Shown here: positions 1-64,000 of the stretch, piece after piece | How the letters are laid out: every line of letters begins with the position of its first letter | Position numbering within the stretch: the stretch's first letter is position 1 | Program-made: the position numbers and the translations under genes | Assembly (NCBI GenBank): GCA_963664115.2 | Contig: CAXWPJ010000009.1 | Span: 960,001 to 1,024,000 of the forward strand | Direction of reading: 5' to 3' | DNA length: 64,000 bases | Origin: Terriglobia bacterium | Lineage (GTDB): Bacteria; Acidobacteriota; Terriglobia; 20CM-2-55-15 | Notes under the pieces: model-generated | The model's database searches: none | What the model saw: only the letters and a program-made list of their open reading frames with translations | What the model was told of the DNA's origin: nothing

Positions 1-261
1 CTCGAATCGACGGATGGCGAAACCTGGGCCATCGAACACAGCAATATCAGTCAGTTGGCAAGGCTGGGTTACGGCCGGAATTCCCTTCGCGTAGGGACTG
101 AGGTGACGGCTCGTTTCAATCCCGGCACCGACGGGAACAAGATCGGCCTGTGTCAGGGATTTATTCTTCCAGACGGCACGGAAATCTTTCTGCGGAGCCG
201 GTTGCCAGACAGCCAGGCAAGGGGTGCGAGGGGTCTCCGGCCCGGCGAGGTAGTTGACTAG
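1..261 (+). CDS. DUF6152-like protein, 5'-truncated by window edge
   Basis: Frame 1 is open from base 1 (..ETWAIEHSNISQLARLGYGRNSLRVGTEVTARFNPGTDG..LCQGFILPDG), closely similar to the C-terminal half of 8616-9038. Confidence 0.8.
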   Translation, partial: LESTDGETWAIEHSNISQLARLGYGRNSLRVGTEVTARFNPGTDGNKIGLCQGFILPDGTEIFLRSRLPDSQARGARGLRPGEVVD

Positions 262-322
262 CGCGCCCGATTGACGATTTGAATAGGCGAGTCGAAAGGA
301 ACCCGGCTGGGCTGTAAGGAGA

Positions 323-1159
323 GTGAGGATGAGAAGCTATACCCTCGGTGGCACCTGTCTTTTGGTTTGCGTCATGTTGTGGTCATTGGTATTCGCCGGC
401 GGTGTTTCAGCCTTCGAGCCGGGTCAGGTGGTCACGGGCGAATCGGATCCCCGGGATTTATCAGGAATATATATCCGGCGCGGTGGAAACCGCGGCTTTG
501 GCCCACGGGGTAGCATGCCTCCCCTGACCCCCGCGGGTGAGGCGGTGATGGCGACGAGAATTCCGTCGCCTGGTTACAGCCGCCACCCTCTTGCCCAGGA
601 AATTGACGATCAGGCGCTTTCGAACGATCCTACCTTCGCATGTAATCCGAAAGGCTTTCCCCGGATTCTCCTGGATACAGCCCACGACTTTCATGAGGTC
701 ATGATGCTTCCTGACAGAGTGTTGCAGGTCTGGCAGGAGGCACGGGTGATGCGCGAAATCTGGCTCGACGGTCGGGAAGTGCCCTCGGGTGAGAACCTTG
801 AAAACCTCGGGCCGGCCTGGTATGGCCACTCGGTTGCGGAGTGGGAAGGCGACACGCTTGTCGTCAACACGGTGGGTTTCGACGATAGAGAATGGCTTGA
901 TCAATACGGATTTCCCATCAGTTTCGAAGCGCGAATTGAAGAACGTTACACTAAGGTTGACGCCGAAACGATAGAGCTTCAGTTGACGCTTAACGATCCA
1001 ACGCACTATACGCGCGCATGGGTATCCGATACCAAGATGTGGAAAAAAGAGCCGCGCGAGAACGTGACCTGGTATGGATGGTACGGATTGTTCTCAGGCT
1101 TGGGCGAATTGCTCTGCGCGCCGGTGAACGCAAGCCCCATCAATCCGCGCGGCGGCTGA
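323..1159 (+). CDS. Secreted uncharacterised 'WYGHSVGxWEGDTLV' family protein (DUF6152 partner)
   Basis: Signal peptide; motifs CNPKGFPR, WYGHSVAEWEGDTLVVNT, IEERY, ELLCAP; four paralogues in the window. Confidence 0.85.
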   Translation: MRMRSYTLGGTCLLVCVMLWSLVFAGGVSAFEPGQVVTGESDPRDLSGIYIRRGGNRGFGPRGSMPPLTPAGEAVMATRIPSPGYSRHPLAQEIDDQALSNDPTFACNPKGFPRILLDTAHDFHEVMMLPDRVLQVWQEARVMREIWLDGREVPSGENLENLGPAWYGHSVAEWEGDTLVVNTVGFDDREWLDQYGFPISFEARIEERYTKVDAETIELQLTLNDPTHYTRAWVSDTKMWKKEPRENVTWYGWYGLFSGLGELLCAPVNASPINPRGG

Positions 1160-1305
1160 TTCCGGAATTGGGTGATGTGACCGGAGAGGCCACCCGGCGA
1201 CACGCGGTCAGTGGCGTTTTCAAGCAGGTTCCCAAGACTTCCGACACCCCGCGGTCGTAGGTCGCCTCTTCAAGGATAGACGCCACGACCGGACCCCGTA
1301 AAACC

Positions 1306-1335
1306 TTGACAGCTCGACTGGCAGAAGCTTAGGAT
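1306..1335 (+). promoter_or_regulatory. Putative sigma70 promoter
   Basis: TTGACA-N18-TAGGAT upstream of the 1534 gene. Confidence 0.45.
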
Positions 1336-1533
1336 CACTGAGAGAATTCCAGCTTTCTTTTATAGGTGCAGGGCAGGGCGATCGGCCATCAAGCGAGAAT
1401 GTTATAGCGTTGGAGCGAAGGCGGTTAAGAGGCGTCGAGAAGAGGCAGCATCGTCGATAAGCCCGTCGTTGACAGGCAGAAACCAGAGTTGGGAACTTAT
1501 CCGCTATTCGAATTTCACATTATGGAGAGAAGC

Positions 1534-1920
1534 ATGAAAAAATTTCTCACTTTCTTTGTCGTCGTTGCAACGCTGTCGATGGTTGCCGCGCCTGTGTTCG
1601 CGCACCACGGTCGTGGGCAGACCTATGCGATGGATGAGGAAATTACCTTGAAGGGCACGGTATCTGAAGTGATCTGGCGCAATCCCCACGTCTTATACTA
1701 TGTGGACGTAGAGGACGCCGACGGCAAAGTTGTCAATTGGGCCTTTGAGAACGGAGGCGTCAGCCAGTTGGCCCGGGAAGGCTATCACCGGAATACACTC
1801 ACGGTGGGGCAGGAAATTACTGCGGTTGTCCATCCGGCACGCAACGGTGCGCCGACGTCGATCGTCGTGAGGGTTATTCTCCCCGACGGCACCGAGATGA
1901 TGTGTCGCGAGTGTGACTAG
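1534..1920 (+). CDS. DUF6152-like secreted protein
   Basis: GGAGAGA RBS then ATG at 1534; signal peptide ending VFA|HHGRG; GTVSEVIWRNPH motif. Confidence 0.85.
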   Translation: MKKFLTFFVVVATLSMVAAPVFAHHGRGQTYAMDEEITLKGTVSEVIWRNPHVLYYVDVEDADGKVVNWAFENGGVSQLAREGYHRNTLTVGQEITAVVHPARNGAPTSIVVRVILPDGTEMMCRECD

Positions 1921-2071
1921 CTCAGGCTTCTGAGGGAATTGAATTCCTTTGTTGGAGGAGAGCTTTGTACCATGACGTATATTCTTCTGCTTCTCCGGCG
2001 ACCGTAAAAGTAAGCCTCACTGAAAACCCGTACTGCTTTCCGTCAGGCGGGTGAGGTGGGGGTCTCAACAC

Positions 2072-2106
2072 AAACGTCCTCGAACCCAGGCGGTTCGAGG
2101 ACGTTT
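2072..2106. terminator. Bidirectional intrinsic terminator-like hairpin
   Basis: Perfect 15-bp inverted repeat aaacgtcctcgaacc/ggttcgaggacgttt with a 5-nt loop, between convergent genes. Confidence 0.75.
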
Positions 2107-2121
2107 CGTCATTTAATACTA

Positions 2122-2943
2122 CTATTCAGGGGCTGAAGGATCCCGAAATCGTTCGTTGTAGCCCACGACCTCGTTCATGGGAGCGCAGATGGACTCTGTG
2201 ACTCCTGAAATTATCCCTGTCCACCCGAAAAAAGTGTAGTTCTCAGGCGGTTGGCGCGTGAAGACTCTCCGGGTAGCTTCCCATGGAGCGGTATAGTTCT
2301 CCGGGTCGTACAGGGTCATGAGAACTTCCAGGTTGTTGGCGTCGAGGAGCGTATAACGCTCTTCGATCCGTGCGCGTAAGCTTTTCGGATGCCCCGGCCT
2401 GTCGAGCCACGCTCTATCTTCGAGACCTGTAGTGTTGACGACAAGCGTGTTGCCTTCCCACTCACCCACTGAATGGCCGTACCAGGCTGGCCCTAGATTT
2501 TCCAGGTTCTCGCCCGAAGGCAGCTCTCGTCCGTCCAGCCAGATGTAGCGGAGCCGTCCTTCCCACTGGAAGACCTGGATCAGCCTGTCTTCAAGCTGCA
2601 TTATTTCCGTCGGCTCGGCGTCAAAAAATAGCTTTGGAAAGCCAGCCGGATTGCATTGGTATTCAGGGTCGTTCGAAAGATGCGGGTAGTCGACCGATCG
2701 TGGAGGAATGCGTCCACTCATAATTTCCTCGGCCTGCGCCGTCAGAGGCGGTCGAGTATCCGGGCCCCAGCCTGAAAACGCGTTCGTCCCTTCGGTTAAC
2801 ATCCACACTCCTGAGAAATCATGCGCATCATATTGGCCCGAACCCTGCGGTTCGGATGCCGTGCCGGCCACTGTGAACACGGCCAAGGCACAAAAGAGCG
2901 CCAGCCCCAAGGCAGTTACTAATCTGAAGAAGTAATTTTGCAT
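2122..2943 (-). CDS. Secreted 'WEGDTL' family protein
   Basis: Start MQNYFF after AAGGA; CNPAGFPK, WYGHSVGEWEGNTLVV, ESICAP. Confidence 0.85.
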   Translation of the reverse strand: MQNYFFRLVTALGLALFCALAVFTVAGTASEPQGSGQYDAHDFSGVWMLTEGTNAFSGWGPDTRPPLTAQAEEIMSGRIPPRSVDYPHLSNDPEYQCNPAGFPKLFFDAEPTEIMQLEDRLIQVFQWEGRLRYIWLDGRELPSGENLENLGPAWYGHSVGEWEGNTLVVNTTGLEDRAWLDRPGHPKSLRARIEERYTLLDANNLEVLMTLYDPENYTAPWEATRRVFTRQPPENYTFFGWTGIISGVTESICAPMNEVVGYNERFRDPSAPE

Positions 2944-3561
2944 TTGTTGAGATTCCTTGAACGGATGTTTGATCTTAATTGAGAAGAGGCAGGAGCGGTT
3001 CAAACTGGGAGGGCTTTAGCTCTCTTCACTTACCATTTTAGAGCGCCATTCGGCATTGTAGGGCCCACTATGCGGACGGTATATGATTACTCACCCCTAG
3101 ACCGGGTCAATGCTAATGGCATTGAAATCTTCTGCGTTCTGCGGCGCACGGATCGCCTGGGTGTCGCCATTGATACATCGTTACGTGGATCCAATTTCAC
3201 TGATTCTGTCCCAACGATAAGCTGCGATAATCTAGGTGTCAAACAATTTGCCGGGGCTGTTGGGCGACCATGCGGGCCGCGGGTCCCCAGCGGCAAAACT
3301 GTAGGCTTGGCGTAAAGACGGCCAGTGTCACTGGACCGGTTCGATTAATCTCAAAACGCTTCAACCCTCCGGCGGTCCTCCTATCGGCCCCTTCGCCTTG
3401 ATGATGAAAGGGGCAAAGGTCGTTCAGCCCCACGCTTTTAAGGCGACAGAGACGGTCGGCGGCATGAACGACCACGCAGTTTCTAAAGGGGGCCAATACA
3501 GGGCGTTCAACCAGGCTTGGCCGAATCATGGTATTCGCGGATAATGTCTGACTATACTAGC

Positions 3562-5408
3562 CCCAAAACAAGCGCATAACCAGTCCGCCGAGGCCCAGTT
3601 CGCGCCGATAGAATTCGAGGCATAGAATCCCGTTCCCGGATGGCCTGTTCCAGGTATCGAGTTTCTGTTGAATCTGTTTCAGTTCAGCCTCGCTGGTGTT
3701 GGACGGTTGACAGAAACCGGGACCTCGATCGCCCGGGCTCAGAGTCATGATCGGGTCAACATCGCAGAGGCTGACGCAACACATCCACCCCGCGGAACAA
3801 GACCGGCAACCACCGGTTCCAGGCCAGGATCCGGAACAGAATGCGCCGCCCGGTGCGCACGAGTTGGCACGGCACAAGCATGAAAGCGTTCAAGAAGGTT
3901 TTGAACTCCATGCGCAGCACGGTTTGCTTCTCAGCCTGATATTTTTGGCCCCAACGTCCGGTTTCGGGAAGCAGCAATGCAAACCACGCTTTCAGTGTCC
4001 AGGCCAGTGACGCGATCACCATGTAGGCCCAGTTGCTGGTCTGATCTCCGACCGGCATCCGCAACGCCTGAACGCCGTTCTTCAACTGCTCAATGAGATT
4101 CTCCTGATTGCACCGTTGATTGGCACGCATCACAATCTGGTCGGCCGGATCCGAACGGTTGGTAATGTAGAAGAAGTACCGGATGTCGTCAAACAACACC
4201 TGCTCTCCTTTGGCCACCGACAGATTCTTCCGCACCACGACGACACGGTAGTCCCGATCGCAGGCTCCGGGTCGATACCGAAACTCGGCCACATCCTCAC
4301 CCTGCAAGCGGATATTGTCGAAACCGCGCTGCCGAACGATCTCTTCCTTCACGTTGTCGGGACGTTGGCGCGGTTCGGTCGCCACGTCGTATTTCGCGGG
4401 CCGTTCCAGGCGCTTCCACTGGCGCGGCTCCAGTTCATCGGCCCGGGCCTTCAGGTTCGCCATCGCGTCAATCCCGAATATGAAACCCACCTGCTGGTCG
4501 TCCCATCCGTCCAGATGCCGGGTCTGGCTGAAGTCCGTGTCCCCGCGCAGCAGGATCTGGCGAAACCCCGCATGCCGGCACAATGCGATGGCTTGGTCGA
4601 ACCGGACCGCGGCTCCTTCATGCGACGGCCGGTTGCCGCTACGATTGACCAGATACAGCGGTTCGGCGGTGTTGGCCAGCGAGATCATCAGCGGGTGATA
4701 TCCCCACGTCCCGTCGTAGGCCACGTCCATCCCTTGCTTGCATTCCCCCGTGGTTTCGGCCAGTGTCCCGTCCGCGTCCAACACCGCTTCTTCGAAAAAC
4801 GCCGCCGGTTGCTGTCGCCAGACTCCGAGCCGGACTTGATTGGTTGCCTCCATCAGACACTCCACGTCGTCGGCCTCGAATCTCCGGCAGAAGTCTCCCG
4901 CCGTCGTCGGATCCGGAATCCGTTGCGCTCCCAGCGCATCCAGATACACCGCATCGTTGCGCCGCAGTTCGATGTCTTCCAGGCACGTTCCTCCGCTCAA
5001 GGCGTTGTAGGCGATGTTCAGCACGTGATCCGACTCGTGATACGGCAGGTGCCGCTTCAACACATGCACGCCCTTGTCGATGGCTTCGATCAGCCCGGTC
5101 CGCCGCGCCACCAGTTGCATCGTCCCGATACCACCAACCGATGTGCCCCGCGTCCGCTCTCCCATCTCGTACTGAATGTTGCTCGCCGAAAACATCGGCT
5201 CTACCTGATCCGTCCAATGCCGGTCCCCAAGCCGACGTTCGATTCGCCGCTTGCGGTTCCTCATGTTCTTGCGCGTATAATCGTTCATCTGAAATGCCTC
5301 CTTTTCCGAAGAATCTGTTCAAGGTTTTTTTCGCACGGAGAGGGGGCATTTCGGGTACTTCCGCTCTTATTGCACTATCATTTCCTCGTCAATCACGCTT
5401 GTTCAGGG
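3562..5408 (-). mobile_element. IS1380-family insertion sequence, apparently intact
   Basis: Imperfect terminal IRs cccaaaacaagcg (3562) and ccctgaacaagcg (reverse complement ending 5408), 11/13 match; direct repeat ACTAGC at 3556-3561 and 5409-5414; single transposase ORF. Confidence 0.88.
3756..5288 (-). CDS. IS1380-family DDE transposase
   Basis: 510 aa; LDADGT, GYHPL, LLRGDTDF, RCNQENLIEQLKNG motifs typical of IS1380 transposases. Confidence 0.9.
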   Translation of the reverse strand: MNDYTRKNMRNRKRRIERRLGDRHWTDQVEPMFSASNIQYEMGERTRGTSVGGIGTMQLVARRTGLIEAIDKGVHVLKRHLPYHESDHVLNIAYNALSGGTCLEDIELRRNDAVYLDALGAQRIPDPTTAGDFCRRFEADDVECLMEATNQVRLGVWRQQPAAFFEEAVLDADGTLAETTGECKQGMDVAYDGTWGYHPLMISLANTAEPLYLVNRSGNRPSHEGAAVRFDQAIALCRHAGFRQILLRGDTDFSQTRHLDGWDDQQVGFIFGIDAMANLKARADELEPRQWKRLERPAKYDVATEPRQRPDNVKEEIVRQRGFDNIRLQGEDVAEFRYRPGACDRDYRVVVVRKNLSVAKGEQVLFDDIRYFFYITNRSDPADQIVMRANQRCNQENLIEQLKNGVQALRMPVGDQTSNWAYMVIASLAWTLKAWFALLLPETGRWGQKYQAEKQTVLRMEFKTFLNAFMLVPCQLVRTGRRILFRILAWNRWLPVLFRGVDVLRQPLRC

Positions 5409-5479
5409 ACTAGCGGGAATTCGAACCGACATTATTGGGTCTATCTCGGAAAGCCTGACGGACCTTGGGAGAACCGAAC

Positions 5480-6130
5480 ATGAAAAAGATGGCACGCATC
5501 TTTACCGCGGCTTTGATGTTACTAGTGGGCCCGGTATTAGTTGCACAGGCGCAGCAGTCGATGAGTTTTTTCGTCACCAGCGTGGGTCTGGATGACGGAG
5601 CCAATCTGGGCGGGCTGACGGGAGCCGATTTTCACTGCCAGACGCTGGCGGCGGCCGCGGGCAGTACCAGGACTTTTCAGGCCTATCTGAGCACCAAGGC
5701 GGGCGACAACGGGGTGACGGTGATCGATGCCCGCGACCGCATCGGCACGGGTCCCTGGTATAACGCGAGAGGGCAGAGAATCGCGCGAAGCGTTGACGAA
5801 TTGCATGGCGACAACAACGCGCTCAGCAAGGTGACAGCCTTCACGGAAAAAGGGGATGCGGTGAACGGGGTGGGTGACACGCCCAATATGCACGACATCA
5901 TGACGGGTTCTCAGCCAGACGGCCGCGCCTACCCCGACGACGGAATGGACCATACCTGCGTGAACTACACGAGTAACCGCGATACGGGCTCGGTTCAAGT
6001 GGGTCATTCCGATCGGACCGGCGGCGGTTTCACATCGTGGAATTCGGCACATGGCAGTCGAGGCTGCAGTCAGGACAACCTCGTGGGCACTGGCGGCGCG
6101 GGATTGTTCTACTGCTTCACGATCGATTAG
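5480..6130 (+). CDS. Secreted lectin-like protein (C-type lectin/endostatin-like fold)
   Basis: Signal peptide; MSFFVTS..GANLGGLTGADFHCQ..ARDRIGTGPW..SWNSAHGSRGC..GLFYCF. Confidence 0.75.
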   Translation: MKKMARIFTAALMLLVGPVLVAQAQQSMSFFVTSVGLDDGANLGGLTGADFHCQTLAAAAGSTRTFQAYLSTKAGDNGVTVIDARDRIGTGPWYNARGQRIARSVDELHGDNNALSKVTAFTEKGDAVNGVGDTPNMHDIMTGSQPDGRAYPDDGMDHTCVNYTSNRDTGSVQVGHSDRTGGGFTSWNSAHGSRGCSQDNLVGTGGAGLFYCFTID

Positions 6131-6219
6131 TAGTTTCGCCGCGCGGCCCTCGAAACGGTGCTAAGGCCGCTTACGTTTTACTGCTCGATGAAATACCAGC
6201 TATAGGATGGGAGGTTCCG

Positions 6220-6609
6220 ATGACTATGCGATGGGTGTGGGTGGGGGCGGTGTATGCCACCCTGGCCGTGTTCCCGCAGCTCGGTGGCGGTGTGGTTCAA
6301 GCGCATCACAGCCAGGCGGGCTTCGCGACGGACAAAGAAGCGATAATACTGGAGGGCACGGTCGCAGAATACCGGTGGAGAAATCCGCATGTGTTGATCT
6401 TCTGGGACGTCGCAGGCGAGAACGGAGAGGTCGTGCGCTGGGTGGGCGAACTTGGCTCTGTAAATACATGTATTGCTAACGGCATGACTAAGACTTCGCT
6501 CATACCGGGAGACAAGATTACTGTCCACGCGATTCCATCGCGGGCAGGTACGCCGGTAAGTCTGATTGAAGGGTTGGTGAAAGAGGACGGAACCGTCCTG
6601 TCAGACTGA
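6220..6609 (+). CDS. DUF6152-like secreted protein
   Basis: GGGAGG RBS; VQA|HHSQAGF; GTVAEYRWRNPH. Confidence 0.85.
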   Translation: MTMRWVWVGAVYATLAVFPQLGGGVVQAHHSQAGFATDKEAIILEGTVAEYRWRNPHVLIFWDVAGENGEVVRWVGELGSVNTCIANGMTKTSLIPGDKITVHAIPSRAGTPVSLIEGLVKEDGTVLSD

Positions 6610-6700
6610 AGCGGAGCGTAGCTGAGGCAAGCAGAACGGAACCCGACCAGGGAGTCCCAATTAGGGAGCCCACCTAGGGAGAACTAGGGAGTAAGGAAGA

Positions 6701-7584
6701 ATGCGAAATGAATTCAGGGCTATCGAGGCGACCAAAGCGATTAAAGCATTGATACTCGCTGGTGTGGTGGTACTGGCCGTCTCGTCGGTTGCGTCCGCGC
6801 AGGGTGCGCCCCCACCGGAGGGCTGGCGGACCTGTCCGCGGTGCCAGGGCGGTGTACTCGGTGCCGCGGTGAGGACAGAGCTACAGCGCTTGCTGAAGTG
6901 GAGGGGCAGTCGTTTGATCCACGAGACGTGTCTGGAGTATGGGGCTTCAACGGCGTCGAGTTGGACGTGTACTCGGTGCCGCCGCTGACACCCTATGGAA
7001 AGGAACTCTACGATGCAACGCGTTCGGAGGAAACCCCCGACGGGACGCCGATATCCAATTCGAAAGACGGCATGCTGATTTGCGATCCGCTCGGCTATCC
7101 ACGGCTGTTCGCCTACAACTACGGATTTCAGTTCGTGACGCTGCCCGACCGCGTAGTCCAGTTCTTCGAGTGGGGTCATACATGGCGTGATATCTGGATC
7201 GACGGCCGAGAACTCCCCGACGATCCTCCAGCGCCCCGGTGGATGGGTTGGGCCGTCGGCGAGTGGGAGGGAGACACCTTCGTCATCGAGTCGAACGGTT
7301 ACGACGACAGATCGTGGCTATCAGAGGACCGCAGGGACCGCAGGTGGGGTTTCCCGCATACAGGCGATTTGCGGGTGGTGGAGCGTTATCGGCGCACGAG
7401 CTATACGACGCTTGAGGCCTCGCTGACGATCATCGACCCGGAGGTTTACAAGACGCCTTGGACGACCGAAGCCACCATCAACATGAGTGCGGACACCGAG
7501 CTGTGGGAATACATGTGCGCACCATCCGAGTCGGAGTTGTTTAACGAACAATATCTGCGGCCGGCTGCGGGCGCGATTCCCTAG
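6701..7584 (+). pseudogene. 'WEGDTL' family gene with a frameshift near 6851 (pseudogene or sequencing error)
   Basis: Signal peptide plus WRTCPRCQG lies in the frame of 6701; the family body (CTRCRGED..FDPRDVSGVW..CDPLGYPR..WEGDTFV..EYMCAP) continues in the -1 frame to 7584. Confidence 0.7.
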
Positions 7585-7627
7585 CCGGCAAGCGTCCGTC
7601 CCCTTCCCGCCCACAAAGGAGTATTCC

Positions 7628-8539
7628 ATGAAGAATTTTATCGCGATGGCAGGTATCGTCCTGGCTCTCGGCGCGAACGCTATTGGCCAGGCAAGAAACG
7701 ATGAATACGAGATCACCCACTTTGCCGCGCCCTATCCCGGAGCAACAGGTAACGCGCGGGACACGGTGTCGGTGGCGACCGACAGCAAGGGATCGATTCT
7801 CATCCTGAGGCGTTCCGATCCTCCCGTCCTTATCTACAACCGTGAGGGAGAGCTCGAGGACTCCTGGGGAACGGGTTTGTTCGTCGACACGCACAACATC
7901 GATGTTGACCCGGAGGGCTACGTCTGGATCGGAGACCGGAACGGCCAGATGGCCTACAAGTTCACGATGGACGGCACAGAAGTCATGTCGATCGGGACAA
8001 AGGGAGTCGCCGGGGACAACAGCTCCGAATATGCTTTTAACCGTGCCAGCGATATTCTGGTGACGCCGGCCGGCGATATATTCATTGCAGATGGCTACGA
8101 AAACAACCGCATCGTCCACTATTCGAAGGACGGGGAATTTATCAATATTATCGGAGGTATCGCGGGAACGGGTCCTGGACAATTTGATGCGATCCACGCC
8201 GTTCAGATGGATTCCAGGGGCCGCCTGGTCGTCTTGGACCGGCATACCAACGACCCGCGTGTCCAGGTCTGGGATACCGACGGCACGTTTATTGAAGAGT
8301 GGTCCGGTCTCGAACTGACCAATGGCTCCGGTTTCACGGTGGACGACAGTGACACGTTCTACATTGGCGATACTGTGGGTCACCAAATCTTGATAATCAA
8401 GGATGGGGAAATTCTCCAGCGGATCTCTGACCTGGAGGTCGAAACGCACCAGATGACCCGAGACACCGAAACTGGCGCTTTCTACCTTGCAGATACCGGC
8501 GCGCCTGGCGGAATGATCTGGAAAGTTGTAAAGAAATAG
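7628..8539 (+). CDS. NHL-repeat protein, peptidyl-alpha-hydroxyglycine alpha-amidating lyase (PAL)-like
   Basis: AAGGAG RBS; signal peptide; THNIDVD, IFIADGYENNRIV, PGQFDAIHAV motifs. Confidence 0.75.
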   Translation: MKNFIAMAGIVLALGANAIGQARNDEYEITHFAAPYPGATGNARDTVSVATDSKGSILILRRSDPPVLIYNREGELEDSWGTGLFVDTHNIDVDPEGYVWIGDRNGQMAYKFTMDGTEVMSIGTKGVAGDNSSEYAFNRASDILVTPAGDIFIADGYENNRIVHYSKDGEFINIIGGIAGTGPGQFDAIHAVQMDSRGRLVVLDRHTNDPRVQVWDTDGTFIEEWSGLELTNGSGFTVDDSDTFYIGDTVGHQILIIKDGEILQRISDLEVETHQMTRDTETGAFYLADTGAPGGMIWKVVKK

Positions 8540-8615
8540 CCGGCGCTTGCTTCCACGCCATCGCTTGAGAAGCAAAGAGTGTTTCCGTGGACATCCGACT
8601 CGAAAGGGAGAAGGT

Positions 8616-9038
8616 ATGAAACGTATTCTGAGTACATTTTGGGGATCCGCTTTCTTTCTGGTTGCGGGCTTGTCGTTTGTAGCCGAACCGCTACTCGCCC
8701 ATCACGGGAGGGGAAACAGTTATGACACCTCCCGTCAGGTCGAAATCGAAGGCACGATAACGGAGGTCCTTTGGCGCAATCCGCATATATCAATTTTTGT
8801 AGATGTGACCGACGACGATGGTCTGGTCACCAATTGGAGGATAGAACACAGCCCGATCCACCGGCTGGCACAGCAGGGATACAACAGAAATACGCTCAAA
8901 CCCGGCATGGAAGTAACCGTCATCATCAATCCCGGCACTGACGGCGTACCCGTGGGGCTTTGCTACGGGGTAATTCTTGAGGACGGCACACTGATCATGA
9001 ATTTGCGGGGTCGGGGCCGCGGTCGGGGGGCTGAGTAA
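8616..9038 (+). CDS. DUF6152-like secreted protein
   Basis: LLA|HHGRGNSYD; GTITEVLWRNPH. Confidence 0.85.
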   Translation: MKRILSTFWGSAFFLVAGLSFVAEPLLAHHGRGNSYDTSRQVEIEGTITEVLWRNPHISIFVDVTDDDGLVTNWRIEHSPIHRLAQQGYNRNTLKPGMEVTVIINPGTDGVPVGLCYGVILEDGTLIMNLRGRGRGRGAE

Positions 9039-9155
9039 GGCGACCCGTTATCGCGGTCGTGAGACAGTAAATGTGCGGGTCATCTTTAAAGAGTTTACGC
9101 GCCGAACGCAGTCGATCAGTGAAGCCTTAGGAGAGGGTATTCAGGAGATTCAAAT

Positions 9156-9992
9156 ATGCGAAATTCTATTTTCCGTTTGATGGTCGTCTTCGTGTCGACG
9201 CTCTTGATATTGTTGGCGACCTCAGCAGAGGCCGGTCAGAGGGCACCAGCGAGCCCAGAGTCCACTGAGGCCGGATTCGATCCACGAGATTTTTCCGGAA
9301 TCTGGGACCGGGATGGCGGAGATCGTGGCTTTGGCCCGGCAGACTCGATGCCTCGCCTGACACCGGCGGGTGAGGAAAGGGCGAGCGTCATGCTGAGTCC
9401 TGGCCGCAGTCGTCTGCCCGACATTATAAAAAACGTCGACCGGCCCGAACTTTCGAACGACCCTGCCTTTTCGTGTAATCCAATGGGTTTTCCGAGGCTC
9501 ATCCTTGATATCGCCCATGACTATCATGAGTGGCACCATCTTCCGGACAGGATGATGCAAGTTATCCAGGAGTCACGAATGCTTCGCGAAATTTGGATGG
9601 ACGGGCGGGCGGTGCCTTCGGCTGAGGAGATCGATAATCTTGGGCCGATGTGGTACGGACATTCGGTTGGCCGTTGGGAAGGGGACACGCTTGTGATCAC
9701 TACGGTCGGCCTCGACGATAGAGCGTTACTGGATTCTTTTCTTTTACCGAAAAGTTTTAACGCGAGAATCGAAGAACGCTACAGGCGGGTCGACGCCGAC
9801 ACTCTGGAGCTTCAATTGACGCTCTCAGACCCGGACTACTATACGGAGACCTGGGTGTCTGACGTGAAGAGGTGGAGAAGAGTGCCGCGCGAGAACATGA
9901 CGTTTTATGGATGGTTTGGGATGTTGTCGGGGCTCGGGGAGTTGATCTGTGCGCCCATGAATGCGGGTGGAACCAATGCACGTGGCGGATGA
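9156..9992 (+). CDS. Secreted 'WEGDTL' family protein
   Basis: CNPMGFPR, WYGHSVGRWEGDTLV, ELICAP; closest to 323-1159. Confidence 0.85.
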   Translation: MRNSIFRLMVVFVSTLLILLATSAEAGQRAPASPESTEAGFDPRDFSGIWDRDGGDRGFGPADSMPRLTPAGEERASVMLSPGRSRLPDIIKNVDRPELSNDPAFSCNPMGFPRLILDIAHDYHEWHHLPDRMMQVIQESRMLREIWMDGRAVPSAEEIDNLGPMWYGHSVGRWEGDTLVITTVGLDDRALLDSFLLPKSFNARIEERYRRVDADTLELQLTLSDPDYYTETWVSDVKRWRRVPRENMTFYGWFGMLSGLGELICAPMNAGGTNARGG

Positions 9993-10271
9993 GCTTGGCA
10001 ACAGATATATGTGTAAGCCCCTTTTGGAGGGATTGGAGTGCGGGCTTGGAGTAATGATAGCCACAGAGCGACAGACTTCCGTTCACAGGCAGGCCGGCGT
10101 TTACACCTTGACCGGGGGCATTGCGGGGCAAGTTTCAACACTATGGTCAGACAGAAAACCGAGCCACTTCCGATGGATCGCACCCGGATGAAGTGGGTTG
10201 TTTATGGATGCAGTTCTTTCCTAATAAAATGTTATTCCCTCATAATCTGAACGTGTAGGAGGTAGGGAGCA

Positions 10272-11210
10272 GTGCCAAACAAGATTCTAATCACAGTACT
10301 CGTTATTTGCCTTGGCATATTTTTCGCACGGACGGAGATCACCGCGCCGATGGCCTTGGGTACCGACCCGGTGGGGATGGCCTTTGATGGAGAAAACATT
10401 TGGGTGGCAAACTCTGGCACCGGCACCTTGGAAAAGCTAAGAGCCAGTGACGGTACCTTGGTGGACAGTTACCAGCTCGGAGGAGTCCCTCTTCGATTGG
10501 TCTATGACGACACCAACATTTGGGTCGCTCACGCATCAGGCTCGTTGACCAAGATCCAGGCCAGTGACGGATCAATTCTGGGAACGTATGCTGTGCGTTC
10601 TCCCCAGGGAATTGCTCACGAGGGCGAAAGCATCTGGTTGAGCAACGTTTCGGCGGACACAGTGACCCAATTACGCACTATTGATGGATCAATCGTCGGT
10701 GTTTACCGGGTCGGCGAGCAGCCGGAGGGCCTATTGTTTGACGGACAGTTCATCTGGGTGGCCAATTCGGGCAGCAATACTGTTTCTAAATTAAGTCCGA
10801 CTGACGGATCCATTGTCGGCACTTACGGCGTCGGAGACCGCCCGTCCCAACTTGTTTCTGACGGATTAAGTGTCTGGGTGACCAACTATGGCAGCAACGA
10901 TGTCACAAAATTGAATGCGAACAACGGTTCCACGATTGGGACATATTCTGTTGGTTCTTTCCCACTGGGAATTGCCTTCGACAGCTCAAACATCTGGGTG
11001 TCCAACTACGGCAGTAACGACGTCAGCAAGCTGAGCCTGGATGGCACACAAGTGGACACCTATCCGGTAGGAAACAGTCCGGCTGATCTTCTGTTCGACG
11101 GAACCAACATTTGGGTGACGAACGTTCGTAGCGACGATTTGATGAAGCTTAGCGTGAGCGATGGCTCGACGCTTGTTACGTACTCCTCTGTGCAACCCGT
11201 CGCCGAATAA
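10272..11210 (+). CDS. YncE-like beta-propeller repeat protein
   Basis: Seven ~40-aa repeats P-x-G-[IML]-A-F-D-G-x-N-I-W-V-x-N; N-terminal hydrophobic segment. Confidence 0.8.
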   Translation: MPNKILITVLVICLGIFFARTEITAPMALGTDPVGMAFDGENIWVANSGTGTLEKLRASDGTLVDSYQLGGVPLRLVYDDTNIWVAHASGSLTKIQASDGSILGTYAVRSPQGIAHEGESIWLSNVSADTVTQLRTIDGSIVGVYRVGEQPEGLLFDGQFIWVANSGSNTVSKLSPTDGSIVGTYGVGDRPSQLVSDGLSVWVTNYGSNDVTKLNANNGSTIGTYSVGSFPLGIAFDSSNIWVSNYGSNDVSKLSLDGTQVDTYPVGNSPADLLFDGTNIWVTNVRSDDLMKLSVSDGSTLVTYSSVQPVAE

Positions 11211-11296
11211 CGACTGAACCCAGGTACTAACTAAATGCTGGGGACTTAAACATTACCCCCAGTCCGCACCGCATCAGACAAGGTCTCGGCAGATAA

Positions 11297-12976
11297 GTGA
11301 TGATAGCGCCCTTCTCACGCATTGCGCACGGCTTGTCGGCATTAATCCTGCCCCTCCTGGTCCTTTCTTTCCACGGATGCGGGTCATCCGAGCAGCAGCC
11401 GTCTGGAGGCGTATTCCGATCGGCAGCTCCTGCCCCAGCCACGCTGAGGGACGGCATGGGGGAGGTCGCGTTCAGCATCACGACAAACTCCACTGAAGCT
11501 CAGGCATTTTTCAACCAGGGAGTCGCCCAGCTCTACGCGTTCTGGCACTCAGAGGCGGAGCGGTCGTTTCTCGAGGCCGCTCGACTCGATCCGGACGCGG
11601 CGATGGCTTATTGGGGTATTGCCATGGCTGCACCCGGCGACTTTGTTCCCATGTATCAACTCGCCTTCACTCCCAATCGGAGACCGCCTGTTGCTGTCCC
11701 ACCCAACTCTCCTGAAGCGCGGGCGCGTGATGCGATCGTCAGGGCCCAGGCCTTCGGCGACTCCGTCACTCCACGTGAGCGGATGTACATCAGCGCCGTG
11801 GCCGCACGCCACAATCCCTTTTTGTCAGATCCAGAAGCCGCCTACATTGCGGCAATGAGGGAAATCGTCGAAGCATTTCCTGAGGATCTCGAAGCCAAGG
11901 TGTTGCTGGCGCTAATCCTCGAGAATGGCTACGAAGGATCCACGAAGTTGCCGAGAGACGGGACAGCTGAGAGCGTCACGTTGTTACGCGAGGTCCTGGC
12001 GACGGATTCGGATCATGTGGGCGCCATGCACTTTTTTATTCACGCGCTTGAGGGAGGCGGCGATATCGGGGATGCTCTGCCGATTGCCAACCGGTATGCC
12101 GCGCTGGTGGCCAATATCCCCCACGCACTGCACATGCCCGGCCACGTCTATGGACTGACGGGAAGGTTCGATGAAGCCGTGGGAGCCTTCCTGACGGCCG
12201 CGGCTAAGGAACGCGAATACATGTCGGCGGATCCGTTCTACCCGAAACAGCCATACCTGCATAACGAAATGCTATTCATTCATGTGCTTGGGCTGCAGGG
12301 CAACTACCGGGAAGCGATGTCCCGCATTTCCGATCTGATGTCGGTAGAGGAGAGTTCCATCGAGCCCGATATGGCCACCCTGTATTACCGCGTCGGCTGG
12401 TTTGCTCTGATGAAGACGCTGGTACGATTTGAGAAGTGGGAGGAAATTCTGGACGGGGAAACACTTCCCGTGGTCGACGAGCCGTTTGAATCCGTTTGGT
12501 TCCCTTGGGCTCAGGGTCTTGCGCATGCGTCTACCTCTGATGCCACTGGCGCCGAGGATTCGCTCATGCGGATGGAACAGGCGATCCAATCGTTAAGCCG
12601 CTTCGTAAGTCCGACTCCGCTCCCGTTCCAGATCGCCCGTTCCGAACTTCAGGATTACATTGATGCGAAGACCGGAAACCTGGAAAGAGGGCTCGATGGA
12701 CTTAACCGTGGGGCCACGCTCGAGGCCGAGCTGCCTTACACCGAGCCTACGGTATATCCACGCCCTGTGCTCGAGTTGCTGGGTAGAACTGCGCTGGACG
12801 CGCGTGATTTCCAAACCGCCGAATCTGCTTATCGTCGCGCTCTCGAGAATGAACCCGGCAGTGGCCGCGCTCTGTGGGGTCTGGCCAGGGCACTCGAAGG
12901 TTTGGGGGAAAATGATGCAGCGGAAGAAATGCTGAATGAATTTCGACAGGTATGGCGGGGGGAAGATCCGAGATGA
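11297..12976 (+). CDS. TPR-repeat lipoprotein
   Basis: Lipobox-like FHGC; EAQAFFNQG..AERSF..AMAYWG; HALHMPGHVY; C-terminal TPR helices. Confidence 0.8.
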   Translation: MMIAPFSRIAHGLSALILPLLVLSFHGCGSSEQQPSGGVFRSAAPAPATLRDGMGEVAFSITTNSTEAQAFFNQGVAQLYAFWHSEAERSFLEAARLDPDAAMAYWGIAMAAPGDFVPMYQLAFTPNRRPPVAVPPNSPEARARDAIVRAQAFGDSVTPRERMYISAVAARHNPFLSDPEAAYIAAMREIVEAFPEDLEAKVLLALILENGYEGSTKLPRDGTAESVTLLREVLATDSDHVGAMHFFIHALEGGGDIGDALPIANRYAALVANIPHALHMPGHVYGLTGRFDEAVGAFLTAAAKEREYMSADPFYPKQPYLHNEMLFIHVLGLQGNYREAMSRISDLMSVEESSIEPDMATLYYRVGWFALMKTLVRFEKWEEILDGETLPVVDEPFESVWFPWAQGLAHASTSDATGAEDSLMRMEQAIQSLSRFVSPTPLPFQIARSELQDYIDAKTGNLERGLDGLNRGATLEAELPYTEPTVYPRPVLELLGRTALDARDFQTAESAYRRALENEPGSGRALWGLARALEGLGENDAAEEMLNEFRQVWRGEDPR

Positions 12977-13288
12977 CAACCAATGCGCGGGTTCCACCAG
13001 CATGCTTCCGTTGACATCACATACTCTCAAAGGTGCGCGGGCGAATCTCCGTAGCCCCCGCTTCGATGGAAACCACTTACACTGATCGATCCTTCGCGAA
13101 CATTCTTGATGAGCCGGCTGACAGATTTCGGTAGAATCGTTCGGATTCCGTAACACGAACGGAAGCTATGATTGACGCTCGGTCCCTGTTTTCAGGTGCG
13201 CGGGTGGACTGGAAGCGGTCACCACGACTTTGAACACCGGTGCTATACTACGCCCTGTTTTTTTAACCGTGATCTGGAGGATCGATTG

Positions 13289-14464
13289 ATGAAGCGTGAG
13301 TTTGGAGTGTGTGCTGCTGGACTATTGTTGGCGATCACCTTCGGTTGCAGCCCGGGAGAGCCCGACTCGACGTCAGTCCTCCCACCCGCGCCGGAGGCCC
13401 CCGCCGCGTCTCCAACCGACGGGTCCGAAGTTGGTGCGGTCATTGACGGCGGGGCAATCGCTGGAACGATAAGCGTTTCGGGTTCGATTCCGACCCTACC
13501 CCCACGACTGACAGGGCGGGATCCGGAAGTATGCGGTACGGAGGATCGGCCATCGGAAAGCCTGCTCGTAAACAGCGCCGGCGGCCTGAGAAATGCTGTG
13601 GTGATTGTAGAAGGCGTGTCTGGCGGCAAGCCCATGCCCGCCGACGTTCAGAGCGCACAACTGGAGCAGAGCAACTGTGATTATTCGCCGCATCTAGCGA
13701 TCATGGCAGCGAACACCGAAATTGCCATCGTGAACAACGACCCGATTTTGCATAACGTTCAGTTCTTCCAGGACAACGACACCCTGTTCAACATTGCGCA
13801 ACCTGTTCAAGGTCAGGTCAATACGACCCTAGTGGAGAACGCCGGCATCATCGATGTGGAGTGTGCCGTCCATGCGTGGATGCGCTCAAGCGTCGTGGTC
13901 GTGGACAATCCGTATTACGCGGTGACGGATGAGAACGGCGCGTTCTCGATTACGGACCTGCCTGCGGGAACCTACCAAGTTAAGATTTGGCATGAATATC
14001 TGGGAGAAGAAATCCGTGAGATCACGGTCACCGGTGGAGTTGAGACGACGCTCGATATGGACCTCGAACCTCTGCTCGCAGAGCTGACTGCGCCTCCAGC
14101 GGACATCACTTCAGTCGGTGCGGACGAGAGTGGAACAGCAGCCGATGAAGTGATCGTGGAGATGATCGTCGAAACCGCGGGAACCACGTTCAGATTTGAC
14201 CCGGCCGAGCTCACGATCCCTGTCGGTACCACGGTCAGGTGGGTCAATCGTTCCGAACCCCGGCACACGTCGACGGCCGATCCCGAGTGGGAGACGCCCC
14301 AATCGCCAGTCATCCTGCCTCCAGGCGCCATGACATGGAGGACGCCATTTCTTAGGATGAATGATTCGGGGACTCACACCTTTACAGTGCCCGGGGAGTA
14401 CCAATACTTTTGCGAGACTCACGGCCCCTATGGAATGATCGCGACCATTACGGTCGTACCGTAG
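13289..14464 (+). CDS. Lipoprotein with two cupredoxin-like domains and a carboxypeptidase-regulatory-like domain
   Basis: GGAGG RBS; lipobox TFGC; ILHNV..CAVHAWM; C-terminal RHTS..YQYFCETHGPYGM type-1 copper ligand sets. Confidence 0.8.
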   Translation: MKREFGVCAAGLLLAITFGCSPGEPDSTSVLPPAPEAPAASPTDGSEVGAVIDGGAIAGTISVSGSIPTLPPRLTGRDPEVCGTEDRPSESLLVNSAGGLRNAVVIVEGVSGGKPMPADVQSAQLEQSNCDYSPHLAIMAANTEIAIVNNDPILHNVQFFQDNDTLFNIAQPVQGQVNTTLVENAGIIDVECAVHAWMRSSVVVVDNPYYAVTDENGAFSITDLPAGTYQVKIWHEYLGEEIREITVTGGVETTLDMDLEPLLAELTAPPADITSVGADESGTAADEVIVEMIVETAGTTFRFDPAELTIPVGTTVRWVNRSEPRHTSTADPEWETPQSPVILPPGAMTWRTPFLRMNDSGTHTFTVPGEYQYFCETHGPYGMIATITVVP

Positions 14465-14863
14465 TTTGTTCATCTGTCTGTAGGGTAGGGAAGTTGGCAG
14501 TGTCCTAATTACCAGAGCATTCTTTCACAGAACTGCGGTCGTGGTCGCTGTGGCGCAAACCGCTGAAGTTCTTTGTCCGGCCGAACCCTTCCCTCGGGAC
14601 GGCTTGGCGGTTTCTTCCGAATCAAACCGAAGGGATAGGATCGTCTCACGACTCGCCGCGACACCCCATAGATTTCCCCACCATTTCGTCCTTTATCAAC
14701 AGTGCGTCTGTGGTGATGTAATTCCCAAGTTGTAATTGCAAAGTGGTCTGGAGGAAGCTGCCAGACCTTTCCAGTTCGCGTATTTTCTTTGGTTCTGACG
14801 GACCCGAGGAAACGTTAGTCCTACCAGCATCTTAGGGTGGGGGACACAGTCGCTCGGAATAGC

Positions 14864-14892
14864 TTGACAGAAGTTCCGTAGCAGCGTAAAAA
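14864..14892 (+). promoter_or_regulatory. Putative sigma70 promoter followed by an AT-rich leader
   Basis: TTGACA-N17-TAAAAA, then an AT-rich tract to about 14960, upstream of the 15007 operon. Confidence 0.35.
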
Positions 14893-15006
14893 CAAAGGAT
14901 TAAAATAAATTGTCATTAATAGATGTAAATAGCCATAAATAGCTAATTTGTATCAGTTTGTACTGAGGCTTTGTCGGCCAGATCACCCGAAGTCGAGGAG
15001 GAACTA

Positions 15007-16872
15007 ATGAAATCCGCAAAGTTGGTGCTTGTGCTAATGAGCACGATGGTTCTATGTCTGTCGCTCGTCGTCGTTGCACAGCAAGACCAACCGGCGCCAC
15101 GTCCGCAATCGGATCCCGATATGGGTGCGGTGCATCAGGATCTTTTGAATCCTGAGGATAGGGCCGAGGACGCCAACCGGCTAACGGAAGCTGTGGCTGC
15201 AGCACTGCCTGACGTCACGCCTTCGGGGCCAATAGCTCGAAAGAACTTCGTCGACGAATTCATCTTTGGCCGGATGGAGCGGGAAAATATTCCACATGCG
15301 CCGCTCTCGAGTGATGAAGAGTTTTTGAGACGGGCGTACCTGGATGCAACCGGTCTTTTGCCGGAGGCCGACAAGGTCCGTTCGTTCAAGAGCGACACGG
15401 ATCCCGATAAGCGGGACCAGCTTATCGACGAGTTGATTGGCTCGGAGCCATTCCTGGACCAGTGGGCGTATCACTGGGGAGAGCTGATGAGGGCGGGAGG
15501 CGATTTTCACCTTTGGACAAAAGAGTGGCTCAGGGTAGACCGCCCCTACGACGAAGTTTTCTATGACATCGTTACGCCAACCGCCAGGAACGCGGGCACG
15601 TTTCCGACGAGCGCCGCCTTCTACAACCCCATCAGCTACCTTTCGACCCGCTGTGGATTCTGGATGGATTCCGACGATTACAAAGGCTTCAACCGTCTGG
15701 ACTTTATTGATGAGGTCACGACCGATATCGGGAGGGTCTTTATGGGCCTTCAGGTGGAGTGCATTTCCTGTCATAACGGCGCGGGTCACGCCGACAGCTT
15801 CAACCTTTGGTTGGGCAGCAAGAGGAGAACGGACTTTTGGAGGCAATCGGCTTTCTTTGGGGATATGCGGGTCGTAGGGTACACCCGGGGCGCCGCCAAT
15901 ACCTGGGGCAGGGCCGCCATCTGGGACGACACGGCCGTCGGCTATAACACGGCCATTGACGGATACTACACGCCGGCGGAGAATCGATTTCCGCGCGATG
16001 GCAACACCTACGAACCCGCTTTTCTGCTGACAGGAGAGAAACCGAAACCGGGCGAGACTTCGCGCGAGGCTCTAGGCCGAATCCTGCCGACTCACATCCA
16101 GTTTTCGCGAGCGGCCGTCAACCTGATTTGGCAAAAGTTGATGGTGATCGGTTTGGTCGAGCCCTACTCCGGTTTTGACCTGATGCGCGTGGATCCCAAC
16201 ATTCCGCCGCCTGAGGGGTGGGACTATCAGCCGTCCAATCCCGAACTCTTGCAGGCGCTGGCTGAAGACTTCCGCGACAACAACTTCAGCATCCATCGTG
16301 TAATCAGAACGATCATGAAATCCAACGCCTATCAACTTTCCACCAGCTTTCCGGGTGAATGGACGGAGGCCTATGTCCCGTACCATGCGCGACGGTTCGC
16401 CCGTACGTTCACGCCGGTGGAAGCAATCGATGTCGTTGCCCAGGCGACCGCATCGGGGCTCGGGCTCCGGCAATTCGGCGAGTCCCTGTCCTACATGAAA
16501 GAGATGAACAGTCCTACTAGAGGCGGGGGTGATATCGCGCCTTTCCTGGCCGCGTATTACCAGAGCGACCGGAGGCTGGCACCGCAAAATGTCAATGTGT
16601 CCAGTGCTGTGCAAGCGATGATGATGATGAGTTCGCCGATTGTAAACGACAGGGTGGTGGCCGAAGGCACGACACGGGTGGCGACCCTGATTGAGGCGGG
16701 CAGTTCGGACGATGAAATCATCGAAGAGCTGTTCCTGGCCAGTCTGTCGCGCTGGCCGACCCCCGAGGAGGTGACGGTGGCCAAGCGTCTGCTCGCAGAA
16801 GACACGCGGACGGGTGCCGAAGACATTCAGTGGGCGCTGTTGAATTCCGTGGAATTTGTGGTGAATCATTAA
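15007..16872 (+). CDS. DUF1549/DUF1553 (PSCyt2/PSD1-like) protein with one CxxCH
   Basis: NFVDEFI..SSDEEFLRRAYLDATGLLP; ECISCHN; PSNPELLQALA..IMKSNAYQ; EDIQWALLNSVEF. Confidence 0.85.
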   Translation: MKSAKLVLVLMSTMVLCLSLVVVAQQDQPAPRPQSDPDMGAVHQDLLNPEDRAEDANRLTEAVAAALPDVTPSGPIARKNFVDEFIFGRMERENIPHAPLSSDEEFLRRAYLDATGLLPEADKVRSFKSDTDPDKRDQLIDELIGSEPFLDQWAYHWGELMRAGGDFHLWTKEWLRVDRPYDEVFYDIVTPTARNAGTFPTSAAFYNPISYLSTRCGFWMDSDDYKGFNRLDFIDEVTTDIGRVFMGLQVECISCHNGAGHADSFNLWLGSKRRTDFWRQSAFFGDMRVVGYTRGAANTWGRAAIWDDTAVGYNTAIDGYYTPAENRFPRDGNTYEPAFLLTGEKPKPGETSREALGRILPTHIQFSRAAVNLIWQKLMVIGLVEPYSGFDLMRVDPNIPPPEGWDYQPSNPELLQALAEDFRDNNFSIHRVIRTIMKSNAYQLSTSFPGEWTEAYVPYHARRFARTFTPVEAIDVVAQATASGLGLRQFGESLSYMKEMNSPTRGGGDIAPFLAAYYQSDRRLAPQNVNVSSAVQAMMMMSSPIVNDRVVAEGTTRVATLIEAGSSDDEIIEELFLASLSRWPTPEEVTVAKRLLAEDTRTGAEDIQWALLNSVEFVVNH

Positions 16873-16979
16873 TTCCGGTGAATCAATGATATTGACGGGA
16901 GCCGGGCGGTGGGAACAACGCCGCCCCCCGGTCCTGGATCTCGGATAGTTCGGTTTCATAGAAAGTTTTGGAGGGGAAG

Positions 16980-18449
16980 ATGCTAAAGCCACTCGGGAAT
17001 ATGACCCGCCGCGAATTGCTGAAAGTAATTGGCCTTGGTGTGGGGGCCACGGCCACTTTCGGAGCTCAGGCTGCTTGGCCGCGTAAGGTTCGAGCACAGA
17101 GCAGGACGGTGACGCCTCGAGCGAATGTGCGCAACGTCATTGTGATTCAGAACGTGGGAGCGATGAGTCCGGCTGAGACCCTGGACTTCAAGGAGTCGAA
17201 GTGGACGCCGAAGGATTTCGACATTCAGAGAGTCAATTCCGAATTCAATATCTCCAAAACTCTTTTTCCGAATTACGAAAAGTGGGCGCCCCGAGCGTCT
17301 CTGGTGCGCTCGATGTACGAGAACGGACTGGTCCACTTTCCGGCGCAGTACCATACGCAGTGTGGACGTGCGTTGAACCCGGCTATTGTGAGGGAAGTTC
17401 CGGCCATGGGCAGCATCGTCGCTTACGAGCTCGAATCCGAGCGTCGAGAGTCCGACACCTTTCCGACATATATCAGCATGGATTTGTGGAACGCGAATTG
17501 TAGTCAGATCGGGCAGGGGATGTTGCCCGCCCAATTTGCAGGATTGGACCTCAACACCAGCACCGTGTTTCAGACCTTCGGGGGTGAAGCAGGCGAAGAA
17601 GATGGGATCGATCCGGTGTTGGCCCGAAGGTGGGAGGCCCTACAGAGAATGTCGGAGGTTTCACCCATAGGACAGAATCCAATCGGAGGGAAAGCCTCCG
17701 AGTACCAGTCGCACTATCAGTACGCCTACAGACTTCTCCAGGACGCTCGGTTTAAGGGAGCGCTCCAGTTGACGGAAGAGGAAAAGGTGCGTTACATGGG
17801 GGATCCCGCCCCTCCAGGTACATGTAAGATCGGTCTTCAGGCATTGCTGGCGCGGAATATACTGGCCGCCGATGCCGGTGCACGATTTCTATGGTTATGC
17901 AACTGCTACTATGGCGGCAATGGTTGTTTCGATAACCACGAGTGGATGTACAGCCGGGACCGCTTAGCGCTGACGAACGGAAGAATATCCATTTACGACA
18001 GCGCCCCGATGCTGGATCGAGCCTTGGGTAATCTCGTCGAGGATCTTTCGACCATGCCCGGCCATGACCCTGAGAAGACACTCCTGGATGAAACGATGAT
18101 TGTCGTGGCCCATGAATTCGGGCGCGATCCTGTCATGAACTCCAACGAGGGCCGGGATCATTGGGGACTGTGTTTCACGGATATGTGGCTCGGCGGAGCC
18201 GTCCAGCCGGGACGGGTGATCGGACGTACGGACGATAGGGGCTGGAAGGTTGTCGACAACGGTTGGAAATATAACGAACAACCGATGCATGATCACGACA
18301 CGTCCACGATTTACTCGTGTTTGGGCATCGATTACTCCAAGGTAATCGAAGATACGCCCTCGGGCCGAGTTTTTGAATACCAGCAGACGGCTCCCCTTGG
18401 AGGCCCGGAATTTATTCCGCTGACCGACATCGAGGAGTTGTTCGTGTAG
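16980..18449 (+). CDS. DUF1501 family protein with Tat signal
   Basis: MTRRELLK twin-arginine; FDNH; HEFGRDP..GRDHW..GGAVQPGRVIGRTD. Confidence 0.85.
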   Translation: MLKPLGNMTRRELLKVIGLGVGATATFGAQAAWPRKVRAQSRTVTPRANVRNVIVIQNVGAMSPAETLDFKESKWTPKDFDIQRVNSEFNISKTLFPNYEKWAPRASLVRSMYENGLVHFPAQYHTQCGRALNPAIVREVPAMGSIVAYELESERRESDTFPTYISMDLWNANCSQIGQGMLPAQFAGLDLNTSTVFQTFGGEAGEEDGIDPVLARRWEALQRMSEVSPIGQNPIGGKASEYQSHYQYAYRLLQDARFKGALQLTEEEKVRYMGDPAPPGTCKIGLQALLARNILAADAGARFLWLCNCYYGGNGCFDNHEWMYSRDRLALTNGRISIYDSAPMLDRALGNLVEDLSTMPGHDPEKTLLDETMIVVAHEFGRDPVMNSNEGRDHWGLCFTDMWLGGAVQPGRVIGRTDDRGWKVVDNGWKYNEQPMHDHDTSTIYSCLGIDYSKVIEDTPSGRVFEYQQTAPLGGPEFIPLTDIEELFV

Positions 18450-18452
18450 GCT

Positions 18453-19325
18453 ATGGGGCGCAAAGTAATATTGACTCTGCTCTGCTGCGTCTGCGCCGCA
18501 TTACCAAGCGCGCCGGCAGCAGCGCAGGCAGCTACCACGCAAACAACGGCTCCCGAAGACATGGCCTTGATCCCTGCAGGTAAGTTCTGGATGGGCCGCA
18601 CCTTCTTCATGATTCTGGAAACGATGGGTGTCCTGGCCCGGGACAGAATGGACACCATTCCCGCCAACCACATTTACTTGGATGCCTTCTATATCGACAG
18701 GTACGAAGTGATTCAAGCGGACTATGCACGATTCCTTGCCGACACGGGCCTTCGGCCGCCGTGGAACTGGCCTCAAGGCGAGATCCCGGAAGGGGAAGGA
18801 CAGGTTCCGGTTTATAACGTCAACTGGTTTGAAGCAAGCGACTACTGCAGGTGGGTCGGCAAACGTCTCCCCACGGAAGCGGAATGGGAGAAAGCCGCGC
18901 GAGGCGGACTCGATCGGGTCCGTTACTCCTGGGGGGACGACGACATCGATGAAAGCGAGTTCAGGCGGAACCCTCCACAAAATTCTGGAACCAAATACGA
19001 CGTCGACCTTCCTGCGGTCCTGGGCGGCGTGCCCCGTCCTCAGCCCGGCGGAACATTTCCGCCCAATGGCTACGGTCTCTACGACATGATTGGAAACGTC
19101 GCGGAGTGGACAAATGATTGGTACTACGACAATTATTATCCCTTCATGCCGAAAGTGAATCCACGGGGACCGGAGACCGGTTTGTACAAGAGTCTTCGAG
19201 GTTCCAGTTTTGCGGGGGGCGGCGCGTTCGGAAATATGTCCGTTTCGAACCATATGCGCGACTTCAGCGATCCTGAACTCCGTACCTCCGGGATAGGTTT
19301 TCGCTGCGCGAGAGACGCGGGCTAG
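18453..19325 (+). CDS. Formylglycine-generating enzyme (SUMF1/EgtB/PvdO) domain protein
   Basis: IPAGKFWMG; RLPTEAEWEKAARGG; NGYGLYDMIGNVAEW; IGFRCA. Confidence 0.88.
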   Translation: MGRKVILTLLCCVCAALPSAPAAAQAATTQTTAPEDMALIPAGKFWMGRTFFMILETMGVLARDRMDTIPANHIYLDAFYIDRYEVIQADYARFLADTGLRPPWNWPQGEIPEGEGQVPVYNVNWFEASDYCRWVGKRLPTEAEWEKAARGGLDRVRYSWGDDDIDESEFRRNPPQNSGTKYDVDLPAVLGGVPRPQPGGTFPPNGYGLYDMIGNVAEWTNDWYYDNYYPFMPKVNPRGPETGLYKSLRGSSFAGGGAFGNMSVSNHMRDFSDPELRTSGIGFRCARDAG

Positions 19326-19459
19326 GAAGCTTCGAATACAGAATCACCCCTGGTGACTGACATAAGTTCCAGCCGGTTCTTCGGCGAACGAGTCGAAGAC
19401 ACGACTGCCCACGTTGTGACCAGGAACAATAGGAAAATGGAAGATAAGGATTGGGTTCT

Positions 19460-20032
19460 ATGCGTAAACTGGTATTCATTTTAACTTTCATTGGATTCTT
19501 GGGCCCGTGCGAGCTGCGAGCTCAGAGACCCGAGGTCGAGATAGGCGAAGCCGAACTTTTGGCCACGGAATGGCTGGATAGGCTGAACGCTCTCGACGAT
19601 TGGCATTTGACACCGGAAGGAGAGGAAGTCGGGCTCGAAGAAGTAATCGACGATATGATGGAGCTCTACACTCCCGATGTGATGTCCGAGTTGACGCCTT
19701 ACGACGAAGAACAGATTGGAGCGGTGGTGCTCCGCGGGAGTGGTCAACTTCGGAAATGGGTTGAGACGATTGCGAGAACTCAGGTCAGGATTCAATATAT
19801 CCAGGTCCGTCAGACCGCAGAAGAATACCAGGGAATAGAACTGGTCTATTCCGTGGAATTGCCCTGGGGCGGACTGGGCATTGCCGTCCCGATCATTGCA
19901 GCCTATTCTCAGCGTGAGGATCGTGAGCGGTTTGGGGCGCCGGGAATGTTGGTTCTACAGACGAACGAGGAGGGGAAAATCCACCGGTTCCGTCTCTATC
20001 TGGAAGAGAGGTTCCAGGTTTCAGCGATATAG
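19460..20032 (+). CDS. Secreted hypothetical protein, possibly NTF2/SnoaL-like
   Basis: Signal peptide; MELYTPDV..EEGKIHRFRLY pattern. Confidence 0.6.
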   Translation: MRKLVFILTFIGFLGPCELRAQRPEVEIGEAELLATEWLDRLNALDDWHLTPEGEEVGLEEVIDDMMELYTPDVMSELTPYDEEQIGAVVLRGSGQLRKWVETIARTQVRIQYIQVRQTAEEYQGIELVYSVELPWGGLGIAVPIIAAYSQREDRERFGAPGMLVLQTNEEGKIHRFRLYLEERFQVSAI

Positions 20033-20139
20033 ACTTGAGACTTTACGCGTGGCGAGAACGTGTTGCGATGGTGATTTTGCAATCGAGTTATTAGCGAGTC
20101 AGGGCAAGATTGGATGGCAGAGAAGGAGTGAGGGACGAC

Positions 20140-20661
20140 ATGAATCGACACTTTGTTCTAAGCATGATAGTAGTCGCGGGAATATTCGCCAGCATAACGA
20201 CGTTTGCACAAAACCGGCCCTATGATCAGGTCATGAAGGACATCGGAGCGACGTCGGAAAGCTTGGGGATTAATCTGGATGGGACCGGCGCCGAGAGCTA
20301 CCAGCCGGTTCGTCTGGACGAGCGGGGCGGCATACTGAGAAATCAAGGAGGAAGGCGCCGGCCCACTGGACCTCGAACTGATGAGGAAATTCAGGCCAGC
20401 GCAGCTGCAGCCGTTGAAGATGCAACCAAACTCGACGGGCTATTCAGGGAAATCGAAGAGTTTTGGACTTCTTTAAATACCCAAGATGCGGTCACGTTGT
20501 CGAAAACCTCGCATGAAAGCGCCGCGGCCATCGTCGAGAAACTCAACGACAACGATTTCGACGGGGCCCAGATCGCCTTCAGAGATGTTCAGCAAGCGTG
20601 CATCCATTGCCACTTCACACACCGCCAACGAACCATTGACGGCTTCTTCATTAGACCGTAA
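20140..20661 (+). CDS. Cytochrome c'-like (class II) helical cytochrome
   Basis: Signal peptide; helical body; C-terminal CIHCH. Confidence 0.75.
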   Translation: MNRHFVLSMIVVAGIFASITTFAQNRPYDQVMKDIGATSESLGINLDGTGAESYQPVRLDERGGILRNQGGRRRPTGPRTDEEIQASAAAAVEDATKLDGLFREIEEFWTSLNTQDAVTLSKTSHESAAAIVEKLNDNDFDGAQIAFRDVQQACIHCHFTHRQRTIDGFFIRP

Positions 20662-20718
20662 GCAGCGTGTTGCGCAAAGTTCACTGTGAAATCGTTTCAT
20701 CCTTTTGGTCGAGTTTAA

Positions 20719-20733
20719 GGGGGGGGGGGGGGG
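20719..20733 (+). repeat. G15 homopolymer at the RBS position
   Basis: ttaa(G)15agATG directly before the 20736 start codon. Confidence 0.9.
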
Positions 20734-20735
20734 AG

Positions 20736-21566
20736 ATGCAAGGTCAATTGGTCAGAGTGATTGGGGTCCTGATGTTGGTGCTCGTGAGTACCGTGGCGGC
20801 CGAGGCACAGGAGGGCGCGAACCAATTTGATCCACATGATTTCACAGGGATCTGGCTTATGGAACAGGGTGGTGGGCGAATGGGTGGCACTGTGCCTGAG
20901 CTGACACCTCAGGGCGCGGAGATTCTCAGCACGCGTATTCCATCACGAAGTGATGACAGAATTACGGTCACCAACCCGAGCCTTTCGAACTACCCGACTT
21001 ACCAATGCAACCCCGATGGTTTTCCGAATCTGCTTTTGGATGCCGAGCCCATCGAGTTCCTCATGCATGACGACAGGATCCTGCAACTCATCCAGTGGGA
21101 AGGCAGAACACGAGTACTCTGGACGGATGGGCGGGCCGTGCCCTCGGGCGAGAACCTCGAAAACCTTGGACCGGCGTGGTACGGACATTCGGTCGGCGTG
21201 TGGGAAGATGACACCCTTGTCGTCAACACGGTGGGTCTCGAACCCAGAGCCTGGCTCGACAGGCGGGGGCATCCCAAGAGCTTCCACGCGCGGTTCGAGG
21301 AGCGCTATCGTCGCGTCGATGCCAACACCATAGAACTTCAAATTACGGCGTATGATCCGGAAAACTACACCGCCCCCTGGGTCGGTAGTCTGAAAGTCTT
21401 CAAGCTCCTCCCACCCGAAGATTACACCTTTTTTGGGTGGACAGGGTTGTACTCCGGAATCACGGAATCCATCTGCGCGCCGATGGACGAGGTGCAGACT
21501 TACAACGACCGGTTTCGTGATCCTGGGGGCTCTGGAGTCGGGGAAGCAACGATAAACCAGCCATGA
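20736..21566 (+). CDS. Secreted 'WEGDTL' family protein
   Basis: CNPDGFPN, WYGHSVGVWEDDTLV, ESICAP; closest to 2122-2943. Confidence 0.85.
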   Translation: MQGQLVRVIGVLMLVLVSTVAAEAQEGANQFDPHDFTGIWLMEQGGGRMGGTVPELTPQGAEILSTRIPSRSDDRITVTNPSLSNYPTYQCNPDGFPNLLLDAEPIEFLMHDDRILQLIQWEGRTRVLWTDGRAVPSGENLENLGPAWYGHSVGVWEDDTLVVNTVGLEPRAWLDRRGHPKSFHARFEERYRRVDANTIELQITAYDPENYTAPWVGSLKVFKLLPPEDYTFFGWTGLYSGITESICAPMDEVQTYNDRFRDPGGSGVGEATINQP

Positions 21567-21641
21567 TTTCAGACAATGAATGTATGTGCGTCTCTGCCAC
21601 AGTGAGCTATAGGTGGAGTGACCTAAACGTGAGGAAGGGAT

Positions 21642-22130
21642 ATGAAGCTTGAAAAACGGATCGTGTTCATGGCCGCGCTGGTGCTCGCAGTGGCCATGCC
21701 GGCATTGGCACAGGTCGAGAAGGCCGCGATGCGGACCACGGGAATCTCCTGCGGTGTTTGCGCTGTCGTATCGGAGGTGAATATCCGACGCATCGAGGGT
21801 GTGGACGAAATCACCATCAGCATGTCCAACGAAACGCTGATGATTTCATATGAGCCTGACGCTCTTTTCGAATCCGTGGAGATTCGCAAGGTTCTCGAAT
21901 CGCTTGACGTTGAAATCACCGTGTTCCAGATCAGCGCGCGCGGCCGTGTCGAGGATCAGGGCGAAAAGCGAATTTTTGTCGCCGGCAGGAACCGGTTTGT
22001 CCTGGCAGCTCCCACTGGAAATGCACCCCGGGTTCCATCCGACACGCCGGTCGTGGTTGAAGCCGTCCTCAACGATCAACTCGATCCCATGGAACTGACC
22101 GTCATGGCCTTCAAGACGGTCCCGCAGTAA
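21642..22130 (+). CDS. Secreted heavy-metal-associated (HMA) domain protein
   Basis: Signal peptide; GISCGVC..IEGVDEITISM. Confidence 0.75.
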   Translation: MKLEKRIVFMAALVLAVAMPALAQVEKAAMRTTGISCGVCAVVSEVNIRRIEGVDEITISMSNETLMISYEPDALFESVEIRKVLESLDVEITVFQISARGRVEDQGEKRIFVAGRNRFVLAAPTGNAPRVPSDTPVVVEAVLNDQLDPMELTVMAFKTVPQ

Positions 22131-22172
22131 GCGCAAACCAGCAATAGACGCCACGCTGATTTCTCATGGGTG

Positions 22173-22210
22173 CGCGACATGCAAATAGAGCCGCGACGTG
22201 CAAATAGAGC
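22173..22210. repeat. 19-bp tandem duplication
   Basis: cgcgacatgcaaatagagc / cgcgacgtgcaaatagagc, one mismatch. Confidence 0.7.
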
Positions 22211-22303
22211 AATCTAGAGCAATGAAGGCGATGGAGTCGGGACCGACTCGGGCACAAGCGAAAAAACAGGCCACCAGTTCTGCGTATTGTTTGGGTAGGA
22301 TTC

Positions 22304-22344
22304 CGAAACCGGCCCTTCCTCCGATTGGAGAAGGGCCGGTTTCG
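22304..22344. terminator. Repeated terminator hairpin, copy A
   Basis: aaaccggcccttcctcc-gatt-ggagaagggccggttt; homologues at 24844, 33763 and 46774. Confidence 0.8.
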
Positions 22345-22387
22345 TTTTATACGACGGACAGACCGAAAGCGGCCTCGGCGGTGGAAG

Positions 22388-24559
22388 CTACTGGAAGGCC
22401 TCCGGGACGTTGAAGGTAAATATCGCGTTGTGCGTCTTGTCGGACACGATTACGTTCTGATTCCTGACATCGAGCGTGATGCCGCGTACGTCCTTCAAAA
22501 GGAAGTTCGGCCCGCCGATCGTCAACCGGGGCTCCACGGGACCGTCATCGAAGACACTCCACACACCCACGTAATCGTCCAGCCCGAATCGTCCGCCGCC
22601 TCCGACGTTTCCGAAAATCATCCCGCTCTCCGGATTGACGGTCATCCTCGAAGCTCCGGTATCCGTGATGACCCGGAGCGGCGGCGTGTTGCCCGAAGCC
22701 CTGCGGTCGAATATTCGGAGGTCACCCCCGCCTGAGACGATCATGAGATCGTGCACGGGGTCTATTGTTACCCGGCCCTCCCCACGCAAGCCCGTGTCGG
22801 GTCCTTCCAGGATACGGATGGGCGCCACGTCGCCGTCCGCGTCCCGGTCGAAGACCAGCACCCGGCGGACTTGAGGCACATAAATTTCTCCATTTACGGG
22901 ATCGATGGCCACCCGCTGACTGTTCACCAGTTGCGTGCGGGGTCCCATAATCTGTCGGACGGGCGCCGCGTCGCCATCCGCGTCCCCACGGAAAGTGAGA
23001 ATAGAAAAGTTATACCAACCGGGAACGAGAATTTCATCCCGCACCGGGTCGTAGGCCATGTCGTGAATGGTGCGCGTGAAATTTGTATTCTGTCCGGCAA
23101 TGGAGCGCGTCGCGTCTGTACTTCCATCCGCCAGCCTGGCGAATGCCGCAATCTGCGGGTGGCCCACTCAGTTGGAGCCCAGGATTTCTTCCCTCAGGGT
23201 GTCGTACGCGATCGTATGGACATTGGCGAGCATGGGCCCACGGGAGTCGGCCGGACCACTGCGAATCACGCGCTTGGGAGTGGCATCCCCATCCGCCGTG
23301 ATGTCATACACGGTTGCTGAGTGACTGCCCAGATTGGCGACCCACAGCTCGTCGTTTATCAGGTCTACCTTCACCCCGACAGGGTTTTTGATCAAGGAGT
23401 TGGGACCCTGGAGGACTCGAATAGGCGCGGCGTCGCCGTTCGCATCGGCGCTGTAAACCGTCACGGTGTGGCCGGTGTCGTTCGCGACGAAAATCTCGCC
23501 CCGGTCCGGATGCACCGCAATATCGGTCGGCCAGTTCAGCAAGGTGTTGGGACCCTGGATCACTCGTATTGGCGCGACATTACCGGCCCCATCCTTGCGG
23601 TAGACGGTAATGGAGGGCGGTTCGGTCCGTCCCGATCCCGGAATGTTGGCCAAGCGCGAGACGGGCCAGTTGGGTTTTCCAGTGCCACGATTGAAGACGG
23701 CCGGCGTGTCTTCGTCATAATAGCGATCCGCCGCCGTGCCCCAGTTGCTGACATAAAGCAGGCCCGTGTTCGGGTCCAGGGCGATCCCATGGGGATCGGC
23801 CATTCGGGTGGCCGGCCCCTGGATCAACCGCACCGGCGGCTCTTCGTCCTGGGCCGCTTTCCGAAAGACCGAGACCGCATGATCATCCTGGACGGTCATG
23901 AAGATTTCCTGGGTGGCTTCATCGATGGCCATCCGGACGGTCGTATGCGGCGTGGCGAGTTTCCGCTTCGGCGCCACATTGCCCTGGGCATCACGGCCCC
24001 ACACCGTCATCCAGTTCAAGGTGTCATTGTTGATGGCATAGATGTCGCCGCTTCCGGGGTCGACATAGATACCGCAAACGTATTCCAGGAAGGTGTCTTC
24101 TCCCTGAATGACCCGTCTGGGTTCGCTGAACGCTGCGGTTGGCGGTGTATTCGTATTTCGGTCGTAGACGACGATGCTGAAATTGTTCTCGTCCCCAGCG
24201 ACAAGTTCATTCCGGATGGGGTCGATGTCAATGGCTGCAAACACATGACGGGAGTCATGAATCGTACGGATCGGCGGCCTTGTCGCCACCGCCGCCTTGA
24301 CCGCTTCACTCGGCCGGGGGGGCGGGTCCGTAGCTGCCGCCGCTTGCCCGGCGCCTTGCACCAGTGCCATCAGATTCTCTGGCGTGCGGGCCCCAGCCAT
24401 CAGAGTTTCCGGGCCGACTTCGGGCGTTCGTTCCTCCCCAATTAAATTCGTCTGCCCGTTTCCGTCCGGCCCCAGCTGCTCGTGTTGAGGCAGCGCGCCC
24501 ACGGTCACCGACAGACATAAAATCAGTGTGATCACTAAAACCCACTGCCGTGCTTTCAT
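22388..24559 (-). CDS. Putative secreted beta-propeller selenoprotein, copy 1 (723 aa, Sec464 at 23168-23170)
   Basis: ORFs 23168-24574 and 22388-23167 abut in frame across TGA (ILGSN*VGHPQ); GGAGG RBS, signal peptide, ~12 NHL-like repeats; hairpin 3' of the UGA; terminal stop TAG. Confidence 0.85.
23125..23167 (-). promoter_or_regulatory. Putative bacterial SECIS element, copy 1
   Basis: UGA-GUGGGCCACCCGCAGAUUGCGG-CAUUCGCC[AGGCU]GGCGGAUG; 30 nt separate the UGA from the loop. Confidence 0.75.
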
Positions 24560-24612
24560 CTCAGTCCTCCGCAATTCCCGAGGGTTAATTTTGTGGACAC
24601 TTCGTGTTGCTG

Positions 24613-24642
24613 ACCTTAGGGTCTTTCAATCTTTTCTGTCAA
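24613..24642 (-). promoter_or_regulatory. Sigma70 promoter of copy 1
   Basis: TTGACA-N18-TAAGGT, conserved upstream of copies 1-3. Confidence 0.7.
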
Positions 24643-24843
24643 GCACTATGGAGTGACCTTTGTTCAAGATGGCAAGGCGTTCAGCGATGCGCTCAGTGAC
24701 TGCGGCTACCTCGGCATTCCCGGGCGGAACCTGTAGCAGCACGCGGACGAATGAAATCAGATACGTGTGCTTTTCCTACGCGTTATCAGGTGGGAAGCAC
24801 CGGGAAACAACGCTACGAAGCGCCATCCGTGATTGGAAGGTGG

Positions 24844-24882
24844 GAGACCGGCCCCGCCTCCGATTGGAGACGGGCCGGTTTC
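24844..24882. terminator. Repeated terminator hairpin, copy B
   Basis: gagaccggccccgcctcc-gatt-ggagacgggccggtttc. Confidence 0.75.
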
Positions 24883-24925
24883 TTTTTAGACAACGGCAAA
24901 CCGAAAGCGGCCTCGGTGGCGGAAG

Positions 24926-27142
24926 CTACTGGAAGGCCTCCGGGACGTGGAAGGTAAATATCGCGTTGTGGGTCTTATCGGACGCGATTACGTTCTGATT
25001 ACTGACATCGACGGCAATGCCACGGACGTCCTTCAGGAGGACGTTCGGACCGCCGATCGTCCACCGGGGCGGAACGGGACCGTCATCGAAGACGCTCCAC
25101 ACACCCACATAGTCTGACAGGCTGTATCGCCCCATGAGGGATCGGACTTCGGGAGGCAGTTCAGGATCTGGCTCGATATCCATAGATCCAGTTGCGAACA
25201 TCATCCCGCTCTCCGGATCGATAGCCCGGACCCCACCGCCACCTTCGATGAACCGGAGCGGCGGGGTGTTTCCCGAAGCTGTGCGATCGAAGATTCGGAT
25301 GCCGCCGCCACCCGAGACGACCAGGAAACCGTGCACGGGGTCGACCGCTACCCGGCCCTCCCCACGCAAGCCCGTGTCGGGTCCCTCCAGGATCCGGATG
25401 GGCGCCACATCGCCGTCCGCGTCCCGGTCGAAGACCAGCACCCGGCGAGGTTGAGGAACGAAAATCTCTCCGTTTACGGGATCGACGGCCACGCGCTGAC
25501 TATTCACCAGTTGCGTGCGGGGTCCCATAATCTGGCGGACGGGCGCCGCATCGCCATCCGCGTCCGCGCTGAATGTGAGAATAGAAAAGTTATACCAACC
25601 CGGTACGACGATTTCATCCCTCACCGGGTCGTAGTCCATGCCGTGAATCGTACGGCTGAAGAGCGTGTTTTGTCCTGCAATGGACCGTGTCGCCTGTGTG
25701 CTTCCATCCGCCAGCCTGGCGAATGCCGCAATCTGCGGGTGGCCCACTCAGTTGGAGCCCAGTATCTCCCCTCTCCGGGAGTCGAACGTGATCGTATGGA
25801 CGTTGGCGAGCATGGGTCCGCGGGAGTCGGCGGGACCGCTGCGAATCACGCGCTTCGGGGTGGCGTCCCCGTTGGCCGTAATGTCGTACACGGTCGCGGA
25901 GTGACTGCCCAGATTCGCAACCCACAGCTCGTTGTTCGTCAGGTCGACCTTCACGCCGACAGGGTGTTGGATCAAGGTGTTGGGACCCTGGAGGACTCGA
26001 ATAGGAGTGGCGTTGCCGTCCGCACCGGCGCTGTAAACCGTCACGGTGTGGCCGGTGTCATTCGCGACGAAGATCTCGCCCCGTTCCGGATGCACCGCTA
26101 TATCGGTCGGCCAGTTCAGCAAGGTGTCGGGACCCTGGATCACTTGCAATGGGGCGACGTTGCCGGTCGCGTCCTTGCGGTACACGGTAATGGAGGGCGG
26201 CTCGTTCCTTCCCGATCCCGGAATGTTGCCTTCGCGCCCGGCCGGCCAGTTGGCTTTTCCATCTCCCTGACCTCTCGTGGTCAACCCAAGGTCATAGTAG
26301 CGGTCCGCCACCGTGCCCCAGTTGGTGACGTAAAGCAGGCCCGTGTTCGAGTCCACGGCGATCCCGTGAGGATCGGCCAATTGGGTGGCCGGCCCCTGGA
26401 TCAGCCGCAGCGGCGACTCGTCGTCCTGAGCCGTTTTCCTGAAGACCGAGACCGCATGGTCATCCTGGACCGTCATGAAGATTTCCTGGGTGGCTTCATC
26501 GATGGCCATCCGGACCGTCGTGTGGGGGGTGGCGAGTTTCCGCTTCGGCTCCGCATTGCCCTGGGCGTCACGGCCCCACACCGTCATCCAATTCAAGGTG
26601 TCATTGTTGATGGCATAGATGTCGCCGCTCCCCGGGTCGACATAGATGCCGCACACGTATTCCAGGAAGGTGCTGTCTCCCTGTATGACCCGTCGGGGTT
26701 CGCTGAACGCCGCGGTCGGAGGTGTATCCGTCATCCGGTCGTAGACGACGATGCTGAAATTATTCTCGTCGCCGGCTATCAGTTCATTCCGGACGGGATC
26801 GATGTCGATGGCGGCAAACACATGCCGGGCGTCATGGATAGTCCGGATCGGAGGTCGTTGCGCCACCGCGGCCCTTTCCGCCTCACTGGGCCGGGGGGGA
26901 GGCCCCGTTGCTGCTCCCGTTTGCCCGGCGCCTTGAACGAGCGCCATCGGATTCTCTGGAGCGCGGGCCGCAGCTATGAGAGTTTCCGGGGCGGCCATCG
27001 GCTCCGCGGAAACGAGGCTGGCCTCCCCTGTCATTGTTGTCTGCCCGTCTCCGCCCGGCTGCAGCTGCTCGTGTTGCGGCAGCGCGGCCACGGCCACCGA
27101 CAGACATAAAACCAGTGAGATCATTAGAACGCACTGTTTCAT
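24926..27142 (-). CDS. Putative secreted beta-propeller selenoprotein, copy 2 (738 aa, Sec465 at 25748-25750)
   Basis: In-frame ILGSN*VGHPQIAAFARLADG; SECIS-like hairpin at 25705-25725 identical to copy 1; terminal TAG. Confidence 0.85.
25705..25747 (-). promoter_or_regulatory. Putative SECIS element, copy 2
   Basis: Identical to copy 1 in sequence and spacing. Confidence 0.75.
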
Positions 27143-27192
27143 CTCGGTCCTCCTGAATTCCTGGTAGTTAATTTGTTTTCACTTGGTTGCCG

Positions 27193-27222
27193 ACCTTAGG
27201 TTGTTTCAATCTGTCCTGTCAA
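27193..27222 (-). promoter_or_regulatory. Sigma70 promoter of copy 2
   Basis: TTGACA-N18-TAAGGT. Confidence 0.7.
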
Positions 27223-27652
27223 GGATTATGGCCTGTGGCGCAAAGACCCTGAGCTCAGCCCCTCGAAATACGATCCCCGCGCCACCGCTTACCGTAGAAA
27301 CGGCATCCGAGGCAATACGCCTGGCCGAACCCCATCGTCTCCGGTGCTAAACCCTCAGGGCCACCGAGTTTTTCAGGATTTGCTACGTTCAAACTGTTGC
27401 GATTACTTGCCTCAAAATCTGAGAGTCGGGAAGTAGCGTCTCTGGTAGCGTCTCTGATCGCTTCTTTTTCAGTCCTGACTATGATATACGATACCCAGGT
27501 ACCACGATGTATCCGGCTTTTCGTGGACCGCCACCGCCATGGTGGGCGTGTGGTCTCTCCCTGATCGCATCAGTTGTCCCAATGGGGGGCACAGGTTGGG
27601 GGAGCTTGAGTATTTGGTTCTTAAATTGAGTAGATGGAGTTAAGGAGGAGGA

Positions 27653-30600
27653 ATGAGAATGCGACCGATTAGATTGATGTTTGGGATGATCGCCGTCCTT
27701 GCGCTGAGTTCGACTGCGTTTGGACAGGCCACAGCTCAAATTAGCGGCACCGTGCAAGACGCGACGGGCGCGCTAATTCCGGGCGCGGAAGTGACAGTGA
27801 CTCAAATTGACACCGGTGCGAACCGCCTGGCGGTGACCAACGAAACCGGATCCTACGTTCTAACCAGTCTGCCAATTGGCCCCTATCGGCTTGAAGCAGT
27901 CTTGCCGGGGTTCCAGACCTTTGTCCAGACGGGAATCGTCCTGCAGGTCAATGGCGCACCTGTCGTCAATGTCACCCTCAATGTGGGTCAGGTCACGCAA
28001 ACCATCGAGGTGCAGGCGAACGCGGCCATGGTCGAGACCCGCACCGTCGGGGTCGGCCAGATGATGGCTGGCGCGCAGCTGCTGGAACTGCCCCTCAACG
28101 GGCGCAACGCCACCGAGCTGATTCTGCTCTCGGGGGGCGCCGTCGACATGGGGGAGACTTCCAACACGTCTTTCGCCGGCAGGCTGCGGGTCTCGGTCGG
28201 GGGTAGCCAGGGTTATGGAACGATGTACAGTCTCGACGGAATCCAGCACTATTCTCCCTACGACGGCGTGGGCCTGCCCCTGCCGTTTCCCGATGCGCTG
28301 GAGGAGTTCCGGGTCGAAACCAGCGGGCTCACGGCAAAGAACGGGCGATCCGCCTCGGTGGGCGCGGTGACAAAGTCTGGGACGAATCAATATCACGGCG
28401 ACCTGTTCTGGTTTGTCCGCAACGACCTGTTCAATGCCCGACATTATTTTGCGGACAAGGGCAGCACGCTCAAGCGCAACCAGTATGGCGGCACGATCGG
28501 CGGACCCATTCTCCAGAACAAGCTCTTTTTCTTTGGTGGCTACCAGGGCACCATCACCGTACAAGACCCGGCGGACACGCGGTCCTTCGTTCCTACTGCG
28601 GCGATGATGGCCGGCGATTTCACAGAGTACGCTTCCGCGGCTTGTGCGGGCGGGGGGGGGACCACTCTCAATGCACCTTTCGTCAACAACCGGATCGATC
28701 CGGCACTGTTCAGCCCGGCGGCGGTGAACCTTGCTGGGCGTATTCCGAGGTCAACCGACCCTTGCGGTGAAATTACCTACGGGCAAAGGGAAGACATTGA
28801 CCTGGCGCAGCTCGTTTCGCGGGTGGACTATGAAATTAACGACTCGCATTCCATGTTCGGGCGGTTTCTATATGACTACGATGACCGACCCAGCGCCTTA
28901 TCGCACACCCCGGACTTCGCCTTGAACTCAAACACGAGGAGCTTCAACAACCACGCCACGGCGTTCGCCTTCGGCGTCACCTCTCTGTTCGGTGGGACTA
29001 CAGTGAACTCGTTCCGTATAGCGGCCAGCAAGACGAACGTCCAGCGCGGCGGGGAGGAGTTTTTCAGCGCCTCCGATCTTGGGGTTCAAAATCACTTCAC
29101 CTATGTCCCGAATTTCATGACCATAGTGATGGACGACGGGTTTGATATCGGCGGCAGGAGCATCGCGAGGGCCCGCTTCAGGACTACCTTCCTCCAGCTG
29201 GCTGACGATGTGCAAATGGTCAAGGGCAACCATCAGGTTTCGTTCGGCGGAAGCATCGGGCATGCGCATCTGGTCTATCGACCCACTCCGAATGCCCCGG
29301 GCATTTTCGAGTTCGACGGTGGGACTACCGGCTTGGTCCTGGGGGACTTCCTCCTCGGGAACTTGGCCGAATACAGGCAGGGCGCCCCCACCAACAATGT
29401 TCTCAGGCAGACCCAGACTAACCTGTATGTGCAGGACGTCTGGCAATTGACACCCCGGTTGACGGCCAATTATGGCATCCGCTGGGCGCCCAATATACCG
29501 ATGCGGGATCAGACCAATCCGGTGGCGGCCGTGATGACGTTCAATATGGACAATTACCGGGCGGGGATCGTGAGCACCACCTACCCGAATGCTCCGGCGG
29601 GTCTGCTCTACTCTGGCGACGCCGGTTATGAGCTTTCGAATAGGGAGGTCATGCTGCCGAATTGGACAAATTTTGGACCGCGTCTGGGCCTGGCCTGGGA
29701 CGTGACCGGAGACGGCCGCACATCGCTCAGGGCATCTTACGGGATCACTACAGACGAATTCCCTCTGCGGTTGCGGGGCGGGAACTCGACCGGGCAAGCG
29801 CCGTTTGGTAATGACATCAGACAGGATACACCGGGGGGGGGCTTCGACAATCCATGGCGGGACTATCCGGGCGGGAATCCATTCCCGACATCACTGGGCC
29901 CCGATGCGCTATTTCCGTTCGAGGACGCGGACTATGAATCGCAGCCAGCTCGTGTTCCGCCGACCACCGTGGGTTCGTGGAATATCAGTCTCCAGAGGGA
30001 GCTTGCGACAGACTGGCTTCTGTCGGCGAGCTATACGGGAAGCCAGATTTACCATCTCTGGGGCATGAACGCTCTCAATGACGGAATCTTCGTTCCGGGC
30101 GAAACTGATGCGAACGGAAACTGTACTTTTGGAACCTATACGTTCAAGGCGGATAGCCGCGGCCGGGAAGGCCGCGATTGCTCCACCCGGAGTGGGAGCA
30201 ATGTTGATCTGCGGCGGACCTTGCGCATGATAGATCCGGTGGAGGGAGTGCAAATTGGACAACTGGGGGAATATGACTATGGCAACACCCAGAGCTACAA
30301 CGCCATGATCGTCTCCCTCGAGCGTCGCGCCGCGGACGGCGTGACCATGACCGGCAACTATACCTGGTCTCACTGCGTCGGTTACTTCGGGGGCCGGGCC
30401 GCCACCGGGACCAGTTTAAGAGTTCGGGACACCTTCCGGATCAACAACGACCGCAGTTTCGATCGCGGCAATTGCGTTCAGGACGTGCGGCACACCATGA
30501 ACCTCAGAGGCGTGGCCGAAACTCCCGAATTCGCTAATTCAACGCTGCGAGCCGTGGGGTCGGGTTGGCGGATGGCGCTGATCTACCGGGTGAGGTCAGG

Positions 30601-31003
30601 CTCCACACTTGCCACAAGCACGGGTACTGACCGCGCCTTGACCGGCCAGCACCGAACAATCCAACGGCCCGACGTGGCCGGGTCACCGTACACCGGCGAT
30701 TCCGGGCCCGGTGCTCGATACCTGAGCACGGATGCGATCACGCAGCCGGCTAGTGGCACGCATGGCAATTTGGGCTGGAACGCCCTCTATGGCCCCACGC
30801 AATGGCAATTCGACGTGGCCTTGACCCGGTCATTCCAGCTCACCGAGGCGCAGAGTGTTGAGTTCCGAGTCGAAGCGTACAACCTGACCAATAGCTTCCG
30901 GGCCTCGAATCCGGCGGTTCGCCTCAACATAAGCACTTTCGGAGTAATCCGAGACTCTGATGACCCGAGGATCTTGCAGTTCGCGATTAAGTACGTCTTC
31001 TAA
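27653..31003 (+). CDS. TonB-dependent receptor, Oar/Acidobacteria type with carboxypeptidase-regulatory-like N-domain
   Basis: 1116 aa; ISGTVQDATGALIPGA; LELPLNGRN; KSGTNQYHG; RNQYGGTIGGP; C-terminal PRILQFAIKYVF. Confidence 0.92.
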   Translation: MRMRPIRLMFGMIAVLALSSTAFGQATAQISGTVQDATGALIPGAEVTVTQIDTGANRLAVTNETGSYVLTSLPIGPYRLEAVLPGFQTFVQTGIVLQVNGAPVVNVTLNVGQVTQTIEVQANAAMVETRTVGVGQMMAGAQLLELPLNGRNATELILLSGGAVDMGETSNTSFAGRLRVSVGGSQGYGTMYSLDGIQHYSPYDGVGLPLPFPDALEEFRVETSGLTAKNGRSASVGAVTKSGTNQYHGDLFWFVRNDLFNARHYFADKGSTLKRNQYGGTIGGPILQNKLFFFGGYQGTITVQDPADTRSFVPTAAMMAGDFTEYASAACAGGGGTTLNAPFVNNRIDPALFSPAAVNLAGRIPRSTDPCGEITYGQREDIDLAQLVSRVDYEINDSHSMFGRFLYDYDDRPSALSHTPDFALNSNTRSFNNHATAFAFGVTSLFGGTTVNSFRIAASKTNVQRGGEEFFSASDLGVQNHFTYVPNFMTIVMDDGFDIGGRSIARARFRTTFLQLADDVQMVKGNHQVSFGGSIGHAHLVYRPTPNAPGIFEFDGGTTGLVLGDFLLGNLAEYRQGAPTNNVLRQTQTNLYVQDVWQLTPRLTANYGIRWAPNIPMRDQTNPVAAVMTFNMDNYRAGIVSTTYPNAPAGLLYSGDAGYELSNREVMLPNWTNFGPRLGLAWDVTGDGRTSLRASYGITTDEFPLRLRGGNSTGQAPFGNDIRQDTPGGGFDNPWRDYPGGNPFPTSLGPDALFPFEDADYESQPARVPPTTVGSWNISLQRELATDWLLSASYTGSQIYHLWGMNALNDGIFVPGETDANGNCTFGTYTFKADSRGREGRDCSTRSGSNVDLRRTLRMIDPVEGVQIGQLGEYDYGNTQSYNAMIVSLERRAADGVTMTGNYTWSHCVGYFGGRAATGTSLRVRDTFRINNDRSFDRGNCVQDVRHTMNLRGVAETPEFANSTLRAVGSGWRMALIYRVRSGSTLATSTGTDRALTGQHRTIQRPDVAGSPYTGDSGPGARYLSTDAITQPASGTHGNLGWNALYGPTQWQFDVALTRSFQLTEAQSVEFRVEAYNLTNSFRASNPAVRLNISTFGVIRDSDDPRILQFAIKYVF

Positions 31004-31022
31004 GAAACTGGAAGAGATCCAT

Positions 31023-31095
31023 AGCCGGTTATCCGGGGCTCTGGCGAGAGTTCGAAAAACTTCGGTCTCGCTAGGGCCGGATAACCGGCTTTTTT
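31023..31095 (+). terminator. Long hairpin terminator
   Basis: 14-bp IR agccggttatccgg/ccggataaccggct plus an inner stem, followed by a T-run. Confidence 0.7.
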
Positions 31096-31941
31096 AGTTC
31101 AATCGTTCTAACGCGGACAGCAGTGATCGATCCGCGGCTCTCGCCCATTGCGTCATCGGGCGGGCGAGTCCGGGCGAACGAGCGTAGAAAGCGCCACCTC
31201 ACTCGCAGTTGTGAACTTCCTCTCGCAATCGGGCGAATGCCTCGCACCACAACGCCACAGCGCAAAACTTTTACGCATTGCAAGAATTGAATGCGGCGAC
31301 ATACAAGACGAGACCCTCCTGGTTCTTCTGGCAAGTTTGCAGCCACTTTTGAAACTCGAAAACAGAACCCGAAAAGTGAGAAATTGAACTGCGATAGGCG
31401 GCTGTGGTATTTCGAAGGCGAATTCTGATCGATTAAAACTGCACCGCCATTCCTGAAAGTTATTTTCGAATCCGACTCACTCAAATCAGAAGTTTCGAAA
31501 CTTAAATCAGCATGCCTCAAGGTGGCTTCGACATTTTGAAAGATGGCAACACGATTCTGAAACCGCAAACCGTTCCTGAAATACAACAAACCATCCGCGC
31601 ACAGGTGTAAATTAAGAATTTTTACCCAGCTTCGAAGCATGAGTGCCTCGATGAGACAACGGGAGGTCTAATACGACACCTGGGCCCTGAAAAGCAGGTT
31701 GATCGGCGTCTGATCCGTTTAAAGCATACATTGCGAAAGGTTTGTAGAAGCGGCCACGTGGTAGGGACGCGACTTGTGATGCCGGCTGATTCTCACTGTC
31801 CGACAATCTTGTCGGACGTTGAGAAATCCCGTATTCAGTGAAAAATTGTTATCTAGTTCCAGATAATTGTAGTTATCCCGCCGAATACTGACAACGTAAG
31901 ACACGTTCTAAATAACATGACATCCGTGCTATCGTGGTAAC

Positions 31942-32235
31942 GTGATCCATTCGTTTCGCGACGGCGGCACGGAAGATATTTTCAATGGAGCGGAAACCAA
32001 GCGTGCCCGTAAGACGTGCCCGGCAACCATAAGGAAGGCCGCGAGGCGTAAGCTTGAGCTGCTCGATTCGGCGGGCACGCTACACGACCTGCGGGTGCCG
32101 CCTGGAAACCAGCTGGAAGCCCTGAAGAAAGAACGAGCTGGGCAACACAGCATTCGCGTGAACAATCAGTATCGCGTCTGCTTCGAGTGGACGGAGCTTG
32201 GTCCGTCGAACGTGGAGATCATCGATTACCACTGA
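31942..32235 (+). CDS. higB: HigB (RelE/ParE-superfamily) toxin
   Basis: MIHSFRD..DLRVPPGNQLEALK..GQHSIRVNNQYRVCF..VEIIDYH. Confidence 0.92.
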   Translation: MIHSFRDGGTEDIFNGAETKRARKTCPATIRKAARRKLELLDSAGTLHDLRVPPGNQLEALKKERAGQHSIRVNNQYRVCFEWTELGPSNVEIIDYH

Positions 32236-32264
32236 GCACTTGTCGCAACTATGCGGAGGCTAAA

Positions 32265-32570
32265 ATGGTCCGAGTCCCAACGCATCGTCAGCCTACTCAT
32301 CCCGGACGGATGCTGTTAGAGGAATTCCTGAATCCGATGGGCCTCAGCCAACGGGAATTGGCTGATGGTATCCGTGTGCCGTATCAACGCGTCAATGAGC
32401 TAGTGAATGGCCGACGTGGGATCACTCCGAGCACGGCGCTTCGACTAGCGAAGTTCTTCGGAACCACCGCCGATTTGTGGATGAACCTCCAGCTCCGTTG
32501 GGATCTATATCACGCACAGGCAGCGGAGTCGGGGGAACTCGGGCGCATCAGGTGTGTGCAGACCAGCTAA
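32265..32570 (+). CDS. higA: HigA antitoxin (HTH)
   Basis: PTHPGRMLLEEFL..RVNELVNGRRGITPSTALRLAKFFG..WMNLQ; lies downstream of the toxin. Confidence 0.92.
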   Translation: MVRVPTHRQPTHPGRMLLEEFLNPMGLSQRELADGIRVPYQRVNELVNGRRGITPSTALRLAKFFGTTADLWMNLQLRWDLYHAQAAESGELGRIRCVQTS

Positions 32571-32819
32571 CCCAAACAGCGATATAACAAGCGGCTGCAC
32601 CAGACGGCGGCCACGGTATTGTCTTGAACCCTGCCTTGAAAACGATTCTCAACGCCTGTTAAATCATCTTCCCGGACACTGAGAATTGCCAATTTACGGA
32701 GGGTTTTCACTGTCCGAGAATGTCGTTTCCGAGGACTGGAGCCTCTTCTTGCTAATAAATCCTACCTGTCGTTATATTTACGCAGATTTTCGTACTTCGC
32801 ACCGACCGACACTGTAACG

Positions 32820-33245
32820 ATGAAATCCGGCACCAAACTCGGCTATTACGAGACCAGCACACTCTTAGGTAAAGGTGGAAAGGGCGAAGTGTCGCGGGAG
32901 AATTACAAACGGACCAGCGAAAAACTTTTCGCAAGTGTTGGGATTCAGCCGCAATCGATATTCGTTGCGACTAATGGGCCCGTTAAGAATGTCCATTACT
33001 ACGCGATAGGAAAAGGCAAGCCGCGGGTATTAATACATGGGGAGGGTTTTACGCTTCGCACTGGTATCCGCTCATCAAATCTTTGCAGGAGAAATTTCAA
33101 CTCTTTATTCCTGACCGGCCAGGCTGCGGACTTACAGACACATTCCAATATCGCGGTGTGGATATACCAAGTCACGGAATAGACTTTGTTCGTTCGTTTA
33201 TGGATTCTGTTGGTATTGATAAAGCGGCCTTTGCGGGGTGTAGCC
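32820..33245 (+). pseudogene. Mosaic remnant: Ser/Thr kinase N-terminus joined to a frameshifted alpha/beta-hydrolase fragment
   Basis: MKSGTKLGYYE..LLGKGGKGEV (kinase glycine loop); then VHYYAIGKGKPRVLIHG and, in another frame, PDRPGCGLTD..AAFAGCSL; cut by the IS3 remnant. Confidence 0.6.
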
Positions 33246-33602
33246 TGTCAGAGCATTTCGCACGAAATACCCTAAAAAACTAAGAGACACTTTTCTAATC
33301 AGAACGATCTGAAGGAGGATCGAATGAGTGAGAAAGTGTCGGCAGAGAATCGGGTACGAGAGATTCGTCGATCGGCCCTGGTTCCGAAAGAGCGGACGCG
33401 CAAGAAGTACTCGTCTGAGGAGAAAGTGCGGATCGTGTTGGAAGGGTTGCGAGGCGAAGAGAGCATCGCAGAACTGTGCCGACGCGAAGGGATTCCGTCA
33501 AATCTGTATTACCGGTGGAGCAAGGACTTCCTGGAGGCGGGGAAGAAACGGCTGGCTGGGGACACGAAGCGGGAAGCGACATCGTGGACCCATCGACGAT
33601 GA
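33246..33602 (+). mobile_element. Truncated IS3-family element (left end and partial OrfA, 33324-33602)
   Basis: RKKYSSEEKVRIVLEGLRGEESIAELCRREGI..YYRWSKDFLEAGKKRL HTH; TG start at 33246; no integrase OrfB. Confidence 0.75.
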
Positions 33603-33762
33603 TGCTCTTCGAGCGAACGTTCCCCTACCCGACGTTCGACCTCACTTCATTCGATATCCATCCCGACCTCGACCGATTCTTTTCTTTAGGATCGATCGTG
33701 GGTACGGGAAGGAGCAGAAAACTACGTCGCCAAGTGTCGTCTGTAATTTGGAGGGAGATCTA

Positions 33763-33799
33763 AAACCGGCCCTTTTTCCGATTGGAAAAGGGCCGGTTT
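33763..33799. terminator. Repeated terminator hairpin, copy C
   Basis: aaaccggccctttttcc-gatt-ggaaaagggccggttt. Confidence 0.78.
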
Positions 33800-33835
33800 C
33801 GTTTTTCTTACGGGGAAGTCGAAAGTGTCCGGAAC

Positions 33836-35965
33836 CTACCGGAAGGCCTCCGGGACGTTGAAGGTAAATATCGCGTTGTGTGTCTTGTCGGAAACCATCA
33901 CGTTCTGATTCCTGACATCGAGGGTGACGCCTCGCGCGTCCTTCAAGAGGACGTTCGGCCCGCCGATCGTCCACCGGGGCTCAGTGGGGCCGTCATCGAA
34001 GACGCTCCACACACCCACATAGTCTTCCTCCAGGAATCGCCCGCCGGGACGGACGACTCCGAAAATCATTCCGTTCTCCGGATTGCTGGTCAGCAACGAA
34101 ACTGCTGCCGCTGCATCACCGGTGATGACCCGGAGCGGAGGCGTGTTGCCCGAAGCCGTGCGATCGAAGATCTGGAGCTTGTCGCCGCCCGAGACGATCA
34201 GGAGATCGTGCACGGGGTCTATCGTCAGCCGGCCCGCAGTTAAATTCGTATCGGGTCCCTCCAGAGTCCGGAGGGGCGCCACATCGCCGTCCGCGTCCCG
34301 GTCGAAGACCAGCACCCGGCGGCCCTGGGGAACGAATATCTCCCCATGGACTGCATCTATGGCAAGAGCCTGCGGATTATGTATTTGCGTGCGGGGTCCC
34401 ATAATCTGGCGGACGGGCGCCGCGTCGCCATCCGCGCCCGCGGCGAAGGTGAGAATGGAAAGGTTATACCAACCGGGTACAAGGATCTCATCCCGCACCG
34501 GGTCGTAGGCCATGTCGTGAATCGTGCGTGTGAAATTAGTATTCTGTCCGGCAATGGACCGCGTCGCCGTTGTGCTCCCATCCGCCAGCCTGGCGAATGC
34601 CGCAATCTGCGGGTGGCCCACTCAGTTGCCGCCGAGGATTTCCTCGCGCCGAGTGTCGTACGTGATCGTGTGGACGTTTGCGAGCATGGGCCCGCGGGAG
34701 TCGGCGGGGCCGCTGCGAATCACGCGCGTTGGCGTAGGATCTCCTTCAGCGGTAATGTCATACACGGTCGCGGAGTGACTGCCCAGATTGGCGACCCACA
34801 GCTCGTCGTTGGTCAGGTCCAGCTTCACCCCGACAGGGTGGTTGATCAACGAGTTTGGACCCTGGAGGACTCGAATAGGAGCGGCGTTGCCGTCCGCATC
34901 GGCGCTGTAAACCGTTACCGTATGGCCGGTGTCATTGGCGACGAAGATCTCGCCCCGTTCCGGATGCACCGCGATATCGGTCGGCCAGTTCAGCAAGGTG
35001 TTAGGTCCCTGGATCACCTGCAAGGGTGCGACATTCCCCTGGGCATCCTTGCGGTACACAGTAATGGAGGGCGGCTCGTTCCGTCCCGAACCCGGAATGT
35101 TGGCTTCGCGCCCGACGGGCCAGTTGGCTTTTCCTTCTCCACGATTCAGGGTGGTCGGCGCGTCTGTGTCATAGTGGCGGTCCGCCACCGTACCCCAATT
35201 GGTGACAAAAATCAGGCCCGCGCTCGAGTCCACGGCGATCCCATGGGGATCGGCCAATCGCGTGGCCGATCCCTGGATCAGCCGCACGGGGGACTCTTCG
35301 TCCTCGGCCGATTTCCGAAAAACTGAGACCGCATGATCGTCCTGGACGGTCATGAAGATTTCCTGGGTCGCTTCATCGATGGACATCCGAACGGTCGTGT
35401 GCGGTGTGGCCAGTTTCCTCTTCGGCGCCACATTCCCTTGAGCGTCACGGCCCCAGACCGTCATCCAATTCAAGGTGTCGTTGTTGATGGCATAGATGTC
35501 GCCGCTTTCGGGGTCGATATAGATGCCGCAAACGTACTCCAGGAAGGTGTTCTCTCCCTGAATCACCCGTCTGGGTTCGCTGAACGCAGCAGTTGGCGGT
35601 GTATTCGTCATCCGGTCGTAGACGACGATGCTGAAATTATTTTCGTCGCCAGCGACAAGTTCACCTCGGATGGGGTCGATGTCAATGGCGGCAAACACAT
35701 GACGGGCGTCATGGATCGTACGGATGGGCGGTCTGTTCGCCACCGCCGCTCTTTCCGCCTCGCTCGGCCGGGGGGGAGGGTCCGTAGCCGCTCCTGCTTG
35801 GGCGCCTTCAACCAGCGCCATCAGACTCCCTGGAGCGCTGGCGGCCATCAGAATTGTCTGCCCGTTTCCGTCCGGCCCCAGCTGCCCGTTTTGAGGCAAC
35901 GCGCCGACAGCCACCGACAGACATAAAACCAGTGAGATCATTAAAATCCACTGCCTTGGTTTCAT
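33836..35965 (-). CDS. Putative secreted beta-propeller selenoprotein, copy 3 (709 aa, Sec448 at 34622-34624)
   Basis: In-frame ILGGN*VGHPQIAAFARLADG; hairpin at 34579-34599; terminal TAG. Confidence 0.85.
34579..34621 (-). promoter_or_regulatory. Putative SECIS element, copy 3
   Basis: Identical to copies 1 and 2. Confidence 0.75.
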
Positions 35966-36018
35966 CTCAGTCCTCCTCTATTCCCGAGGGTTAACTTTGT
36001 GGATACTTCGTGTCGCTA

Positions 36019-36048
36019 ACCCTATGGTCTTTCAATCTTTCCTGTCAA
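36019..36048 (-). promoter_or_regulatory. Sigma70 promoter of copy 3
   Basis: TTGACA-N18-TAGGGT. Confidence 0.65.
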
Positions 36049-36171
36049 GCACTATGGCGTGAGGTGTATACCCTGTGCGCTCAAGGTGGCCAGGCAATCA
36101 GCGATACGCTCAATGACTGGGACAAGCTCTCCCGGCATCCTCGGGCGGAACCCGCCCCCGTCCGATCTCCT

Positions 36172-36330
36172 GGACAAAACGCGGAAGCCCAGGCCGACTT
36201 CAACCAGGGTTTTGTGATGAAGTATGGGTTTGCGAAAGACGAGGCCAAGCGATCGTTTCGCGAGGCCGTTAAACGCGATCCCAATAGCGCGATCCGTTGC
36301 TGGGGCGAAGCGTGGTCCTGGGGTTCTTAT
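36172..36330 (+). pseudogene. Fragment of a TPR protein related to 11297-12976
   Basis: NAEAQADFNQG..EAKRSFREAVKRDP..CWGEAW matches NSTEAQAFFNQG..EAERSFLEAARLDP..YWGIAM; boundaries approximate. Confidence 0.6.
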
Positions 36331-36342
36331 TTTGCCGGCCTT

Positions 36343-37107
36343 TTACTTGTCCGCATTTTGAAGGCGACTCAATGATTCTTTCACGCTCGGCGACTGGCCC
36401 GATGCAACATCTTCGCGCCGAAGTTCGTGGAAGTGAGTCAGAACCGTATTGGCTTCCGCCAGCACTTTGATCCGTGCGGCGTATTCCTGGATTTTGGCAC
36501 CCGGCAAGGCCCATAGAGCGAAATCGTCGGTGAGCACATCCAGATAGGCGCGCGCTCCGCAGCAACCCAGGCTCAGCGCAGCATTTCCCGTATTGATAGC
36601 CTGGGGTATCACGCCGCAGGCGGGCCGCCCCAGGGCCGGTGGGGCATTGGGCTCCACCTGCCCTACAGCTTCAGCGATCGCCAGGCTTTGCCTGGCATTG
36701 GCGAACAAGAGAACCACCGACGGTTGCAACGGAGTGGAAGCCAGAGGTGCGTAGACGACGTATTTCCCCTCTTCCTCCAGGACGGGAATCCGAGGGATGT
36801 CCTCGGGGCGAACATAGCCAAGGTCCCCGAAAACCTTCAGACTGTCGTTCAAGTCTTCCTCTGAGGACGTCGCAAGGGGCATGTGATGTGTGTACATCCC
36901 TATGCTGCAGTTCTGATGGTCTGTCGGAGAGGTGACAAACGTGGCCTCGGCTCCCTGCTGCCAAAAGACACACCCGGCTGCTACCGGTTTTGAGGGACTG
37001 GGAATTCCCTCGGGCGGCTCATCGGTCATGCAGACGGCGACGGGAGCGACCCGAAGTCCTAGCGATTCCATAATGGTCTGGGCGATGGGGGCATAGTCAC
37101 TCATCAC
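36343..37107 (-). CDS. DUF169 family Cys-rich protein
   Basis: APVAV..AGCVFW..NCSIG..PACG..SLGCCGAR. Confidence 0.75.
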   Translation of the reverse strand: MMSDYAPIAQTIMESLGLRVAPVAVCMTDEPPEGIPSPSKPVAAGCVFWQQGAEATFVTSPTDHQNCSIGMYTHHMPLATSSEEDLNDSLKVFGDLGYVRPEDIPRIPVLEEEGKYVVYAPLASTPLQPSVVLLFANARQSLAIAEAVGQVEPNAPPALGRPACGVIPQAINTGNAALSLGCCGARAYLDVLTDDFALWALPGAKIQEYAARIKVLAEANTVLTHFHELRREDVASGQSPSVKESLSRLQNADK

Positions 37108-37462
37108 GATTCTCCCTAATTCACCTCGTTAACAATGGGGCGTTTAAGACAGCAGTGTACTCATACCGCAACTCGACTCTAAAGTCCAATTGGATCGAAC
37201 GGATGAGCCGTACATTAACTTTACAAAATAACCAGACCAATGCGGATGTTATTCGAACATTCTCGATCGGTTATTTCCGATTAGACTTTGCTAATTGGGA
37301 GGCATTCTGACAGACTTACCCCGAAGGTAAAGGGACTCCGGGCTCACCACGTTTCGAGTAAACGTAAGGTGATTTTATGCGGTGGATGTCCTTGCGTTTC
37401 GGGCAAATAACCAGTGCAGTGCCGCCGGTGACGCCAGCGGGATACTTCCCAGAGAAGAACGA

Positions 37463-38356
37463 ATGCTAAGCGCAAAGCTTCTTAGTCTTAAGTCCCTGGT
37501 TTTGGTGGGGATTGTTCTCTCGCCAAACCTGTCCGCAATCGGAGCAGTCCAAGTCGACCCGTCCAGCCTCACCTGGGAAAGAGACTACGAAAAAGCTGTT
37601 GAGCGAGCCACAGCGGACGAGAAGCTGATCGTTGCCTACATGTTCACGGATTGGTGTGTGATCTGTAGGAGGATGGACAGCGAAACGTTCGTCGCGCCGC
37701 AATTGATAGAGGAGATGGCGGCGGAATATGTCTGGCTGAAGCTGAATACCGAAACTGAAGAAGACGGCAAACGTTTCCAGGAAGAGTTCGCAATACTAAC
37801 CTATCCCACGATTTTGCTCCTGGACAGTCAGGGCGAGGAAATCGAGCGAGTCAGCCGCTTCGTTCCTGCTGCCGAATTCCGGGAAACTGTTGAGTTTTTC
37901 GTTGAGAGCCCGGATTCTCTTGGGAGCCTGAGAGCAGCAGTCGAGGAGCAGCCCGATTCCGTTTCAGCGCAATTCGCTCTGGCCGAAAAATATCTCAACC
38001 AGAACAACTACCCTAAGGCCGCCGCCCGATATGAGAAGGTGATCGAGCTCGATCCTGAAAACCTTGAAGGCCATACCGATGAGAGCCTCTACAATGTCGC
38101 GCTCTCCCTCGCCAGCCAGGAAAGATTTGAAGAGGCGCTCGCCCAGTTGGATCTTCTTGAGAGTCGCTTTCCGATGAGCGGCAACCTTGGGGAGACGGCC
38201 GTCGTGCTAAGGGTACAGGTTCTCCACTGTTGTGGAAGAATGGATGAGGCGGAGGCCCTTTTACAACAGCAACGCAATGCGAACGCCGAACCGGCTCCTG
38301 TTGGGGAGGTCGAAAACCTGTTCTCCGAAATGGAAGCCGAAATCAGCGGCAATTAG
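37463..38356 (+). CDS. Secreted thioredoxin-fold protein with TPR repeats
   Basis: Signal peptide; FTDWCVICRRM; cis-Pro motif YPTIL; C-terminal TPRs. Confidence 0.85.
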   Translation: MLSAKLLSLKSLVLVGIVLSPNLSAIGAVQVDPSSLTWERDYEKAVERATADEKLIVAYMFTDWCVICRRMDSETFVAPQLIEEMAAEYVWLKLNTETEEDGKRFQEEFAILTYPTILLLDSQGEEIERVSRFVPAAEFRETVEFFVESPDSLGSLRAAVEEQPDSVSAQFALAEKYLNQNNYPKAAARYEKVIELDPENLEGHTDESLYNVALSLASQERFEEALAQLDLLESRFPMSGNLGETAVVLRVQVLHCCGRMDEAEALLQQQRNANAEPAPVGEVENLFSEMEAEISGN

Positions 38357-38527
38357 ACCACCTGCCACGACTATCTTCTGTAACACCATCTGTTGAAAAG
38401 CCCCTCTGTGACAGGGAATAGTAACGCGTCCTTCGGCCGGAATAAAACAGCTTGGATTCAGTTAGTTGTAAGTTTAATATCGACTTGCATTGGCGTGTCT
38501 GTTTGACTTGGAGAAGCAGGCGATCAA

Positions 38528-39151
38528 ATGGCTCGGAAAAAATACGGCAAACAATTCGCTAAGATGTTTGCGGCGATAGCGCTGCTGACCGTGACCGTCA
38601 TCGGGCTCGGTTATGGCTCGCTGCTTCGCGCTATGGATCAAGCTGGGGAAGACTATGGCCGGGGCGATGTGGAGGCTGCGCTGACCCGTTACGAGAGCAT
38701 CGAGGGTCGGCTGCGTTCCCTGGGCGCTCTGCGCATGATACCGGCGAAAGACCGCGGGAATCTTATTCTGAACCAGGCACGCCTGCTCTATGCCCTCGGT
38801 CGCTATGAGGATGCCCAGGTAGCCATGGATCGGGAGACTGAAATCGCCGGTGTCGCCAACAACGATTGCCGATTCCTTCTGTTGAACGGCGACATTGCAT
38901 TCCGGAGAGCCGTCAGGAATTACCGCGAATCGTCGGAGGGGGATGCGGGGTTGCTGGACGACGCCCTGCGCACTGCCGAAACTTATCTGCGTGATTCCCT
39001 GCGCCTCTGCCCGAATGACTGGGACGCCAAATACAATTTTGAGTTCATGCGGCTGAATCGGGCTCGGCCGGCACAGATCCCACTTTTGATGATGGGCGGT
39101 GATAACCAGGATCCGCCGCCGACAACCCTTCCGGCGGAACTGTCACCTTGA
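38528..39151 (+). CDS. TPR-like membrane-anchored protein (MxaK/BatC-like)
   Basis: N-terminal TM; SLRLCPNDWDAKYNFE resembles the MxaK WDAxYNxE motif. Confidence 0.6.
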   Translation: MARKKYGKQFAKMFAAIALLTVTVIGLGYGSLLRAMDQAGEDYGRGDVEAALTRYESIEGRLRSLGALRMIPAKDRGNLILNQARLLYALGRYEDAQVAMDRETEIAGVANNDCRFLLLNGDIAFRRAVRNYRESSEGDAGLLDDALRTAETYLRDSLRLCPNDWDAKYNFEFMRLNRARPAQIPLLMMGGDNQDPPPTTLPAELSP

Positions 39152-39185
39152 TTTCGGCGCCTCGATCACTCAGCGATAATCTCTG

Positions 39186-40202
39186 ATGGAATTTGCAAGA
39201 CAAGAATACTTCTGGCTGTTGCTGCCGGTTCCCTTTGTAGTTCTGCTCTGGGGAATCGGTGTATGGCACCTGCGGCGGATGCGGATCCGATTCGGAAATA
39301 TCGGAAACCTCGCGTCCATCTCAAGAATCTCCTGGTCAGGCAGAGAGTGGTTCCGAGGTCTGCTGTTTGTGGGCGCTCTGGGGCTGATGGTCGTGGCCCT
39401 GGCTGAGCCCAGCGCAGTTGTTCGGGAGTTGCACGCCGTTCCGACACCCACGGATCTGGTGTTCTTGTTGGATACCTCCCCCTCCATGTACGGACGCGAC
39501 ATGGATCCCAACCGGCTGGGTCGTGCTGAACGAATCATTGAGAGATTCCTCTTTCTGAAGCAGCCCGAGGATCGTTATGGCTTGATCTCGTTCAACTGGA
39601 CGAGCGTGGTGTTGTCCTACCTGACCCGCGATCCCCAAAGCATCTTGCTGTACTTCGATTATCTCAATCAGCTGAATGTGCCACAGCCGGGCACCAATGT
39701 GGGCGCCGTGCTGACCAACGCGATGCAGCTGGTTGCCACCGAACGGACCCTCGATCCGGAAAGCGCCCAGAATCGCCGCGTCGTTTTCGTCCTCCTTTCG
39801 GACGGAGACGATACGGCGGACGAGATCGAGGAGCCTCTGGCCGAGGTAGTTCGATCTGGGATTAATATCTATTCCATCGGTCTGGGTACGGCGAACGGCT
39901 CGAACGTGCCGATGGAGATGGCGGGGGGGTTGAACGGCCGGCCGGTAAGGTACTACCAGCGCTACGACGGGGTCCGGCTGATCAGTCAAGCGCAGGCCAG
40001 AACCATGAGAGAGGTCTCCGACCGGACGGGCGGACGGTTCGTGCGCGGTGAGCTGGAAGAGCAGGTGGATCAACTCATGGAGGAAATCCTGGTCGACAGC
40101 CGGCCTGTGTCCGGTTTCGAATCGAGCGCTGTGCGCCGAGACCTCTATGTTTATTTTCTGATGGCCGCTTTGGGATGCCTGTTGGTCGGCGTCTTTTTAT
40201 AA
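39186..40202 (+). CDS. VWA-domain membrane protein (MxaL/BatB-like)
   Basis: TM helices; MIDAS DTSPSM; LLSDGDD. Confidence 0.85.
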   Translation: MEFARQEYFWLLLPVPFVVLLWGIGVWHLRRMRIRFGNIGNLASISRISWSGREWFRGLLFVGALGLMVVALAEPSAVVRELHAVPTPTDLVFLLDTSPSMYGRDMDPNRLGRAERIIERFLFLKQPEDRYGLISFNWTSVVLSYLTRDPQSILLYFDYLNQLNVPQPGTNVGAVLTNAMQLVATERTLDPESAQNRRVVFVLLSDGDDTADEIEEPLAEVVRSGINIYSIGLGTANGSNVPMEMAGGLNGRPVRYYQRYDGVRLISQAQARTMREVSDRTGGRFVRGELEEQVDQLMEEILVDSRPVSGFESSAVRRDLYVYFLMAALGCLLVGVFL

Positions 40203-40222
40203 CCGGCCTGGAGCCCTTGAGG

Positions 40223-41248
40223 ATGGAATCGTTGACCGAACACGTGGAAACGAAAGAGCAGGCATGGGAGGTCATCGCCAGAATCGAAGAGCAGATCCGC
40301 AAGGTGATTATCGGACAGGACGATTTGATCCGGCGCATCCTGATCGGGCTGTTCGGGCGCATTTCCTACTCGTTCAAGAAGGGGCAGGACGAAAAAACAG
40401 GTTCGGGTCACATTTTGTTGGAAGGCGTGCCCGGACTCGCGAAAACGCTGCTTGTCTCGGCCATTGCCAGCACGATTGACGCCAAGTTCCAGCGCATTCA
40501 GTTCACGCCGGATATGCTGCCCGCCGATATTCTTGGAACCAAAATCTTCGATAGCAAGGTCGGCGAATTCCGTACTGAAACAGGTCCGATCTTTGCCAAC
40601 ATTATTCTGGCGGATGAAATCAACCGCGCCCCGCAGAAGACGCAGAGCGCTCTGTTGGAAGCCATGCAGGAGCGCCAGGTCACGATCGGCGAGACTACAT
40701 ACGCGTTGGATGATCCTTTCTGGGTCCTGGCGACTCAGAACCCCGTGGAGCAGGAAGGCGTGTTCTCACTGCCCGAAGCACAGCTGGATCGATTTTGCAT
40801 GATGGTTCGTGTGCATTACCCGTCCCCGGAAAGCGAATACGACATGCTCTCAGCGAGTCTCGAAAAAACGGGCCTGGAATCGGTGACCGGCCCCAAAGCA
40901 GTTCTCGCGATCCGGCAATTAGTCGGTCAGGTGCACGTGGACGAAAAGATTCGCCGGTATATCGTTGCCATCGGCCAGAACACGCGCAGTAACGGCACGA
41001 ACACACTGCCGATTGTGGAGGAGATGGTCATGCACGGCGTATCGCCGCGCTCTTACAATCACCTGCTGGCGATGTGTCGTGCCGTAGCTTTTTTCCGCCG
41101 GCGCGATTACGTTCTCCCTTCGGATGTGAAGTACATTGCGCCCGATGTGCTGCACCACAGAATCGTGCGCACGATCCGGGCAGAAGTCGAAAACGTGGAA
41201 TCCGACGAGATCGTCGCCGAGGTGTTGCGACATACTCCGATTCCTTAA
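40223..41248 (+). CDS. moxR: MoxR-family AAA+ ATPase
   Basis: LEGVPGLAKT; RIQFTPDMLPAD; LADEINRA; ATQNPVEQEG..LPEAQLDRF. Confidence 0.93.
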   Translation: MESLTEHVETKEQAWEVIARIEEQIRKVIIGQDDLIRRILIGLFGRISYSFKKGQDEKTGSGHILLEGVPGLAKTLLVSAIASTIDAKFQRIQFTPDMLPADILGTKIFDSKVGEFRTETGPIFANIILADEINRAPQKTQSALLEAMQERQVTIGETTYALDDPFWVLATQNPVEQEGVFSLPEAQLDRFCMMVRVHYPSPESEYDMLSASLEKTGLESVTGPKAVLAIRQLVGQVHVDEKIRRYIVAIGQNTRSNGTNTLPIVEEMVMHGVSPRSYNHLLAMCRAVAFFRRRDYVLPSDVKYIAPDVLHHRIVRTIRAEVENVESDEIVAEVLRHTPIP

Positions 41249-41256
41249 GAGGTCCT

Positions 41257-42150
41257 ATGGCGCTGGCGCCGGAATTAGTAGAAGAGCTTCGATATGTGGA
41301 AATCAGCGTGGCGCGGCGCATTCGCAGCCTGCGCTTCGGCCAGAATCGCAGCCCATTAAAGGGCTCTGGCTACGAATTCGAGGCCCACAGCAAGTACCAG
41401 GTTGGCGAAGATTTTCGGCGCATCGACTGGAACGTTACAGCGCGCATGCAGGAAGTCTTCATCAAGCGCCATTTTGAGGAACGGGAGGTCTCGGTATTTC
41501 TGGTGGCGGATGTATCCCGCTCAATGCGTTTCTCAACGGCGAAACATTCCAAGAACCTGCGACTGATGCAGGTGGGCGCCACTCTCGGTTTTTCTGCTGT
41601 CAGCGACAGCTGCAACTTTGGCTGGCTGGCGTTCAGTGATCAGGTGGAAGCCTACGAGCCCCCTCGCAAGGGTCGCGCACATGTGTGGCGGGCGATTGAT
41701 AGACTTCACAACCTGAAGCCGAAGCACTCGGGAACCAATTGGGAGCTTGCGTTGCGTTTTCTGCGTAGCCACCTGCGGGGCATGTCCATTGTGTTTCTGC
41801 TCTCGGATTTCATTACAGACCCGGATGCGACCCAGCTGAGGGAACTGCCAGATCTTAAGGTCCTGGCGCAAAAACACGACGTGGTTCCCATCGTGTTCGT
41901 CGATCAACTGGAAAAAACCCTTCCTACAGGCAAAGGGCTGCTCCGCTTTCGTTCGGCCGAGGGCCGCGATGAAATATTGCTCAGCCTTTCCTCGCGTCAG
42001 AGGCGCGCGTTCGACGCCTTGGTGGAGAAACGTAAAGCGGATCTACGGGATCTGTTTTACTCCTTGGGAATGGAGTGCCTGTTTTTGAACGTGGGCGAAG
42101 CGTTCACCGATTCCCTGATGATGCTATTTCAAAGGCGGAAGAAAATATGA
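41257..42150 (+). CDS. DUF58 protein (MxaS-like)
   Basis: GSGYEF..YQVGEDFRRIDWNVTAR; DVSRSM; LLSDF. Confidence 0.9.
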   Translation: MALAPELVEELRYVEISVARRIRSLRFGQNRSPLKGSGYEFEAHSKYQVGEDFRRIDWNVTARMQEVFIKRHFEEREVSVFLVADVSRSMRFSTAKHSKNLRLMQVGATLGFSAVSDSCNFGWLAFSDQVEAYEPPRKGRAHVWRAIDRLHNLKPKHSGTNWELALRFLRSHLRGMSIVFLLSDFITDPDATQLRELPDLKVLAQKHDVVPIVFVDQLEKTLPTGKGLLRFRSAEGRDEILLSLSSRQRRAFDALVEKRKADLRDLFYSLGMECLFLNVGEAFTDSLMMLFQRRKKI

Positions 42151-43115
42151 AGGCGACTTTGCTGTGCATAGCCCTGGGCTTCGCGAACCAGGTGGCCTGG
42201 GCTCAGACAGTGACGACCGATGCCGTTACGGACTCTTCGGATCTGCGGTTCACTGTTCATTTGGATAGAACAGCCGTCTGGCCCGGCGATCAGTTCCACT
42301 ATCTCATCATTGTCGACTACTCCTCTGATTACGAATTCGTTCTCGACAACCTGAGCCAAGAGAGCATTAACATGGACCCCTTTGAGGTCATAGACGTCGG
42401 AACGAATCTGGTTGTTAATAGCACAGGCCGGAGATTGTTCGTGGATCTGACACTGGCCAACTTCGAAACCCTGCAGGGCAGAATGGACATTCCACAGTTC
42501 ACCCTGTTTTATTTCCGTACAGAGAACAATACCGTCGGTGTGGATCAGGCGGCTGCCGAAAGCCTGACGATTCCCGGACCCGCCATCGGAATTCGTAGCA
42601 CGTTGGAGCCGAATCCCGACGACATCCGCGATGCAGTTACGGTGATCGGGTGGGACCGCAGTCGCTGGGTGTTTCCCGCCCTCGGCTGGATTTGTGGTGC
42701 GGTTTTGGTCTTGGGTTCGGGGCGGGAGCTGGTGTTGTTTGTCCAGCGAAGAAAAGCGCGCAAAGGTCCGGATCGCCGCAAAGCGATGAAAGCCGTCCGC
42801 GACCGGTGGACGAGCGGCGTGCCTTCAGAGTTCACGGATCCGGAGACCTGCTCGGCTTTTCTCGACCATTCCTACCAGAACCTGAAGGAGTACGTCGGGC
42901 ATTACCTGGAGACTCCCACCATGGGACTGACCTCTGAGGAGATGCGCGAGGAAATGCGACGTCAGGGTGCAAGCACGGACCTGTCCGAGAAAGTTGCTAA
43001 AGTGCTGGAGGCTTGTGAGACAACCCGCTACGCGCGCAACGGTGTGTCGGAACGCGGGGAAGCGGCGCGTGTCGTGGCCGACGGCATGCGCGAAATTCTG
43101 AGCCCCAAGGGATAG
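42147..43115 (+). CDS. Secreted/TM accessory protein (MxaA/BatD-like)
   Basis: ATGA overlap with the DUF58 stop; Ig-like N-region, TM, C-terminal LTSEEM..LEACETTRYA. Confidence 0.65.
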   Translation: MKATLLCIALGFANQVAWAQTVTTDAVTDSSDLRFTVHLDRTAVWPGDQFHYLIIVDYSSDYEFVLDNLSQESINMDPFEVIDVGTNLVVNSTGRRLFVDLTLANFETLQGRMDIPQFTLFYFRTENNTVGVDQAAAESLTIPGPAIGIRSTLEPNPDDIRDAVTVIGWDRSRWVFPALGWICGAVLVLGSGRELVLFVQRRKARKGPDRRKAMKAVRDRWTSGVPSEFTDPETCSAFLDHSYQNLKEYVGHYLETPTMGLTSEEMREEMRRQGASTDLSEKVAKVLEACETTRYARNGVSERGEAARVVADGMREILSPKG

Positions 43116-43122
43116 TCAACGA

Positions 43123-44055
43123 ATGACGTTTCTGTATCTCCAGTGGCTTTATTTAGCGGTGCCGCTACTGCTGATCGCGTTGGGCCTGCGCTTCTGGAGA
43201 CGGCACTATTGGGGACACTCCCTCGTGTCCCAGATGCGGGAAGAGATCGGTGGTCCGAATCCCATTCTGCGCATGCCTGCCATCCTGGAGGGAGCGGCGG
43301 TGGCATTGCTGCTCACCGCGCTGCTGGGTCCCATCTACCCCTTTGTCGTGAACCGCGTCGAACGCGGTGGGCTGCAGATCCTGATCGTGCTCGACCTCTC
43401 CCAGAGCATGGAAATACCGCTGGGAGACCGGTCGAGAATGGAAGTCATCAAGGCGAGCGCAACCGAATTCATCGACCGCCGACCGGGTGATGCCGTTGGC
43501 CTCGTGGTGTTTTCTCATAACGGATATCTGGTCACACCCGCCACCTTCGATCACGAAAGCCTGCTTTCGTATCTACAGCGGGTCAGCCCGCAGACACTCG
43601 CGCACGAGGGATACACGGCTATCGGCGAGGGTCTTGCCGCCGCCCAGGAGTTTTTTCTCTTCAGCAGAGAACGCGGCGGCCGCGGTAAAGGCGAGGTCAT
43701 TGTCTTGTTCAGCGACGGGGAAAGCAATTGGGGCAGGGACCCCTTGCAGGAAGTGGAAAGAGCGCGCCAGGACGGCGTCCGTATCTACTTTATCGGCGTT
43801 GCACTGCAAGAGGAGGCCGCAGGGCGGATCGCCGCCGCAGTCCCGTCCACGGGCGGAAAGTTTTTCGATGCTCAGATCCCCGGGCACATCGTGGAGGCTC
43901 TCGAAGAGATCAACACGACGGAGCAGGGCCGCTTCTCTACGCTCCAGTTAAGACGGGAACAACCCGCCTACTTTGTTTTTGTCCTCCTGGCGTTCGCGGC
44001 CCTCGCGCTGCGGATGATACTCCATGGTATCCCGCATTTCGTGGAGATCAGTTAA
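43123..44055 (+). CDS. VWA-domain membrane protein (MxaC/BatA-like)
   Basis: DLSQSM; RRPGDAVGLVVFS; TAIGEGL; LFSDGE. Confidence 0.88.
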   Translation: MTFLYLQWLYLAVPLLLIALGLRFWRRHYWGHSLVSQMREEIGGPNPILRMPAILEGAAVALLLTALLGPIYPFVVNRVERGGLQILIVLDLSQSMEIPLGDRSRMEVIKASATEFIDRRPGDAVGLVVFSHNGYLVTPATFDHESLLSYLQRVSPQTLAHEGYTAIGEGLAAAQEFFLFSRERGGRGKGEVIVLFSDGESNWGRDPLQEVERARQDGVRIYFIGVALQEEAAGRIAAAVPSTGGKFFDAQIPGHIVEALEEINTTEQGRFSTLQLRREQPAYFVFVLLAFAALALRMILHGIPHFVEIS

Positions 44056-44061
44056 CCGCTT

Positions 44062-44448
44062 TTAGAACAATTCGGGCACGCGGAACGTCAGAACCGAATT
44101 GAGCCTCTTGTCACTGACGATGATGCTCTGGTTCTTCACGTCCAGCGCCACTCCACGTGGCATCTCGAGAACGCCATCGGGTCCACCGATCGTCCACAAC
44201 GGCGGGCCATCGCTGCTCGCTTCATAGCTCCACACACCCAAACAGGAAACAGGATCCGCCAGAGTCTCCCCGACCGGTCGGTTCGTCGCGAAAATGAGTT
44301 TCTTCGGCGGATAGATCGCGAACGGTCCGCCCAGACTGCGGGGGCCTTGGATCGTCATTATCGGGTCGACCTTGCCATTGGCAAGGCGATCATAAAGCAG
44401 GAAAGTGGTCGCGGTCCTGCCCCCGCCCCCACCTCCGGAGGCTGGGGC
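44062..44448 (-). pseudogene. Orphan C-terminal fragment (about 2.5 repeats) of a fifth beta-propeller paralogue
   Basis: FLLYDRLANGKVDPIMTIQGP..LGVWSY..PPLWTIGGP..PRGVALDVKNQSIIVSDKRLNSVLTFRVPELF; same frame as copy 4 but behind four stops. Confidence 0.8.
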
Positions 44449-44466
44449 TTAGCCTGTCCTTCGTGG

Positions 44467-44520
44467 TCAGAAGATCTCCCGCGGTCAGAAGATTACTTCG
44501 GATCAGAAGATCTCTGGAAC
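44467..44520 (-). repeat. Triplicated 18-bp gene end
   Basis: tcagaagat at 44467, 44485 and 44503; reads VPEIF* SEVIF* PREIF* on the minus strand. Confidence 0.8.
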
Positions 44521-46569
44521 CGAAAACACCAGAATGCCGTTCAAGCGCATATCGGAAATAATCACTTCCTGGTCTTCAGGGTTCAATACCACTCCAAAGG
44601 GTTTCTTCAGCGTTGTCGTCGGTCCCGCCGGGAGCTTCCAAAGCGGCGGAATGTCCCCGTTATCTTCGTAGCTCCATACGCCTAAAAAGGCGCCCTCCGG
44701 TTCCATGTGATCTCGAATCCCGGGCATCGCCGCGACGATCAGCTTCCTCTGTGGATAGACCTGCATCTGGTTGATCCGTACAATCCCCGAATTCGGACCG
44801 CGGATTACGGCCCGCGGCTTTACGTTTCCTTCGTCCGTCCGGTTAAACACCAGGAGCGCGCCCCGCTGGGCGTCTGGTGACCGAGAACTACCGAAGGAGC
44901 TGTTTAAGCCGACTACCAGAATGTCGTTGATCGGATCCACGGAAACCACATTAACGGATTCCAAGCCGGTGTCGGGACCCTCGATGATTCGAAGGGGCGC
45001 AACGTCACCGTTGGCTTCGCGCGGATATACCTTAATACTGTTGCCGCTGTAGGTGAAAATCTCGTCGTGAATGGGGTCCACATCCAAGCGGCTGCCTATC
45101 GTTCCGGTCCGGGGGCCCTGTATGATTCGAATGGGTGCTTCCTGTCCATCGGCGCCTCCGCGGAACGTCAGGATCGCCTCTGCAAACGGGTTGGGCACAA
45201 GAAATTCATCGTTGATTTCATCGTAGCGGATGTCGTGCATGGTTCGCGACAGCTTGCTCGCCTGCCCGAAAACGGCCCGTTCGGGTTGCTGTGCTCCGTC
45301 CGCCAGCCTGGCGAACGCCGCAATTTGCGGATGGGCCACTCAGTTGGGCACCAGAATTTGATCCCGTAAGGTGTCGTATCCGACAGCCCCCGGGTTGCCG
45401 ATGTTGAGCGACAGTCTATCCGCCGGTCCAGATCGAATCGTGCGCGATGGGCTAACATCCCCGTTGGCCGTCACCGGGTACACCGTCACCGAGGCATTTC
45501 CCATGTTCGCAACATAGAGTTCGTCGTTGGTGGGATCGACCGTGATTCCGGGCGGATGTTTGATTCCGGTGTTCGGCCCCTTGATGACGCGGATCGGAGC
45601 CACATCACCCTTGTCTGACATCCGAAAAACCAGGACAGAGTCGTCAGCGTCATTCGCAAGGAACAATTCCTGCCGCTCCTCGTGCAAGGCCAGATGCGAA
45701 GGCCAATTCATCAATGTCTGGGGTCCTTCGATGATCCAGAGAGGCTCCGTATTTTCCGACGCCTCCAGGGGATACACGGTGATTGATGGAGACTCGAACT
45801 TCCCCCATTCCCGTGGGCGCGTACCGGCTGGAGAACCGGGCGGTGGCGCCACGGTCTCCCGACCGTTTCCGTAATTGCTCACGAACACCAGGTTGTTACT
45901 CGCATCGATCGCGATCCCGTGGGGATCTTCCAGCTGCGTGTCGTTCCCACGCAACACGCGAAGCGGTTCCTCTTCACCCTCCGCACCCTTCCGATAAACA
46001 TAGACCGCGTTCTGGTGCTGCACCATCAGGAACATCTCCTGTCTCTCTTCGTGCATGGCGATCCCGAAGGTTCCGTGGGGTGTGGCCAGCACCCGCGTCG
46101 GTGTCGCGTTACCCCGGGCGTCGGGAGAAAAAACAGGCAGCCAGTCCTGCGTGTCGTTGTTGACGACGTAAATCTCGCTGGTGACCGGGTCGATATAGAC
46201 CCCGCACATCATCTCCGCAAACGTGTCCGGCCCGGAAATAACCCGTCTCGGCTCCGTGAAAAGTGCCGACGCGGGAGTGTCGGAGCGACTGTCGAACTCC
46301 AGGATCTGAAACAAGTTCTCATCGGTGACGACGAGCATGTTGTTATCCGGATTCACCGCCACCGCGCTTAATGAAGGGTAGGGATCCTTAATAAACCGAA
46401 GCGGGGCCCGTTCGATCAACACGGTCTCTCGATCTCCTCCGCCCTGCGCGTATGCGACCTCTGAAATCTTCCAACTTCCAACCACGATTGCATCCGCTAG
46501 CGACACGATCAAGCCGAGGCAAATCGTCGATAGCAGCCAGATCCTCCAGTTATGACCACCTTGATTCAT
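44503..46569 (-). CDS. Putative secreted beta-propeller selenoprotein, copy 4, divergent (688 aa, Sec410 at 45340-45342)
   Basis: AAGGAGG RBS, start MNQGG; in-frame ILVPN*VAHPQIAAFARLADG; hairpin with compensatory change at 45297-45317. Confidence 0.85.
45297..45339 (-). promoter_or_regulatory. Putative SECIS element, copy 4
   Basis: CGUUCGCC[AGGCU]GGCGGACG: the A-U pair of copies 1-3 is replaced by G-C. Confidence 0.8.
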
Positions 46570-46773
46570 TACGGAACCTCCTTCACATTCGACTAAATTC
46601 GACCCACGTCTCCCTGCAGGCCGTGATTCATCGCAAGACCGATAATAACGACCAAACAGCGGGGATGCCCGGAAAATCGTTGAAATCATATCGATGTTCT
46701 TTGCTTAAGCCTTTCTTTTGGGACGACGGGGGAAACAATGTCACGAAGCGGCATCCTGCGTCAGAAACTGCTG

Positions 46774-46809
46774 AAACCGGCCCTTCCTCCGATTGGAGAA
46801 GGGCCGGTT
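46774..46809. terminator. Repeated terminator hairpin, copy D
   Basis: Nearly identical to copy A; lies after the DUF5916-like gene and upstream of copy 4. Confidence 0.75.
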
Positions 46810-46890
46810 CCGTTTTAAACGACGGCAAACCGAAAGTGTCTCTTAGTTGTTCAGAGGAGTTGGATCAAACCCCTAACCATCGATTTCAAG

Positions 46891-49137
46891 CTATCTAAAG
46901 ACCTCCACCTGGCGGGAGTACTTGACGATGAGATTGCGATTGATGGGACCCAGCCCGTGCAGTCCCTGGATCTCGTTATAGACGACGTACAATCCGGTGC
47001 CGGCGGTGCTCAGCCAGCCAAAGCGGAAGTTTCCGCTCCAGGTACTTGCCCGGTCGTTGTACTGGACCAACGACTGAAAGTTGATCCGTGGTGAGAGGCT
47101 GTAGTTGAGACGAGCCTGCAGCAAGTTGGTTACGAAGTCGCCTTGCGGGAGCTTGACATCGCTGCGCCGCCAGCTGAAGGATGTATTGATCGTGGCCCCG
47201 GCCCGGGCGTTCGCACCCACCGAGAACGTGCGCTCGCTTCCGGTATAAAAGCCACCGACAACCGAAGACCAATCCAGAGACAGCACCTGGCTCCGGTCTG
47301 TACGCAATCGAAAGTCGAGCTGCGGATGTCGGTACTGGCCTGGAGGTATGACCACTCCGGGAGAAATCTCGAACGGTTCATGAAGCCCTTCCATATTAAT
47401 GTTCACGATCGGGCCCAAAAACCAGCCGTTTTCGAAATCGATGCTGGGATCCAGATGGATCTGTTGGGTTTCCATAAAGCCTTCGAAATCCCAATACGTC
47501 CGGATTTGGGCATGGGGCCGAATTTCTCGAAGCCACCCCAGGTTCGGGAAGCGAATGTTCTTCCCTCCCGCGAGGTCAAAAAACCGGTAGTTCTTGCGTG
47601 TCAGGAATCCGACCTCGGGATTGAAGTCATCTCCGACCTGTGAAAATTCGGAACGCAGGTATCCACCCCTCTGCTGGTACTGAGCCCGGACGTCGTAGGC
47701 GGACTCCGGACCCGTTCGACCGGGTGTTTCCGTGCGCGCTATGAACCCGTTGATATCCGTGTATTGGCCGATGCCGAGTTTAGCGTCGACGCCCCAGGTC
47801 CGGTTCCAGTTGTCGGGGATCGAACCCGCCGCCTCACGATTGACAAAAATGCCGCCAAGGCTGGAGCGGTTCGGAAGCTCCCTGCTCACACGCGCTACGG
47901 TGAAGTTGTTCTTGGCTGTGACAAAAGGAACGTCGTCAGTCTCCATGTTGAGCAACCCGACGTTAAACTGCCCCACCTTTCCGCTCAAACGGGCACCTCC
48001 AATGATGGGTACAGCGGCCCCGGAGGGATCGAGACCGATACGGCGGCTGAAAAACAGATCAATGCCGGATTTTCCTGCCGCGAACAAACCGGCATTCTCA
48101 AGGAAAAACGAGCGTTTCTCTGGAAAACGGACACTGAACCGGGTCAGGTTGATCACCTGCTCGTCCACCTCGACCTGCGCGAAATCCGTGTTGTAGGTCA
48201 CATCCAGATTCAGGCTCGGCGTGACACCGAACTTGGCGTCGAAACCGATGTCGCCGTCATAATCCGACTCAGTTTCCGCGGTGTTTGCGAAGTTTCGTGA
48301 GGCTGTGCCGGTCACATAGGGTGTTACGTTGAAATTGCGTGGGGTCTCCAGTTCCAGTCCCTGCAGTTCTCCGGCCGACGACAGTCGATACAGGTTGTAG
48401 ATGCGCTCGATCGGAGCCCAGAAAACCTCTTCGTTCTTCCGCCGAATATTGCGTTGAAAGTTCACACCCCAGGTCTGGGGTCGGTCACCGTAGCGCAGGC
48501 TTCTCAAAGGGATTTCGAACTCGGCCGTCCAGCCCGATTCGTTGACTTCGGTACGCACCGTCCAACTGGTGTCCCAGTTCAGGTTAAAACCGGAACCCGA
48601 GGTCACGGCGGCCCGGCCCTGGACCGCGCGCGTACCCTCGCCTTCGTTGCTGACCTGGCCGTCAAATTCGATCCCCGCGGGATTCGTGCCAAAGACGAAG
48701 CCGTTCTGCCGATCGTGGTAGGTGTCGAAGATGACTTGAAAGGAATCGGTGTCGTTCATTCCCGAATCCCGCCTGCTGTCGGTCACCCGAATCAGCCCCG
48801 GTTCGCTGTCATAGCAGATCACACTGATAAAGATGGCGCGACTGTTGTACAGAATCCGAACGACGGTCTCTTCGGATGCGGGGGTGCCTTCGACCGGCTC
48901 GGTCTGCACAAACCCGGTAATCGGTGTGGCGAGTTCCCAAACTGCGTCGTCGACAATGCCGTCGATCACCGGAGGTGTCTCGACGAAAGTCGCGCTGGCG
49001 ATCGGCACGGGTCCCTGTGCCGCCCCGGGAGTAGTCGCGAGGAGAACGGCCATTATGGCGACGATCGCGCCAAACATCGTCCGCAAGTTGAACTCCTTAA
49101 CGTGTTGTCCGCTGGGGTTGGGGGCCTGCCCAAGCAA
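46891..49137 (-). CDS. CBM9-like + DUF5916 outer-membrane protein (start uncertain, possibly 49077)
   Basis: PVIDG..W; FDTYHDRQNG; WTAEFEIP; NTDFAQVEVD..NLTRF..FPEKRSFFLE; FFSRRIG. Confidence 0.85.
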   Translation of the reverse strand: MLGQAPNPSGQHVKEFNLRTMFGAIVAIMAVLLATTPGAAQGPVPIASATFVETPPVIDGIVDDAVWELATPITGFVQTEPVEGTPASEETVVRILYNSRAIFISVICYDSEPGLIRVTDSRRDSGMNDTDSFQVIFDTYHDRQNGFVFGTNPAGIEFDGQVSNEGEGTRAVQGRAAVTSGSGFNLNWDTSWTVRTEVNESGWTAEFEIPLRSLRYGDRPQTWGVNFQRNIRRKNEEVFWAPIERIYNLYRLSSAGELQGLELETPRNFNVTPYVTGTASRNFANTAETESDYDGDIGFDAKFGVTPSLNLDVTYNTDFAQVEVDEQVINLTRFSVRFPEKRSFFLENAGLFAAGKSGIDLFFSRRIGLDPSGAAVPIIGGARLSGKVGQFNVGLLNMETDDVPFVTAKNNFTVARVSRELPNRSSLGGIFVNREAAGSIPDNWNRTWGVDAKLGIGQYTDINGFIARTETPGRTGPESAYDVRAQYQQRGGYLRSEFSQVGDDFNPEVGFLTRKNYRFFDLAGGKNIRFPNLGWLREIRPHAQIRTYWDFEGFMETQQIHLDPSIDFENGWFLGPIVNINMEGLHEPFEISPGVVIPPGQYRHPQLDFRLRTDRSQVLSLDWSSVVGGFYTGSERTFSVGANARAGATINTSFSWRRSDVKLPQGDFVTNLLQARLNYSLSPRINFQSLVQYNDRASTWSGNFRFGWLSTAGTGLYVVYNEIQGLHGLGPINRNLIVKYSRQVEVFR

Positions 49138-49278
49138 TCGACATGAGCCGTTCAGCTATAGGTAACGGACAAGATGGCAACAACTGATGGCACCGCTACA
49201 TACCGTGCCGTGAAGTATTATACAAGGTTGGAACCGGACTGCTCATGACCCGAAGCCTGTCGTCAAAAAGAGGGTCGA

Positions 49279-51498
49279 ATGCTACTATTTCGCCAAATGA
49301 GGCGTTTTCGCTCAGTGGTCGTGGTCTTGGCGCTGCTCTTGACTGCGGGGTTTCTTTTTTTCACTCAACAACAGGATCGGCAGGTCGGCACTGAGGGGCT
49401 TGCGAGCTCTGGCGACTATGTCGATTCCGCGACCTGCGCGTCATGCCACCAAACCATATACGAGACATATCAGCATACCGGGATGGGGCGGTCTTTTTCG
49501 CGCCTGGGTCCGGCCAATACGATTGAAGATTTCATAACAGACAACACCTTTTATCACCGTCTCTCGGACCGGTATTACACGATGCACGAGCGAGACGGCC
49601 GCTATTTCCAGCGACGCCACCAGTTGGGTCCCAATGGAGAGCCCATCAATGCCGTAGAGATGGAAATAGATTACGTCCTCGGTTCCGGCAATCATTCGCG
49701 CGCTTACTTGCATCTGAACGAGCAGGACAGGCTGATTCAACTTCCGGTCGCGTGGTATTCCGAGAATGGCGGTTACTGGGACATGAGCCCGGGATACGAC
49801 CGGAAAGACCACCTGGACTTTCGGCGCGAGATTACACCCGAATGCATGTTCTGCCACAACGCATACCCTGAAATTGGAGCAAATTCATATCGAAGTGGCA
49901 GCGAGGCGGCGTTCCCGGGAAGAATCCCGGAGGGCATTGACTGCCAGAGGTGCCACGGACCGGGTGGCGCTCATATTCGTGCCACCGAACAAGCGGACCG
50001 AACCCTCGAAATGATCCGGACAGCAATCGTGAATCCTGCGCGACTATCGTCGGAGCGGAATCTCGAAGTATGCATGCAGTGCCATCTCGAATCGACCAGC
50101 ACGCCGCTTCCTTATGCGACGCGCCGCTTTGACCGCGGTGTCTTTTCTTATCGCCCAGGCGAGCCGCTCGCCGAATACGCCATTCATTTCGATCACGCGC
50201 CTGGCTCCGAACGCGACGGCAAGTTCGAAATCGTGAATCAAGCGTATCGGCTGCGCCAGTCGGTCTGTTTCTTAGAGAGCGGCTCGGCGATGACCTGCAC
50301 AACATGTCATGATCCGCATAACGTACCGCGCGGCGCGGAAGCTACCAGACATTATGCCGCCGTATGTCAGAGCTGCCATGAAGACCGGGTTACGAGCCTG
50401 ACAACCGCAGGAGGGCATCCTTCATCACCAGACTGCGTCTCCTGTCACATGCCCAAACGTCGGACCGATGACGTCGTTCATGTCGTGATGACGGACCACA
50501 CCATTCAGCGCAACAGACCCTCACGGGATCTGTTGACGCCCATCACAGAAGAGGCCGCCGGGACGAACACAAGCGATTACACGGGCGACGTCGCTTTGTA
50601 TTACCCCCCGGATCTGCCACCTACCCCAGACAACGAGCTCTATGTTGCCGTCGCTCAGGTGATTCAGAATTCTAATTTAGAGGATGGTATTCCCCGCCTC
50701 GAGGCGGCCATCGAAAGGTACCGGCCGGAGGAGGGCGAGTTCTACTTCGTATTGGCCGAAGCTTACCGCAGCAGGAATGCACTCGGGCTTGCAATCGGGA
50801 TGTATCAGGAAGCCTTGGAACGGCGCCCTGATTTCTGGCCGGCTCTTCGCATGCTCGGACTATCGCTTGTAAGCGTGGGACAGCCGGAGCGCGGTGTCGA
50901 GTTTCTGGAACAGGCTGGGAGGCTGTCCACAAATGAGGCTGTAGGGAACGATCTCGCGATGGTTTACCGCGGAATGGGAAGGCTCAACGAGGCGGTGGCG
51001 GCTCTCGAAAATGCACTGTCGCTGAATCCTGACTTTCCACCCACCCACAACAATCTGGGACGCATCCGGGCCGAGATGGGCGATATCGCCGGAGCGGAAG
51101 AAGCGTTCAGCCAGGCGATTCGAGTCCAGCCGGATTTCACGGGTCCGTACACAAACCTGGCCAACGTCCTCGCTGCGCGCGGCAATCTTCAGCGGGCGCA
51201 AACCATCCTCGAAAGGGCGATCACGCAGGCCCTACCCGCCGATCCTGGCTTGGCTAACGTTCGCAGCTTGCTCGGAGATGTGATGGCGGCGCGCGGTGAA
51301 ACAGAGCCGGCACGTGTCCACTATCTAGAGGCTTTGAGAATGGACCCGAACCTCGCTCCCGCCCAGTTCGGCCTCGGATCGGTTCTGGCCAGTCAAGGCA
51401 GAACAGCCGAAGCTATCGTCCAGTTTCAGCAAGTAGCCGAAACCGGAGACATCGGCCTTCGCCGGGCCGCTCTGGCAGCGATTCAAGAACTCCGGTAA
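49279..51498 (+). CDS. Multiheme cytochrome c (7 CxxCH) with C-terminal TPRs
   Basis: CASCH, CMFCH, CQRCH, CMQCH, CTTCH, CQSCH, CVSCH; TPR repeats. Confidence 0.88.
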   Translation: MLLFRQMRRFRSVVVVLALLLTAGFLFFTQQQDRQVGTEGLASSGDYVDSATCASCHQTIYETYQHTGMGRSFSRLGPANTIEDFITDNTFYHRLSDRYYTMHERDGRYFQRRHQLGPNGEPINAVEMEIDYVLGSGNHSRAYLHLNEQDRLIQLPVAWYSENGGYWDMSPGYDRKDHLDFRREITPECMFCHNAYPEIGANSYRSGSEAAFPGRIPEGIDCQRCHGPGGAHIRATEQADRTLEMIRTAIVNPARLSSERNLEVCMQCHLESTSTPLPYATRRFDRGVFSYRPGEPLAEYAIHFDHAPGSERDGKFEIVNQAYRLRQSVCFLESGSAMTCTTCHDPHNVPRGAEATRHYAAVCQSCHEDRVTSLTTAGGHPSSPDCVSCHMPKRRTDDVVHVVMTDHTIQRNRPSRDLLTPITEEAAGTNTSDYTGDVALYYPPDLPPTPDNELYVAVAQVIQNSNLEDGIPRLEAAIERYRPEEGEFYFVLAEAYRSRNALGLAIGMYQEALERRPDFWPALRMLGLSLVSVGQPERGVEFLEQAGRLSTNEAVGNDLAMVYRGMGRLNEAVAALENALSLNPDFPPTHNNLGRIRAEMGDIAGAEEAFSQAIRVQPDFTGPYTNLANVLAARGNLQRAQTILERAITQALPADPGLANVRSLLGDVMAARGETEPARVHYLEALRMDPNLAPAQFGLGSVLASQGRTAEAIVQFQQVAETGDIGLRRAALAAIQELR

Positions 51499-51568
51499 TA
51501 AGAAACTCAAGCGTCTGTTTTACGATGCGTCCCGGTCCGGGTCGTCGGCGGTCGGGGTCGGGTTCGGG

Positions 51569-52342
51569 TCAGTCCGTGCAGGTCGTGGCGACTGCATCCA
51601 GACGCGTCAAGCTCAGGCCGACTCCCCGGTCGTTGCTGAGCAGGTAGCCCTTGGCATGCAGTTTGTGGCCGACGTGGGGTTCAGGTTGGAAGCCGGGCCT
51701 GAGAAAGTCCATGTAGACGAGGCGGTAACCCTGGGTTCCCAGGGACAGGTCTCGGGCCGCCAGCAATTGGGCGTCGGTCAATGCTTCCGGATCGCGTGTC
51801 CGAACCGGTGCGGAAACATGGGTCAACGCCCACTCTCCGTCAGGCCACTCCTCCAAACAGCCGACCACCTGGACCAATGCAAACTCGGGCAGTGGGGTCG
51901 GGCCGTCGGTGCTCACGAACCCGACGCTTGCAACCTGCGGGGCCGTGAGTTCCTCCAGACCTGCCGGAAACCCATTCAGCGACAGTATGTGCGTCAGGAT
52001 ATCCAGATAAGTCTGGTCGTCGAGGCTCCCACGGGCGTTGGGCGGCATCCGTGTCCGTATCAGGTCGAACAGACTACTCAGGCTGTCTTGCCGCCAGGTG
52101 TCGACAAAGCTCTGGCCTATGAGCGCGGTTGCGTTCATACCCTGGAGGTCCTCCGAGTGGCACGAGCTACAATTGAGGGCGTATGAGGACCGGCCGCGTT
52201 CGGCCTGAGCCTCGGTGAACACGCCGTCCAGAGTCGTTCTGGGGCCTCCATCGTCGGCTTGCTGGGCTCCGGCCACAACGGGGGCTGCCCACCACCCCCC
52301 CGTCAGTGTGGTCGCGAGTACGATTGTGCGAATGAGATTCAT
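51569..52342 (-). CDS. Monoheme class I cytochrome c with C-terminal extra domain
   Basis: GVFTEAQAERG..CSSCH..RMPP. Confidence 0.85.
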   Translation of the reverse strand: MNLIRTIVLATTLTGGWWAAPVVAGAQQADDGGPRTTLDGVFTEAQAERGRSSYALNCSSCHSEDLQGMNATALIGQSFVDTWRQDSLSSLFDLIRTRMPPNARGSLDDQTYLDILTHILSLNGFPAGLEELTAPQVASVGFVSTDGPTPLPEFALVQVVGCLEEWPDGEWALTHVSAPVRTRDPEALTDAQLLAARDLSLGTQGYRLVYMDFLRPGFQPEPHVGHKLHAKGYLLSNDRGVGLSLTRLDAVATTCTD

Positions 52343-52551
52343 CGGACGTTTCCGAGAGATCGTGTCAACAGGATAGGGTACAACTTTCCCACAATGCTCG
52401 CCGGGAATTTGTATAGAACGAAATGGAATTTTCCCACGCTACGGCGTGGGTCCCTCCTCCGCACTCTGCTGCGACCGTTCGAATCTGAAAGTAGAAGCGA
52501 GAGCTGCATTGATTCTGCCACGGACTGCTATAATCCCTTCAAATCAATCCC

Positions 52552-53496
52552 TTGATGTTAGGGAGCGTAGCGATGCTTATCAGACCGTGTAAGCGACAGG
52601 AGCGACAGGAGCGACGTAAGCGACCTATCTTCAGCCGGCTCCCGGGGCAGTGGGTTGGGGCGTCTTTAGCTCTTGGTGGTCTCCTTGCCCTGATTCCTCC
52701 GGCGCCCGCTGCCGCGGCCCGACAGACCTCCGTTACACCCGATCTCAACGATCTCCGGGTTCGCTTCCAGACAGAAGCTACAGAAATCAAAATCGGTCGT
52801 CGGGCGTCTCGCCGATTCGAGAGGCGTATAGATCTTGTTGAAGACAGTGCCGTAAACGAATACGTCGACCGGATCGCACAGAATATCGCAATTAACTCGG
52901 ACGTCACTGTTCCCGTCACGATCAAGGTTGTCGATGCCACGGAAGTGAACGCCGTGTCATTTCCAGGGGGCTTTCTCTACATCAGCAGCGGCTTGATTCT
53001 CGCAGTGGACGACGAAGCGGAAATTGCCGGGGTCTTGGCGCATGAGATCGCCCACGTCATTGCGCGTGATGGTATGAGGAACAATCGATACGTGGGTATG
53101 GACTTTGGAGCGGAACCCATAATCTTAGAATCTCCGAACGGCGCCGTAACGAACGTGTTTGAAGACAATACCACCACCTTGATAACCTCACCTCGAACCC
53201 TGCGTGAATTAGACGCAGACGAACGCGCAATCCAGTACATGCAGAAAGCGGGCTACAATCCCGAGTCGCTGCTAGCGTTTCTGGAAAAACTGCAAGCGGA
53301 GGAGACGATCGAGCGGAGGGAAGTTCTGCCGATATTTCAAACGCATCCTGCTCCCGCCGAGCGCATTCGATTGGTCCAGGAGCGAATCGGCGCTGAACCG
53401 GTCGCAGACAATCCGCCCGCCGGTGCAAGGGAAGCGCTTCAGGACATCAAAGCGCGGCTGGTGCAGCGCGAAACGAATCAAGCCCGACCCGAATAG
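52552..53496 (+). CDS. M48-family zinc metalloprotease (start uncertain)
   Basis: VNAVSFPGG; GVLAHEIAH; RELDAD; THP..ERI. Confidence 0.85.
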   Translation: MMLGSVAMLIRPCKRQERQERRKRPIFSRLPGQWVGASLALGGLLALIPPAPAAAARQTSVTPDLNDLRVRFQTEATEIKIGRRASRRFERRIDLVEDSAVNEYVDRIAQNIAINSDVTVPVTIKVVDATEVNAVSFPGGFLYISSGLILAVDDEAEIAGVLAHEIAHVIARDGMRNNRYVGMDFGAEPIILESPNGAVTNVFEDNTTTLITSPRTLRELDADERAIQYMQKAGYNPESLLAFLEKLQAEETIERREVLPIFQTHPAPAERIRLVQERIGAEPVADNPPAGAREALQDIKARLVQRETNQARPE

Positions 53497-53626
53497 TCTC
53501 GATTTACCGCGGAGATCATGAGGGCGCGTTTTCCGGCTTTCCATTTTTCGGTGTGGAAAATTTGTTGTCCGTTCGCGATATCGTCGGACCACTGCCGACC
53601 TTAATTGCCTTCATAGGAGGTCCGTT

Positions 53627-54835
53627 ATGAGGCACTCGTTTTCACCCAAACGCTTCGCGACTGCCGGGTTCTGTGCCGTGTTGACCTTGGCTTTTGCCGG
53701 GGCCTGCACCCCCGCAGACTCCGTTCCCGACGAGGCCGCCACTGGGGGGAACCCACCGGCCGCAACCGCTGACACCGGCCCCCGGGAATTCGAGACGGCT
53801 GAACATTCGATCCGCGTTGTCACGGTCGCCGACGGCCTCTCCTATCCCTATGCGATGGCGTTCCTCCCGGACGGCGGCTTGCTCATTACGGAGATGGGCG
53901 GCCAGGTGCGTATGATTCGTGACGGCGCTCTCCTCGCCGAGCCTGTCGGCGTGATCCCCGACGTGCATCACGATGGGGGATCGAAGGGCCTGATGGACGT
54001 CGCCCTGCACCCTGATTTTGCCGAGAACCAACAGATCTACTTCACCTACAACAAGCCCGGCGAACGGGGCACCACCTTAGCTTTGGCGCGTGGGACGTTT
54101 GACGGAAATGAGTTGACCGACCTGACGGATATCTTCCTTGCCGACGCGTGGGCGATGACCGATGCGCGTCAGAATGCCCGCATAGGCTTCGACAACGCCG
54201 GCATGCTCTACATGACGGCCGCCGGGGGCCGGAGCGAGCGAGACCGGGCGCAGGATCTGAGCGATCATTCCGGAAAAACCCTGCGTCTTCGTGACGATGG
54301 GACCGCCGCGCCGGGGAACCCGTTTGAAGGCATCGAGGGGCAGCGACCCGAAATATTTACATACGGCCATAACAATATTCACGGGATCGCGGGTCATCCC
54401 GACACTGGGGAGCTTTGGGTCGTGGAGCATGGCGACAAGGTCAGCGCTCTCGTGGCCGGGCGCAACTACGGATGGCCGTTCGTTCGTTACGGTCCCAGCA
54501 CCAATCCCGCGCCCAATCCCGCTCCGATGGGCGTTCAGTTGACGGCGCCACAAATTGTATGGGACCCGGACGTCCATATTTCCGGCGTGATGTTCTACAC
54601 CGGCGACCGGTTTCCCGAATGGACGGGCGACCTGTTCGTCGGAGGACTCCGCACACAGCAGGTCAATCACGTAGAGCTGACCGACGCGGGCGTGGGGATA
54701 CGGGAATCCCTGTTCACGGAAATCGGCCAGTGGGTGCGCGATTTGAAACAGGGTCCGGACGGATTGATCTACTTCACGAGCTATGCCGACCCGGATGCGC
54801 CGGGGCGTGTGATGCGGATCGAACCCGTCGAATAG
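53627..54835 (+). CDS. PQQ-dependent glucose/sorbosone dehydrogenase family lipoprotein
   Basis: GLSYPYAMAFLPDG; GLMDVALHPDF; PEIFTYGH; GRNYGWP; RDLKQGPDG. Confidence 0.85.
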   Translation: MRHSFSPKRFATAGFCAVLTLAFAGACTPADSVPDEAATGGNPPAATADTGPREFETAEHSIRVVTVADGLSYPYAMAFLPDGGLLITEMGGQVRMIRDGALLAEPVGVIPDVHHDGGSKGLMDVALHPDFAENQQIYFTYNKPGERGTTLALARGTFDGNELTDLTDIFLADAWAMTDARQNARIGFDNAGMLYMTAAGGRSERDRAQDLSDHSGKTLRLRDDGTAAPGNPFEGIEGQRPEIFTYGHNNIHGIAGHPDTGELWVVEHGDKVSALVAGRNYGWPFVRYGPSTNPAPNPAPMGVQLTAPQIVWDPDVHISGVMFYTGDRFPEWTGDLFVGGLRTQQVNHVELTDAGVGIRESLFTEIGQWVRDLKQGPDGLIYFTSYADPDAPGRVMRIEPVE

Positions 54836-54863
54836 GAGATTCCGAATAGGAGATTCCTCGGAT

Positions 54864-54901
54864 GCGAAGCTTCAGTATCGGAACGTGTACTGAAGCTTCG
54901 C
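54864..54901. terminator. Hairpin between convergent genes
   Basis: Perfect 14-bp IR gcgaagcttcagta/tactgaagcttcgc overlapping the 3' end of the 54872 gene. Confidence 0.5.
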
Positions 54902-57202
54902 CGATACTTTGCTCTCTTGGGCACTGAATCGATAATCCTCCTCCGGATTCTGAATCCACCCCTGGCTGAACACAAAGAATAAGTCGTTGCCGGGCCGCAG
55001 GGTCCATCGGGCACGGCTCTGCCAGCCCAGATTCCGGGACTTGTTGTCGTATTGAATTAGATTCGAGAAAGACAGAAAGGGCGTGGGTGCATAGTTCGCA
55101 CGCCAGGTCAGGATTCGGGCCACGAAATTGCCTTCGGGCAAGCGGGCGAACGTCTGGTTGGCACTGAAACTTATCGTGAACCAGGGCGGGATCTTGTAAG
55201 AGAGCGAGACGTTGACTTCGTCCGCGCTCCCCGACCAATAGTTACCTATTCCCCAAAGAAAGCTTGCCTGCAACCTGCGCTTCGAAGCACTTGACACGTT
55301 AAAAATACTCAAGCGTGTAAAGCGGTATTCACCCGGAGGAAGAGTGACGCCGGGGAAAATCTCAAACGGGGCGAACAAGCGCTCGTACTTAATGGATGGC
55401 CAGAAGAGCCTGTGAAGACTGTCACCGGACCTGAAGTGCCAGTCGATCGGCCCCGGGAAGTGAAGGTTCCAGCTCTCGACTTCTCCGTTGTCGAGACGTG
55501 TGAACCGGTTGTAGAACGCGCCCATGAACATCTGCTGCAGGCCCAGGAATTCCTTCGGGCGGGGATTATAGCGGCCTCCTATCCTGAGGAGCCTCAGGTT
55601 CCTACGCCCGACCCTGCCAAGGCTGGGTCTGAAATTCTCCTGAACGTCGCGCCAGGTAAATTCCATCTCGATGAGGTCGTTTGGATAATCCACCGAGACA
55701 CCATAGGACAAGTCCCGGTCGGAAACACCTTCATTCCTGCTCTTGAGACCGAAGGCGTTGAAGATCAGATTCTTCGAATTGCCCAGGAACTGGGAGGTTG
55801 CCAGACGCAGGTCTGCCCCGAAGGTCTGGCTCGACACCGGGAGCGCCGGGTTACCGTTCGTGAAAATCCCTCCGATATAGCTTTGCTCCAACAAATTCAC
55901 TTTCATCCGTCCTACAAAAAAATTCTTCGAGGGAAGGCCCGGCAAGTCGCGTGTGCGGACGTCCAGCACGCCGATGTCGGTTCGACCGACTTTACCGGTG
56001 AACTTTGTTCCAAAATCGATGGGCACCTCTGTTCCGGAAAGCAATCCGATCCGGCGGCTGAAAAACGGGTTGACTTCAAACCGGGTCGGGGCCAGGAAAC
56101 CCGGTTCCCTCACCGAGGTATCGGAAAAGGCAAAGACTCCGGCATCCTCCAGGAAGAACGTTCTCTTTTCAGGGAAGAACAATGAGAAGCGCGAAAGATT
56201 GATCTGGCGCGTGTCCACTTCCGTTTCCCCGAAATCGGTGTTCGCGGTCGCGGATATCTTCAGGTTGGGGGTGATGTTGTAGAACAGGTCGAGCCCCGGC
56301 CTGCCGGTGATCGTATCGTTCCCATTGGCGTTGGTATGCAGCCAACGGCCGCTGGTGAAAGGCCGGATATCCAGTCCGATGCCCTGTGTGATGCCGTCGA
56401 GGTTGGTGATTTCACCGGCTTCCGATACCTGAAGAAACGGGGTTTCCAAACGCGCTCCGGACCAGCGATCGTCCTCCAGCTTTCGCTGGATGCGCCGAGC
56501 GATGTTGAAGCCCCAGTCCGTCCCCCCGGAAGCAAAAGCCAGACTCTTGAACGGAATTGCGAATTCGGCGGACCAACCCTGATCCGTGCGCTGGATCCGC
56601 ACGTCCCAGATAGCATCCCAGTCCATGTTCGACTGACCGTTTGCGAACAGGAGGCCGTCTACGAGAGCGCCAGCCGGATTCGTAGCAAAATAAAAGGCGT
56701 TGCGCTGGTCCCGATATGTGTCGAGCAGGATCTCAATCCGGTCGTCGGAATTCAGGTTGGCATCGCGCGCCATCTGTGTCCCGATGATCGCATCCGGGGC
56801 GGAGTCGTAGCACATGACGCCGATGTAGAGATAGTTCTGATCGCGGAGCAAGGTGACCTCCGTCCTCTCCGTCGGCCTCTCTCCGTTGTTCGGTTCCCTC
56901 TGTGTCAACTCGCCAATCTTGGGTGCGTTCTGCCATGCCAGTTCGTCGAGCGAGCCGTCAACTGTAATTTCCGACGTGATCTCAGTGACAATTGCAGATC
57001 GCGGCTGCTCTGACAGACCCAACTCCTGAAGCAGCGCACCCGCCATCGCCGGTACTGTGATGAAGATCCATATGAGGACGAGTGGCAGGATCCACCCGAA
57101 TCGGGGCCAGCGTCTATGGATCTTGCCTGCAAGATCGTGGCGCGAGGTGGAAGTCGATCTAAGCGTATTCACGACATCGACGGGTCCAAGGGGTGTCTGC
57201 AT
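54872..57202 (-). CDS. CBM9-like + DUF5916 outer-membrane protein (start uncertain)
   Basis: Same motifs as 46891-49137 (NTDFGETEVD, FPEKRTFFLE, FFSRRIG). Confidence 0.85.
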   Translation of the reverse strand: MQTPLGPVDVVNTLRSTSTSRHDLAGKIHRRWPRFGWILPLVLIWIFITVPAMAGALLQELGLSEQPRSAIVTEITSEITVDGSLDELAWQNAPKIGELTQREPNNGERPTERTEVTLLRDQNYLYIGVMCYDSAPDAIIGTQMARDANLNSDDRIEILLDTYRDQRNAFYFATNPAGALVDGLLFANGQSNMDWDAIWDVRIQRTDQGWSAEFAIPFKSLAFASGGTDWGFNIARRIQRKLEDDRWSGARLETPFLQVSEAGEITNLDGITQGIGLDIRPFTSGRWLHTNANGNDTITGRPGLDLFYNITPNLKISATANTDFGETEVDTRQINLSRFSLFFPEKRTFFLEDAGVFAFSDTSVREPGFLAPTRFEVNPFFSRRIGLLSGTEVPIDFGTKFTGKVGRTDIGVLDVRTRDLPGLPSKNFFVGRMKVNLLEQSYIGGIFTNGNPALPVSSQTFGADLRLATSQFLGNSKNLIFNAFGLKSRNEGVSDRDLSYGVSVDYPNDLIEMEFTWRDVQENFRPSLGRVGRRNLRLLRIGGRYNPRPKEFLGLQQMFMGAFYNRFTRLDNGEVESWNLHFPGPIDWHFRSGDSLHRLFWPSIKYERLFAPFEIFPGVTLPPGEYRFTRLSIFNVSSASKRRLQASFLWGIGNYWSGSADEVNVSLSYKIPPWFTISFSANQTFARLPEGNFVARILTWRANYAPTPFLSFSNLIQYDNKSRNLGWQSRARWTLRPGNDLFFVFSQGWIQNPEEDYRFSAQESKVSAKLQYTFRY

Positions 57203-57218
57203 AGAAATCCTCAGACCA

Positions 57219-58403
57219 CTACGTCAACTCGACCGACAGCGCATCGTAGTTGTAGAGCCACTGATTCCTTTCGGCGCCCAGCGTGCGCTCGGCGAACGCC
57301 TTCCGCAGATCTTCCTCCGTTGCAAGATGGAACAGCCGTGCATTGTCGGTGGATTCTTCGATGACGCGGCTCGTTCGGGGAATCCGATTTCTCTGGTACA
57401 GATCGAGCGCTTCTTCAATCGAACTGCAGCGATCCAGGCATCGGGTGAGAACGACGCCGTCCTCCACCGCCATTACGGCACCCTGGGCCAGAAACGGCAA
57501 CGTCGCGTGTGCGGCATCGCCCAGCAAAGTCACGTGGCCTTGGCTCCAGTGATCCACTTTCGAGCGGATAAACAAACCCCAGCGATAACACTGATCTCTA
57601 TCCGCATTTTCAATAATCTCGCGCACTTCGGGATGCCAGGCTGAGAAGTCGTCCCTCATCTGGGACCAATCGCATTTGACGGTCCAGCTTTCCTCGCTCC
57701 AATCAGAGCTTTCAACCGAGCCAACGAAACAGATCCGGTCAGCGCGAGCGTTATAGACGACGGCATGGGCCCCGGGGCCCACCCAAACAGTCATCACAAA
57801 ATCCGTGGCGTCTCTGGAGAGGCGTTCTGTGGGTACGAGAATGCGCCAGGCCGCATTGCCTGTGTAGTGTGCTTCGGCCTTTCCCAGAATCTGCTCGCGG
57901 ACCACAGACTTGATTCCGTCGGCGCCAATGAGCAGGTCGCCTTCTTCGCTCCTGCCGTCCGTCAACCGTACGGTAATCGTGGAACCTTTCTCTTCGAACC
58001 CTTCAACAGTGCTGCTGAGACGAACCGCGTCTGGATCGAGGTCGCGTACGGCTCCAACGAGCAACTCATGAATATCGGCGCGATGAAACAGGTAGTAGGG
58101 CGCCCCGTGAAGTCGACGGTGCTCCTCGCCCAGAGGAAACGTCTGAATGATCTCACCGGATTGAAACAGTCGAAACACATAGGCCCTGGGTTTGACGCCG
58201 ACTTTCTCCAATCCATCCGCGAGACCCAGGTGGCAGAACATTTTGATCGCGTTCGCGCTCATGTGGATCCCAGCCCCGATCTCACCCAATGCAGGCGCCT
58301 GTTCAAAGACGCGTACCGGGTAACCGGATTTCAGCAGAAACGCGGCGGCCGTAAGACCTCCGATGCCGGCTCCAGCGATCAGCACTTTGGGTTTTACTGA
58401 CAC
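57219..58403 (-). CDS. FAD-dependent monooxygenase (salicylate hydroxylase-like)
   Basis: GAGIGG; IGADGIKS; LLGDAAHATLPFLAQGA. Confidence 0.9.
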   Translation of the reverse strand: MSVKPKVLIAGAGIGGLTAAAFLLKSGYPVRVFEQAPALGEIGAGIHMSANAIKMFCHLGLADGLEKVGVKPRAYVFRLFQSGEIIQTFPLGEEHRRLHGAPYYLFHRADIHELLVGAVRDLDPDAVRLSSTVEGFEEKGSTITVRLTDGRSEEGDLLIGADGIKSVVREQILGKAEAHYTGNAAWRILVPTERLSRDATDFVMTVWVGPGAHAVVYNARADRICFVGSVESSDWSEESWTVKCDWSQMRDDFSAWHPEVREIIENADRDQCYRWGLFIRSKVDHWSQGHVTLLGDAAHATLPFLAQGAVMAVEDGVVLTRCLDRCSSIEEALDLYQRNRIPRTSRVIEESTDNARLFHLATEEDLRKAFAERTLGAERNQWLYNYDALSVELT

Positions 58404-58449
58404 AATTCAGTTTCCACTTAGATCAAACTATGGTTGCAAAATTCTCGAG

Positions 58450-60735
58450 TCAAAATCGGTGCGTGTAGATGATCTTCGAGGCTGCTTTGCGGTCGATTGT
58501 CTCGATGCGGGCGGCTTGAGCGATGTCGCCCGGGTTGTCCCGCCAGTTCTGCGTGTAGACGAAGTATATGTCGTTCCCGGGTTTCATGATCCAGCGGAAA
58601 CGCGCCTGCCAGCCGATGATACGGCTCAGAGTGTCGTATTGCAGATTGCTCGCCAGCGATATCCACGGGCTGAACTGTTTGTTGACTTGAGATTGCAGCA
58701 GGCTTGTCGAGAAGCTGCCTTCCCCCAGCTCGACGCGGTTGAACTGTCCGCTGAGGTTGATCACGAGACCGACCTGCGGGCGGATCTCCAGGCGCGGCTC
58801 AAACGCCCGTCGAGTCCCGCTGAAGTAATCGCCCCAGGAATAATCGCCGCCGATCGCGAAGACGCGCTGGTTGCTTGTGCTCCAGGAAACTTCGAAGCGC
58901 GTGAAACGGTATTCCGAGCCCTGGGGCAGGACAATGTCACCCTGGGGCTGGCGGAAGTCGCGCTCGAGGCGTTCATATTCCCGGGAGATCTCAAACTGAA
59001 CGCCGTCCCCGGCATGGGTGCCGACTGAGAGGGGCGAAAAGCGGATGCGGCGCGACAGCAGCGTGTTCGACGAACTGGTGATCCGGTTCACGTTGACGCC
59101 GAAGGAGTACTGCCGGATCACGGGGTGGTTGTCCGGACGGGGCGCTATCGTCAGACCGGTGACCACTTCCTTGATACCGCTCCGGTCATTGAAGCCTACG
59201 GCGGGATCGAAATTCGCCTCCCTTAGGTTCCCGCGGAGACTTGCGTTGATCAGGTCATTCGGGTAGGTAATCCCGAAGGAGCCGCGCGAACTCTTGCCGG
59301 TGCCCGCAGGGTTCGACGTATAGACCATGTCCCCCCGAAACCGCAGGTTTTTGTCTCCCAGAAAAGTCCGGGTGGTGAGATTGTAGTCGAAGGCGATCGT
59401 GTGGCGGGGGTCCGGGACCCCTGAACCCCCGAGTGCGCCGATGGTGTCACTTGCTCTCGCCGCACGACGGGTGTAGAGCATCCCGATCATGGACTCGCTC
59501 CAGAAGCGCTGGGTCCCCCGGAGGATCGTGAAGTCCTCACCGAGCCGGCCGCCCTCTTCTGCGGTCCGCACCTGCATCGCTCCGATATCGTGCGCCCCGA
59601 TCTGTCCGGTCAGTTTTGCCCCGTATTCGATACGCTGCGGTACGCCTTCGTTCAAGCCGATGCGACGGCTGAAAAACGCCTGGAACGGAGTGGCGAGATC
59701 GAAGTAGTTGCTGCCTTCGAGAAAGAATTCGCGCTTTTCCGGGAATCGGATAGGGAATCGCGTGAGGTTGACCTGGCGATCATCGACCTCGGTTTCGGCA
59801 AAGTCCGTGTTGAGCGTGACGCTGGCCCTCAGGTTGGGTGTCACCGCGTAGACGATATCGAGTCCCGTGTCGCCGGTGTAGAGGGTCTGGTTGTTGGGAT
59901 CGGGTCTGCGGGAATCGTAGAGGCCCGAACCCACGACATACGGTTTGACGTCAATGCCAATTCCCTGGTCCACCTCAGACACGTTTGTGAGCAAACCCGC
60001 ATTCGACATGGTTCTCAGGTCCTGGTTCCGGGCGAATCCGTTCCATATGCTTTCTTCGTTCTTCCGGCGGACGGTCCGCTGGAAGTTGATGCCCCAGGCC
60101 GTGCCGTCCGGATTGAAGTTGAGTGTCCGAAAGGGGATCTCGATCTCGGCGATCCACCCGATCTCGGTCCGGCGTATGCGCGCTGTCCAGATCCCGTCCC
60201 AGGCCCGCTGCTGCTCGCCTGCCGGAAAAACCAGGCTGTCGCCCATGGATCCGGAAGGATTGATCTCGAAGAAATAGCCGGACCTTTCGTCCAGATAGGT
60301 GTCGAAGACCCACATGAATCGATCTCCTGAAGAGAGCGCGGCGTCTCGCAACATCGTGTTGCCCATCATGCCTTCGGGGTCGCGGTCGTAACAGATGACA
60401 CCCATGTAGAGGGTGTCCTCGGAGTAGACAATCCGGACCTCCGTGCGTTCGGTGGCCGGCGCGCCGTTGTCCGGATCGACTTGAATGAAATCGGACGCGG
60501 GCTCCGGGCGTTCCCAGAGGGTCTCGTCGAGCACCCCATCCAGATCGATAGCTTCACCCGGCCCGAGCCTGTAGGCCGACACGATTCGGCGGTCGGCGAA
60601 GTCCTCCAGAATGCGCTGCGAGGCGTCGAGAGGTGCTGTCAGCAGGATCGAAACACACAAGAACGGCAATAAGAACAGGTGCGGTAAACGTTTCGGTGCC
60701 GCTCCGTTTCTCAAACGAAGGTCTCCTCGATCCAT
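58450..60735 (-). CDS. CBM9-like + DUF5916 outer-membrane protein
   Basis: NTDFAETEVD; FPEKREFFLE; FFSRRIG; C-terminal IYTHRF. Confidence 0.85.
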   Translation of the reverse strand: MDRGDLRLRNGAAPKRLPHLFLLPFLCVSILLTAPLDASQRILEDFADRRIVSAYRLGPGEAIDLDGVLDETLWERPEPASDFIQVDPDNGAPATERTEVRIVYSEDTLYMGVICYDRDPEGMMGNTMLRDAALSSGDRFMWVFDTYLDERSGYFFEINPSGSMGDSLVFPAGEQQRAWDGIWTARIRRTEIGWIAEIEIPFRTLNFNPDGTAWGINFQRTVRRKNEESIWNGFARNQDLRTMSNAGLLTNVSEVDQGIGIDVKPYVVGSGLYDSRRPDPNNQTLYTGDTGLDIVYAVTPNLRASVTLNTDFAETEVDDRQVNLTRFPIRFPEKREFFLEGSNYFDLATPFQAFFSRRIGLNEGVPQRIEYGAKLTGQIGAHDIGAMQVRTAEEGGRLGEDFTILRGTQRFWSESMIGMLYTRRAARASDTIGALGGSGVPDPRHTIAFDYNLTTRTFLGDKNLRFRGDMVYTSNPAGTGKSSRGSFGITYPNDLINASLRGNLREANFDPAVGFNDRSGIKEVVTGLTIAPRPDNHPVIRQYSFGVNVNRITSSSNTLLSRRIRFSPLSVGTHAGDGVQFEISREYERLERDFRQPQGDIVLPQGSEYRFTRFEVSWSTSNQRVFAIGGDYSWGDYFSGTRRAFEPRLEIRPQVGLVINLSGQFNRVELGEGSFSTSLLQSQVNKQFSPWISLASNLQYDTLSRIIGWQARFRWIMKPGNDIYFVYTQNWRDNPGDIAQAARIETIDRKAASKIIYTHRF

Positions 60736-60865
60736 AGCGGCAGCGACGTTCGTTTATACGTGCCGGTTCTAGTGCACAACGCCATTGTTCTAATGCGTGA
60801 GGAATAGTTGGGCGGAAGGAAAAAGTGGCCCGGTATATTCACAGGCCACCCACATCATGCGTGTT

Positions 60866-61960
60866 CTACCGAAGACCGCTTTCAACGGAGTGCCTGAGGT
60901 TCAGATTTTCCCGGCGAGCCTGGGTCAACCATTCTAGGGTCGCATCCGAACATTCGCTCATTACGGTCTGATAATTCTCGACGGCATCGACGTTTACGAA
61001 GGGATGGGGATCGCCCGGATTGCGAAACCTCAGAGCAGTGAGTTTTTCGAGAGTTTTGTCGTAGTTCGTATGACTCGAAAGATGAACGTCTGCCCGGGCT
61101 TCTCTCGCGATGTCCCGGAAACGCCTCGCCGACGCGGCGTAAATGGGTAGTAACTCGAAGGGGTCCGGGTAGTGCCCGAATCCGAAGGCGGTTCCTCCAA
61201 ACAAGGCGCCGACGTGGAGACGGTTTCCATCCTTGAGCGGCCACAGGGTCGAAATCGTTCCAGGTGTGTGACCCGGCGTCACGTAGAGCGTCACCGTGGT
61301 GTCGCCAAGTGTCAGTTCCATACCATCGGTGGCCACCATGTCTTTTCTGGGCTTGAGGTCCTCCGACATCCCTGCGCTCTCCACCAGGTCCCAGTCCCGG
61401 TTGGCCATGATAATCCGGGAGCCGTAATTGTCCTGAAGCTGCCGGGCTCCGAGAAAATGGTCGGAGTGGCCGTGGCCGATGATGACGTACTTGATATCCG
61501 CAGGATCGAGACCGAACTCGCGCAGCCCGTCAACGATCTGCGCTTCAACCATGTACTCGTGGGCCGTGTCGTGCAGAATAATCCCATCGGAGGTCGTCAT
61601 CGCCCACATCGAGTCGTGATTGCTCCCGATGTAGTACAGGTTGTCGAACACCTGCGCAGGCTCCTGGTACCATGCGTCGCGCGGGGGAATTCGGGGCCCG
61701 GGGTCGAACTGTGGGCCCGGAGGATCCGGGTCCATGACCAACTCGCCGTCGGTGATCATCGTACGGCGGGGGGGACGCTCGCTACAGAGCTGATCGAAAA
61801 GCCCGCTAAAATCGTGTCCTGGCTGGTAGGTAGCTGCTCTGGCTATTGCGGCTTCCGCATCGCCAGCAGTTTCGATGTCCTGGGCAATCGCATTGCTTAC
61901 GCCCCCGGCCAGAAGCAAGAAGCCACAGAGAGCCACTGCCAGACGGCGTTTCCCAGTCAT
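60866..61960 (-). CDS. Secreted MBL-fold metallo-hydrolase (subclass B3-like)
   Basis: VFDNLYYIG; HGHSDH; TPGHTPG; LSSH. Confidence 0.85.
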   Translation of the reverse strand: MTGKRRLAVALCGFLLLAGGVSNAIAQDIETAGDAEAAIARAATYQPGHDFSGLFDQLCSERPPRRTMITDGELVMDPDPPGPQFDPGPRIPPRDAWYQEPAQVFDNLYYIGSNHDSMWAMTTSDGIILHDTAHEYMVEAQIVDGLREFGLDPADIKYVIIGHGHSDHFLGARQLQDNYGSRIIMANRDWDLVESAGMSEDLKPRKDMVATDGMELTLGDTTVTLYVTPGHTPGTISTLWPLKDGNRLHVGALFGGTAFGFGHYPDPFELLPIYAASARRFRDIAREARADVHLSSHTNYDKTLEKLTALRFRNPGDPHPFVNVDAVENYQTVMSECSDATLEWLTQARRENLNLRHSVESGLR

Positions 61961-62089
61961 ACTCAGTCCTCCTCGGTAGGATATCTGGATTCGATTTGCG
62001 TCGAAGTTGACGCGATCCTATCACACGCTCTCCTAGAGCGCCCCGTGAGCACGGATCGACTTCCCGACAGGCTGGGCCTGCCTGTATTT

Positions 62090-62677
62090 CTAATCGGTCG
62101 CGAAGCAATAGAGCAGGCCGGAACCGCCGCTGTCGGCAATACTCCCGGCGTCGCAGCCTCGGCTCGGGTGCGTCGAATTCCAGGGCGCGTAACCGGCGTT
62201 GCCGCGGCGATTGATATGTCCGAGCGTGCCCAGGTCCTCAACGGCATCACTGGTCCAGTCCTTGCAGGTCAGAGTGTGCCCGTCAAAGTTCAACTGGTCC
62301 ATCAACGCGTATGGCCACGCGGTGCCGTCGATCCGCGAGCCGGTCAGGATGTCGTTACCCTCGGGTGGAACCGGGTCGCCTTTCTCGGTAAGGACGGTCT
62401 GCTCCGTGATGTTGCGCGCGCATTGATGTTCAGCGCGCGGATTGGACTGGCTGAGGTAGGCGTGCCAGTTCTTGTTTCCCTCGCCTGCGGCCCCGGCCAG
62501 CGCCTGGCAATGCATGTCGGCGCCATGGAGGCCACCCAGATCGCCTCCGCCATCGCCCGGGGCCACGCTCGTGACGAAGAAACTCATGCTCGTGTCCTGG
62601 GCCATCGCCGGAGAAGTGGCCAGCGCTAGTAACACGATCAGGGCAAGAACACCGTACATCTTTTTCATCTTTTTCAT
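62090..62677 (-). CDS. Lectin-like paralogue of 5480-6130 with an internal deletion (possible pseudogene)
   Basis: MSFFVTS..LGGLHGADMHCQ..GLLYCF; lacks the DRIGxGPW..LH segment. Confidence 0.65.
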   Translation of the reverse strand: MKKMKKMYGVLALIVLLALATSPAMAQDTSMSFFVTSVAPGDGGGDLGGLHGADMHCQALAGAAGEGNKNWHAYLSQSNPRAEHQCARNITEQTVLTEKGDPVPPEGNDILTGSRIDGTAWPYALMDQLNFDGHTLTCKDWTSDAVEDLGTLGHINRRGNAGYAPWNSTHPSRGCDAGSIADSGGSGLLYCFATD

Positions 62678-62932
62678 GTTTCGGTTCTCCTTTCGTAGTC
62701 CAGATCGTCACGGCCGCAGGGTGTCGCCTCCCGCAGTTTCATTCGCTTCGAGAAAAGTAGAACTTATTAGAAAGCGGGTATGCCGGTCAAGAGGATAAGC
62801 GATCCTTTTCAATGCGAAACGATTTCAACAGGATGGCCGTGCTTTCAGCCGGGAACCGGCGGACATCGCGATCATTTTTCGTGACCCTCCCCGCTTCGAA
62901 TTCCGCTGCGCAATCGTAAGCGTTATAAAAGG

Positions 62933-62960
62933 TTGACCCCACGGGTCACTATGGTATATT
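62933..62960 (+). promoter_or_regulatory. Putative sigma70 promoter with extended -10
   Basis: TTGACC-N16-TATATT with TGn, upstream of the 63087 gene. Confidence 0.45.
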
Positions 62961-63086
62961 GCCTCTAATTTCTTGTAGTTACACTGTAGTCAGAAGCAAG
63001 TGAGATGAACTCACAAACAGTTGAGGCAGACCGCTCTGCGTGTGTTTTAAGGGCTGCCTGTCTTGCTCAGATCAGAGGGGTGGAAA

Positions 63087-64000
63087 ATGAAATCAGGAGC
63101 GAGATGTTTGCTGTTGGTCGTCTTGGTGGTCGCTCTGGGTTCGGGCACGATGTGGGCGCAATCGACGGTTGAGATCAGCGGATCGGTGACCGATGCCACG
63201 GGGGCGCTGCTGCCCGGCGTGGACGTGTCAGCTACGAACACCGGCACCGGCATTACCCGGGCGGCGGTATCGAACGAAACCGGATCCTTCGTGCTGACGA
63301 ATCTCCCCACGGGGCCCTACCGTCTGGAGGTGTCATTGCCGGGGTTCCAGACCTATGTCCAGACCGGAATCCAAATGCAGGTCGGCAGCAACGTTCAGAT
63401 TAACGTCGCGCTCGAAGTAGGTCAGGTGGCCCAGACAATCGAAGTTCAGGCCAACGCATCGCTGGTTGAAACGCGGAACGTGTCCATAGGACAGGTCATG
63501 GACAACGAGCGAATTCTGGAACTGCCTCTGAATGGGCGGAACGTCCAGGAGTTGATTACGCTCTCCGGCGGGGCCGTACGGTCGGGAACTTCGAACGCTA
63601 TCGCCCTGCAGGGTATTCCGGAGATTGCGATCGCCGGTGCTTTCCAGAGTGCCACGACATACCTGCTCGATGGCGCGATGCACAATAACACCTACTCGAA
63701 CAACAGCCTGCCGCAGCCGTTTCCGGATGCGCTGCAGGAGTTCCAGGTTGAAACCGGCGTTCGGTCCGCGCGGAGCGGGCGCAACGCGGGTGCCCAGGTC
63801 TCCAGCGTGACGAAGTCGGGGACCAACGAATTCCACGGCAACGCGTTCTGGTTCGTCCGCAACGACCTGTTAAACGCCCGGAATTATTTTTCAACGACCG
63901 GCAGCACCCTGAAACGGAACCAATATGGTGGGACCATCGGCGGTCCGGTCTTCCAGAACCGGCTCTTTTTCTTTGGCGGCTACCAGGGTACGATCGTGCG
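63087..64000 (+). CDS. TonB-dependent receptor, 3'-truncated by window edge (absent from the ORF track)
   Basis: MKSGARCLLLVVLVVALGSGTMWAQSTVEISGSVTDATGALLPG..LELPLNGRN..KSGTNEFHG; paralogue of 27653-31003. Confidence 0.9.
   Translation, partial: MKSGARCLLLVVLVVALGSGTMWAQSTVEISGSVTDATGALLPGVDVSATNTGTGITRAAVSNETGSFVLTNLPTGPYRLEVSLPGFQTYVQTGIQMQVGSNVQINVALEVGQVAQTIEVQANASLVETRNVSIGQVMDNERILELPLNGRNVQELITLSGGAVRSGTSNAIALQGIPEIAIAGAFQSATTYLLDGAMHNNTYSNNSLPQPFPDALQEFQVETGVRSARSGRNAGAQVSSVTKSGTNEFHGNAFWFVRNDLLNARNYFSTTGSTLKRNQYGGTIGGPVFQNRLFFFGGYQGTIV

What the first reader, a model, noticed from the sequence alone, without database searches (positions are those of the whole stretch)
22388..46569. 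Four-copy family of secreted beta-propeller selenoproteins hidden as split ORFs
Seen: four ORF pairs abut with zero gap and in frame across TGA (23168-70, 25748-50, 34622-24, 45340-42), always reading [GV][SGP]N-UGA-V[GA]HPQIAAFARLADG. The UGA falls inside repeat 7 of ~12 NHL-like repeats: SN*VGHPQIAAFARLADGSTDATRSIAGQNT aligns with ANDTGHTVTVYSADANGDAAPIRVLQGPNS. The downstream half has no RBS and no signal peptide. Copy 4 is strongly diverged elsewhere yet keeps the UGA, while copies 1-3 end in TAG. Known: bacterial Sec is encoded by an in-frame UGA with a SECIS immediately 3'. Inference: single 688-738 aa exported selenoproteins with no thioredoxin-type UxxC motif, which standard annotation would miss. 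NHL-repeat selenoproteins may already be catalogued, so the novelty of this family needs checking.
Basis: partly seen in the sequence, partly recalled or inferred. Interest (0 to 1): 0.95.

Follow-up and report, generated by a model that had tools for sequence, protein, structure and literature searches.

The report
Hidden selenocysteine double-propeller protein family
Four apparent pairs of genes here each have one in-frame TGA codon that is very likely read as the rare amino acid selenocysteine, which would make them members of a multi-copy family of predicted exported double-propeller proteins that the selenoprotein catalogues checked do not list.

Summary
Confirmed, on the minus strand: four genes of 688–738 codons, each with one in-frame TGA at the same column. 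The genome holds 13 paralogues, all with that TGA, plus selA, selB, selD and tRNA-Sec. All 82 full-length database homologues carry Cys there. A hairpin 31 nt downstream fits the bacterial SECIS model; its codons are frozen in TGA genes (96–100%, against at most 74% elsewhere) and not in Cys genes. Selenocysteine decoding: about 0.94. The predicted fold is two six-bladed NHL propellers, with Sec at a loop start in blade 7, near conserved His/Arg/His by topology. Best functional guess (about 0.45): an exported enzyme using a selenolate nucleophile on small molecules supplied by neighbouring TonB-dependent receptors. The family is not in a 2026 list of 119 prokaryotic selenoprotein families and has no NCBIfam 20.0 model; two relevant papers were not seen. 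It is patchy: 1 of 200 other phylum genomes sampled. This scan found the same family before, in seven notes on other genomes' DNA. No protein-level proof.

The parts
22388..24559 (-). Copy 1: 723-aa gene, Sec predicted at residue 464, ends TAG
   Evidence: model of residues 92-723
23168..23170 (-). In-frame TGA of copy 1; aligns with Cys of full-length homologues
23125..23145 (-). SECIS-model hairpin of copy 1 (+23 to +43 after TGA; 9-bp stem, GGC loop, -11.3 kcal/mol)
23146..23158 (-). Second short hairpin (+10 to +22, 5 bp) with codons frozen in TGA genes; possible part of an extended recoding element (inferred)
23063..23074 (-). Codons for Arg496 to His499; Arg496 and His499 invariant in 190 of 190 sequences; predicted to share the top face with Sec464 (topology only)
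24074..24076 (-). Cys162 (blade 2), the only other Cys of mature copy 1; candidate resolving Cys, untested
24494..24559 (-). Hydrophobic N-terminus of copy 1, likely signal peptide or anchor
   Evidence: sequence; read by eye
24926..27142 (-). Copy 2: 738-aa gene, Sec predicted at 465, ends TAG
25748..25750 (-). In-frame TGA of copy 2
25705..25725 (-). SECIS-model hairpin of copy 2
27653..31003 (+). TonB-dependent receptor-like gene (PF25183, E 3e-172), divergent from copy 2; a recurrent neighbour of the family
33836..35965 (-). Copy 3: 709-aa gene, Sec predicted at 448, ends TAG
34622..34624 (-). In-frame TGA of copy 3
34579..34599 (-). SECIS-model hairpin of copy 3
44503..46569 (-). Copy 4: 688-aa diverged gene (43-44% identical to copies 1-3), Sec predicted at 410, ends in an ordinary TGA
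45340..45342 (-). In-frame TGA of copy 4
45297..45317 (-). SECIS-model hairpin of copy 4 (-12.7 kcal/mol)

Best explanation
Each ORF pair shares one reading frame across a TGA that is very likely decoded as selenocysteine through a downstream SECIS-type hairpin, giving one likely exported protein predicted to fold as two six-bladed NHL propellers, in which the selenocysteine would likely act as a catalytic nucleophile on small molecules. Shown: the conserved TGA, Cys in homologues, the frozen hairpin, and the Sec machinery. Inferred from established SelB/SECIS biology: UGA is read as Sec (about 0.94). Predicted: the double six-bladed fold; Sec464 starts the loop after the second strand of blade 7, the first blade of the second propeller. 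Inferred from propeller topology (recalled convention, no distances measured): that loop, His467, Arg496 and His499 share the top face and form a site that stabilises a selenolate. Inferred, weakest (about 0.45): the paralogues are periplasmic enzymes diversified for different substrates taken up by neighbouring TonB-dependent receptors, with Cys162 or an N-terminal Cys as a possible resolving thiol. The confidence given is for the recoding and the single-protein architecture.
For: 13 of 13 paralogues in the genome have TGA at one column. 148 of 150 listed matches in 41 related genomes contain exactly one TGA. Of 120 best protein hits, 82 of 82 full-length ones have Cys, 37 shorter ones end exactly at the preceding Asn, and 1 shorter one has Cys. 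GTDB and relatives' loci: 93 TGA, 9 TGC, 1 TGT. selA, selB and selD pass their cut-offs. The tRNA-Sec scores 71.6 bits against a gathering score of 47 and ends G-CCA. Six conserved-residue columns within 42 nt after the TGA use one codon in 96-100% of 95 TGA genes; 78 such columns elsewhere have a median of 50% and a maximum of 74%. The loop codon is AGG in 99 and CGT in 3 of 102 TGA contexts and neither in 10 Cys contexts. The hairpin meets the published model (PMC13188914 section 5). Genes of eight known selenoprotein kinds in this genome also have an in-frame TGA followed by a predicted hairpin, mostly a 7-bp stem with a 3-nt loop. Model pLDDT 94.1, pTM 0.92; N-half matches TRIM3 NHL at Z 29.3, rmsd 2.2 A, 250 aligned. 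Sec/Cys464, Arg496 and His499 are invariant in 190 of 190. 7 of 13 paralogues lie within 4 kb of a TonB-dependent receptor gene against 37 of 1089 other long ORFs; 21 of 38 GTDB loci of at least 9 kb hold one.
Against: No protein-level evidence. The folding energy of the 51 nt from the TGA is not unusual against shuffles (z -0.9 to -1.35), and the stem is too invariant to show covariation. The codon after the TGA is GTG in 97 of 102, a possible start. The raw link between Sec and Cys162 (83 of 95 against 15 of 95) does not survive phylogeny: 11 independent pairs, on average 2.5 the same way, 0 opposite, 8.5 no difference, median p 0.5. The N-terminal Cys segment is unstructured in a second model (pLDDT under 50 for residues 22-77, 21 sequences). 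No solved enzyme matches by sequence; the best PDB hits are weak, E about 1e-5. The TonB link rests on about three receptor loci in this genome (read from the distances), and no background was measured in other genomes.
Confidence: 0.9

Rival explanations
1. Sec is inserted, but it serves as a metal ligand with His467/His499 in a metal-binding, sensing or metal-dependent protein, not as a free nucleophile.
For: Invariant His499 and 87% His467 beside the site, 98% His257 in the first propeller. The PAL propeller aligns at Z 26.3; that PAL is a metal-dependent enzyme is recalled.
Against: His467 is Gln, Asn or Tyr in 21 or more of 190. No metal-transport gene recurs among the neighbour clusters scanned.
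Confidence: 0.25
2. Sec is inserted and forms a stable selenylsulfide with a second Cys that locks a non-enzymatic ligand-binding or surface protein.
For: 183 of 190 sequences have a second Cys at one of two places (blade 2 or N-terminal segment); only 1 of 95 TGA-type and 6 of 95 Cys-type lack both. The closest folds include RNA- and protein-binding propellers.
Against: The second Cys switches between two unrelated places. Coupling is not significant on the tree. The N-terminal segment is not docked in the model. A costly Sec for a purely structural bond is unusual (own knowledge).
Confidence: 0.2
3. TGA is a true stop and the GTG after it restarts translation, giving two polypeptides.
For: GTG follows in 97 of 102. 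TGA is the commonest stop of long ORFs here, 400 of 788. Databases hold both halves as separate proteins.
Against: None of the 103 distinct contexts has TAA or TAG. 5 of 102 have GTC, GTA, GTT or CTG next. The cut would split a blade. Homologues are continuous with Cys. A stop needs no frozen hairpin.
Confidence: 0.03
4. UGA is read as Cys by a selC*-type tRNA, or as Trp or Ser by a suppressor.
For: Acidobacteria have allo-tRNAs, and selC* tRNA-Cys with UCA anticodons exists in some anaerobes (PMC5389517, passages).
Against: The only UCA tRNA ARAGORN found ends G-CCA, not the U73 described for selC*, and matches Rfam tRNA-Sec. SelA and SelD are intact. No full-length homologue has Trp or Ser there. 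TGA remains the main stop codon.
Confidence: 0.03

Closest known systems
Bacterial selenoprotein genes with a coding-region SECIS read by SelB (consensus model in PMC13188914; SelD, FdhA)
   Same: In-frame UGA, hairpin with G-G/G-U loop within 16-37 nt, Cys homologues, full sel machinery; the selD gene of this genome has the same CCAGG core.
   Different: No propeller family is among the 119 listed. No UxxC/CxxU motif. 13 paralogues in one genome, more than the 8 other selenoprotein genes recognised here in a non-exhaustive scan.
Six-bladed NHL propellers of TRIM2/TRIM3/TRIM71/Brat (PDB 7qrw, 7b96, 8j72, 1q7f)
   Same: N-half superposes at Z 26-29, rmsd 2.1-2.8 A; weak Pfam NHL hits.
   Different: Two propellers in tandem, likely exported, 15-21% identity, with an invariant Sec/Cys.
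Peptidyl-alpha-hydroxyglycine alpha-amidating lyase (PAL, PDB 3fvz)
   Same: Aligns at Z 26.3, rmsd 2.8 A, 265 residues, across model range 1-629, consistent with the first strand closing the second propeller.
   Different: 13% identity, single propeller; its metal ligands were not mapped onto this protein; no Sec (recalled).
Selenium-binding protein / methanethiol oxidase (SELENBP1, SBP56)
   Same: A propeller linked to selenium and thiol chemistry (recalled; title and abstract listing only).
   Different: No SBP56 Pfam hit at E 0.001; it is not a UGA-encoded selenoprotein (recalled).
6-phosphogluconolactonase / YncE seven-bladed propellers (current database labels)
   Same: Weak Lactonase hits (30-41 bits); homologues are labelled YncE or lactonase.
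   Different: NCBIfam PRK11028 scores 27-39 bits against a cut-off of 370; six-bladed matches (Z 29) beat YncE (Z 20.7).

Membership tests
Bacterial SelB/SECIS selenoprotein gene | In-frame UGA inside one homologous coding region | tested here: met
Bacterial SelB/SECIS selenoprotein gene | Cys at the same column in homologues | tested here: met
   82 of 82 full-length proteins; 10 distinct TGC/TGT contexts in DNA
Bacterial SelB/SECIS selenoprotein gene | selA, selB, selC, selD in the genome | tested here: met
Bacterial SelB/SECIS selenoprotein gene | SECIS: 3-9 nt loop with G in first two places, 4-16 bp stem, 16-37 nt spacing, at most -7.5 kcal/mol | tested here: met
   3-nt GGC loop, 9-bp stem, 31 nt, -11.3 to -12.7 kcal/mol; bSECISearch itself not run
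Bacterial SelB/SECIS selenoprotein gene | Selenium present in a full-length product | not testable with these tools
   needs 75Se labelling or mass spectrometry
Catalogued prokaryotic selenoprotein families | Match to a listed family or NCBIfam selenoprotein model | tested here: not met
   Table 1 of PMC13188914 read in full; no NCBIfam 20.0 selenoprotein model at E 1e-5
Thioredoxin-type redox selenoproteins | UxxC or CxxU motif in a Trx fold | tested here: not met
   context N-U-V-[GA]-H-P; no Trx Pfam hit
NHL six-bladed propeller | Six four-stranded blades closing one domain | tested here: met
   predicted model; Z 29.3, rmsd 2.2 A, 250 aligned for the N-half; the second propeller was not searched alone
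6-phosphogluconolactonase (PRK11028) | Score above the equivalog cut-off | tested here: not met
   27.5 and 33.2 bits against 370 for copies 1 and 4
PAL-type metal-dependent lyase | Conserved metal ligands and catalytic residues in the central cavity | not tested
   no residue-level structural alignment was available (one search gives ranges only)
Exported protein | Cleavable signal peptide | tested here: inconclusive
   hydrophobic N-terminus by eye; N-terminal helix 3-25 in a homologue model; no predictor available

The most novel reading that the evidence does not exclude
A previously unlisted class of selenoenzyme in which selenocysteine itself sits on a beta-propeller face, with a His/Arg site and no thioredoxin-type motif, works outside the cytoplasm beside TonB-dependent receptors, and has been amplified to a dozen or more paralogues so that it forms most of the selenoproteome of certain Acidobacteriota, with Sec and Cys exchanged at least 11 times in the family's history.
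Probability: 0.45. Interest if true: 0.9.

Novelty: new variant of a known kind. Interest (0 to 1): 0.78.

Why it matters
It would add a fold class and a large family to the roughly 119 listed prokaryotic selenoprotein families, and would correct database entries that are split in two and labelled YncE or lactonase. One family would supply 13 of the 21 selenoprotein genes recognised in this genome (non-exhaustive scan). The tree needs at least 11 well-supported Sec/Cys switches, with several Cys rows nested among Sec rows; if rooting confirms the direction, that runs against the review's statement that Sec-to-Cys change is rare in bacteria. Natural Cys orthologues make the function directly testable by ordinary expression.

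Tried and rejected
Rfam on the window: no hit. A loose genome-wide search for the CCAGG motif after TGA gave 762 hits, mostly noise; it was replaced by a hairpin-plus-coding filter (3517 candidates, 61 passed, 12 of the 13 paralogues among them; selD was not among the 61, so the scan is incomplete). SECIS folding z-scores were uninformative. The DNA alignment had one wrong coordinate (L027) and was not used. Coupling of Sec with Cys162 or the N-terminal Cys: not significant on the tree. Docking of the N-terminal Cys segment: no support. The distance between Cys162 and Sec464 and the packing of the two propellers remain unmeasured. The wide VIA search was not run. Foldseek gave only tandem propellers at TM about 0.3-0.37. 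ESM Atlas returned only unnamed or NHL/Lactonase clusters, the shown rows 273-504 aa. RNA: contigs from three metatranscriptomes lay on parts of copy 1, mostly at under 95% identity; one contig of run X3 (16 other letters) bridges the TGA, but contigs may come from DNA, so expression is not shown. Literature searches that found no description of this family: (listings only). Not seen: Haft and Tolstoy 2025 (not held), Deng et al. 2026 (not found), and the family list in the BSepDB supplement (file cut, only Table S1 held); any of these could list the family. Not examined: the one relative match without a stop (G019:C372) and the one with two TGAs (G038:C8), and the 93 unlisted matches.
Full report
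Observation. The four ORF pairs are real and lie on the minus strand. Read through the TGA they give 723, 738, 709 and 688 residues with the TGA at codons 464, 465, 448 and 410. Copies 1-3 are 77-81% identical and copy 4 is 43-44% identical to them. tblastn on the genome (4.89 Mb, 12 contigs, 97% complete) finds 13 full-length paralogues, and all 13 have one internal TGA at the same column. Abutting in-frame ORFs are not rare here (68 cases), so the argument rests on conservation: 13 of the 37 TGA cases are this family and none of the 31 TAG/TAA cases is.

Machinery. selA (522.6 bits, cut-off 267.9), selB (383.6, cut-off 242.25) and selD (359.8, cut-off 125, itself with an in-frame TGA) are present. 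ARAGORN finds one UCA tRNA. It matches Rfam tRNA-Sec at 71.6 bits and ends G-CCA, whereas selC* tRNA-Cys has U73 (PMC5389517, passages seen). TGA ends 400 of 788 ORFs of at least 500 codons, so the genetic code is not reassigned.

Homologues. Of the 120 best of 1774 protein hits, 82 are full length and all have Cys at the column; 37 end exactly at the preceding Asn; one shorter one has Cys. Among 41 related genomes 13 have matches (two of them only weak); 148 of the 150 listed matches contain one TGA, one has two and one none; I checked the column only in fetched loci. In loci L001-L110 the distinct junction contexts are 93 TGA, 9 TGC and 1 TGT; three further hits missed my pattern and were left out of the count (one with a stop at the column, two with Cys). 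Named records are mostly Acidobacteriota (Terriglobia, Vicinamibacterales), with a few Binatia, Planctomycetota, Verrucomicrobiia, Gemmatimonadaceae and Deltaproteobacteria bins. The window's genome is probably Terriglobia, inferred from 92% identity to records so named. The family is patchy: 1 of 200 other genomes drawn across the phylum matched at 1e-30, while selA passes its cut-off in 35 of 41 relatives. Most Sec-using relatives therefore gave no match with this query.

SECIS. A hairpin at +23 to +43 has a 3-nt GG-N loop 31 nt after the TGA and -11.3 to -12.7 kcal/mol in the window copies, inside every limit of the consensus model (PMC13188914, section 5 read). Folding energy alone is unremarkable (z about -1). 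The strong evidence is sequence freezing: six conserved-residue columns in +1 to +42 use one codon in 96-100% of 95 TGA genes, against a median of 50% and a maximum of 74% in 78 columns elsewhere. The loop codon is AGG in 99 and CGT in 3 of 102 TGA contexts, and neither in 10 Cys contexts; AGG is 15% of Arg codons in the 13 paralogues. Pairs +27:+39 and +31:+35 hold in 95 and 84 of 95 TGA genes and in 0 of 8 Cys genes. Kin are not independent in these counts. A hairpin-plus-coding scan also surfaced two deiodinase-like, two AhpC/TSA, one DUF3179, one OsmC and one rhodanese gene, which I picked by eye from 61 candidates; these and selD were confirmed as families by Pfam or NCBIfam and each has a hairpin after the TGA.

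Structure. AlphaFold2 on residues 92-723 of copy 1 with 69 sequences gives pLDDT 94.1 and pTM 0.92, with twelve strand repeats. Residues 11-331 of the model match six-bladed NHL domains (TRIM3, Z 29.3, rmsd 2.2 A, 250 aligned); PAL aligns over 1-629 with 265 residues, which suggests that the first strand closes a second propeller. The Sec follows the second strand of blade 7. By the usual propeller convention (recalled) that loop and the linker carrying Arg496 and His499 are on the same face; no distances were available. In 190 sequences (95 TGA, 95 Cys) Sec/Cys464, Arg496 and His499 are invariant, His467 is 87% and His257 98%. Many other invariant residues are repeat-consensus positions.

Second cysteine. 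183 of 190 have another Cys in blade 2 or in an N-terminal segment. The window copies have only the blade-2 one after the N-terminal hydrophobic stretch. The apparent link to Sec is not significant on the tree, and the N-terminal segment is disordered in a model of Cys homologue P0093. A redox pair is therefore a guess.

History. An unrooted tree of 88 rows (from 190, thinned at 75% identity, all 13 own paralogues kept) needs 15 Sec/Cys changes, 11 forced by well-supported branches; Cys rows sit both in one clade of 17 and singly among Sec rows. Direction is not shown, and sampling is biased: Cys forms came mainly from protein searches, TGA forms from DNA.

Neighbours. 7 of 13 paralogues are within 4 kb of a TonB-dependent receptor gene against 37 of 1089 other long ORFs; these share about three receptor loci. 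28 of 75 GTDB loci hold one, 21 of 38 among loci of at least 9 kb. Other recurrent neighbours include amidohydrolases, metallo-beta-lactamase-fold proteins, DUF6152, UbiD and an NMT1-like binding protein. This points to uptake and periplasmic turnover of small molecules, by inference only.

Mechanism. Most likely the mRNA is decoded by SelB and tRNA-Sec into one protein (about 0.94), which is exported and uses a selenolate on the second propeller as a nucleophile (about 0.45). Rivals given Sec: metal ligand (0.25), structural selenylsulfide in a binding protein (0.2). A true stop (0.03) or Cys/Trp decoding (0.03) fits poorly.

Novelty. PMC13188914 (Table 1 with 119 families read; sections 5 and 10 and parts 1-2 of section 7 read; word search of the whole text for NHL, propeller, YncE and lactonase gave 0), BSepDB PMC13326102 (passages; supplement cut), deep-Sep PMC12013277 (passages and part 3 of 6) and PMC1794560 (passages) show no such family in what I saw. 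NCBIfam 20.0 has no model for it. Nine literature searches found no description. Haft and Tolstoy 2025 and Deng et al. 2026 were not seen. Earlier notes of this scan report the same family on other genomes' DNA; they are not independent support, and the score rests on the tests above. Verdict: a known recoding mechanism, in an apparently uncatalogued family with a fold new to the list and an unknown function.

Noticed in passing
window 24613-24642 (-), and the matching places upstream of copies 2 and 3: Copies 1-3 share an upstream element, TTGACA then 18 nt then TA(A/G)GGT, and a GGAGGA ribosome site, so each may have its own promoter. The consensus promoter scan did not list these sites.
   Followed up: partly
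window about 22303-22345, 33763-33799, and downstream of copy 2: Near-identical long hairpins (about 16-18 bp) follow copies 1-3; the one after copy 3 scores as a terminator on the + strand.
   Followed up: partly
G000:C2 357000-361500 (L113): A paralogue is followed within about 400 nt by a DUF3179 gene with its own in-frame TGA (U-V-V-C) and hairpin: two candidate selenoprotein genes in a row.
   Followed up: partly
G000:C2:357230 and G000:C9:1077054: Two paralogues on different contigs are almost identical (end branches 0.001 and 0.006): recent duplication, gene conversion or an assembly duplicate.
   Followed up: no
G000:C5:131175, C12:268903, C9:74840, C2:701068, C2:786105, C10:288080: Further candidate selenoprotein genes: two deiodinase-like (one fused to EF-hands), two AhpC/TSA (one fused to DsbD_N), OsmC-like, rhodanese; five of the six appear to have hydrophobic N-termini.
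   Followed up: partly
window 21642-22130 (+): HMA-like protein with C-G-V-C, converging on copy 1; weak hit (32 bits, cut-off 95) to the NCBIfam metal-binding (seleno)protein model, but it has Cys codons.
   Followed up: partly
window 38528-44055 (+): MoxR AAA ATPase, DUF58 and two VWA genes between copies 3 and 4; the MoxR also hits the bpMoxR profile of MoxR-vWA-beta-propeller systems below its best families. Any link to the propellers was not tested.
   Followed up: no
window 46891-49137, 54872-57202, 58450-60735 (-): Three DUF5916 genes, two with CBM9-like domains; DUF5916 also recurs near other family members.
   Followed up: no
window 49279-51498 (+): Multiheme cytochrome c with TPR repeats; weak hit to the UshA-like (seleno)protein model (28 bits, cut-off 275).
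   Followed up: no
window 3756-5288 (-); 32187-32570 (+): A DDE transposase gene; an HTH_3 gene that resembles an antitoxin by its sequence (recalled likeness).
   Followed up: no
window 7487-8539 and 10272-11210 (+): Two other NHL-repeat ORFs without an internal stop in the ranges scanned; not members of this family by tblastn.
   Followed up: no
L081, L095, L105: Three TGA genes have CGT-G in place of AGG in the hairpin loop, a G-U loop variant that the SECIS model also allows.
   Followed up: partly

Follow-up and report, generated by a model that had tools for sequence, protein, structure and literature searches.

The DNA analysed here (the window) is a 64,000-nt stretch from Terriglobia bacterium (GCA_963664115.2, contig CAXWPJ010000009.1, positions 960,001-1,024,000 of the forward strand). 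It carries a six-gene MoxR/VWA cassette, KLRSAC, whose product is on balance probably an inner-membrane machine that uses cytoplasmic ATP to remodel exported propeller enzymes for metal entry. Its most likely client here is a Sec/Cys double-NHL propeller family. On the best reading of our data, this trans-membrane machine matures exported propeller enzymes and can exchange one client for another, direct client contact and metal insertion being inferred from the Mxa precedent.

A conserved MoxR/VWA cassette

All seven open reading frames claimed in a preliminary description of this DNA are found on the plus strand, between 37463 and 44055. K (38528..39151, +) is a membrane-anchored TPR-like subunit with a TM at residues 10-28 and a WDAKYNFE motif at residue 165, and Pfam and NCBIfam searches gave no match to it. 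It is followed by L (39186..40202, +), a three-TM VWA protein (TMs 9-27, 55-73 and 320-338) in the MxaL/BatB position, then by R (40223..41248, +; AAA_3 E 1.7e-64), a MoxR AAA+ ATPase with Walker A, Walker B and Arg-finger motifs (GVPGLAKT, LADEINR, QLDRF), and by S (41257..42150, +; DUF58 E 8.7e-51; DVSRSM...LSDF), a soluble DUF58/VWA partner of the ATPase in which hydropathy gives no TM. A (42147..43115, +), in the MxaA position, comprises an exported N-domain, one TM by hydropathy (174-192, followed by basic residues) and a C-domain; its signal peptide was assigned by inspection, and Pfam gave no match. The last gene, C (43123..44055, +), encodes a three-TM VWA protein in the MxaC/BatA position. 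L (338 aa) and C (310 aa) consist of a Pfam VWA domain plus TMs only, and the MIDAS of each is intact (DTSPSM...LSDGD in L; DLSQSM...FSDGE in C). That of L is invariant across 37 aligned rows, while in C the residues D93, S95, S97, T170 and D202 and the surrounding loops are invariant in 26 rows. The VWA domain of L is predicted to be periplasmic. Because of hydropathy, the positive-inside rule and the topology of BB0173, R and S would be cytoplasmic, and A is the likely trans-membrane coupler.

The intergenic gaps from K through C are 34, 20, 8, -4 and 7 nt, and the gap upstream of K is 171 nt. A promoter-scan site in the latter (38393-38422) is not above chance, the promoter and terminator scans having returned 4 and 13 sites vs 4.1 and 9.9 expected, and metatranscriptome contigs, obtained from 4 of 14 runs, are short low-depth pieces across genes and intergenic DNA alike. 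The earlier view of the gene order as a permutation of mxa (KL-RSAC) is borne out, with the six parts K (TPR), L (VWA), R (MoxR), S (DUF58), A (membrane) and C (VWA) present and their motifs intact. This order is not due to chance, since K-L-R-S-A-C is kept in related loci, with all six genes in 28/40 and as a partial run in the other 12; K-L-R-A-C-S occurs as an alternative. A thioredoxin(CxxC)-TPR gene (37463..38356, +; Pfam; WCVIC) does precede the cassette, but it is a local neighbour outside the conserved unit. It has matches in only 6 of 71 loci, five of them the window's closest relatives and one divergently oriented, and was rejected as a core part on that count.

No mxaF/xoxF is present in the window, as first described: a methanol/alcohol-type PQQ dehydrogenase is absent from the 50 ORFs scanned. 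That this is a displaced mxa-type cassette, supplying Ca2+ to PQQ dehydrogenases of the alcohol or GSDH type whose genes lie elsewhere, is very improbable. The genome does hold 28 TIGR03075 matches, one of them above the cut-off, and ten GSDH-type matches, one of which (53627-54835) lies 9.6 kb from the cassette; moreover, a Burkholderia plasmid carries mxaRSACKL with no evident mxaF. However, three cassette-negative sister genomes (G003, G032 and G033) hold 8, 17 and 36 matches to such enzymes, for which reason these were rejected as tracking partners, and in the cassette-positive G040 there is a single match, under the cut-off. For the best PQQ dehydrogenase of the genome, alcohol dehydrogenases rank ahead of XoxF/MxaF; it has no tblastn match at the 71 cassette loci, with GSDH matching at 1/71.

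Relationship to the Mxa and Bat systems

The designation of the cassette as Mxa-like holds for its architecture and for K but fails for the sequences of the ATPase and VWA proteins, which are nearer Bat. The Mxa references were from Paracoccus methylovorus, Methylobacterium nodulans and Methylocystis iwaonis, and the Bat references, all with BatD, from Parabacteroides, Leptospira, Cetobacterium and proteobacteria. In the HMM comparison that had been proposed, Bat is by far the nearer relative of R, S, C and L, K is nearest MxaK, and A is mixed. R scores 382 bits to Bat vs 138 to MxaR, and L 163 bits to BatB vs 21 to MxaL; C is likewise far from MxaC/MxaL, and none of the VWA subunits is closest to MxaC, MxaL or MxaS. 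The best matches of R, S, C and L are Bat proteins, though under the NCBIfam cut-offs, which are Leptospira cut-offs (C, 105 bits to BatA, cut-off 380; BatB, 54 vs 350). K gives 38/36/32 bits to MxaK vs at most 18 to BatC, and by hhalign 97.9% (E 3.9e-13) vs 96.0% (E 4.3e-9). For A, hhalign favours MxaA (91.8% over 237 columns vs 57.8% for the Bat equivalent), whereas the HMM scores have the opposite preference (BatD/batX 46/33 vs MxaA 11).

The window has no BatD or BatE gene and none recurs downstream of C in related loci, and the Bat order moxR-DUF58-X-batA-batB-batC is matched by neither cassette order. The TPR gene directly upstream of the second VWA gene (K-L), with no BatD, is an mxa-like arrangement. 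The cassette is nevertheless not an mxa operon proper. In the MoxR phylogeny, the cassette MoxRs form their own acidobacterial clade (support 100), not among generic Bat sequences, and are separated from the MxaR clade (support 100). Uniting Mxa with the cassette clade is disfavoured by the AU test at p=0.047, a borderline value with a very long Mxa branch, which also counts against a displaced mxa cassette. Both trees are quick searches, the second keeping 14/42 cassette rows and adding 7 new ones.

Probable propeller selenoprotein genes near the cassette

The selenoproteins said to flank the cassette are supported by a TGA/Cys pair and a hairpin, but the left gene is not directly adjacent, with a DUF169 gene in between. 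On the right, a tandem six-bladed NHL propeller gene (44503..46689, -), a likely client, has an in-frame TGA at 45340-45342 and, 23-43 nt 3' of it, a SECIS-like hairpin with covariation (45297..45317, -). A 3' remnant of another propeller gene (44062..44358, -; 98 aa; 44-49% identity to the C-terminal parts of intact copies) abuts the cassette end. The left gene (33836..35965, -; TGA 34622-34624) is also a likely client, and two more copies lie at 24926..27142 (-; TGA 25748-25750) and 22388..24574 (-; TGA 23168-23170). TGA is present in 13/13 propeller copies of the genome, and the aligned residue is Cys in 34/34 full-length homologues. The hairpin carries AGG in 36/38 TGA copies, shows a C-G/U-A compensatory pair and is missing from the one Cys copy; the genome also encodes Sec machinery (tRNA-Sec; selA, 523 bits). 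The reading of the TGA as a genuine stop that separates two genes was rejected, and gene callers split these genes at the UGA. By these sequence features they behave as selenoprotein genes, and the protein likely contains selenium.

The propeller client is a two-domain protein with invariant residues in both domains. Foldseek with the whole model gave generic multi-propeller matches only, and a PDB sequence search gave weak NHL/LRP matches only, so that no function is indicated by either. The terms propeller, NHL, YncE, lactonase and Acidobacter are absent from the main text of a 2026 inventory of 119 selenoprotein families (PMC13188914). Within the main texts of the openly readable literature, we found neither a description of a selenoprotein with a propeller, NHL or YncE linked to such a cassette nor, for MoxR/VWA with a propeller or Mxa/Bat, an account of the propeller link. 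A complex prediction for the VWA domain of C with a natural Cys-form propeller of the same locus (L076) and Mg gave a score of 0.01 (mark 0.32; one pair), a value that speaks neither for nor against contact.

Co-occurrence and linkage

The linkage between cassette and propeller is real but one-way; by co-occurrence and position it is far beyond chance. We sampled 61 relatives, 201 Vicinamibacterales and a phylum draw, most of these genomes being MAGs and the kin among them not being independent. Among the relatives, cassette gene A is present in 12 and the propeller in 16, and all 12 are within the 16; gene A occurs in 0/45 propeller-negative relatives, and a search with K agrees with this pattern (9/33). 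Three cassette-negative sisters, G003, G032 and G033, also lack the propeller while keeping selA and DUF6152. Among the Vicinamibacterales, the cassette is found in 22 genomes and the propeller in 6, all six cassette-positive (5/5 without the centre genome) and five with the propeller within 7 kb of MoxR; the propeller occurs in 0/179 cassette-negative genomes. At Vicinamibacterales-type loci it lies inside 9/15 (0.14 expected), in several positions and orientations. At Terriglobia-type loci linkage is weak (2/10 vs 0.66 expected), and in five relatives the propeller is 60-120 kb from the cassette among the matches listed. Thus the outcome named beforehand as contrary, a generic Bat grouping with no propeller linkage, did not occur: the MoxRs have their own clade and the linkage was found.

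The claim that the system is dedicated to the propeller selenoproteins is not supported, for the linkage is real but does not run in both directions. Gene A is absent from 4/16 propeller-positive relatives, which counts against the client reading, and one of the relatives, G005 (98% complete), has 10 propeller copies, but none of four queries (A, K, the cassette-type MoxR and C) finds the cassette in it. The propeller is missing from 16/22 Vicinamibacterales cassette genomes and from 2/3 cassette-type genomes of the phylum draw, whose first version scored only 3 candidates per genome and may thus have missed some; a repeat search of five propeller-negative cassette genomes at E 1e-8 again gave none.

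Ten of these 16 Vicinamibacterales genomes carry a second propeller, of the LVIVD family, which is present in 12/201 Vicinamibacterales (10 cassette-positive, 2 without the cassette) and in 7/10 of the cassette-positive genomes lies within about 3.3 kb of MoxR. Among cassette genomes, none has both the LVIVD and the Sec/Cys propeller, an outcome with a chance of 0.012 if the two were independent. Structural modelling predicts a His-rich propeller with invariant H230, H309, H364 and H441 for the LVIVD protein, which has no profile similarity to the NHL family (0.4%). The longest alignment of the model is to a Sphingobium phosphotriesterase (355 residues, 18%, Z 21.6), tied with generic WD40 rows, so this likeness may serve as a lead only. 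No description linking LVIVD and MoxR was found in the openly readable literature. Six of the 22 cassette genomes have neither client family, which counts against the client reading.

Such genomes, together with the full exception in G005, the Bat-like character of four subunits and the presence of TonB-dependent receptors at 24/52 loci as the commonest cassette neighbour, are what would be expected of a general Bat-type envelope chaperone carried in mobile catabolic islands (TonB receptors, cupins, HupE/UreJ, propellers), with the linkage reflecting shared islands. We regard this as doubtful: the control family DUF6152 is present in 32/61 relatives, does not follow the cassette and was rejected as a tracking partner, and selA and PQQ dehydrogenases are kept in cassette-negative sisters. 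The absence of the propeller from every cassette-negative Vicinamibacterales genome, the mutual exclusion of the two propeller families and the missing BatD/E speak against it as well.

Proposed mechanism

Based on the above data, we propose that the MoxR ATPase, the three MIDAS-bearing VWA proteins and the two membrane accessories would form one machine, in which A would cross the membrane and link the cytoplasmic R and S to the outer side. The client would be exported unfolded via a Sec-type signal, and its buried site around D163, H241, N344, U/C448, R480 and H483 would need loading, the metal presumably being divalent (Ca, Zn or Mn). On the periplasmic side, the MIDAS of either C or L could hold an acidic patch of the client, in the manner of NorD on NorB, with K as a possible adaptor. 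In other Acidobacteria the same machine would act on another client, the unrelated His-rich LVIVD propeller.

Instead, the cassette might serve the propeller family through chaperone action (folding, domain docking, release or quality control), which we consider unlikely. The genomic co-occurrence and linkage evidence is identical for this role, the client has two domains with invariant residues in both, and MoxR/VWA systems are described as remodellers in general in PMC9976466. However, the two client families each retain a set of invariant His/Asp/Asn(/Cys) residues of the kind found at metal sites. Furthermore, according to PMC12276312, the nearest characterised six-part system, MxaRSACKL, is needed for Ca2+ loading into the propeller MxaF, and its mutants are rescued by incubation with Ca2+ at high pH.

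More tentatively, the metal-loading machine may represent a third Mxa/Bat branch, a general metal-insertase for closed propeller sites with at least three unrelated clients swapped (MxaF, Sec/Cys double-NHL and LVIVD); the Sec/Cys propeller would then be an uncatalogued exported selenium-metal enzyme, and Bat would probably do the same job for other clients. To our knowledge, no client has been described for the widespread Bat operons, and the combination of a Bat-like ATPase and VWA proteins with an Mxa-like layout and K and two unrelated propellers hints at the function of Bat-type machines. The cassette likely supplies the missing maturation factors of a large selenoprotein family. Even for Mxa, the mechanism by which ATP hydrolysed in the cytoplasm leads to a metal-loaded periplasmic enzyme needs elucidation (PMC12276312). 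For Mxa, the six genes and a client have already been put into E. coli, an approach that lends itself to a direct test here.

Comparison with known systems

The cassette shares with mxaRSACKL the same six kinds of parts, KL-RSAC being a circular permutation of RSACKL, as well as a K nearest MxaK, an A nearest MxaA by profile-profile comparison though not by HMM score, the lack of BatD and an exported beta-propeller as likely client. Unlike mxa, it has no mxaF/J/G/I beside it, its MoxR falls in a separate clade, and its likely clients, one of them with Sec, are propellers of a non-PQQ type. To the Bat operon, moxR-DUF58-X-batA-batB-batC-batD(-batE), it is related through R, S, C and L, the R-S-X-VWA run in common and the three-TM VWA topology of BB0173 (PMC5700661). 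It differs from Bat in lacking BatD/BatE, in the TPR and second VWA genes upstream of moxR and in its MxaK-like K; a candidate client can also be named for the cassette, whereas in L. biflexa no function was shown for Bat (PMC3557215). NorQ/NorD, which inserts non-heme Fe into cNOR, likewise pairs a MoxR ATPase with a MIDAS-bearing VWA protein and provides the mechanistic template (PMC9976466), but it consists of two soluble cytoplasmic parts, in contrast to the six parts, predicted periplasmic VWAs and soluble exported client of the cassette. MoxR, VWA and propeller also come together in ternary conflict systems (PMC7159879), in which the propeller forms a fusion with the VWA and with a third, variable component. 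In the cassette, the VWAs are three-TM proteins with no fusion partner, and the propeller, a conserved enzyme-like protein, has a gene of its own. The cassette MoxR has a weak bpMoxR Pfam match (E 4.6e-10 vs 1.7e-64 for AAA_3). Finally, the client resembles bacterial selenoproteins that have Cys homologues and an intragenic SECIS in its TGA/Cys pair, the hairpin 3' of the UGA and the selA and tRNA-Sec of the genome, and is unlike them in being an exported tandem six-bladed NHL propeller of which a genome carries from 13 to about 30 copies.

Cassette genes and membrane topology

All seven ORFs of the preliminary description were found at their claimed positions. The six core genes, K (TPR), L (VWA), R (MoxR), S (DUF58), A (membrane protein) and C (VWA), occupy 38528-44055 of the + strand if likely starts are used, with intergenic gaps of 34, 20, 8, -4 and 7 nt. 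A thioredoxin-TPR gene that ends 171 nt upstream had been counted with them; it is present in only 6 of 71 loci and does not belong to the cassette. Pfam identifies L and C as VWA, R as AAA_3 (E 1.7e-64) and S as DUF58 (E 8.7e-51) and assigns no family to K and A; the top NCBIfam matches are Leptospira BatA/BatB models, scoring far under cut-off, and the closest named records are from Terriglobia/Acidobacteria. The Walker A/B and Arg-finger motifs and three MIDAS starts are intact, the MIDAS residues of L and C being invariant in family alignments. Among 40 related loci retrieved with the K profile, 28 hold the complete K-L-R-S-A-C and 12 a partial run of the same order, which is kept even at a K identity of just 25-30%; a variant, K-L-R-A-C-S, also exists.

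By hydropathy, L and C each have a pair of N-terminal helices flanking a basic loop plus one C-terminal helix, K has a basic tip followed by one N-terminal helix, A one helix with basic residues directly after it, and S none. The lone at-threshold segment of R is its Walker A. The positive-inside rule predicts a periplasmic location for the L and C VWA domains, the K TPR and the A N-domain, an orientation that was measured for the BatA-type BB0173 (PMC5700661).

Probable propeller selenoproteins

The candidate clients are NHL propeller proteins whose genes carry a TGA that interrupts them at one shared position; the window has four such genes and the whole genome 13. Among the 120 matches listed, all 34 full-length homologues carry Cys at this position; the remaining 86 are short, and 83 of these stop at the preceding residue. 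The genome encodes tRNA-Sec and selA. A hairpin lies 23-43 nt 3' of the TGA; its Arg codon is AGG in 36 of 38 TGA copies, against 6 of 160 for the Arg codons of the cassette genes. A complete compensatory change from C-G to U-A, involving two synonymous sites, divides 28 from 10 rows, kin that are not independent. The hairpin is missing from the sole Cys copy examined.

The model (pLDDT 88.8, pTM 0.87) has 12 blades, and its residues 86-420 resemble NHL propellers with six blades (TRIM2, Z 28.7, rmsd 2.3, 250 aligned; PAL, Z 25.4); we therefore read it as a pair of six-bladed propellers, with a loop of the seventh blade carrying Sec. D163, N344, U/C448, R480 and H483 are invariant in 29 diverse genes, and H241 is kept in 28, among variable surrounding positions. 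The core appears enzyme-like and probably metal-binding, with diversified pockets. Residue 146 (window 34622-35965) is Cys in many Sec-form copies, including 10 of 13 in this genome, and mostly Ser in Cys-form homologues; Cys146 is a possible partner of Sec.

A remnant of a further propeller gene (44062-44500) follows the cassette; a relative (G002) has two intact copies at this place, which indicates copy turnover at the site. In another genome (G198), seven genes inserted between R and S split the cassette (L112, L113); its single propeller gene, away from the cassette, is frameshifted with TGA and hairpin retained. An HMA-like exported protein (CGVC; 21642-22130) adjoins a propeller pair, and weak homologues adjoin propeller genes in L075 and L076.

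Co-occurrence and client families

The predicted co-occurrence of cassette and propeller was borne out. Among 61 relatives, all 12 with gene A lie within the 16 with a propeller. Three close genomes, 95-96% complete, have neither but keep selA, DUF6152 and matches to PQQ dehydrogenases (8-36 per genome). This speaks against explaining the pattern by incompleteness, a lost Sec trait or clients of the PQQ type; we regard a PQQ client for the cassette as very improbable. When 201 Vicinamibacterales were drawn evenly and 5-10 candidates scored in each genome, cassette MoxR was present in 22 and the propeller in six, all six cassette-positive (0 of 179 cassette-negative), and in five of them a propeller gene lies within 7 kb of moxR. 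Across 300 genomes of the phylum, three have cassette MoxR, including the sole propeller-positive one.

Generic co-travel in genomic islands would be another source of such linkage, and we consider it rather improbable. Of 15 Vicinamibacterales-type loci, nine contain the propeller (0.14 expected), as do two of 10 Terriglobia-type loci (0.66 expected). When 34 of the 40 loci were checked genome-wide, 10 out of 11 of Terriglobia type and 14 out of the 23 others proved to be in propeller-positive genomes.

The claim that the cassette is dedicated to these selenoproteins did not survive, as 16 of the 22 cassette-bearing Vicinamibacterales have no propeller. Neighbour clustering revealed a twin-arginine, His-rich LVIVD protein directly adjoining the cassette in four loci, and related copies close to a fifth. 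Twelve of the 201 genomes have this family, and 10 of them are cassette-positive; it lies within about 3.3 kb of moxR in seven of those 10, and never accompanies the propeller in the draw; six cassette genomes have neither family. Its predicted fold is a single propeller, tied with seven-bladed ones, with four invariant His; profile comparison found no similarity to the NHL family. The family (L123:9524-11242, L126:5940-7694, L127:5402-7012, L135:6140-7849; 414 homologues), at 1-6 copies per genome, has invariant His and Cys. We propose it as a candidate metalloenzyme and second client. Distant homologues (22-29% identity) occur in the window's genome (C5:46394-47053, C2, C4), and 2.6 kb separate one of them from a propeller gene.

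Real exceptions exist: no cassette was found in G005 (98% complete, 10 propellers), G015 (81%) or G024 (one propeller copy) with up to four queries, in G034 (73%) with two, or in the LVIVD-bearing G543 and G564.

HupE/UreJ-type permease, heavy-metal-binding-domain and cupin genes recur near the cassette (L054, L055, L064, L066, L071), with DUF4198 in L066; they are a possible metal supply module. An Abhydrolase_10 gene (550-600 aa) separates C from the propeller gene in eight loci (L055, L059, L070-L072, L076, L132, L133). DUF6152 (window copies 6037-6609, 8547-9038) is hugely expanded in this genome and its relatives, many with at least 67 matches. A metallo-beta-lactamase-fold gene (60866-61960) best matches the subclass B3 CAR family (144 bits, cut-off 500).

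Proposed function

Clients nearly always come with the cassette, which can be paired with different propellers, as expected of a maturation factor with exchangeable clients. Because of this one-way pattern, we lean towards an ATP-driven machine that would remodel exported propeller enzymes across the membrane, most likely loading them with a divalent metal. A chaperone role for the same clients, with no metal involved, is unlikely. The literature searched describes neither the cassette-propeller link nor a propeller selenoprotein, for which term searches of PMC13188914 and PMC12013277 were also negative.

Relationship to known systems

The MIDAS of NorQD takes hold of acidic residues on its client, which ATP hydrolysis opens for metal (PMC9976466). 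Ca2+ loading of MxaF requires every one of MxaR, S, A, C, K and L, for which a MoxR/VWA complex has been proposed (PMC12276312). No function was found for Bat in L. biflexa (PMC3557215). The beta-propeller ternary systems (PMC7159879) differ from the cassette in architecture. A Burkholderia sp. THE68 plasmid (L089:9813-15142) carries a true mxaR-S-A-C-K-L cluster, also found in Caballeronia, whose MoxR is 48-58% identical to methylotroph MxaR; no mxaF/J/G/I is evident from the plus-strand ORFs listed across the central 20 kb, which makes it an apparent orphan Mxa cassette.

In sequence, the Mxa-like character suggested earlier holds for K and fails for most other genes. Profiles of the acidobacterial proteins, scored against three annotated mxa clusters and six Bat-type operons, gave best Bat versus best Mxa bit scores of 382 versus 138 (R), 266 versus 73 (S), 165 versus 72 (C), 163 versus 40 (L; MxaL 21) and 46 versus 11 (A), reversed for K (18 versus 38). 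Profile-profile comparison repeats these preferences for S, C, L and K but places A nearer to MxaA (91.8% across 237 columns versus 57.8% for the Bat equivalent). In the trees, the cassette MoxRs form a single clade (support 100), apart from Bat and also from MxaR, whose branch measures 5-7 changes per column; forcing Mxa to join them is rejected at the borderline (AU p 0.047). Given these scores, the separate MoxR clade and the absence of BatD/E, which belong to Bat operons, the cassette, judged on its sequences, is a member of neither family, although it shares its parts list with Mxa and its order is that of mxa, circularly permuted.

Follow-up and report, generated by a model that had tools for sequence, protein, structure and literature searches.

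A probable SECIS hairpin behind in-frame UGA codons in an expanded family of predicted double NHL propellers from Acidobacteriota

The window analysed here is the whole stretch of 64,000 nucleotides, corresponding to G000:C9:960001-1024000, where G000 stands for the source genome. Its minus strand carries four copies of a gene that each appear as two open reading frames divided by a TGA. If this TGA is read as a residue, the two frames of each copy merge into a single frame of 688-738 codons whose N-terminus is hydrophobic. The genes and their features are given below, with signed positions counted from the first nucleotide behind the UGA.

44503..46569, minus strand: copy 4 gene, 688 codons with the UGA read through, hydrophobic N-terminus, predicted double six-bladed NHL-type propeller
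45340..45342, minus strand: copy 4 in-frame UGA, codon 410, putative selenocysteine (Sec)
45297..45317, minus strand: copy 4 distal hairpin of probable SECIS type, +23..+43, 8-pair stem, loop A-G-G-C-U, invariant G+32 at 45308
45319..45329, minus strand: copy 4 core of the proximal mini-helix, +11..+21, 3 pairs (the 5-pair version of the first-pass annotation spans 45318-45330)
46204..46206, minus strand: copy 4 Cys122 (model residue 79), second cysteine
45235..45246, minus strand: copy 4 Arg442 and His445 (model residues 399 and 402), invariant in Cys and UGA forms
33836..35965, minus strand: copy 3 gene, 709 codons, UGA at 34624-34622
34579..34611, minus strand: copy 3 hairpins, proximal core 34601-34611, distal 34579-34599
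24926..27142, minus strand: copy 2 gene, 738 codons, UGA at 25750-25748
25705..25737, minus strand: copy 2 hairpins, proximal core 25727-25737, distal 25705-25725
22388..24559, minus strand: copy 1 gene, ATG at 24559, frame open from 24574, UGA at 23170-23168
23125..23157, minus strand: copy 1 hairpins, proximal core 23147-23157, distal 23125-23145

The peptide around the UGA reads Asn-UGA-Val-x-His-Pro-Gln-Ile-Ala-Ala-Phe-Ala-Arg-Leu-Ala-Asp in the four copies. The final codons of copy 4 recur behind its end as two short in-frame repeats (44449-44503), and the open frame just behind this copy (44062-44451, minus strand) covers no more than the last blades of a further paralogue; this frame is likely a duplication remnant. 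Metatranscriptome contigs from four libraries of two studies match parts of copies 3 and 4, one of them with 0 differences across the UGA (45316-45452, with just 24 nt on one side). Because carry-over of DNA is possible, these contigs were not counted as proof of expression. A 34-nt stretch at 32586-32619, single in G000, is shared by contigs of three RNA runs whose flanks are unlike, and is possibly a mobile-element end or a repeat in relatives.

The first-pass annotation had described a SECIS-like hairpin in which two silent changes preserve a base pair. Its reading of the minus strand is correct base for base, with C-A-UUCGCC[AGGCU]GGCGGA-U-G in copies 1-3 and C-G-UUCGCC[AGGCU]GGCGGA-C-G in copy 4, where GCA>GCG together with GAT>GAC converts pair +24:+42 from A-U to G-C. 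The 22 nt between UGA and distal stem, the codon AGG for the arginine in the loop and the upstream motif CCGCA-[GA]AU-UGCGG were likewise found in all four copies. Since copies 1-3 are close paralogues, the window holds a single compensatory event; covariation among four copies alone is weak and could not by itself carry the claim of recoding. The folding energy of the hairpin did not stand out from dinucleotide shuffles, of which 24-39 in 200 were as good (z -0.84 to -1.18). Compared with synonymous recodings of the same peptide, the window copies fold at -18.4 to -19.8 versus -10.2 +/- 2.7 kcal/mol, and only 2-5 of 2000 recodings are as low in energy. The significance of the hairpin comes from the family-wide comparison.

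This comparison used 254 distinct sequences with DNA from genomes and metagenomes, with TGA at the site in 242, TGC in 11 and TGT in one. Five sites at locus ends, four TGA matches scoring 40-55 bits and everything below 30 bits, which belongs to other blades, were dropped before counting. The protein tree was built without the hairpin region and has 230 UGA tips; 12 of the 254, being short genes, were left out. Whether UGA homologues lack the stem was a question raised with the original observation, and over the 242 UGA sites pairing in the eight-pair stem reaches 95.8%, compared with 33-63% after sliding it by 1-3 nt. Individual pairs are intact in 230-242 of the sites, except +24:+42 (187/242). 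The loop nucleotide G+32 is invariant (242/242), position +33 is G in 226 and U in 16 sites, and A+31:U+35 can pair in 211. The arginine codon is AGG in 222 of 233 UGA sites, compared with 7.2% elsewhere in these genes, a background taken from the first 180.

The pair noticed in the window, +24:+42, shows 12 compensatory double changes on the tree and uses all four Watson-Crick pairs. No other two columns within +1..+90 have as many: the runner-up has 7, and 752 pairs of comparable variability average 0.98. Pair +24:+42 is also broken on 23 branches and paired in just 187 of 242 sites, and is therefore peripheral. Its same-branch double changes, 16 against 10.1 under the null, are a modest excess that 118 of 5000 random placements reach. 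Pair +27:+39 gives a cleaner signal: all five of its double changes are compensatory, from C-G to U-A, a count matched by 0 of 5000 random placements. Pairs +28:+38 and +29:+37 show one compensatory change each, each costing two amino-acid substitutions. At the protein level the tenth codon behind the UGA, which lies over the stem, encodes Ala in 235/242 UGA forms versus 58/110 Cys forms, and the peptide covering the stem is freer in the Cys homologues.

Of the proximal hairpin, originally described with five pairs, a core of three stood, whereas the outer and inner pairs break without compensation. The core pairs +11:+21, +12:+20 and +13:+19 are paired in 236-238 of the 242 sites. The outer pair +10:+22 is paired in 199 and broken on 18 branches, the inner pair +14:+18 is paired in 189 and broken on 30, with 0 compensatory changes. 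We see the chances as evenly balanced that the three-pair mini-helix folds just outside the mRNA channel of the ribosome, is stacked against the distal stem and makes the 22-nt spacer shorter. Such compaction would place the loop where SelB finds it in the other selenoprotein mRNAs of G000.

Alternatively, only the distal hairpin matters, and the proximal pairs are a by-product of the conserved peptide Pro-Gln-Ile-Ala or of a preference for certain sequences beside the ribosome. We regard this as a real possibility, though we lean away from it. It fits the uncompensated loss of the outer and inner pairs, the lowest-energy fold of copies 1-3, which favours an alternative pairing at +1..+13, and the position of the distal loop, which by itself lies inside the published range of 16-37 nt. 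The region +1..+13 would sit in the ribosome channel while the UGA is decoded, according to the accessible text of PMC4513850. Codon usage in the core argues for a role of the mini-helix: Pro is CCG in 237/240 (48% in the background) and Ala is GCG in 227/231 (37%), and the third positions +12 and +21 change on only 3 and 5 branches versus 20-87 downstream. The core further shows three compensatory events, all altering amino acids and confined to two small groups of sequences (Gln-Ala to Arg-Ser, and Pro CCA with Val GTG), which 5 and 0 of 5000 random placements reach. Moreover, a consensus fold of 220 sequences keeps two pairs of the core beside the distal stem.

A scan of G000 for UGA followed by a hairpin, as proposed with the original observation, yielded eight further candidate selenoprotein genes: SelD, two AhpC/TSA, two deiodinase-like, OsmC, rhodanese and DUF411. 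Six of them (L288-L293, on G000 C2, C9, C12, C5 and C10) encode the two AhpC/TSA proteins (UxxC), the deiodinase-like proteins (one with EF-hands), the OsmC-like and the rhodanese-like protein, each with a hairpin at +18..+27. The DUF411 gene (G000:C5:202565-203158, plus strand) has its in-frame TGA in a U-G-C-C motif with the loop G of the hairpin at +18. It may be another uncatalogued selenoprotein, as DUF411 is unnamed in the 119-family table in the available portion of PMC13188914. A formate dehydrogenase, sought in G000 for comparison, gave no match over the cut-off and no internal stop.

The idea of a lineage-specific two-hairpin SECIS did not hold within this genome. SelD and the seven other UGA-plus-hairpin genes have one closer hairpin, with the loop G at +18 to +27 and the stem starting at about +10 to +20. 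Because these eight genes differ, the far loop (+32) and the mini-helix are traits of the propeller family. Hairpin shape alone is not specific, since a loose SECIS descriptor matches 242 of the 156,377 TGA triplets in G000. A read-through scan by codon score had 3 of the 13 family paralogues of G000 among the matches listed and missed SelD; the total of about 21 candidate selenoprotein genes, of which the propeller family makes up 13, is therefore a lower bound from the two scans combined.

The host protein was modelled from 114 sequences with Sec represented as Cys (pLDDT 95.8, pTM 0.94). The model consists of twelve four-stranded blades, and its halves match six-bladed NHL propellers with Z 27-30 and rmsd 2.1-2.7 A over 246-264 residues. 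Together with PF01436 (NHL repeat), which scores above its cut-off in all four window proteins, this predicts a double six-bladed NHL propeller of about 700 residues. A hydrophobic segment precedes the first propeller in 187/207 proteins, which are likely exported. Searches of the window proteins against Pfam and NCBIfam gave no enzyme family above cut-off except generic NHL and lactonase-propeller models; with regard to 6-phosphogluconolactonase, the SGL lactonases and the PAL lyase, PF10282 exceeds its Pfam cut-off over a partial stretch only, and NF008258 reaches 27-33 bits against a cut-off of 370. By sequence, the PDB returned only the designed Pizza6 and the NHL domain of TRIM3.

The model places the Sec in blade 7, in the loop that follows its second strand. 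From the usual topology of propellers we take this loop, with Arg442, His445, His413, Cys122, His165 and His217, to lie on the top face. Arg442 and His445 are invariant in the Cys homologues (110/110), and in UGA forms the His is kept in 230/230 and the Arg in 100%. Several histidines of the top-face loops are conserved, in model numbering His174 (97%), His370 (91%), His402 (100%; His445 of copy 4) and His122 (204/230). The family has no CxxU or UxxC motif. Cys122 is found in just 165/223 UGA forms and 22/121 Cys forms, so there is no obligatory redox pair. Among 344 sequences (about 198 effective), the top coevolving pairs are top-face loop positions of both propellers and probably reflect subfamily structure.

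We consider it an open bet with equal weight on both sides that the family acts as periplasmic enzymes with a selenol nucleophile and paralogue-specific substrates. The second propeller would present the selenol on a loop of its top face, close to the invariant Arg and His, Cys122 would be an optional partner, and the paralogues, which vary in top-face residues, would differ accordingly in substrate. The main alternative, possible though on the unlikely side, is that the Sec is a ligand for a soft metal (Cu, Hg or Ag) at a top-face site rich in His, so that the protein would bind or handle metal and turn over no substrate. The conserved histidines of the top-face loops, the second Cys that is not obligatory and a heavy-metal-associated-domain-like gene near 10 of 122 loci (CopZ/MerP matches below cut-off) are consistent with such a site. 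However, a set of dozens of diverged paralogues whose top-face residues vary is more in keeping with diversified substrates than with a single metal, and the neighbours are mixed, including an amidohydrolase, a molybdo-oxidoreductase, a methyltransferase and likely TonB-dependent receptors near 26/122 loci.

No neighbour gene is constant among the 122 loci. In the window, a TonB-dependent-receptor-like outer-membrane barrel (PF25183; 27653-31003, plus strand) lies between copies 2 and 3, and a heavy-metal-associated-domain-like gene (21642-22130, plus strand) is convergent with copy 1. Upstream of copy 1 (14971-19325, plus strand) are DUF1549/DUF1553, DUF1501 and formylglycine-enzyme-like genes, the last GldK/EgtB/SenA-like with all matches below cut-off. 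Three DUF5916 paralogues, two with a CBM9-like domain, occupy 46891-49137, 54872-57202 and 58450-60735 on the minus strand. At several loci (9/122), a small protein with two CxxCH motifs is encoded directly behind the family genes; the example at L080:976-1488 (minus strand) is membrane-anchored and has no Pfam or NCBIfam match.

The family is patchily distributed and was found in 31/401 genomes of the class, 9/137 of another class and 2/301 of an even phylum draw. G003, of the same genus as G000 and 95% complete, has selA, and no family member was found in it with this query. UGA copies were counted with a motif that recovers 13/13 in G000 and 229/242 known sites with 0 control hits. It matched in 36 of 47 chosen genomes, with the highest counts in G403 (36), G001 (28), G004 (27), G367 (24), G340 (23) and G002 (20); one 3.8-Mb chromosome holds 24 UGA copies. 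The copy number of this family is far above the usual counts for a single selenoprotein family.

Among the best 120 protein matches 111 are full length, with Cys at the UGA column in 110 and Trp in one, and eight of the nine short ones end exactly before this column. In the ESM Atlas, the C-terminal half of a Cys homologue finds unnamed or generic NHL clusters, mostly from Acidobacteriota. The 12 TGC/TGT genes among the 254 site sequences fall in five lineages nested among UGA forms. Nine of the 12 still have all nine pairs intact, L073, L217 and L103 have lost 3-4 of 9, and in a Cys clade of eight the loop AGG is changed to AGA in four. Parsimony gives 19 Sec-to-Cys and 7 Cys-to-Sec changes, on a midpoint-rooted tree without outgroup and with 110 Cys proteins known without DNA. 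In bacteria, Sec-to-Cys reversion is called rare in the accessible part of a 2026 review (PMC13188914). One apparent natural split between the propellers (L244/L250, G149:C1) was rejected, as the gene carries a local duplication with a shift of frame, and its UGA and hairpin, further downstream, are intact; it is an assembly error or a broken gene.

The genome G000 is equipped for Sec incorporation. It has selA, selB, selC and selD, all over cut-off, with tRNA-Sec (selC) at 71.6 bits against a cut-off of 47 and a TGA within selD itself. All 13 full-length paralogues of G000 found by tblastn carry TGA at the same column and the distal hairpin behind it. More widely, selA or selB is present in 33 of the 36 genomes with the UGA motif; the remaining three are 69-88% complete and were checked for selB only. 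It is very improbable that a changed code or a suppressor instead puts Trp, Cys or Gly at the UGA, or that the genes are pseudogenes. One full-length homologue in 111 does have Trp at the column, but TGA is the commonest stop of long frames, ending 544 of 1128 G000 ORFs of more than 400 codons, so the code is standard, and tRNA-Sec is the only one of 52 tRNAs with a UCA anticodon. Random decay is excluded because one TGA stands at the same column in 242 distinct sites. We rejected as improbable in the extreme a true stop with restart at the GUG behind it, where two proteins are made and the hairpin tunes termination or restart: codon +1 is GTG in 222/242 and databases list the halves separately (25/150 representatives, among those listed, end at the site), but 20/242 have another codon (AAT/AAC in 3), a Shine-Dalgarno-like word lies upstream in 0/242, the stop would cut blade 7 mid-way and lose the only Cys position that is invariant, a signal peptide is missing from the second half and the database halves are products of gene callers.

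The in-frame UGA is thus very likely recoded as Sec, as judged from sequence comparison, and the hairpin is very probably a real bacterial SECIS of known kind. SelB carrying Sec-tRNA would bind the G-containing loop and insert selenocysteine at the UGA, so that each split-looking gene would yield one likely exported protein of about 700 residues with two six-bladed propellers. The first-pass claim that covariation is RNA-level evidence for recoding was borne out by the 242 sites, the tree, the Cys homologues and the Sec machinery.

Each half of the protein shares the fold of known six-bladed NHL propellers, namely TRIM71 (9jur), TRIM2 (7qrv), Lin41 (6fpt), NHLRC2 (6g7w), Brat (1q7f) and peptidyl-hydroxyglycine lyase (3fw0), with Z 26-30 and rmsd 2.1-3.5 A over 246-280 aligned residues. 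Identity to these structures is 13-18%. The family differs from them by its tandem of two propellers, for which the best Foldseek match over the whole chain reaches a TM of about 0.35, by invariant Sec/Cys, Arg and His residues and by likely export. The likeness of fold shows no function.

With catalogued selenoprotein families the genes share a single Sec, Cys homologues, a SECIS in the coding region and the Sec machinery. Table 1 of PMC13188914, in the portion available, has no propeller, NHL or lactonase family among its 119, and term searches of the accessible text of PMC13326102, PMC12013277, PMC2398784 and PMC9312934 found no NHL or propeller terms. NCBIfam 20.0 gave no seleno-family HMM match for the four window proteins and nothing near cut-off. 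Literature searches returned no description of the family in the texts accessible to them. Deng 2026 (Cell Rep) reportedly lists 'potentially novel candidates' from groundwater genomes. Prior mention of the propeller family is possible there, in the supplements of the deep-Sep, GOS and review papers and in Haft 2025 (mSystems), though the families of the last are tabulated in PMC13188914. The host family is apparently uncatalogued and highly expanded. We put forward tentatively, at slightly less than even confidence, that undescribed exported double-propeller selenoenzymes make up most of the selenoproteome in several uncultured Acidobacteriota, with a two-helix SECIS whose mini-helix compacts the spacer, a Sec-His-Arg site unlike thioredoxin-type motifs and many reversions from Sec to Cys.

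This would add a family of likely exported selenoproteins of 700 residues, outside the thioredoxin type, whose genes are cut into two by gene callers, and the copy numbers would move some Acidobacteriota among the selenium-richer bacteria (the top ten genomes of BSepDB have 46-63 selenoprotein genes). The 242 natural variants are an unusually deep covariation set for a single bacterial SECIS and allow a direct test of SelB reaching a loop 31 nt from the UGA. The loss of recoding can be traced stepwise in paired Sec and Cys forms, whose hairpin is intact, mutated in the loop or decayed.

An Rfam scan of the window at gathering score gave 0 matches. The published bacterial SECIS (bSECIS) model, as set out in the accessible text of PMC13188914, places the element in the coding region 3' of the UGA, with a loop of 3-9 nt, an upper stem of 4-16 pairs, a G within the first two positions of the loop that mostly precedes G/U (N1-G-[G/U]-N-N2 with N1:N2 paired), 16-37 nt from UGA to loop and an energy of at most -7.5 kcal/mol. 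The distal hairpin agrees with it in every sequence criterion: it lies in the coding region directly 3' of the UGA, with both flanks aligning to Cys homologues, has a loop of 3 or 5 nt, a stem of 8-9 pairs, G+32 and G/U at +33 in 242/242, A+31:U+35 in 211/242 and a UGA-loop spacing of 30-31 nt, and folds at -12.7 kcal/mol in copy 4 and -11.3 in copies 1-3. The weakest of the 13 paralogues (C10) has -7.2. It differs from the model in its loop near the far end of the range, the missing lower stem, the separate 3-pair helix ahead of the stem and a near-invariant primary sequence common to up to 36 genes per genome. With the SECIS of E. coli fdhF it shares a stem-loop behind the UGA, a critical loop G (PMC8659212, accessible text) and a lower part that has to open in the ribosome channel (PMC4513850, accessible text). 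The fdhF upper stem starts 11 nt from the UGA and has a bulged U17 and G23-U24 (PMC8659212); in the propeller family, unlike fdhF, the stem is unbulged and begins after 22 nt, and G-G stands in the loop in 226/242. On these sequence features, the hairpin is not of the fdhF type. The RNA signal itself is very probably of known kind, with the far loop and a likely extra mini-helix as family-specific additions.
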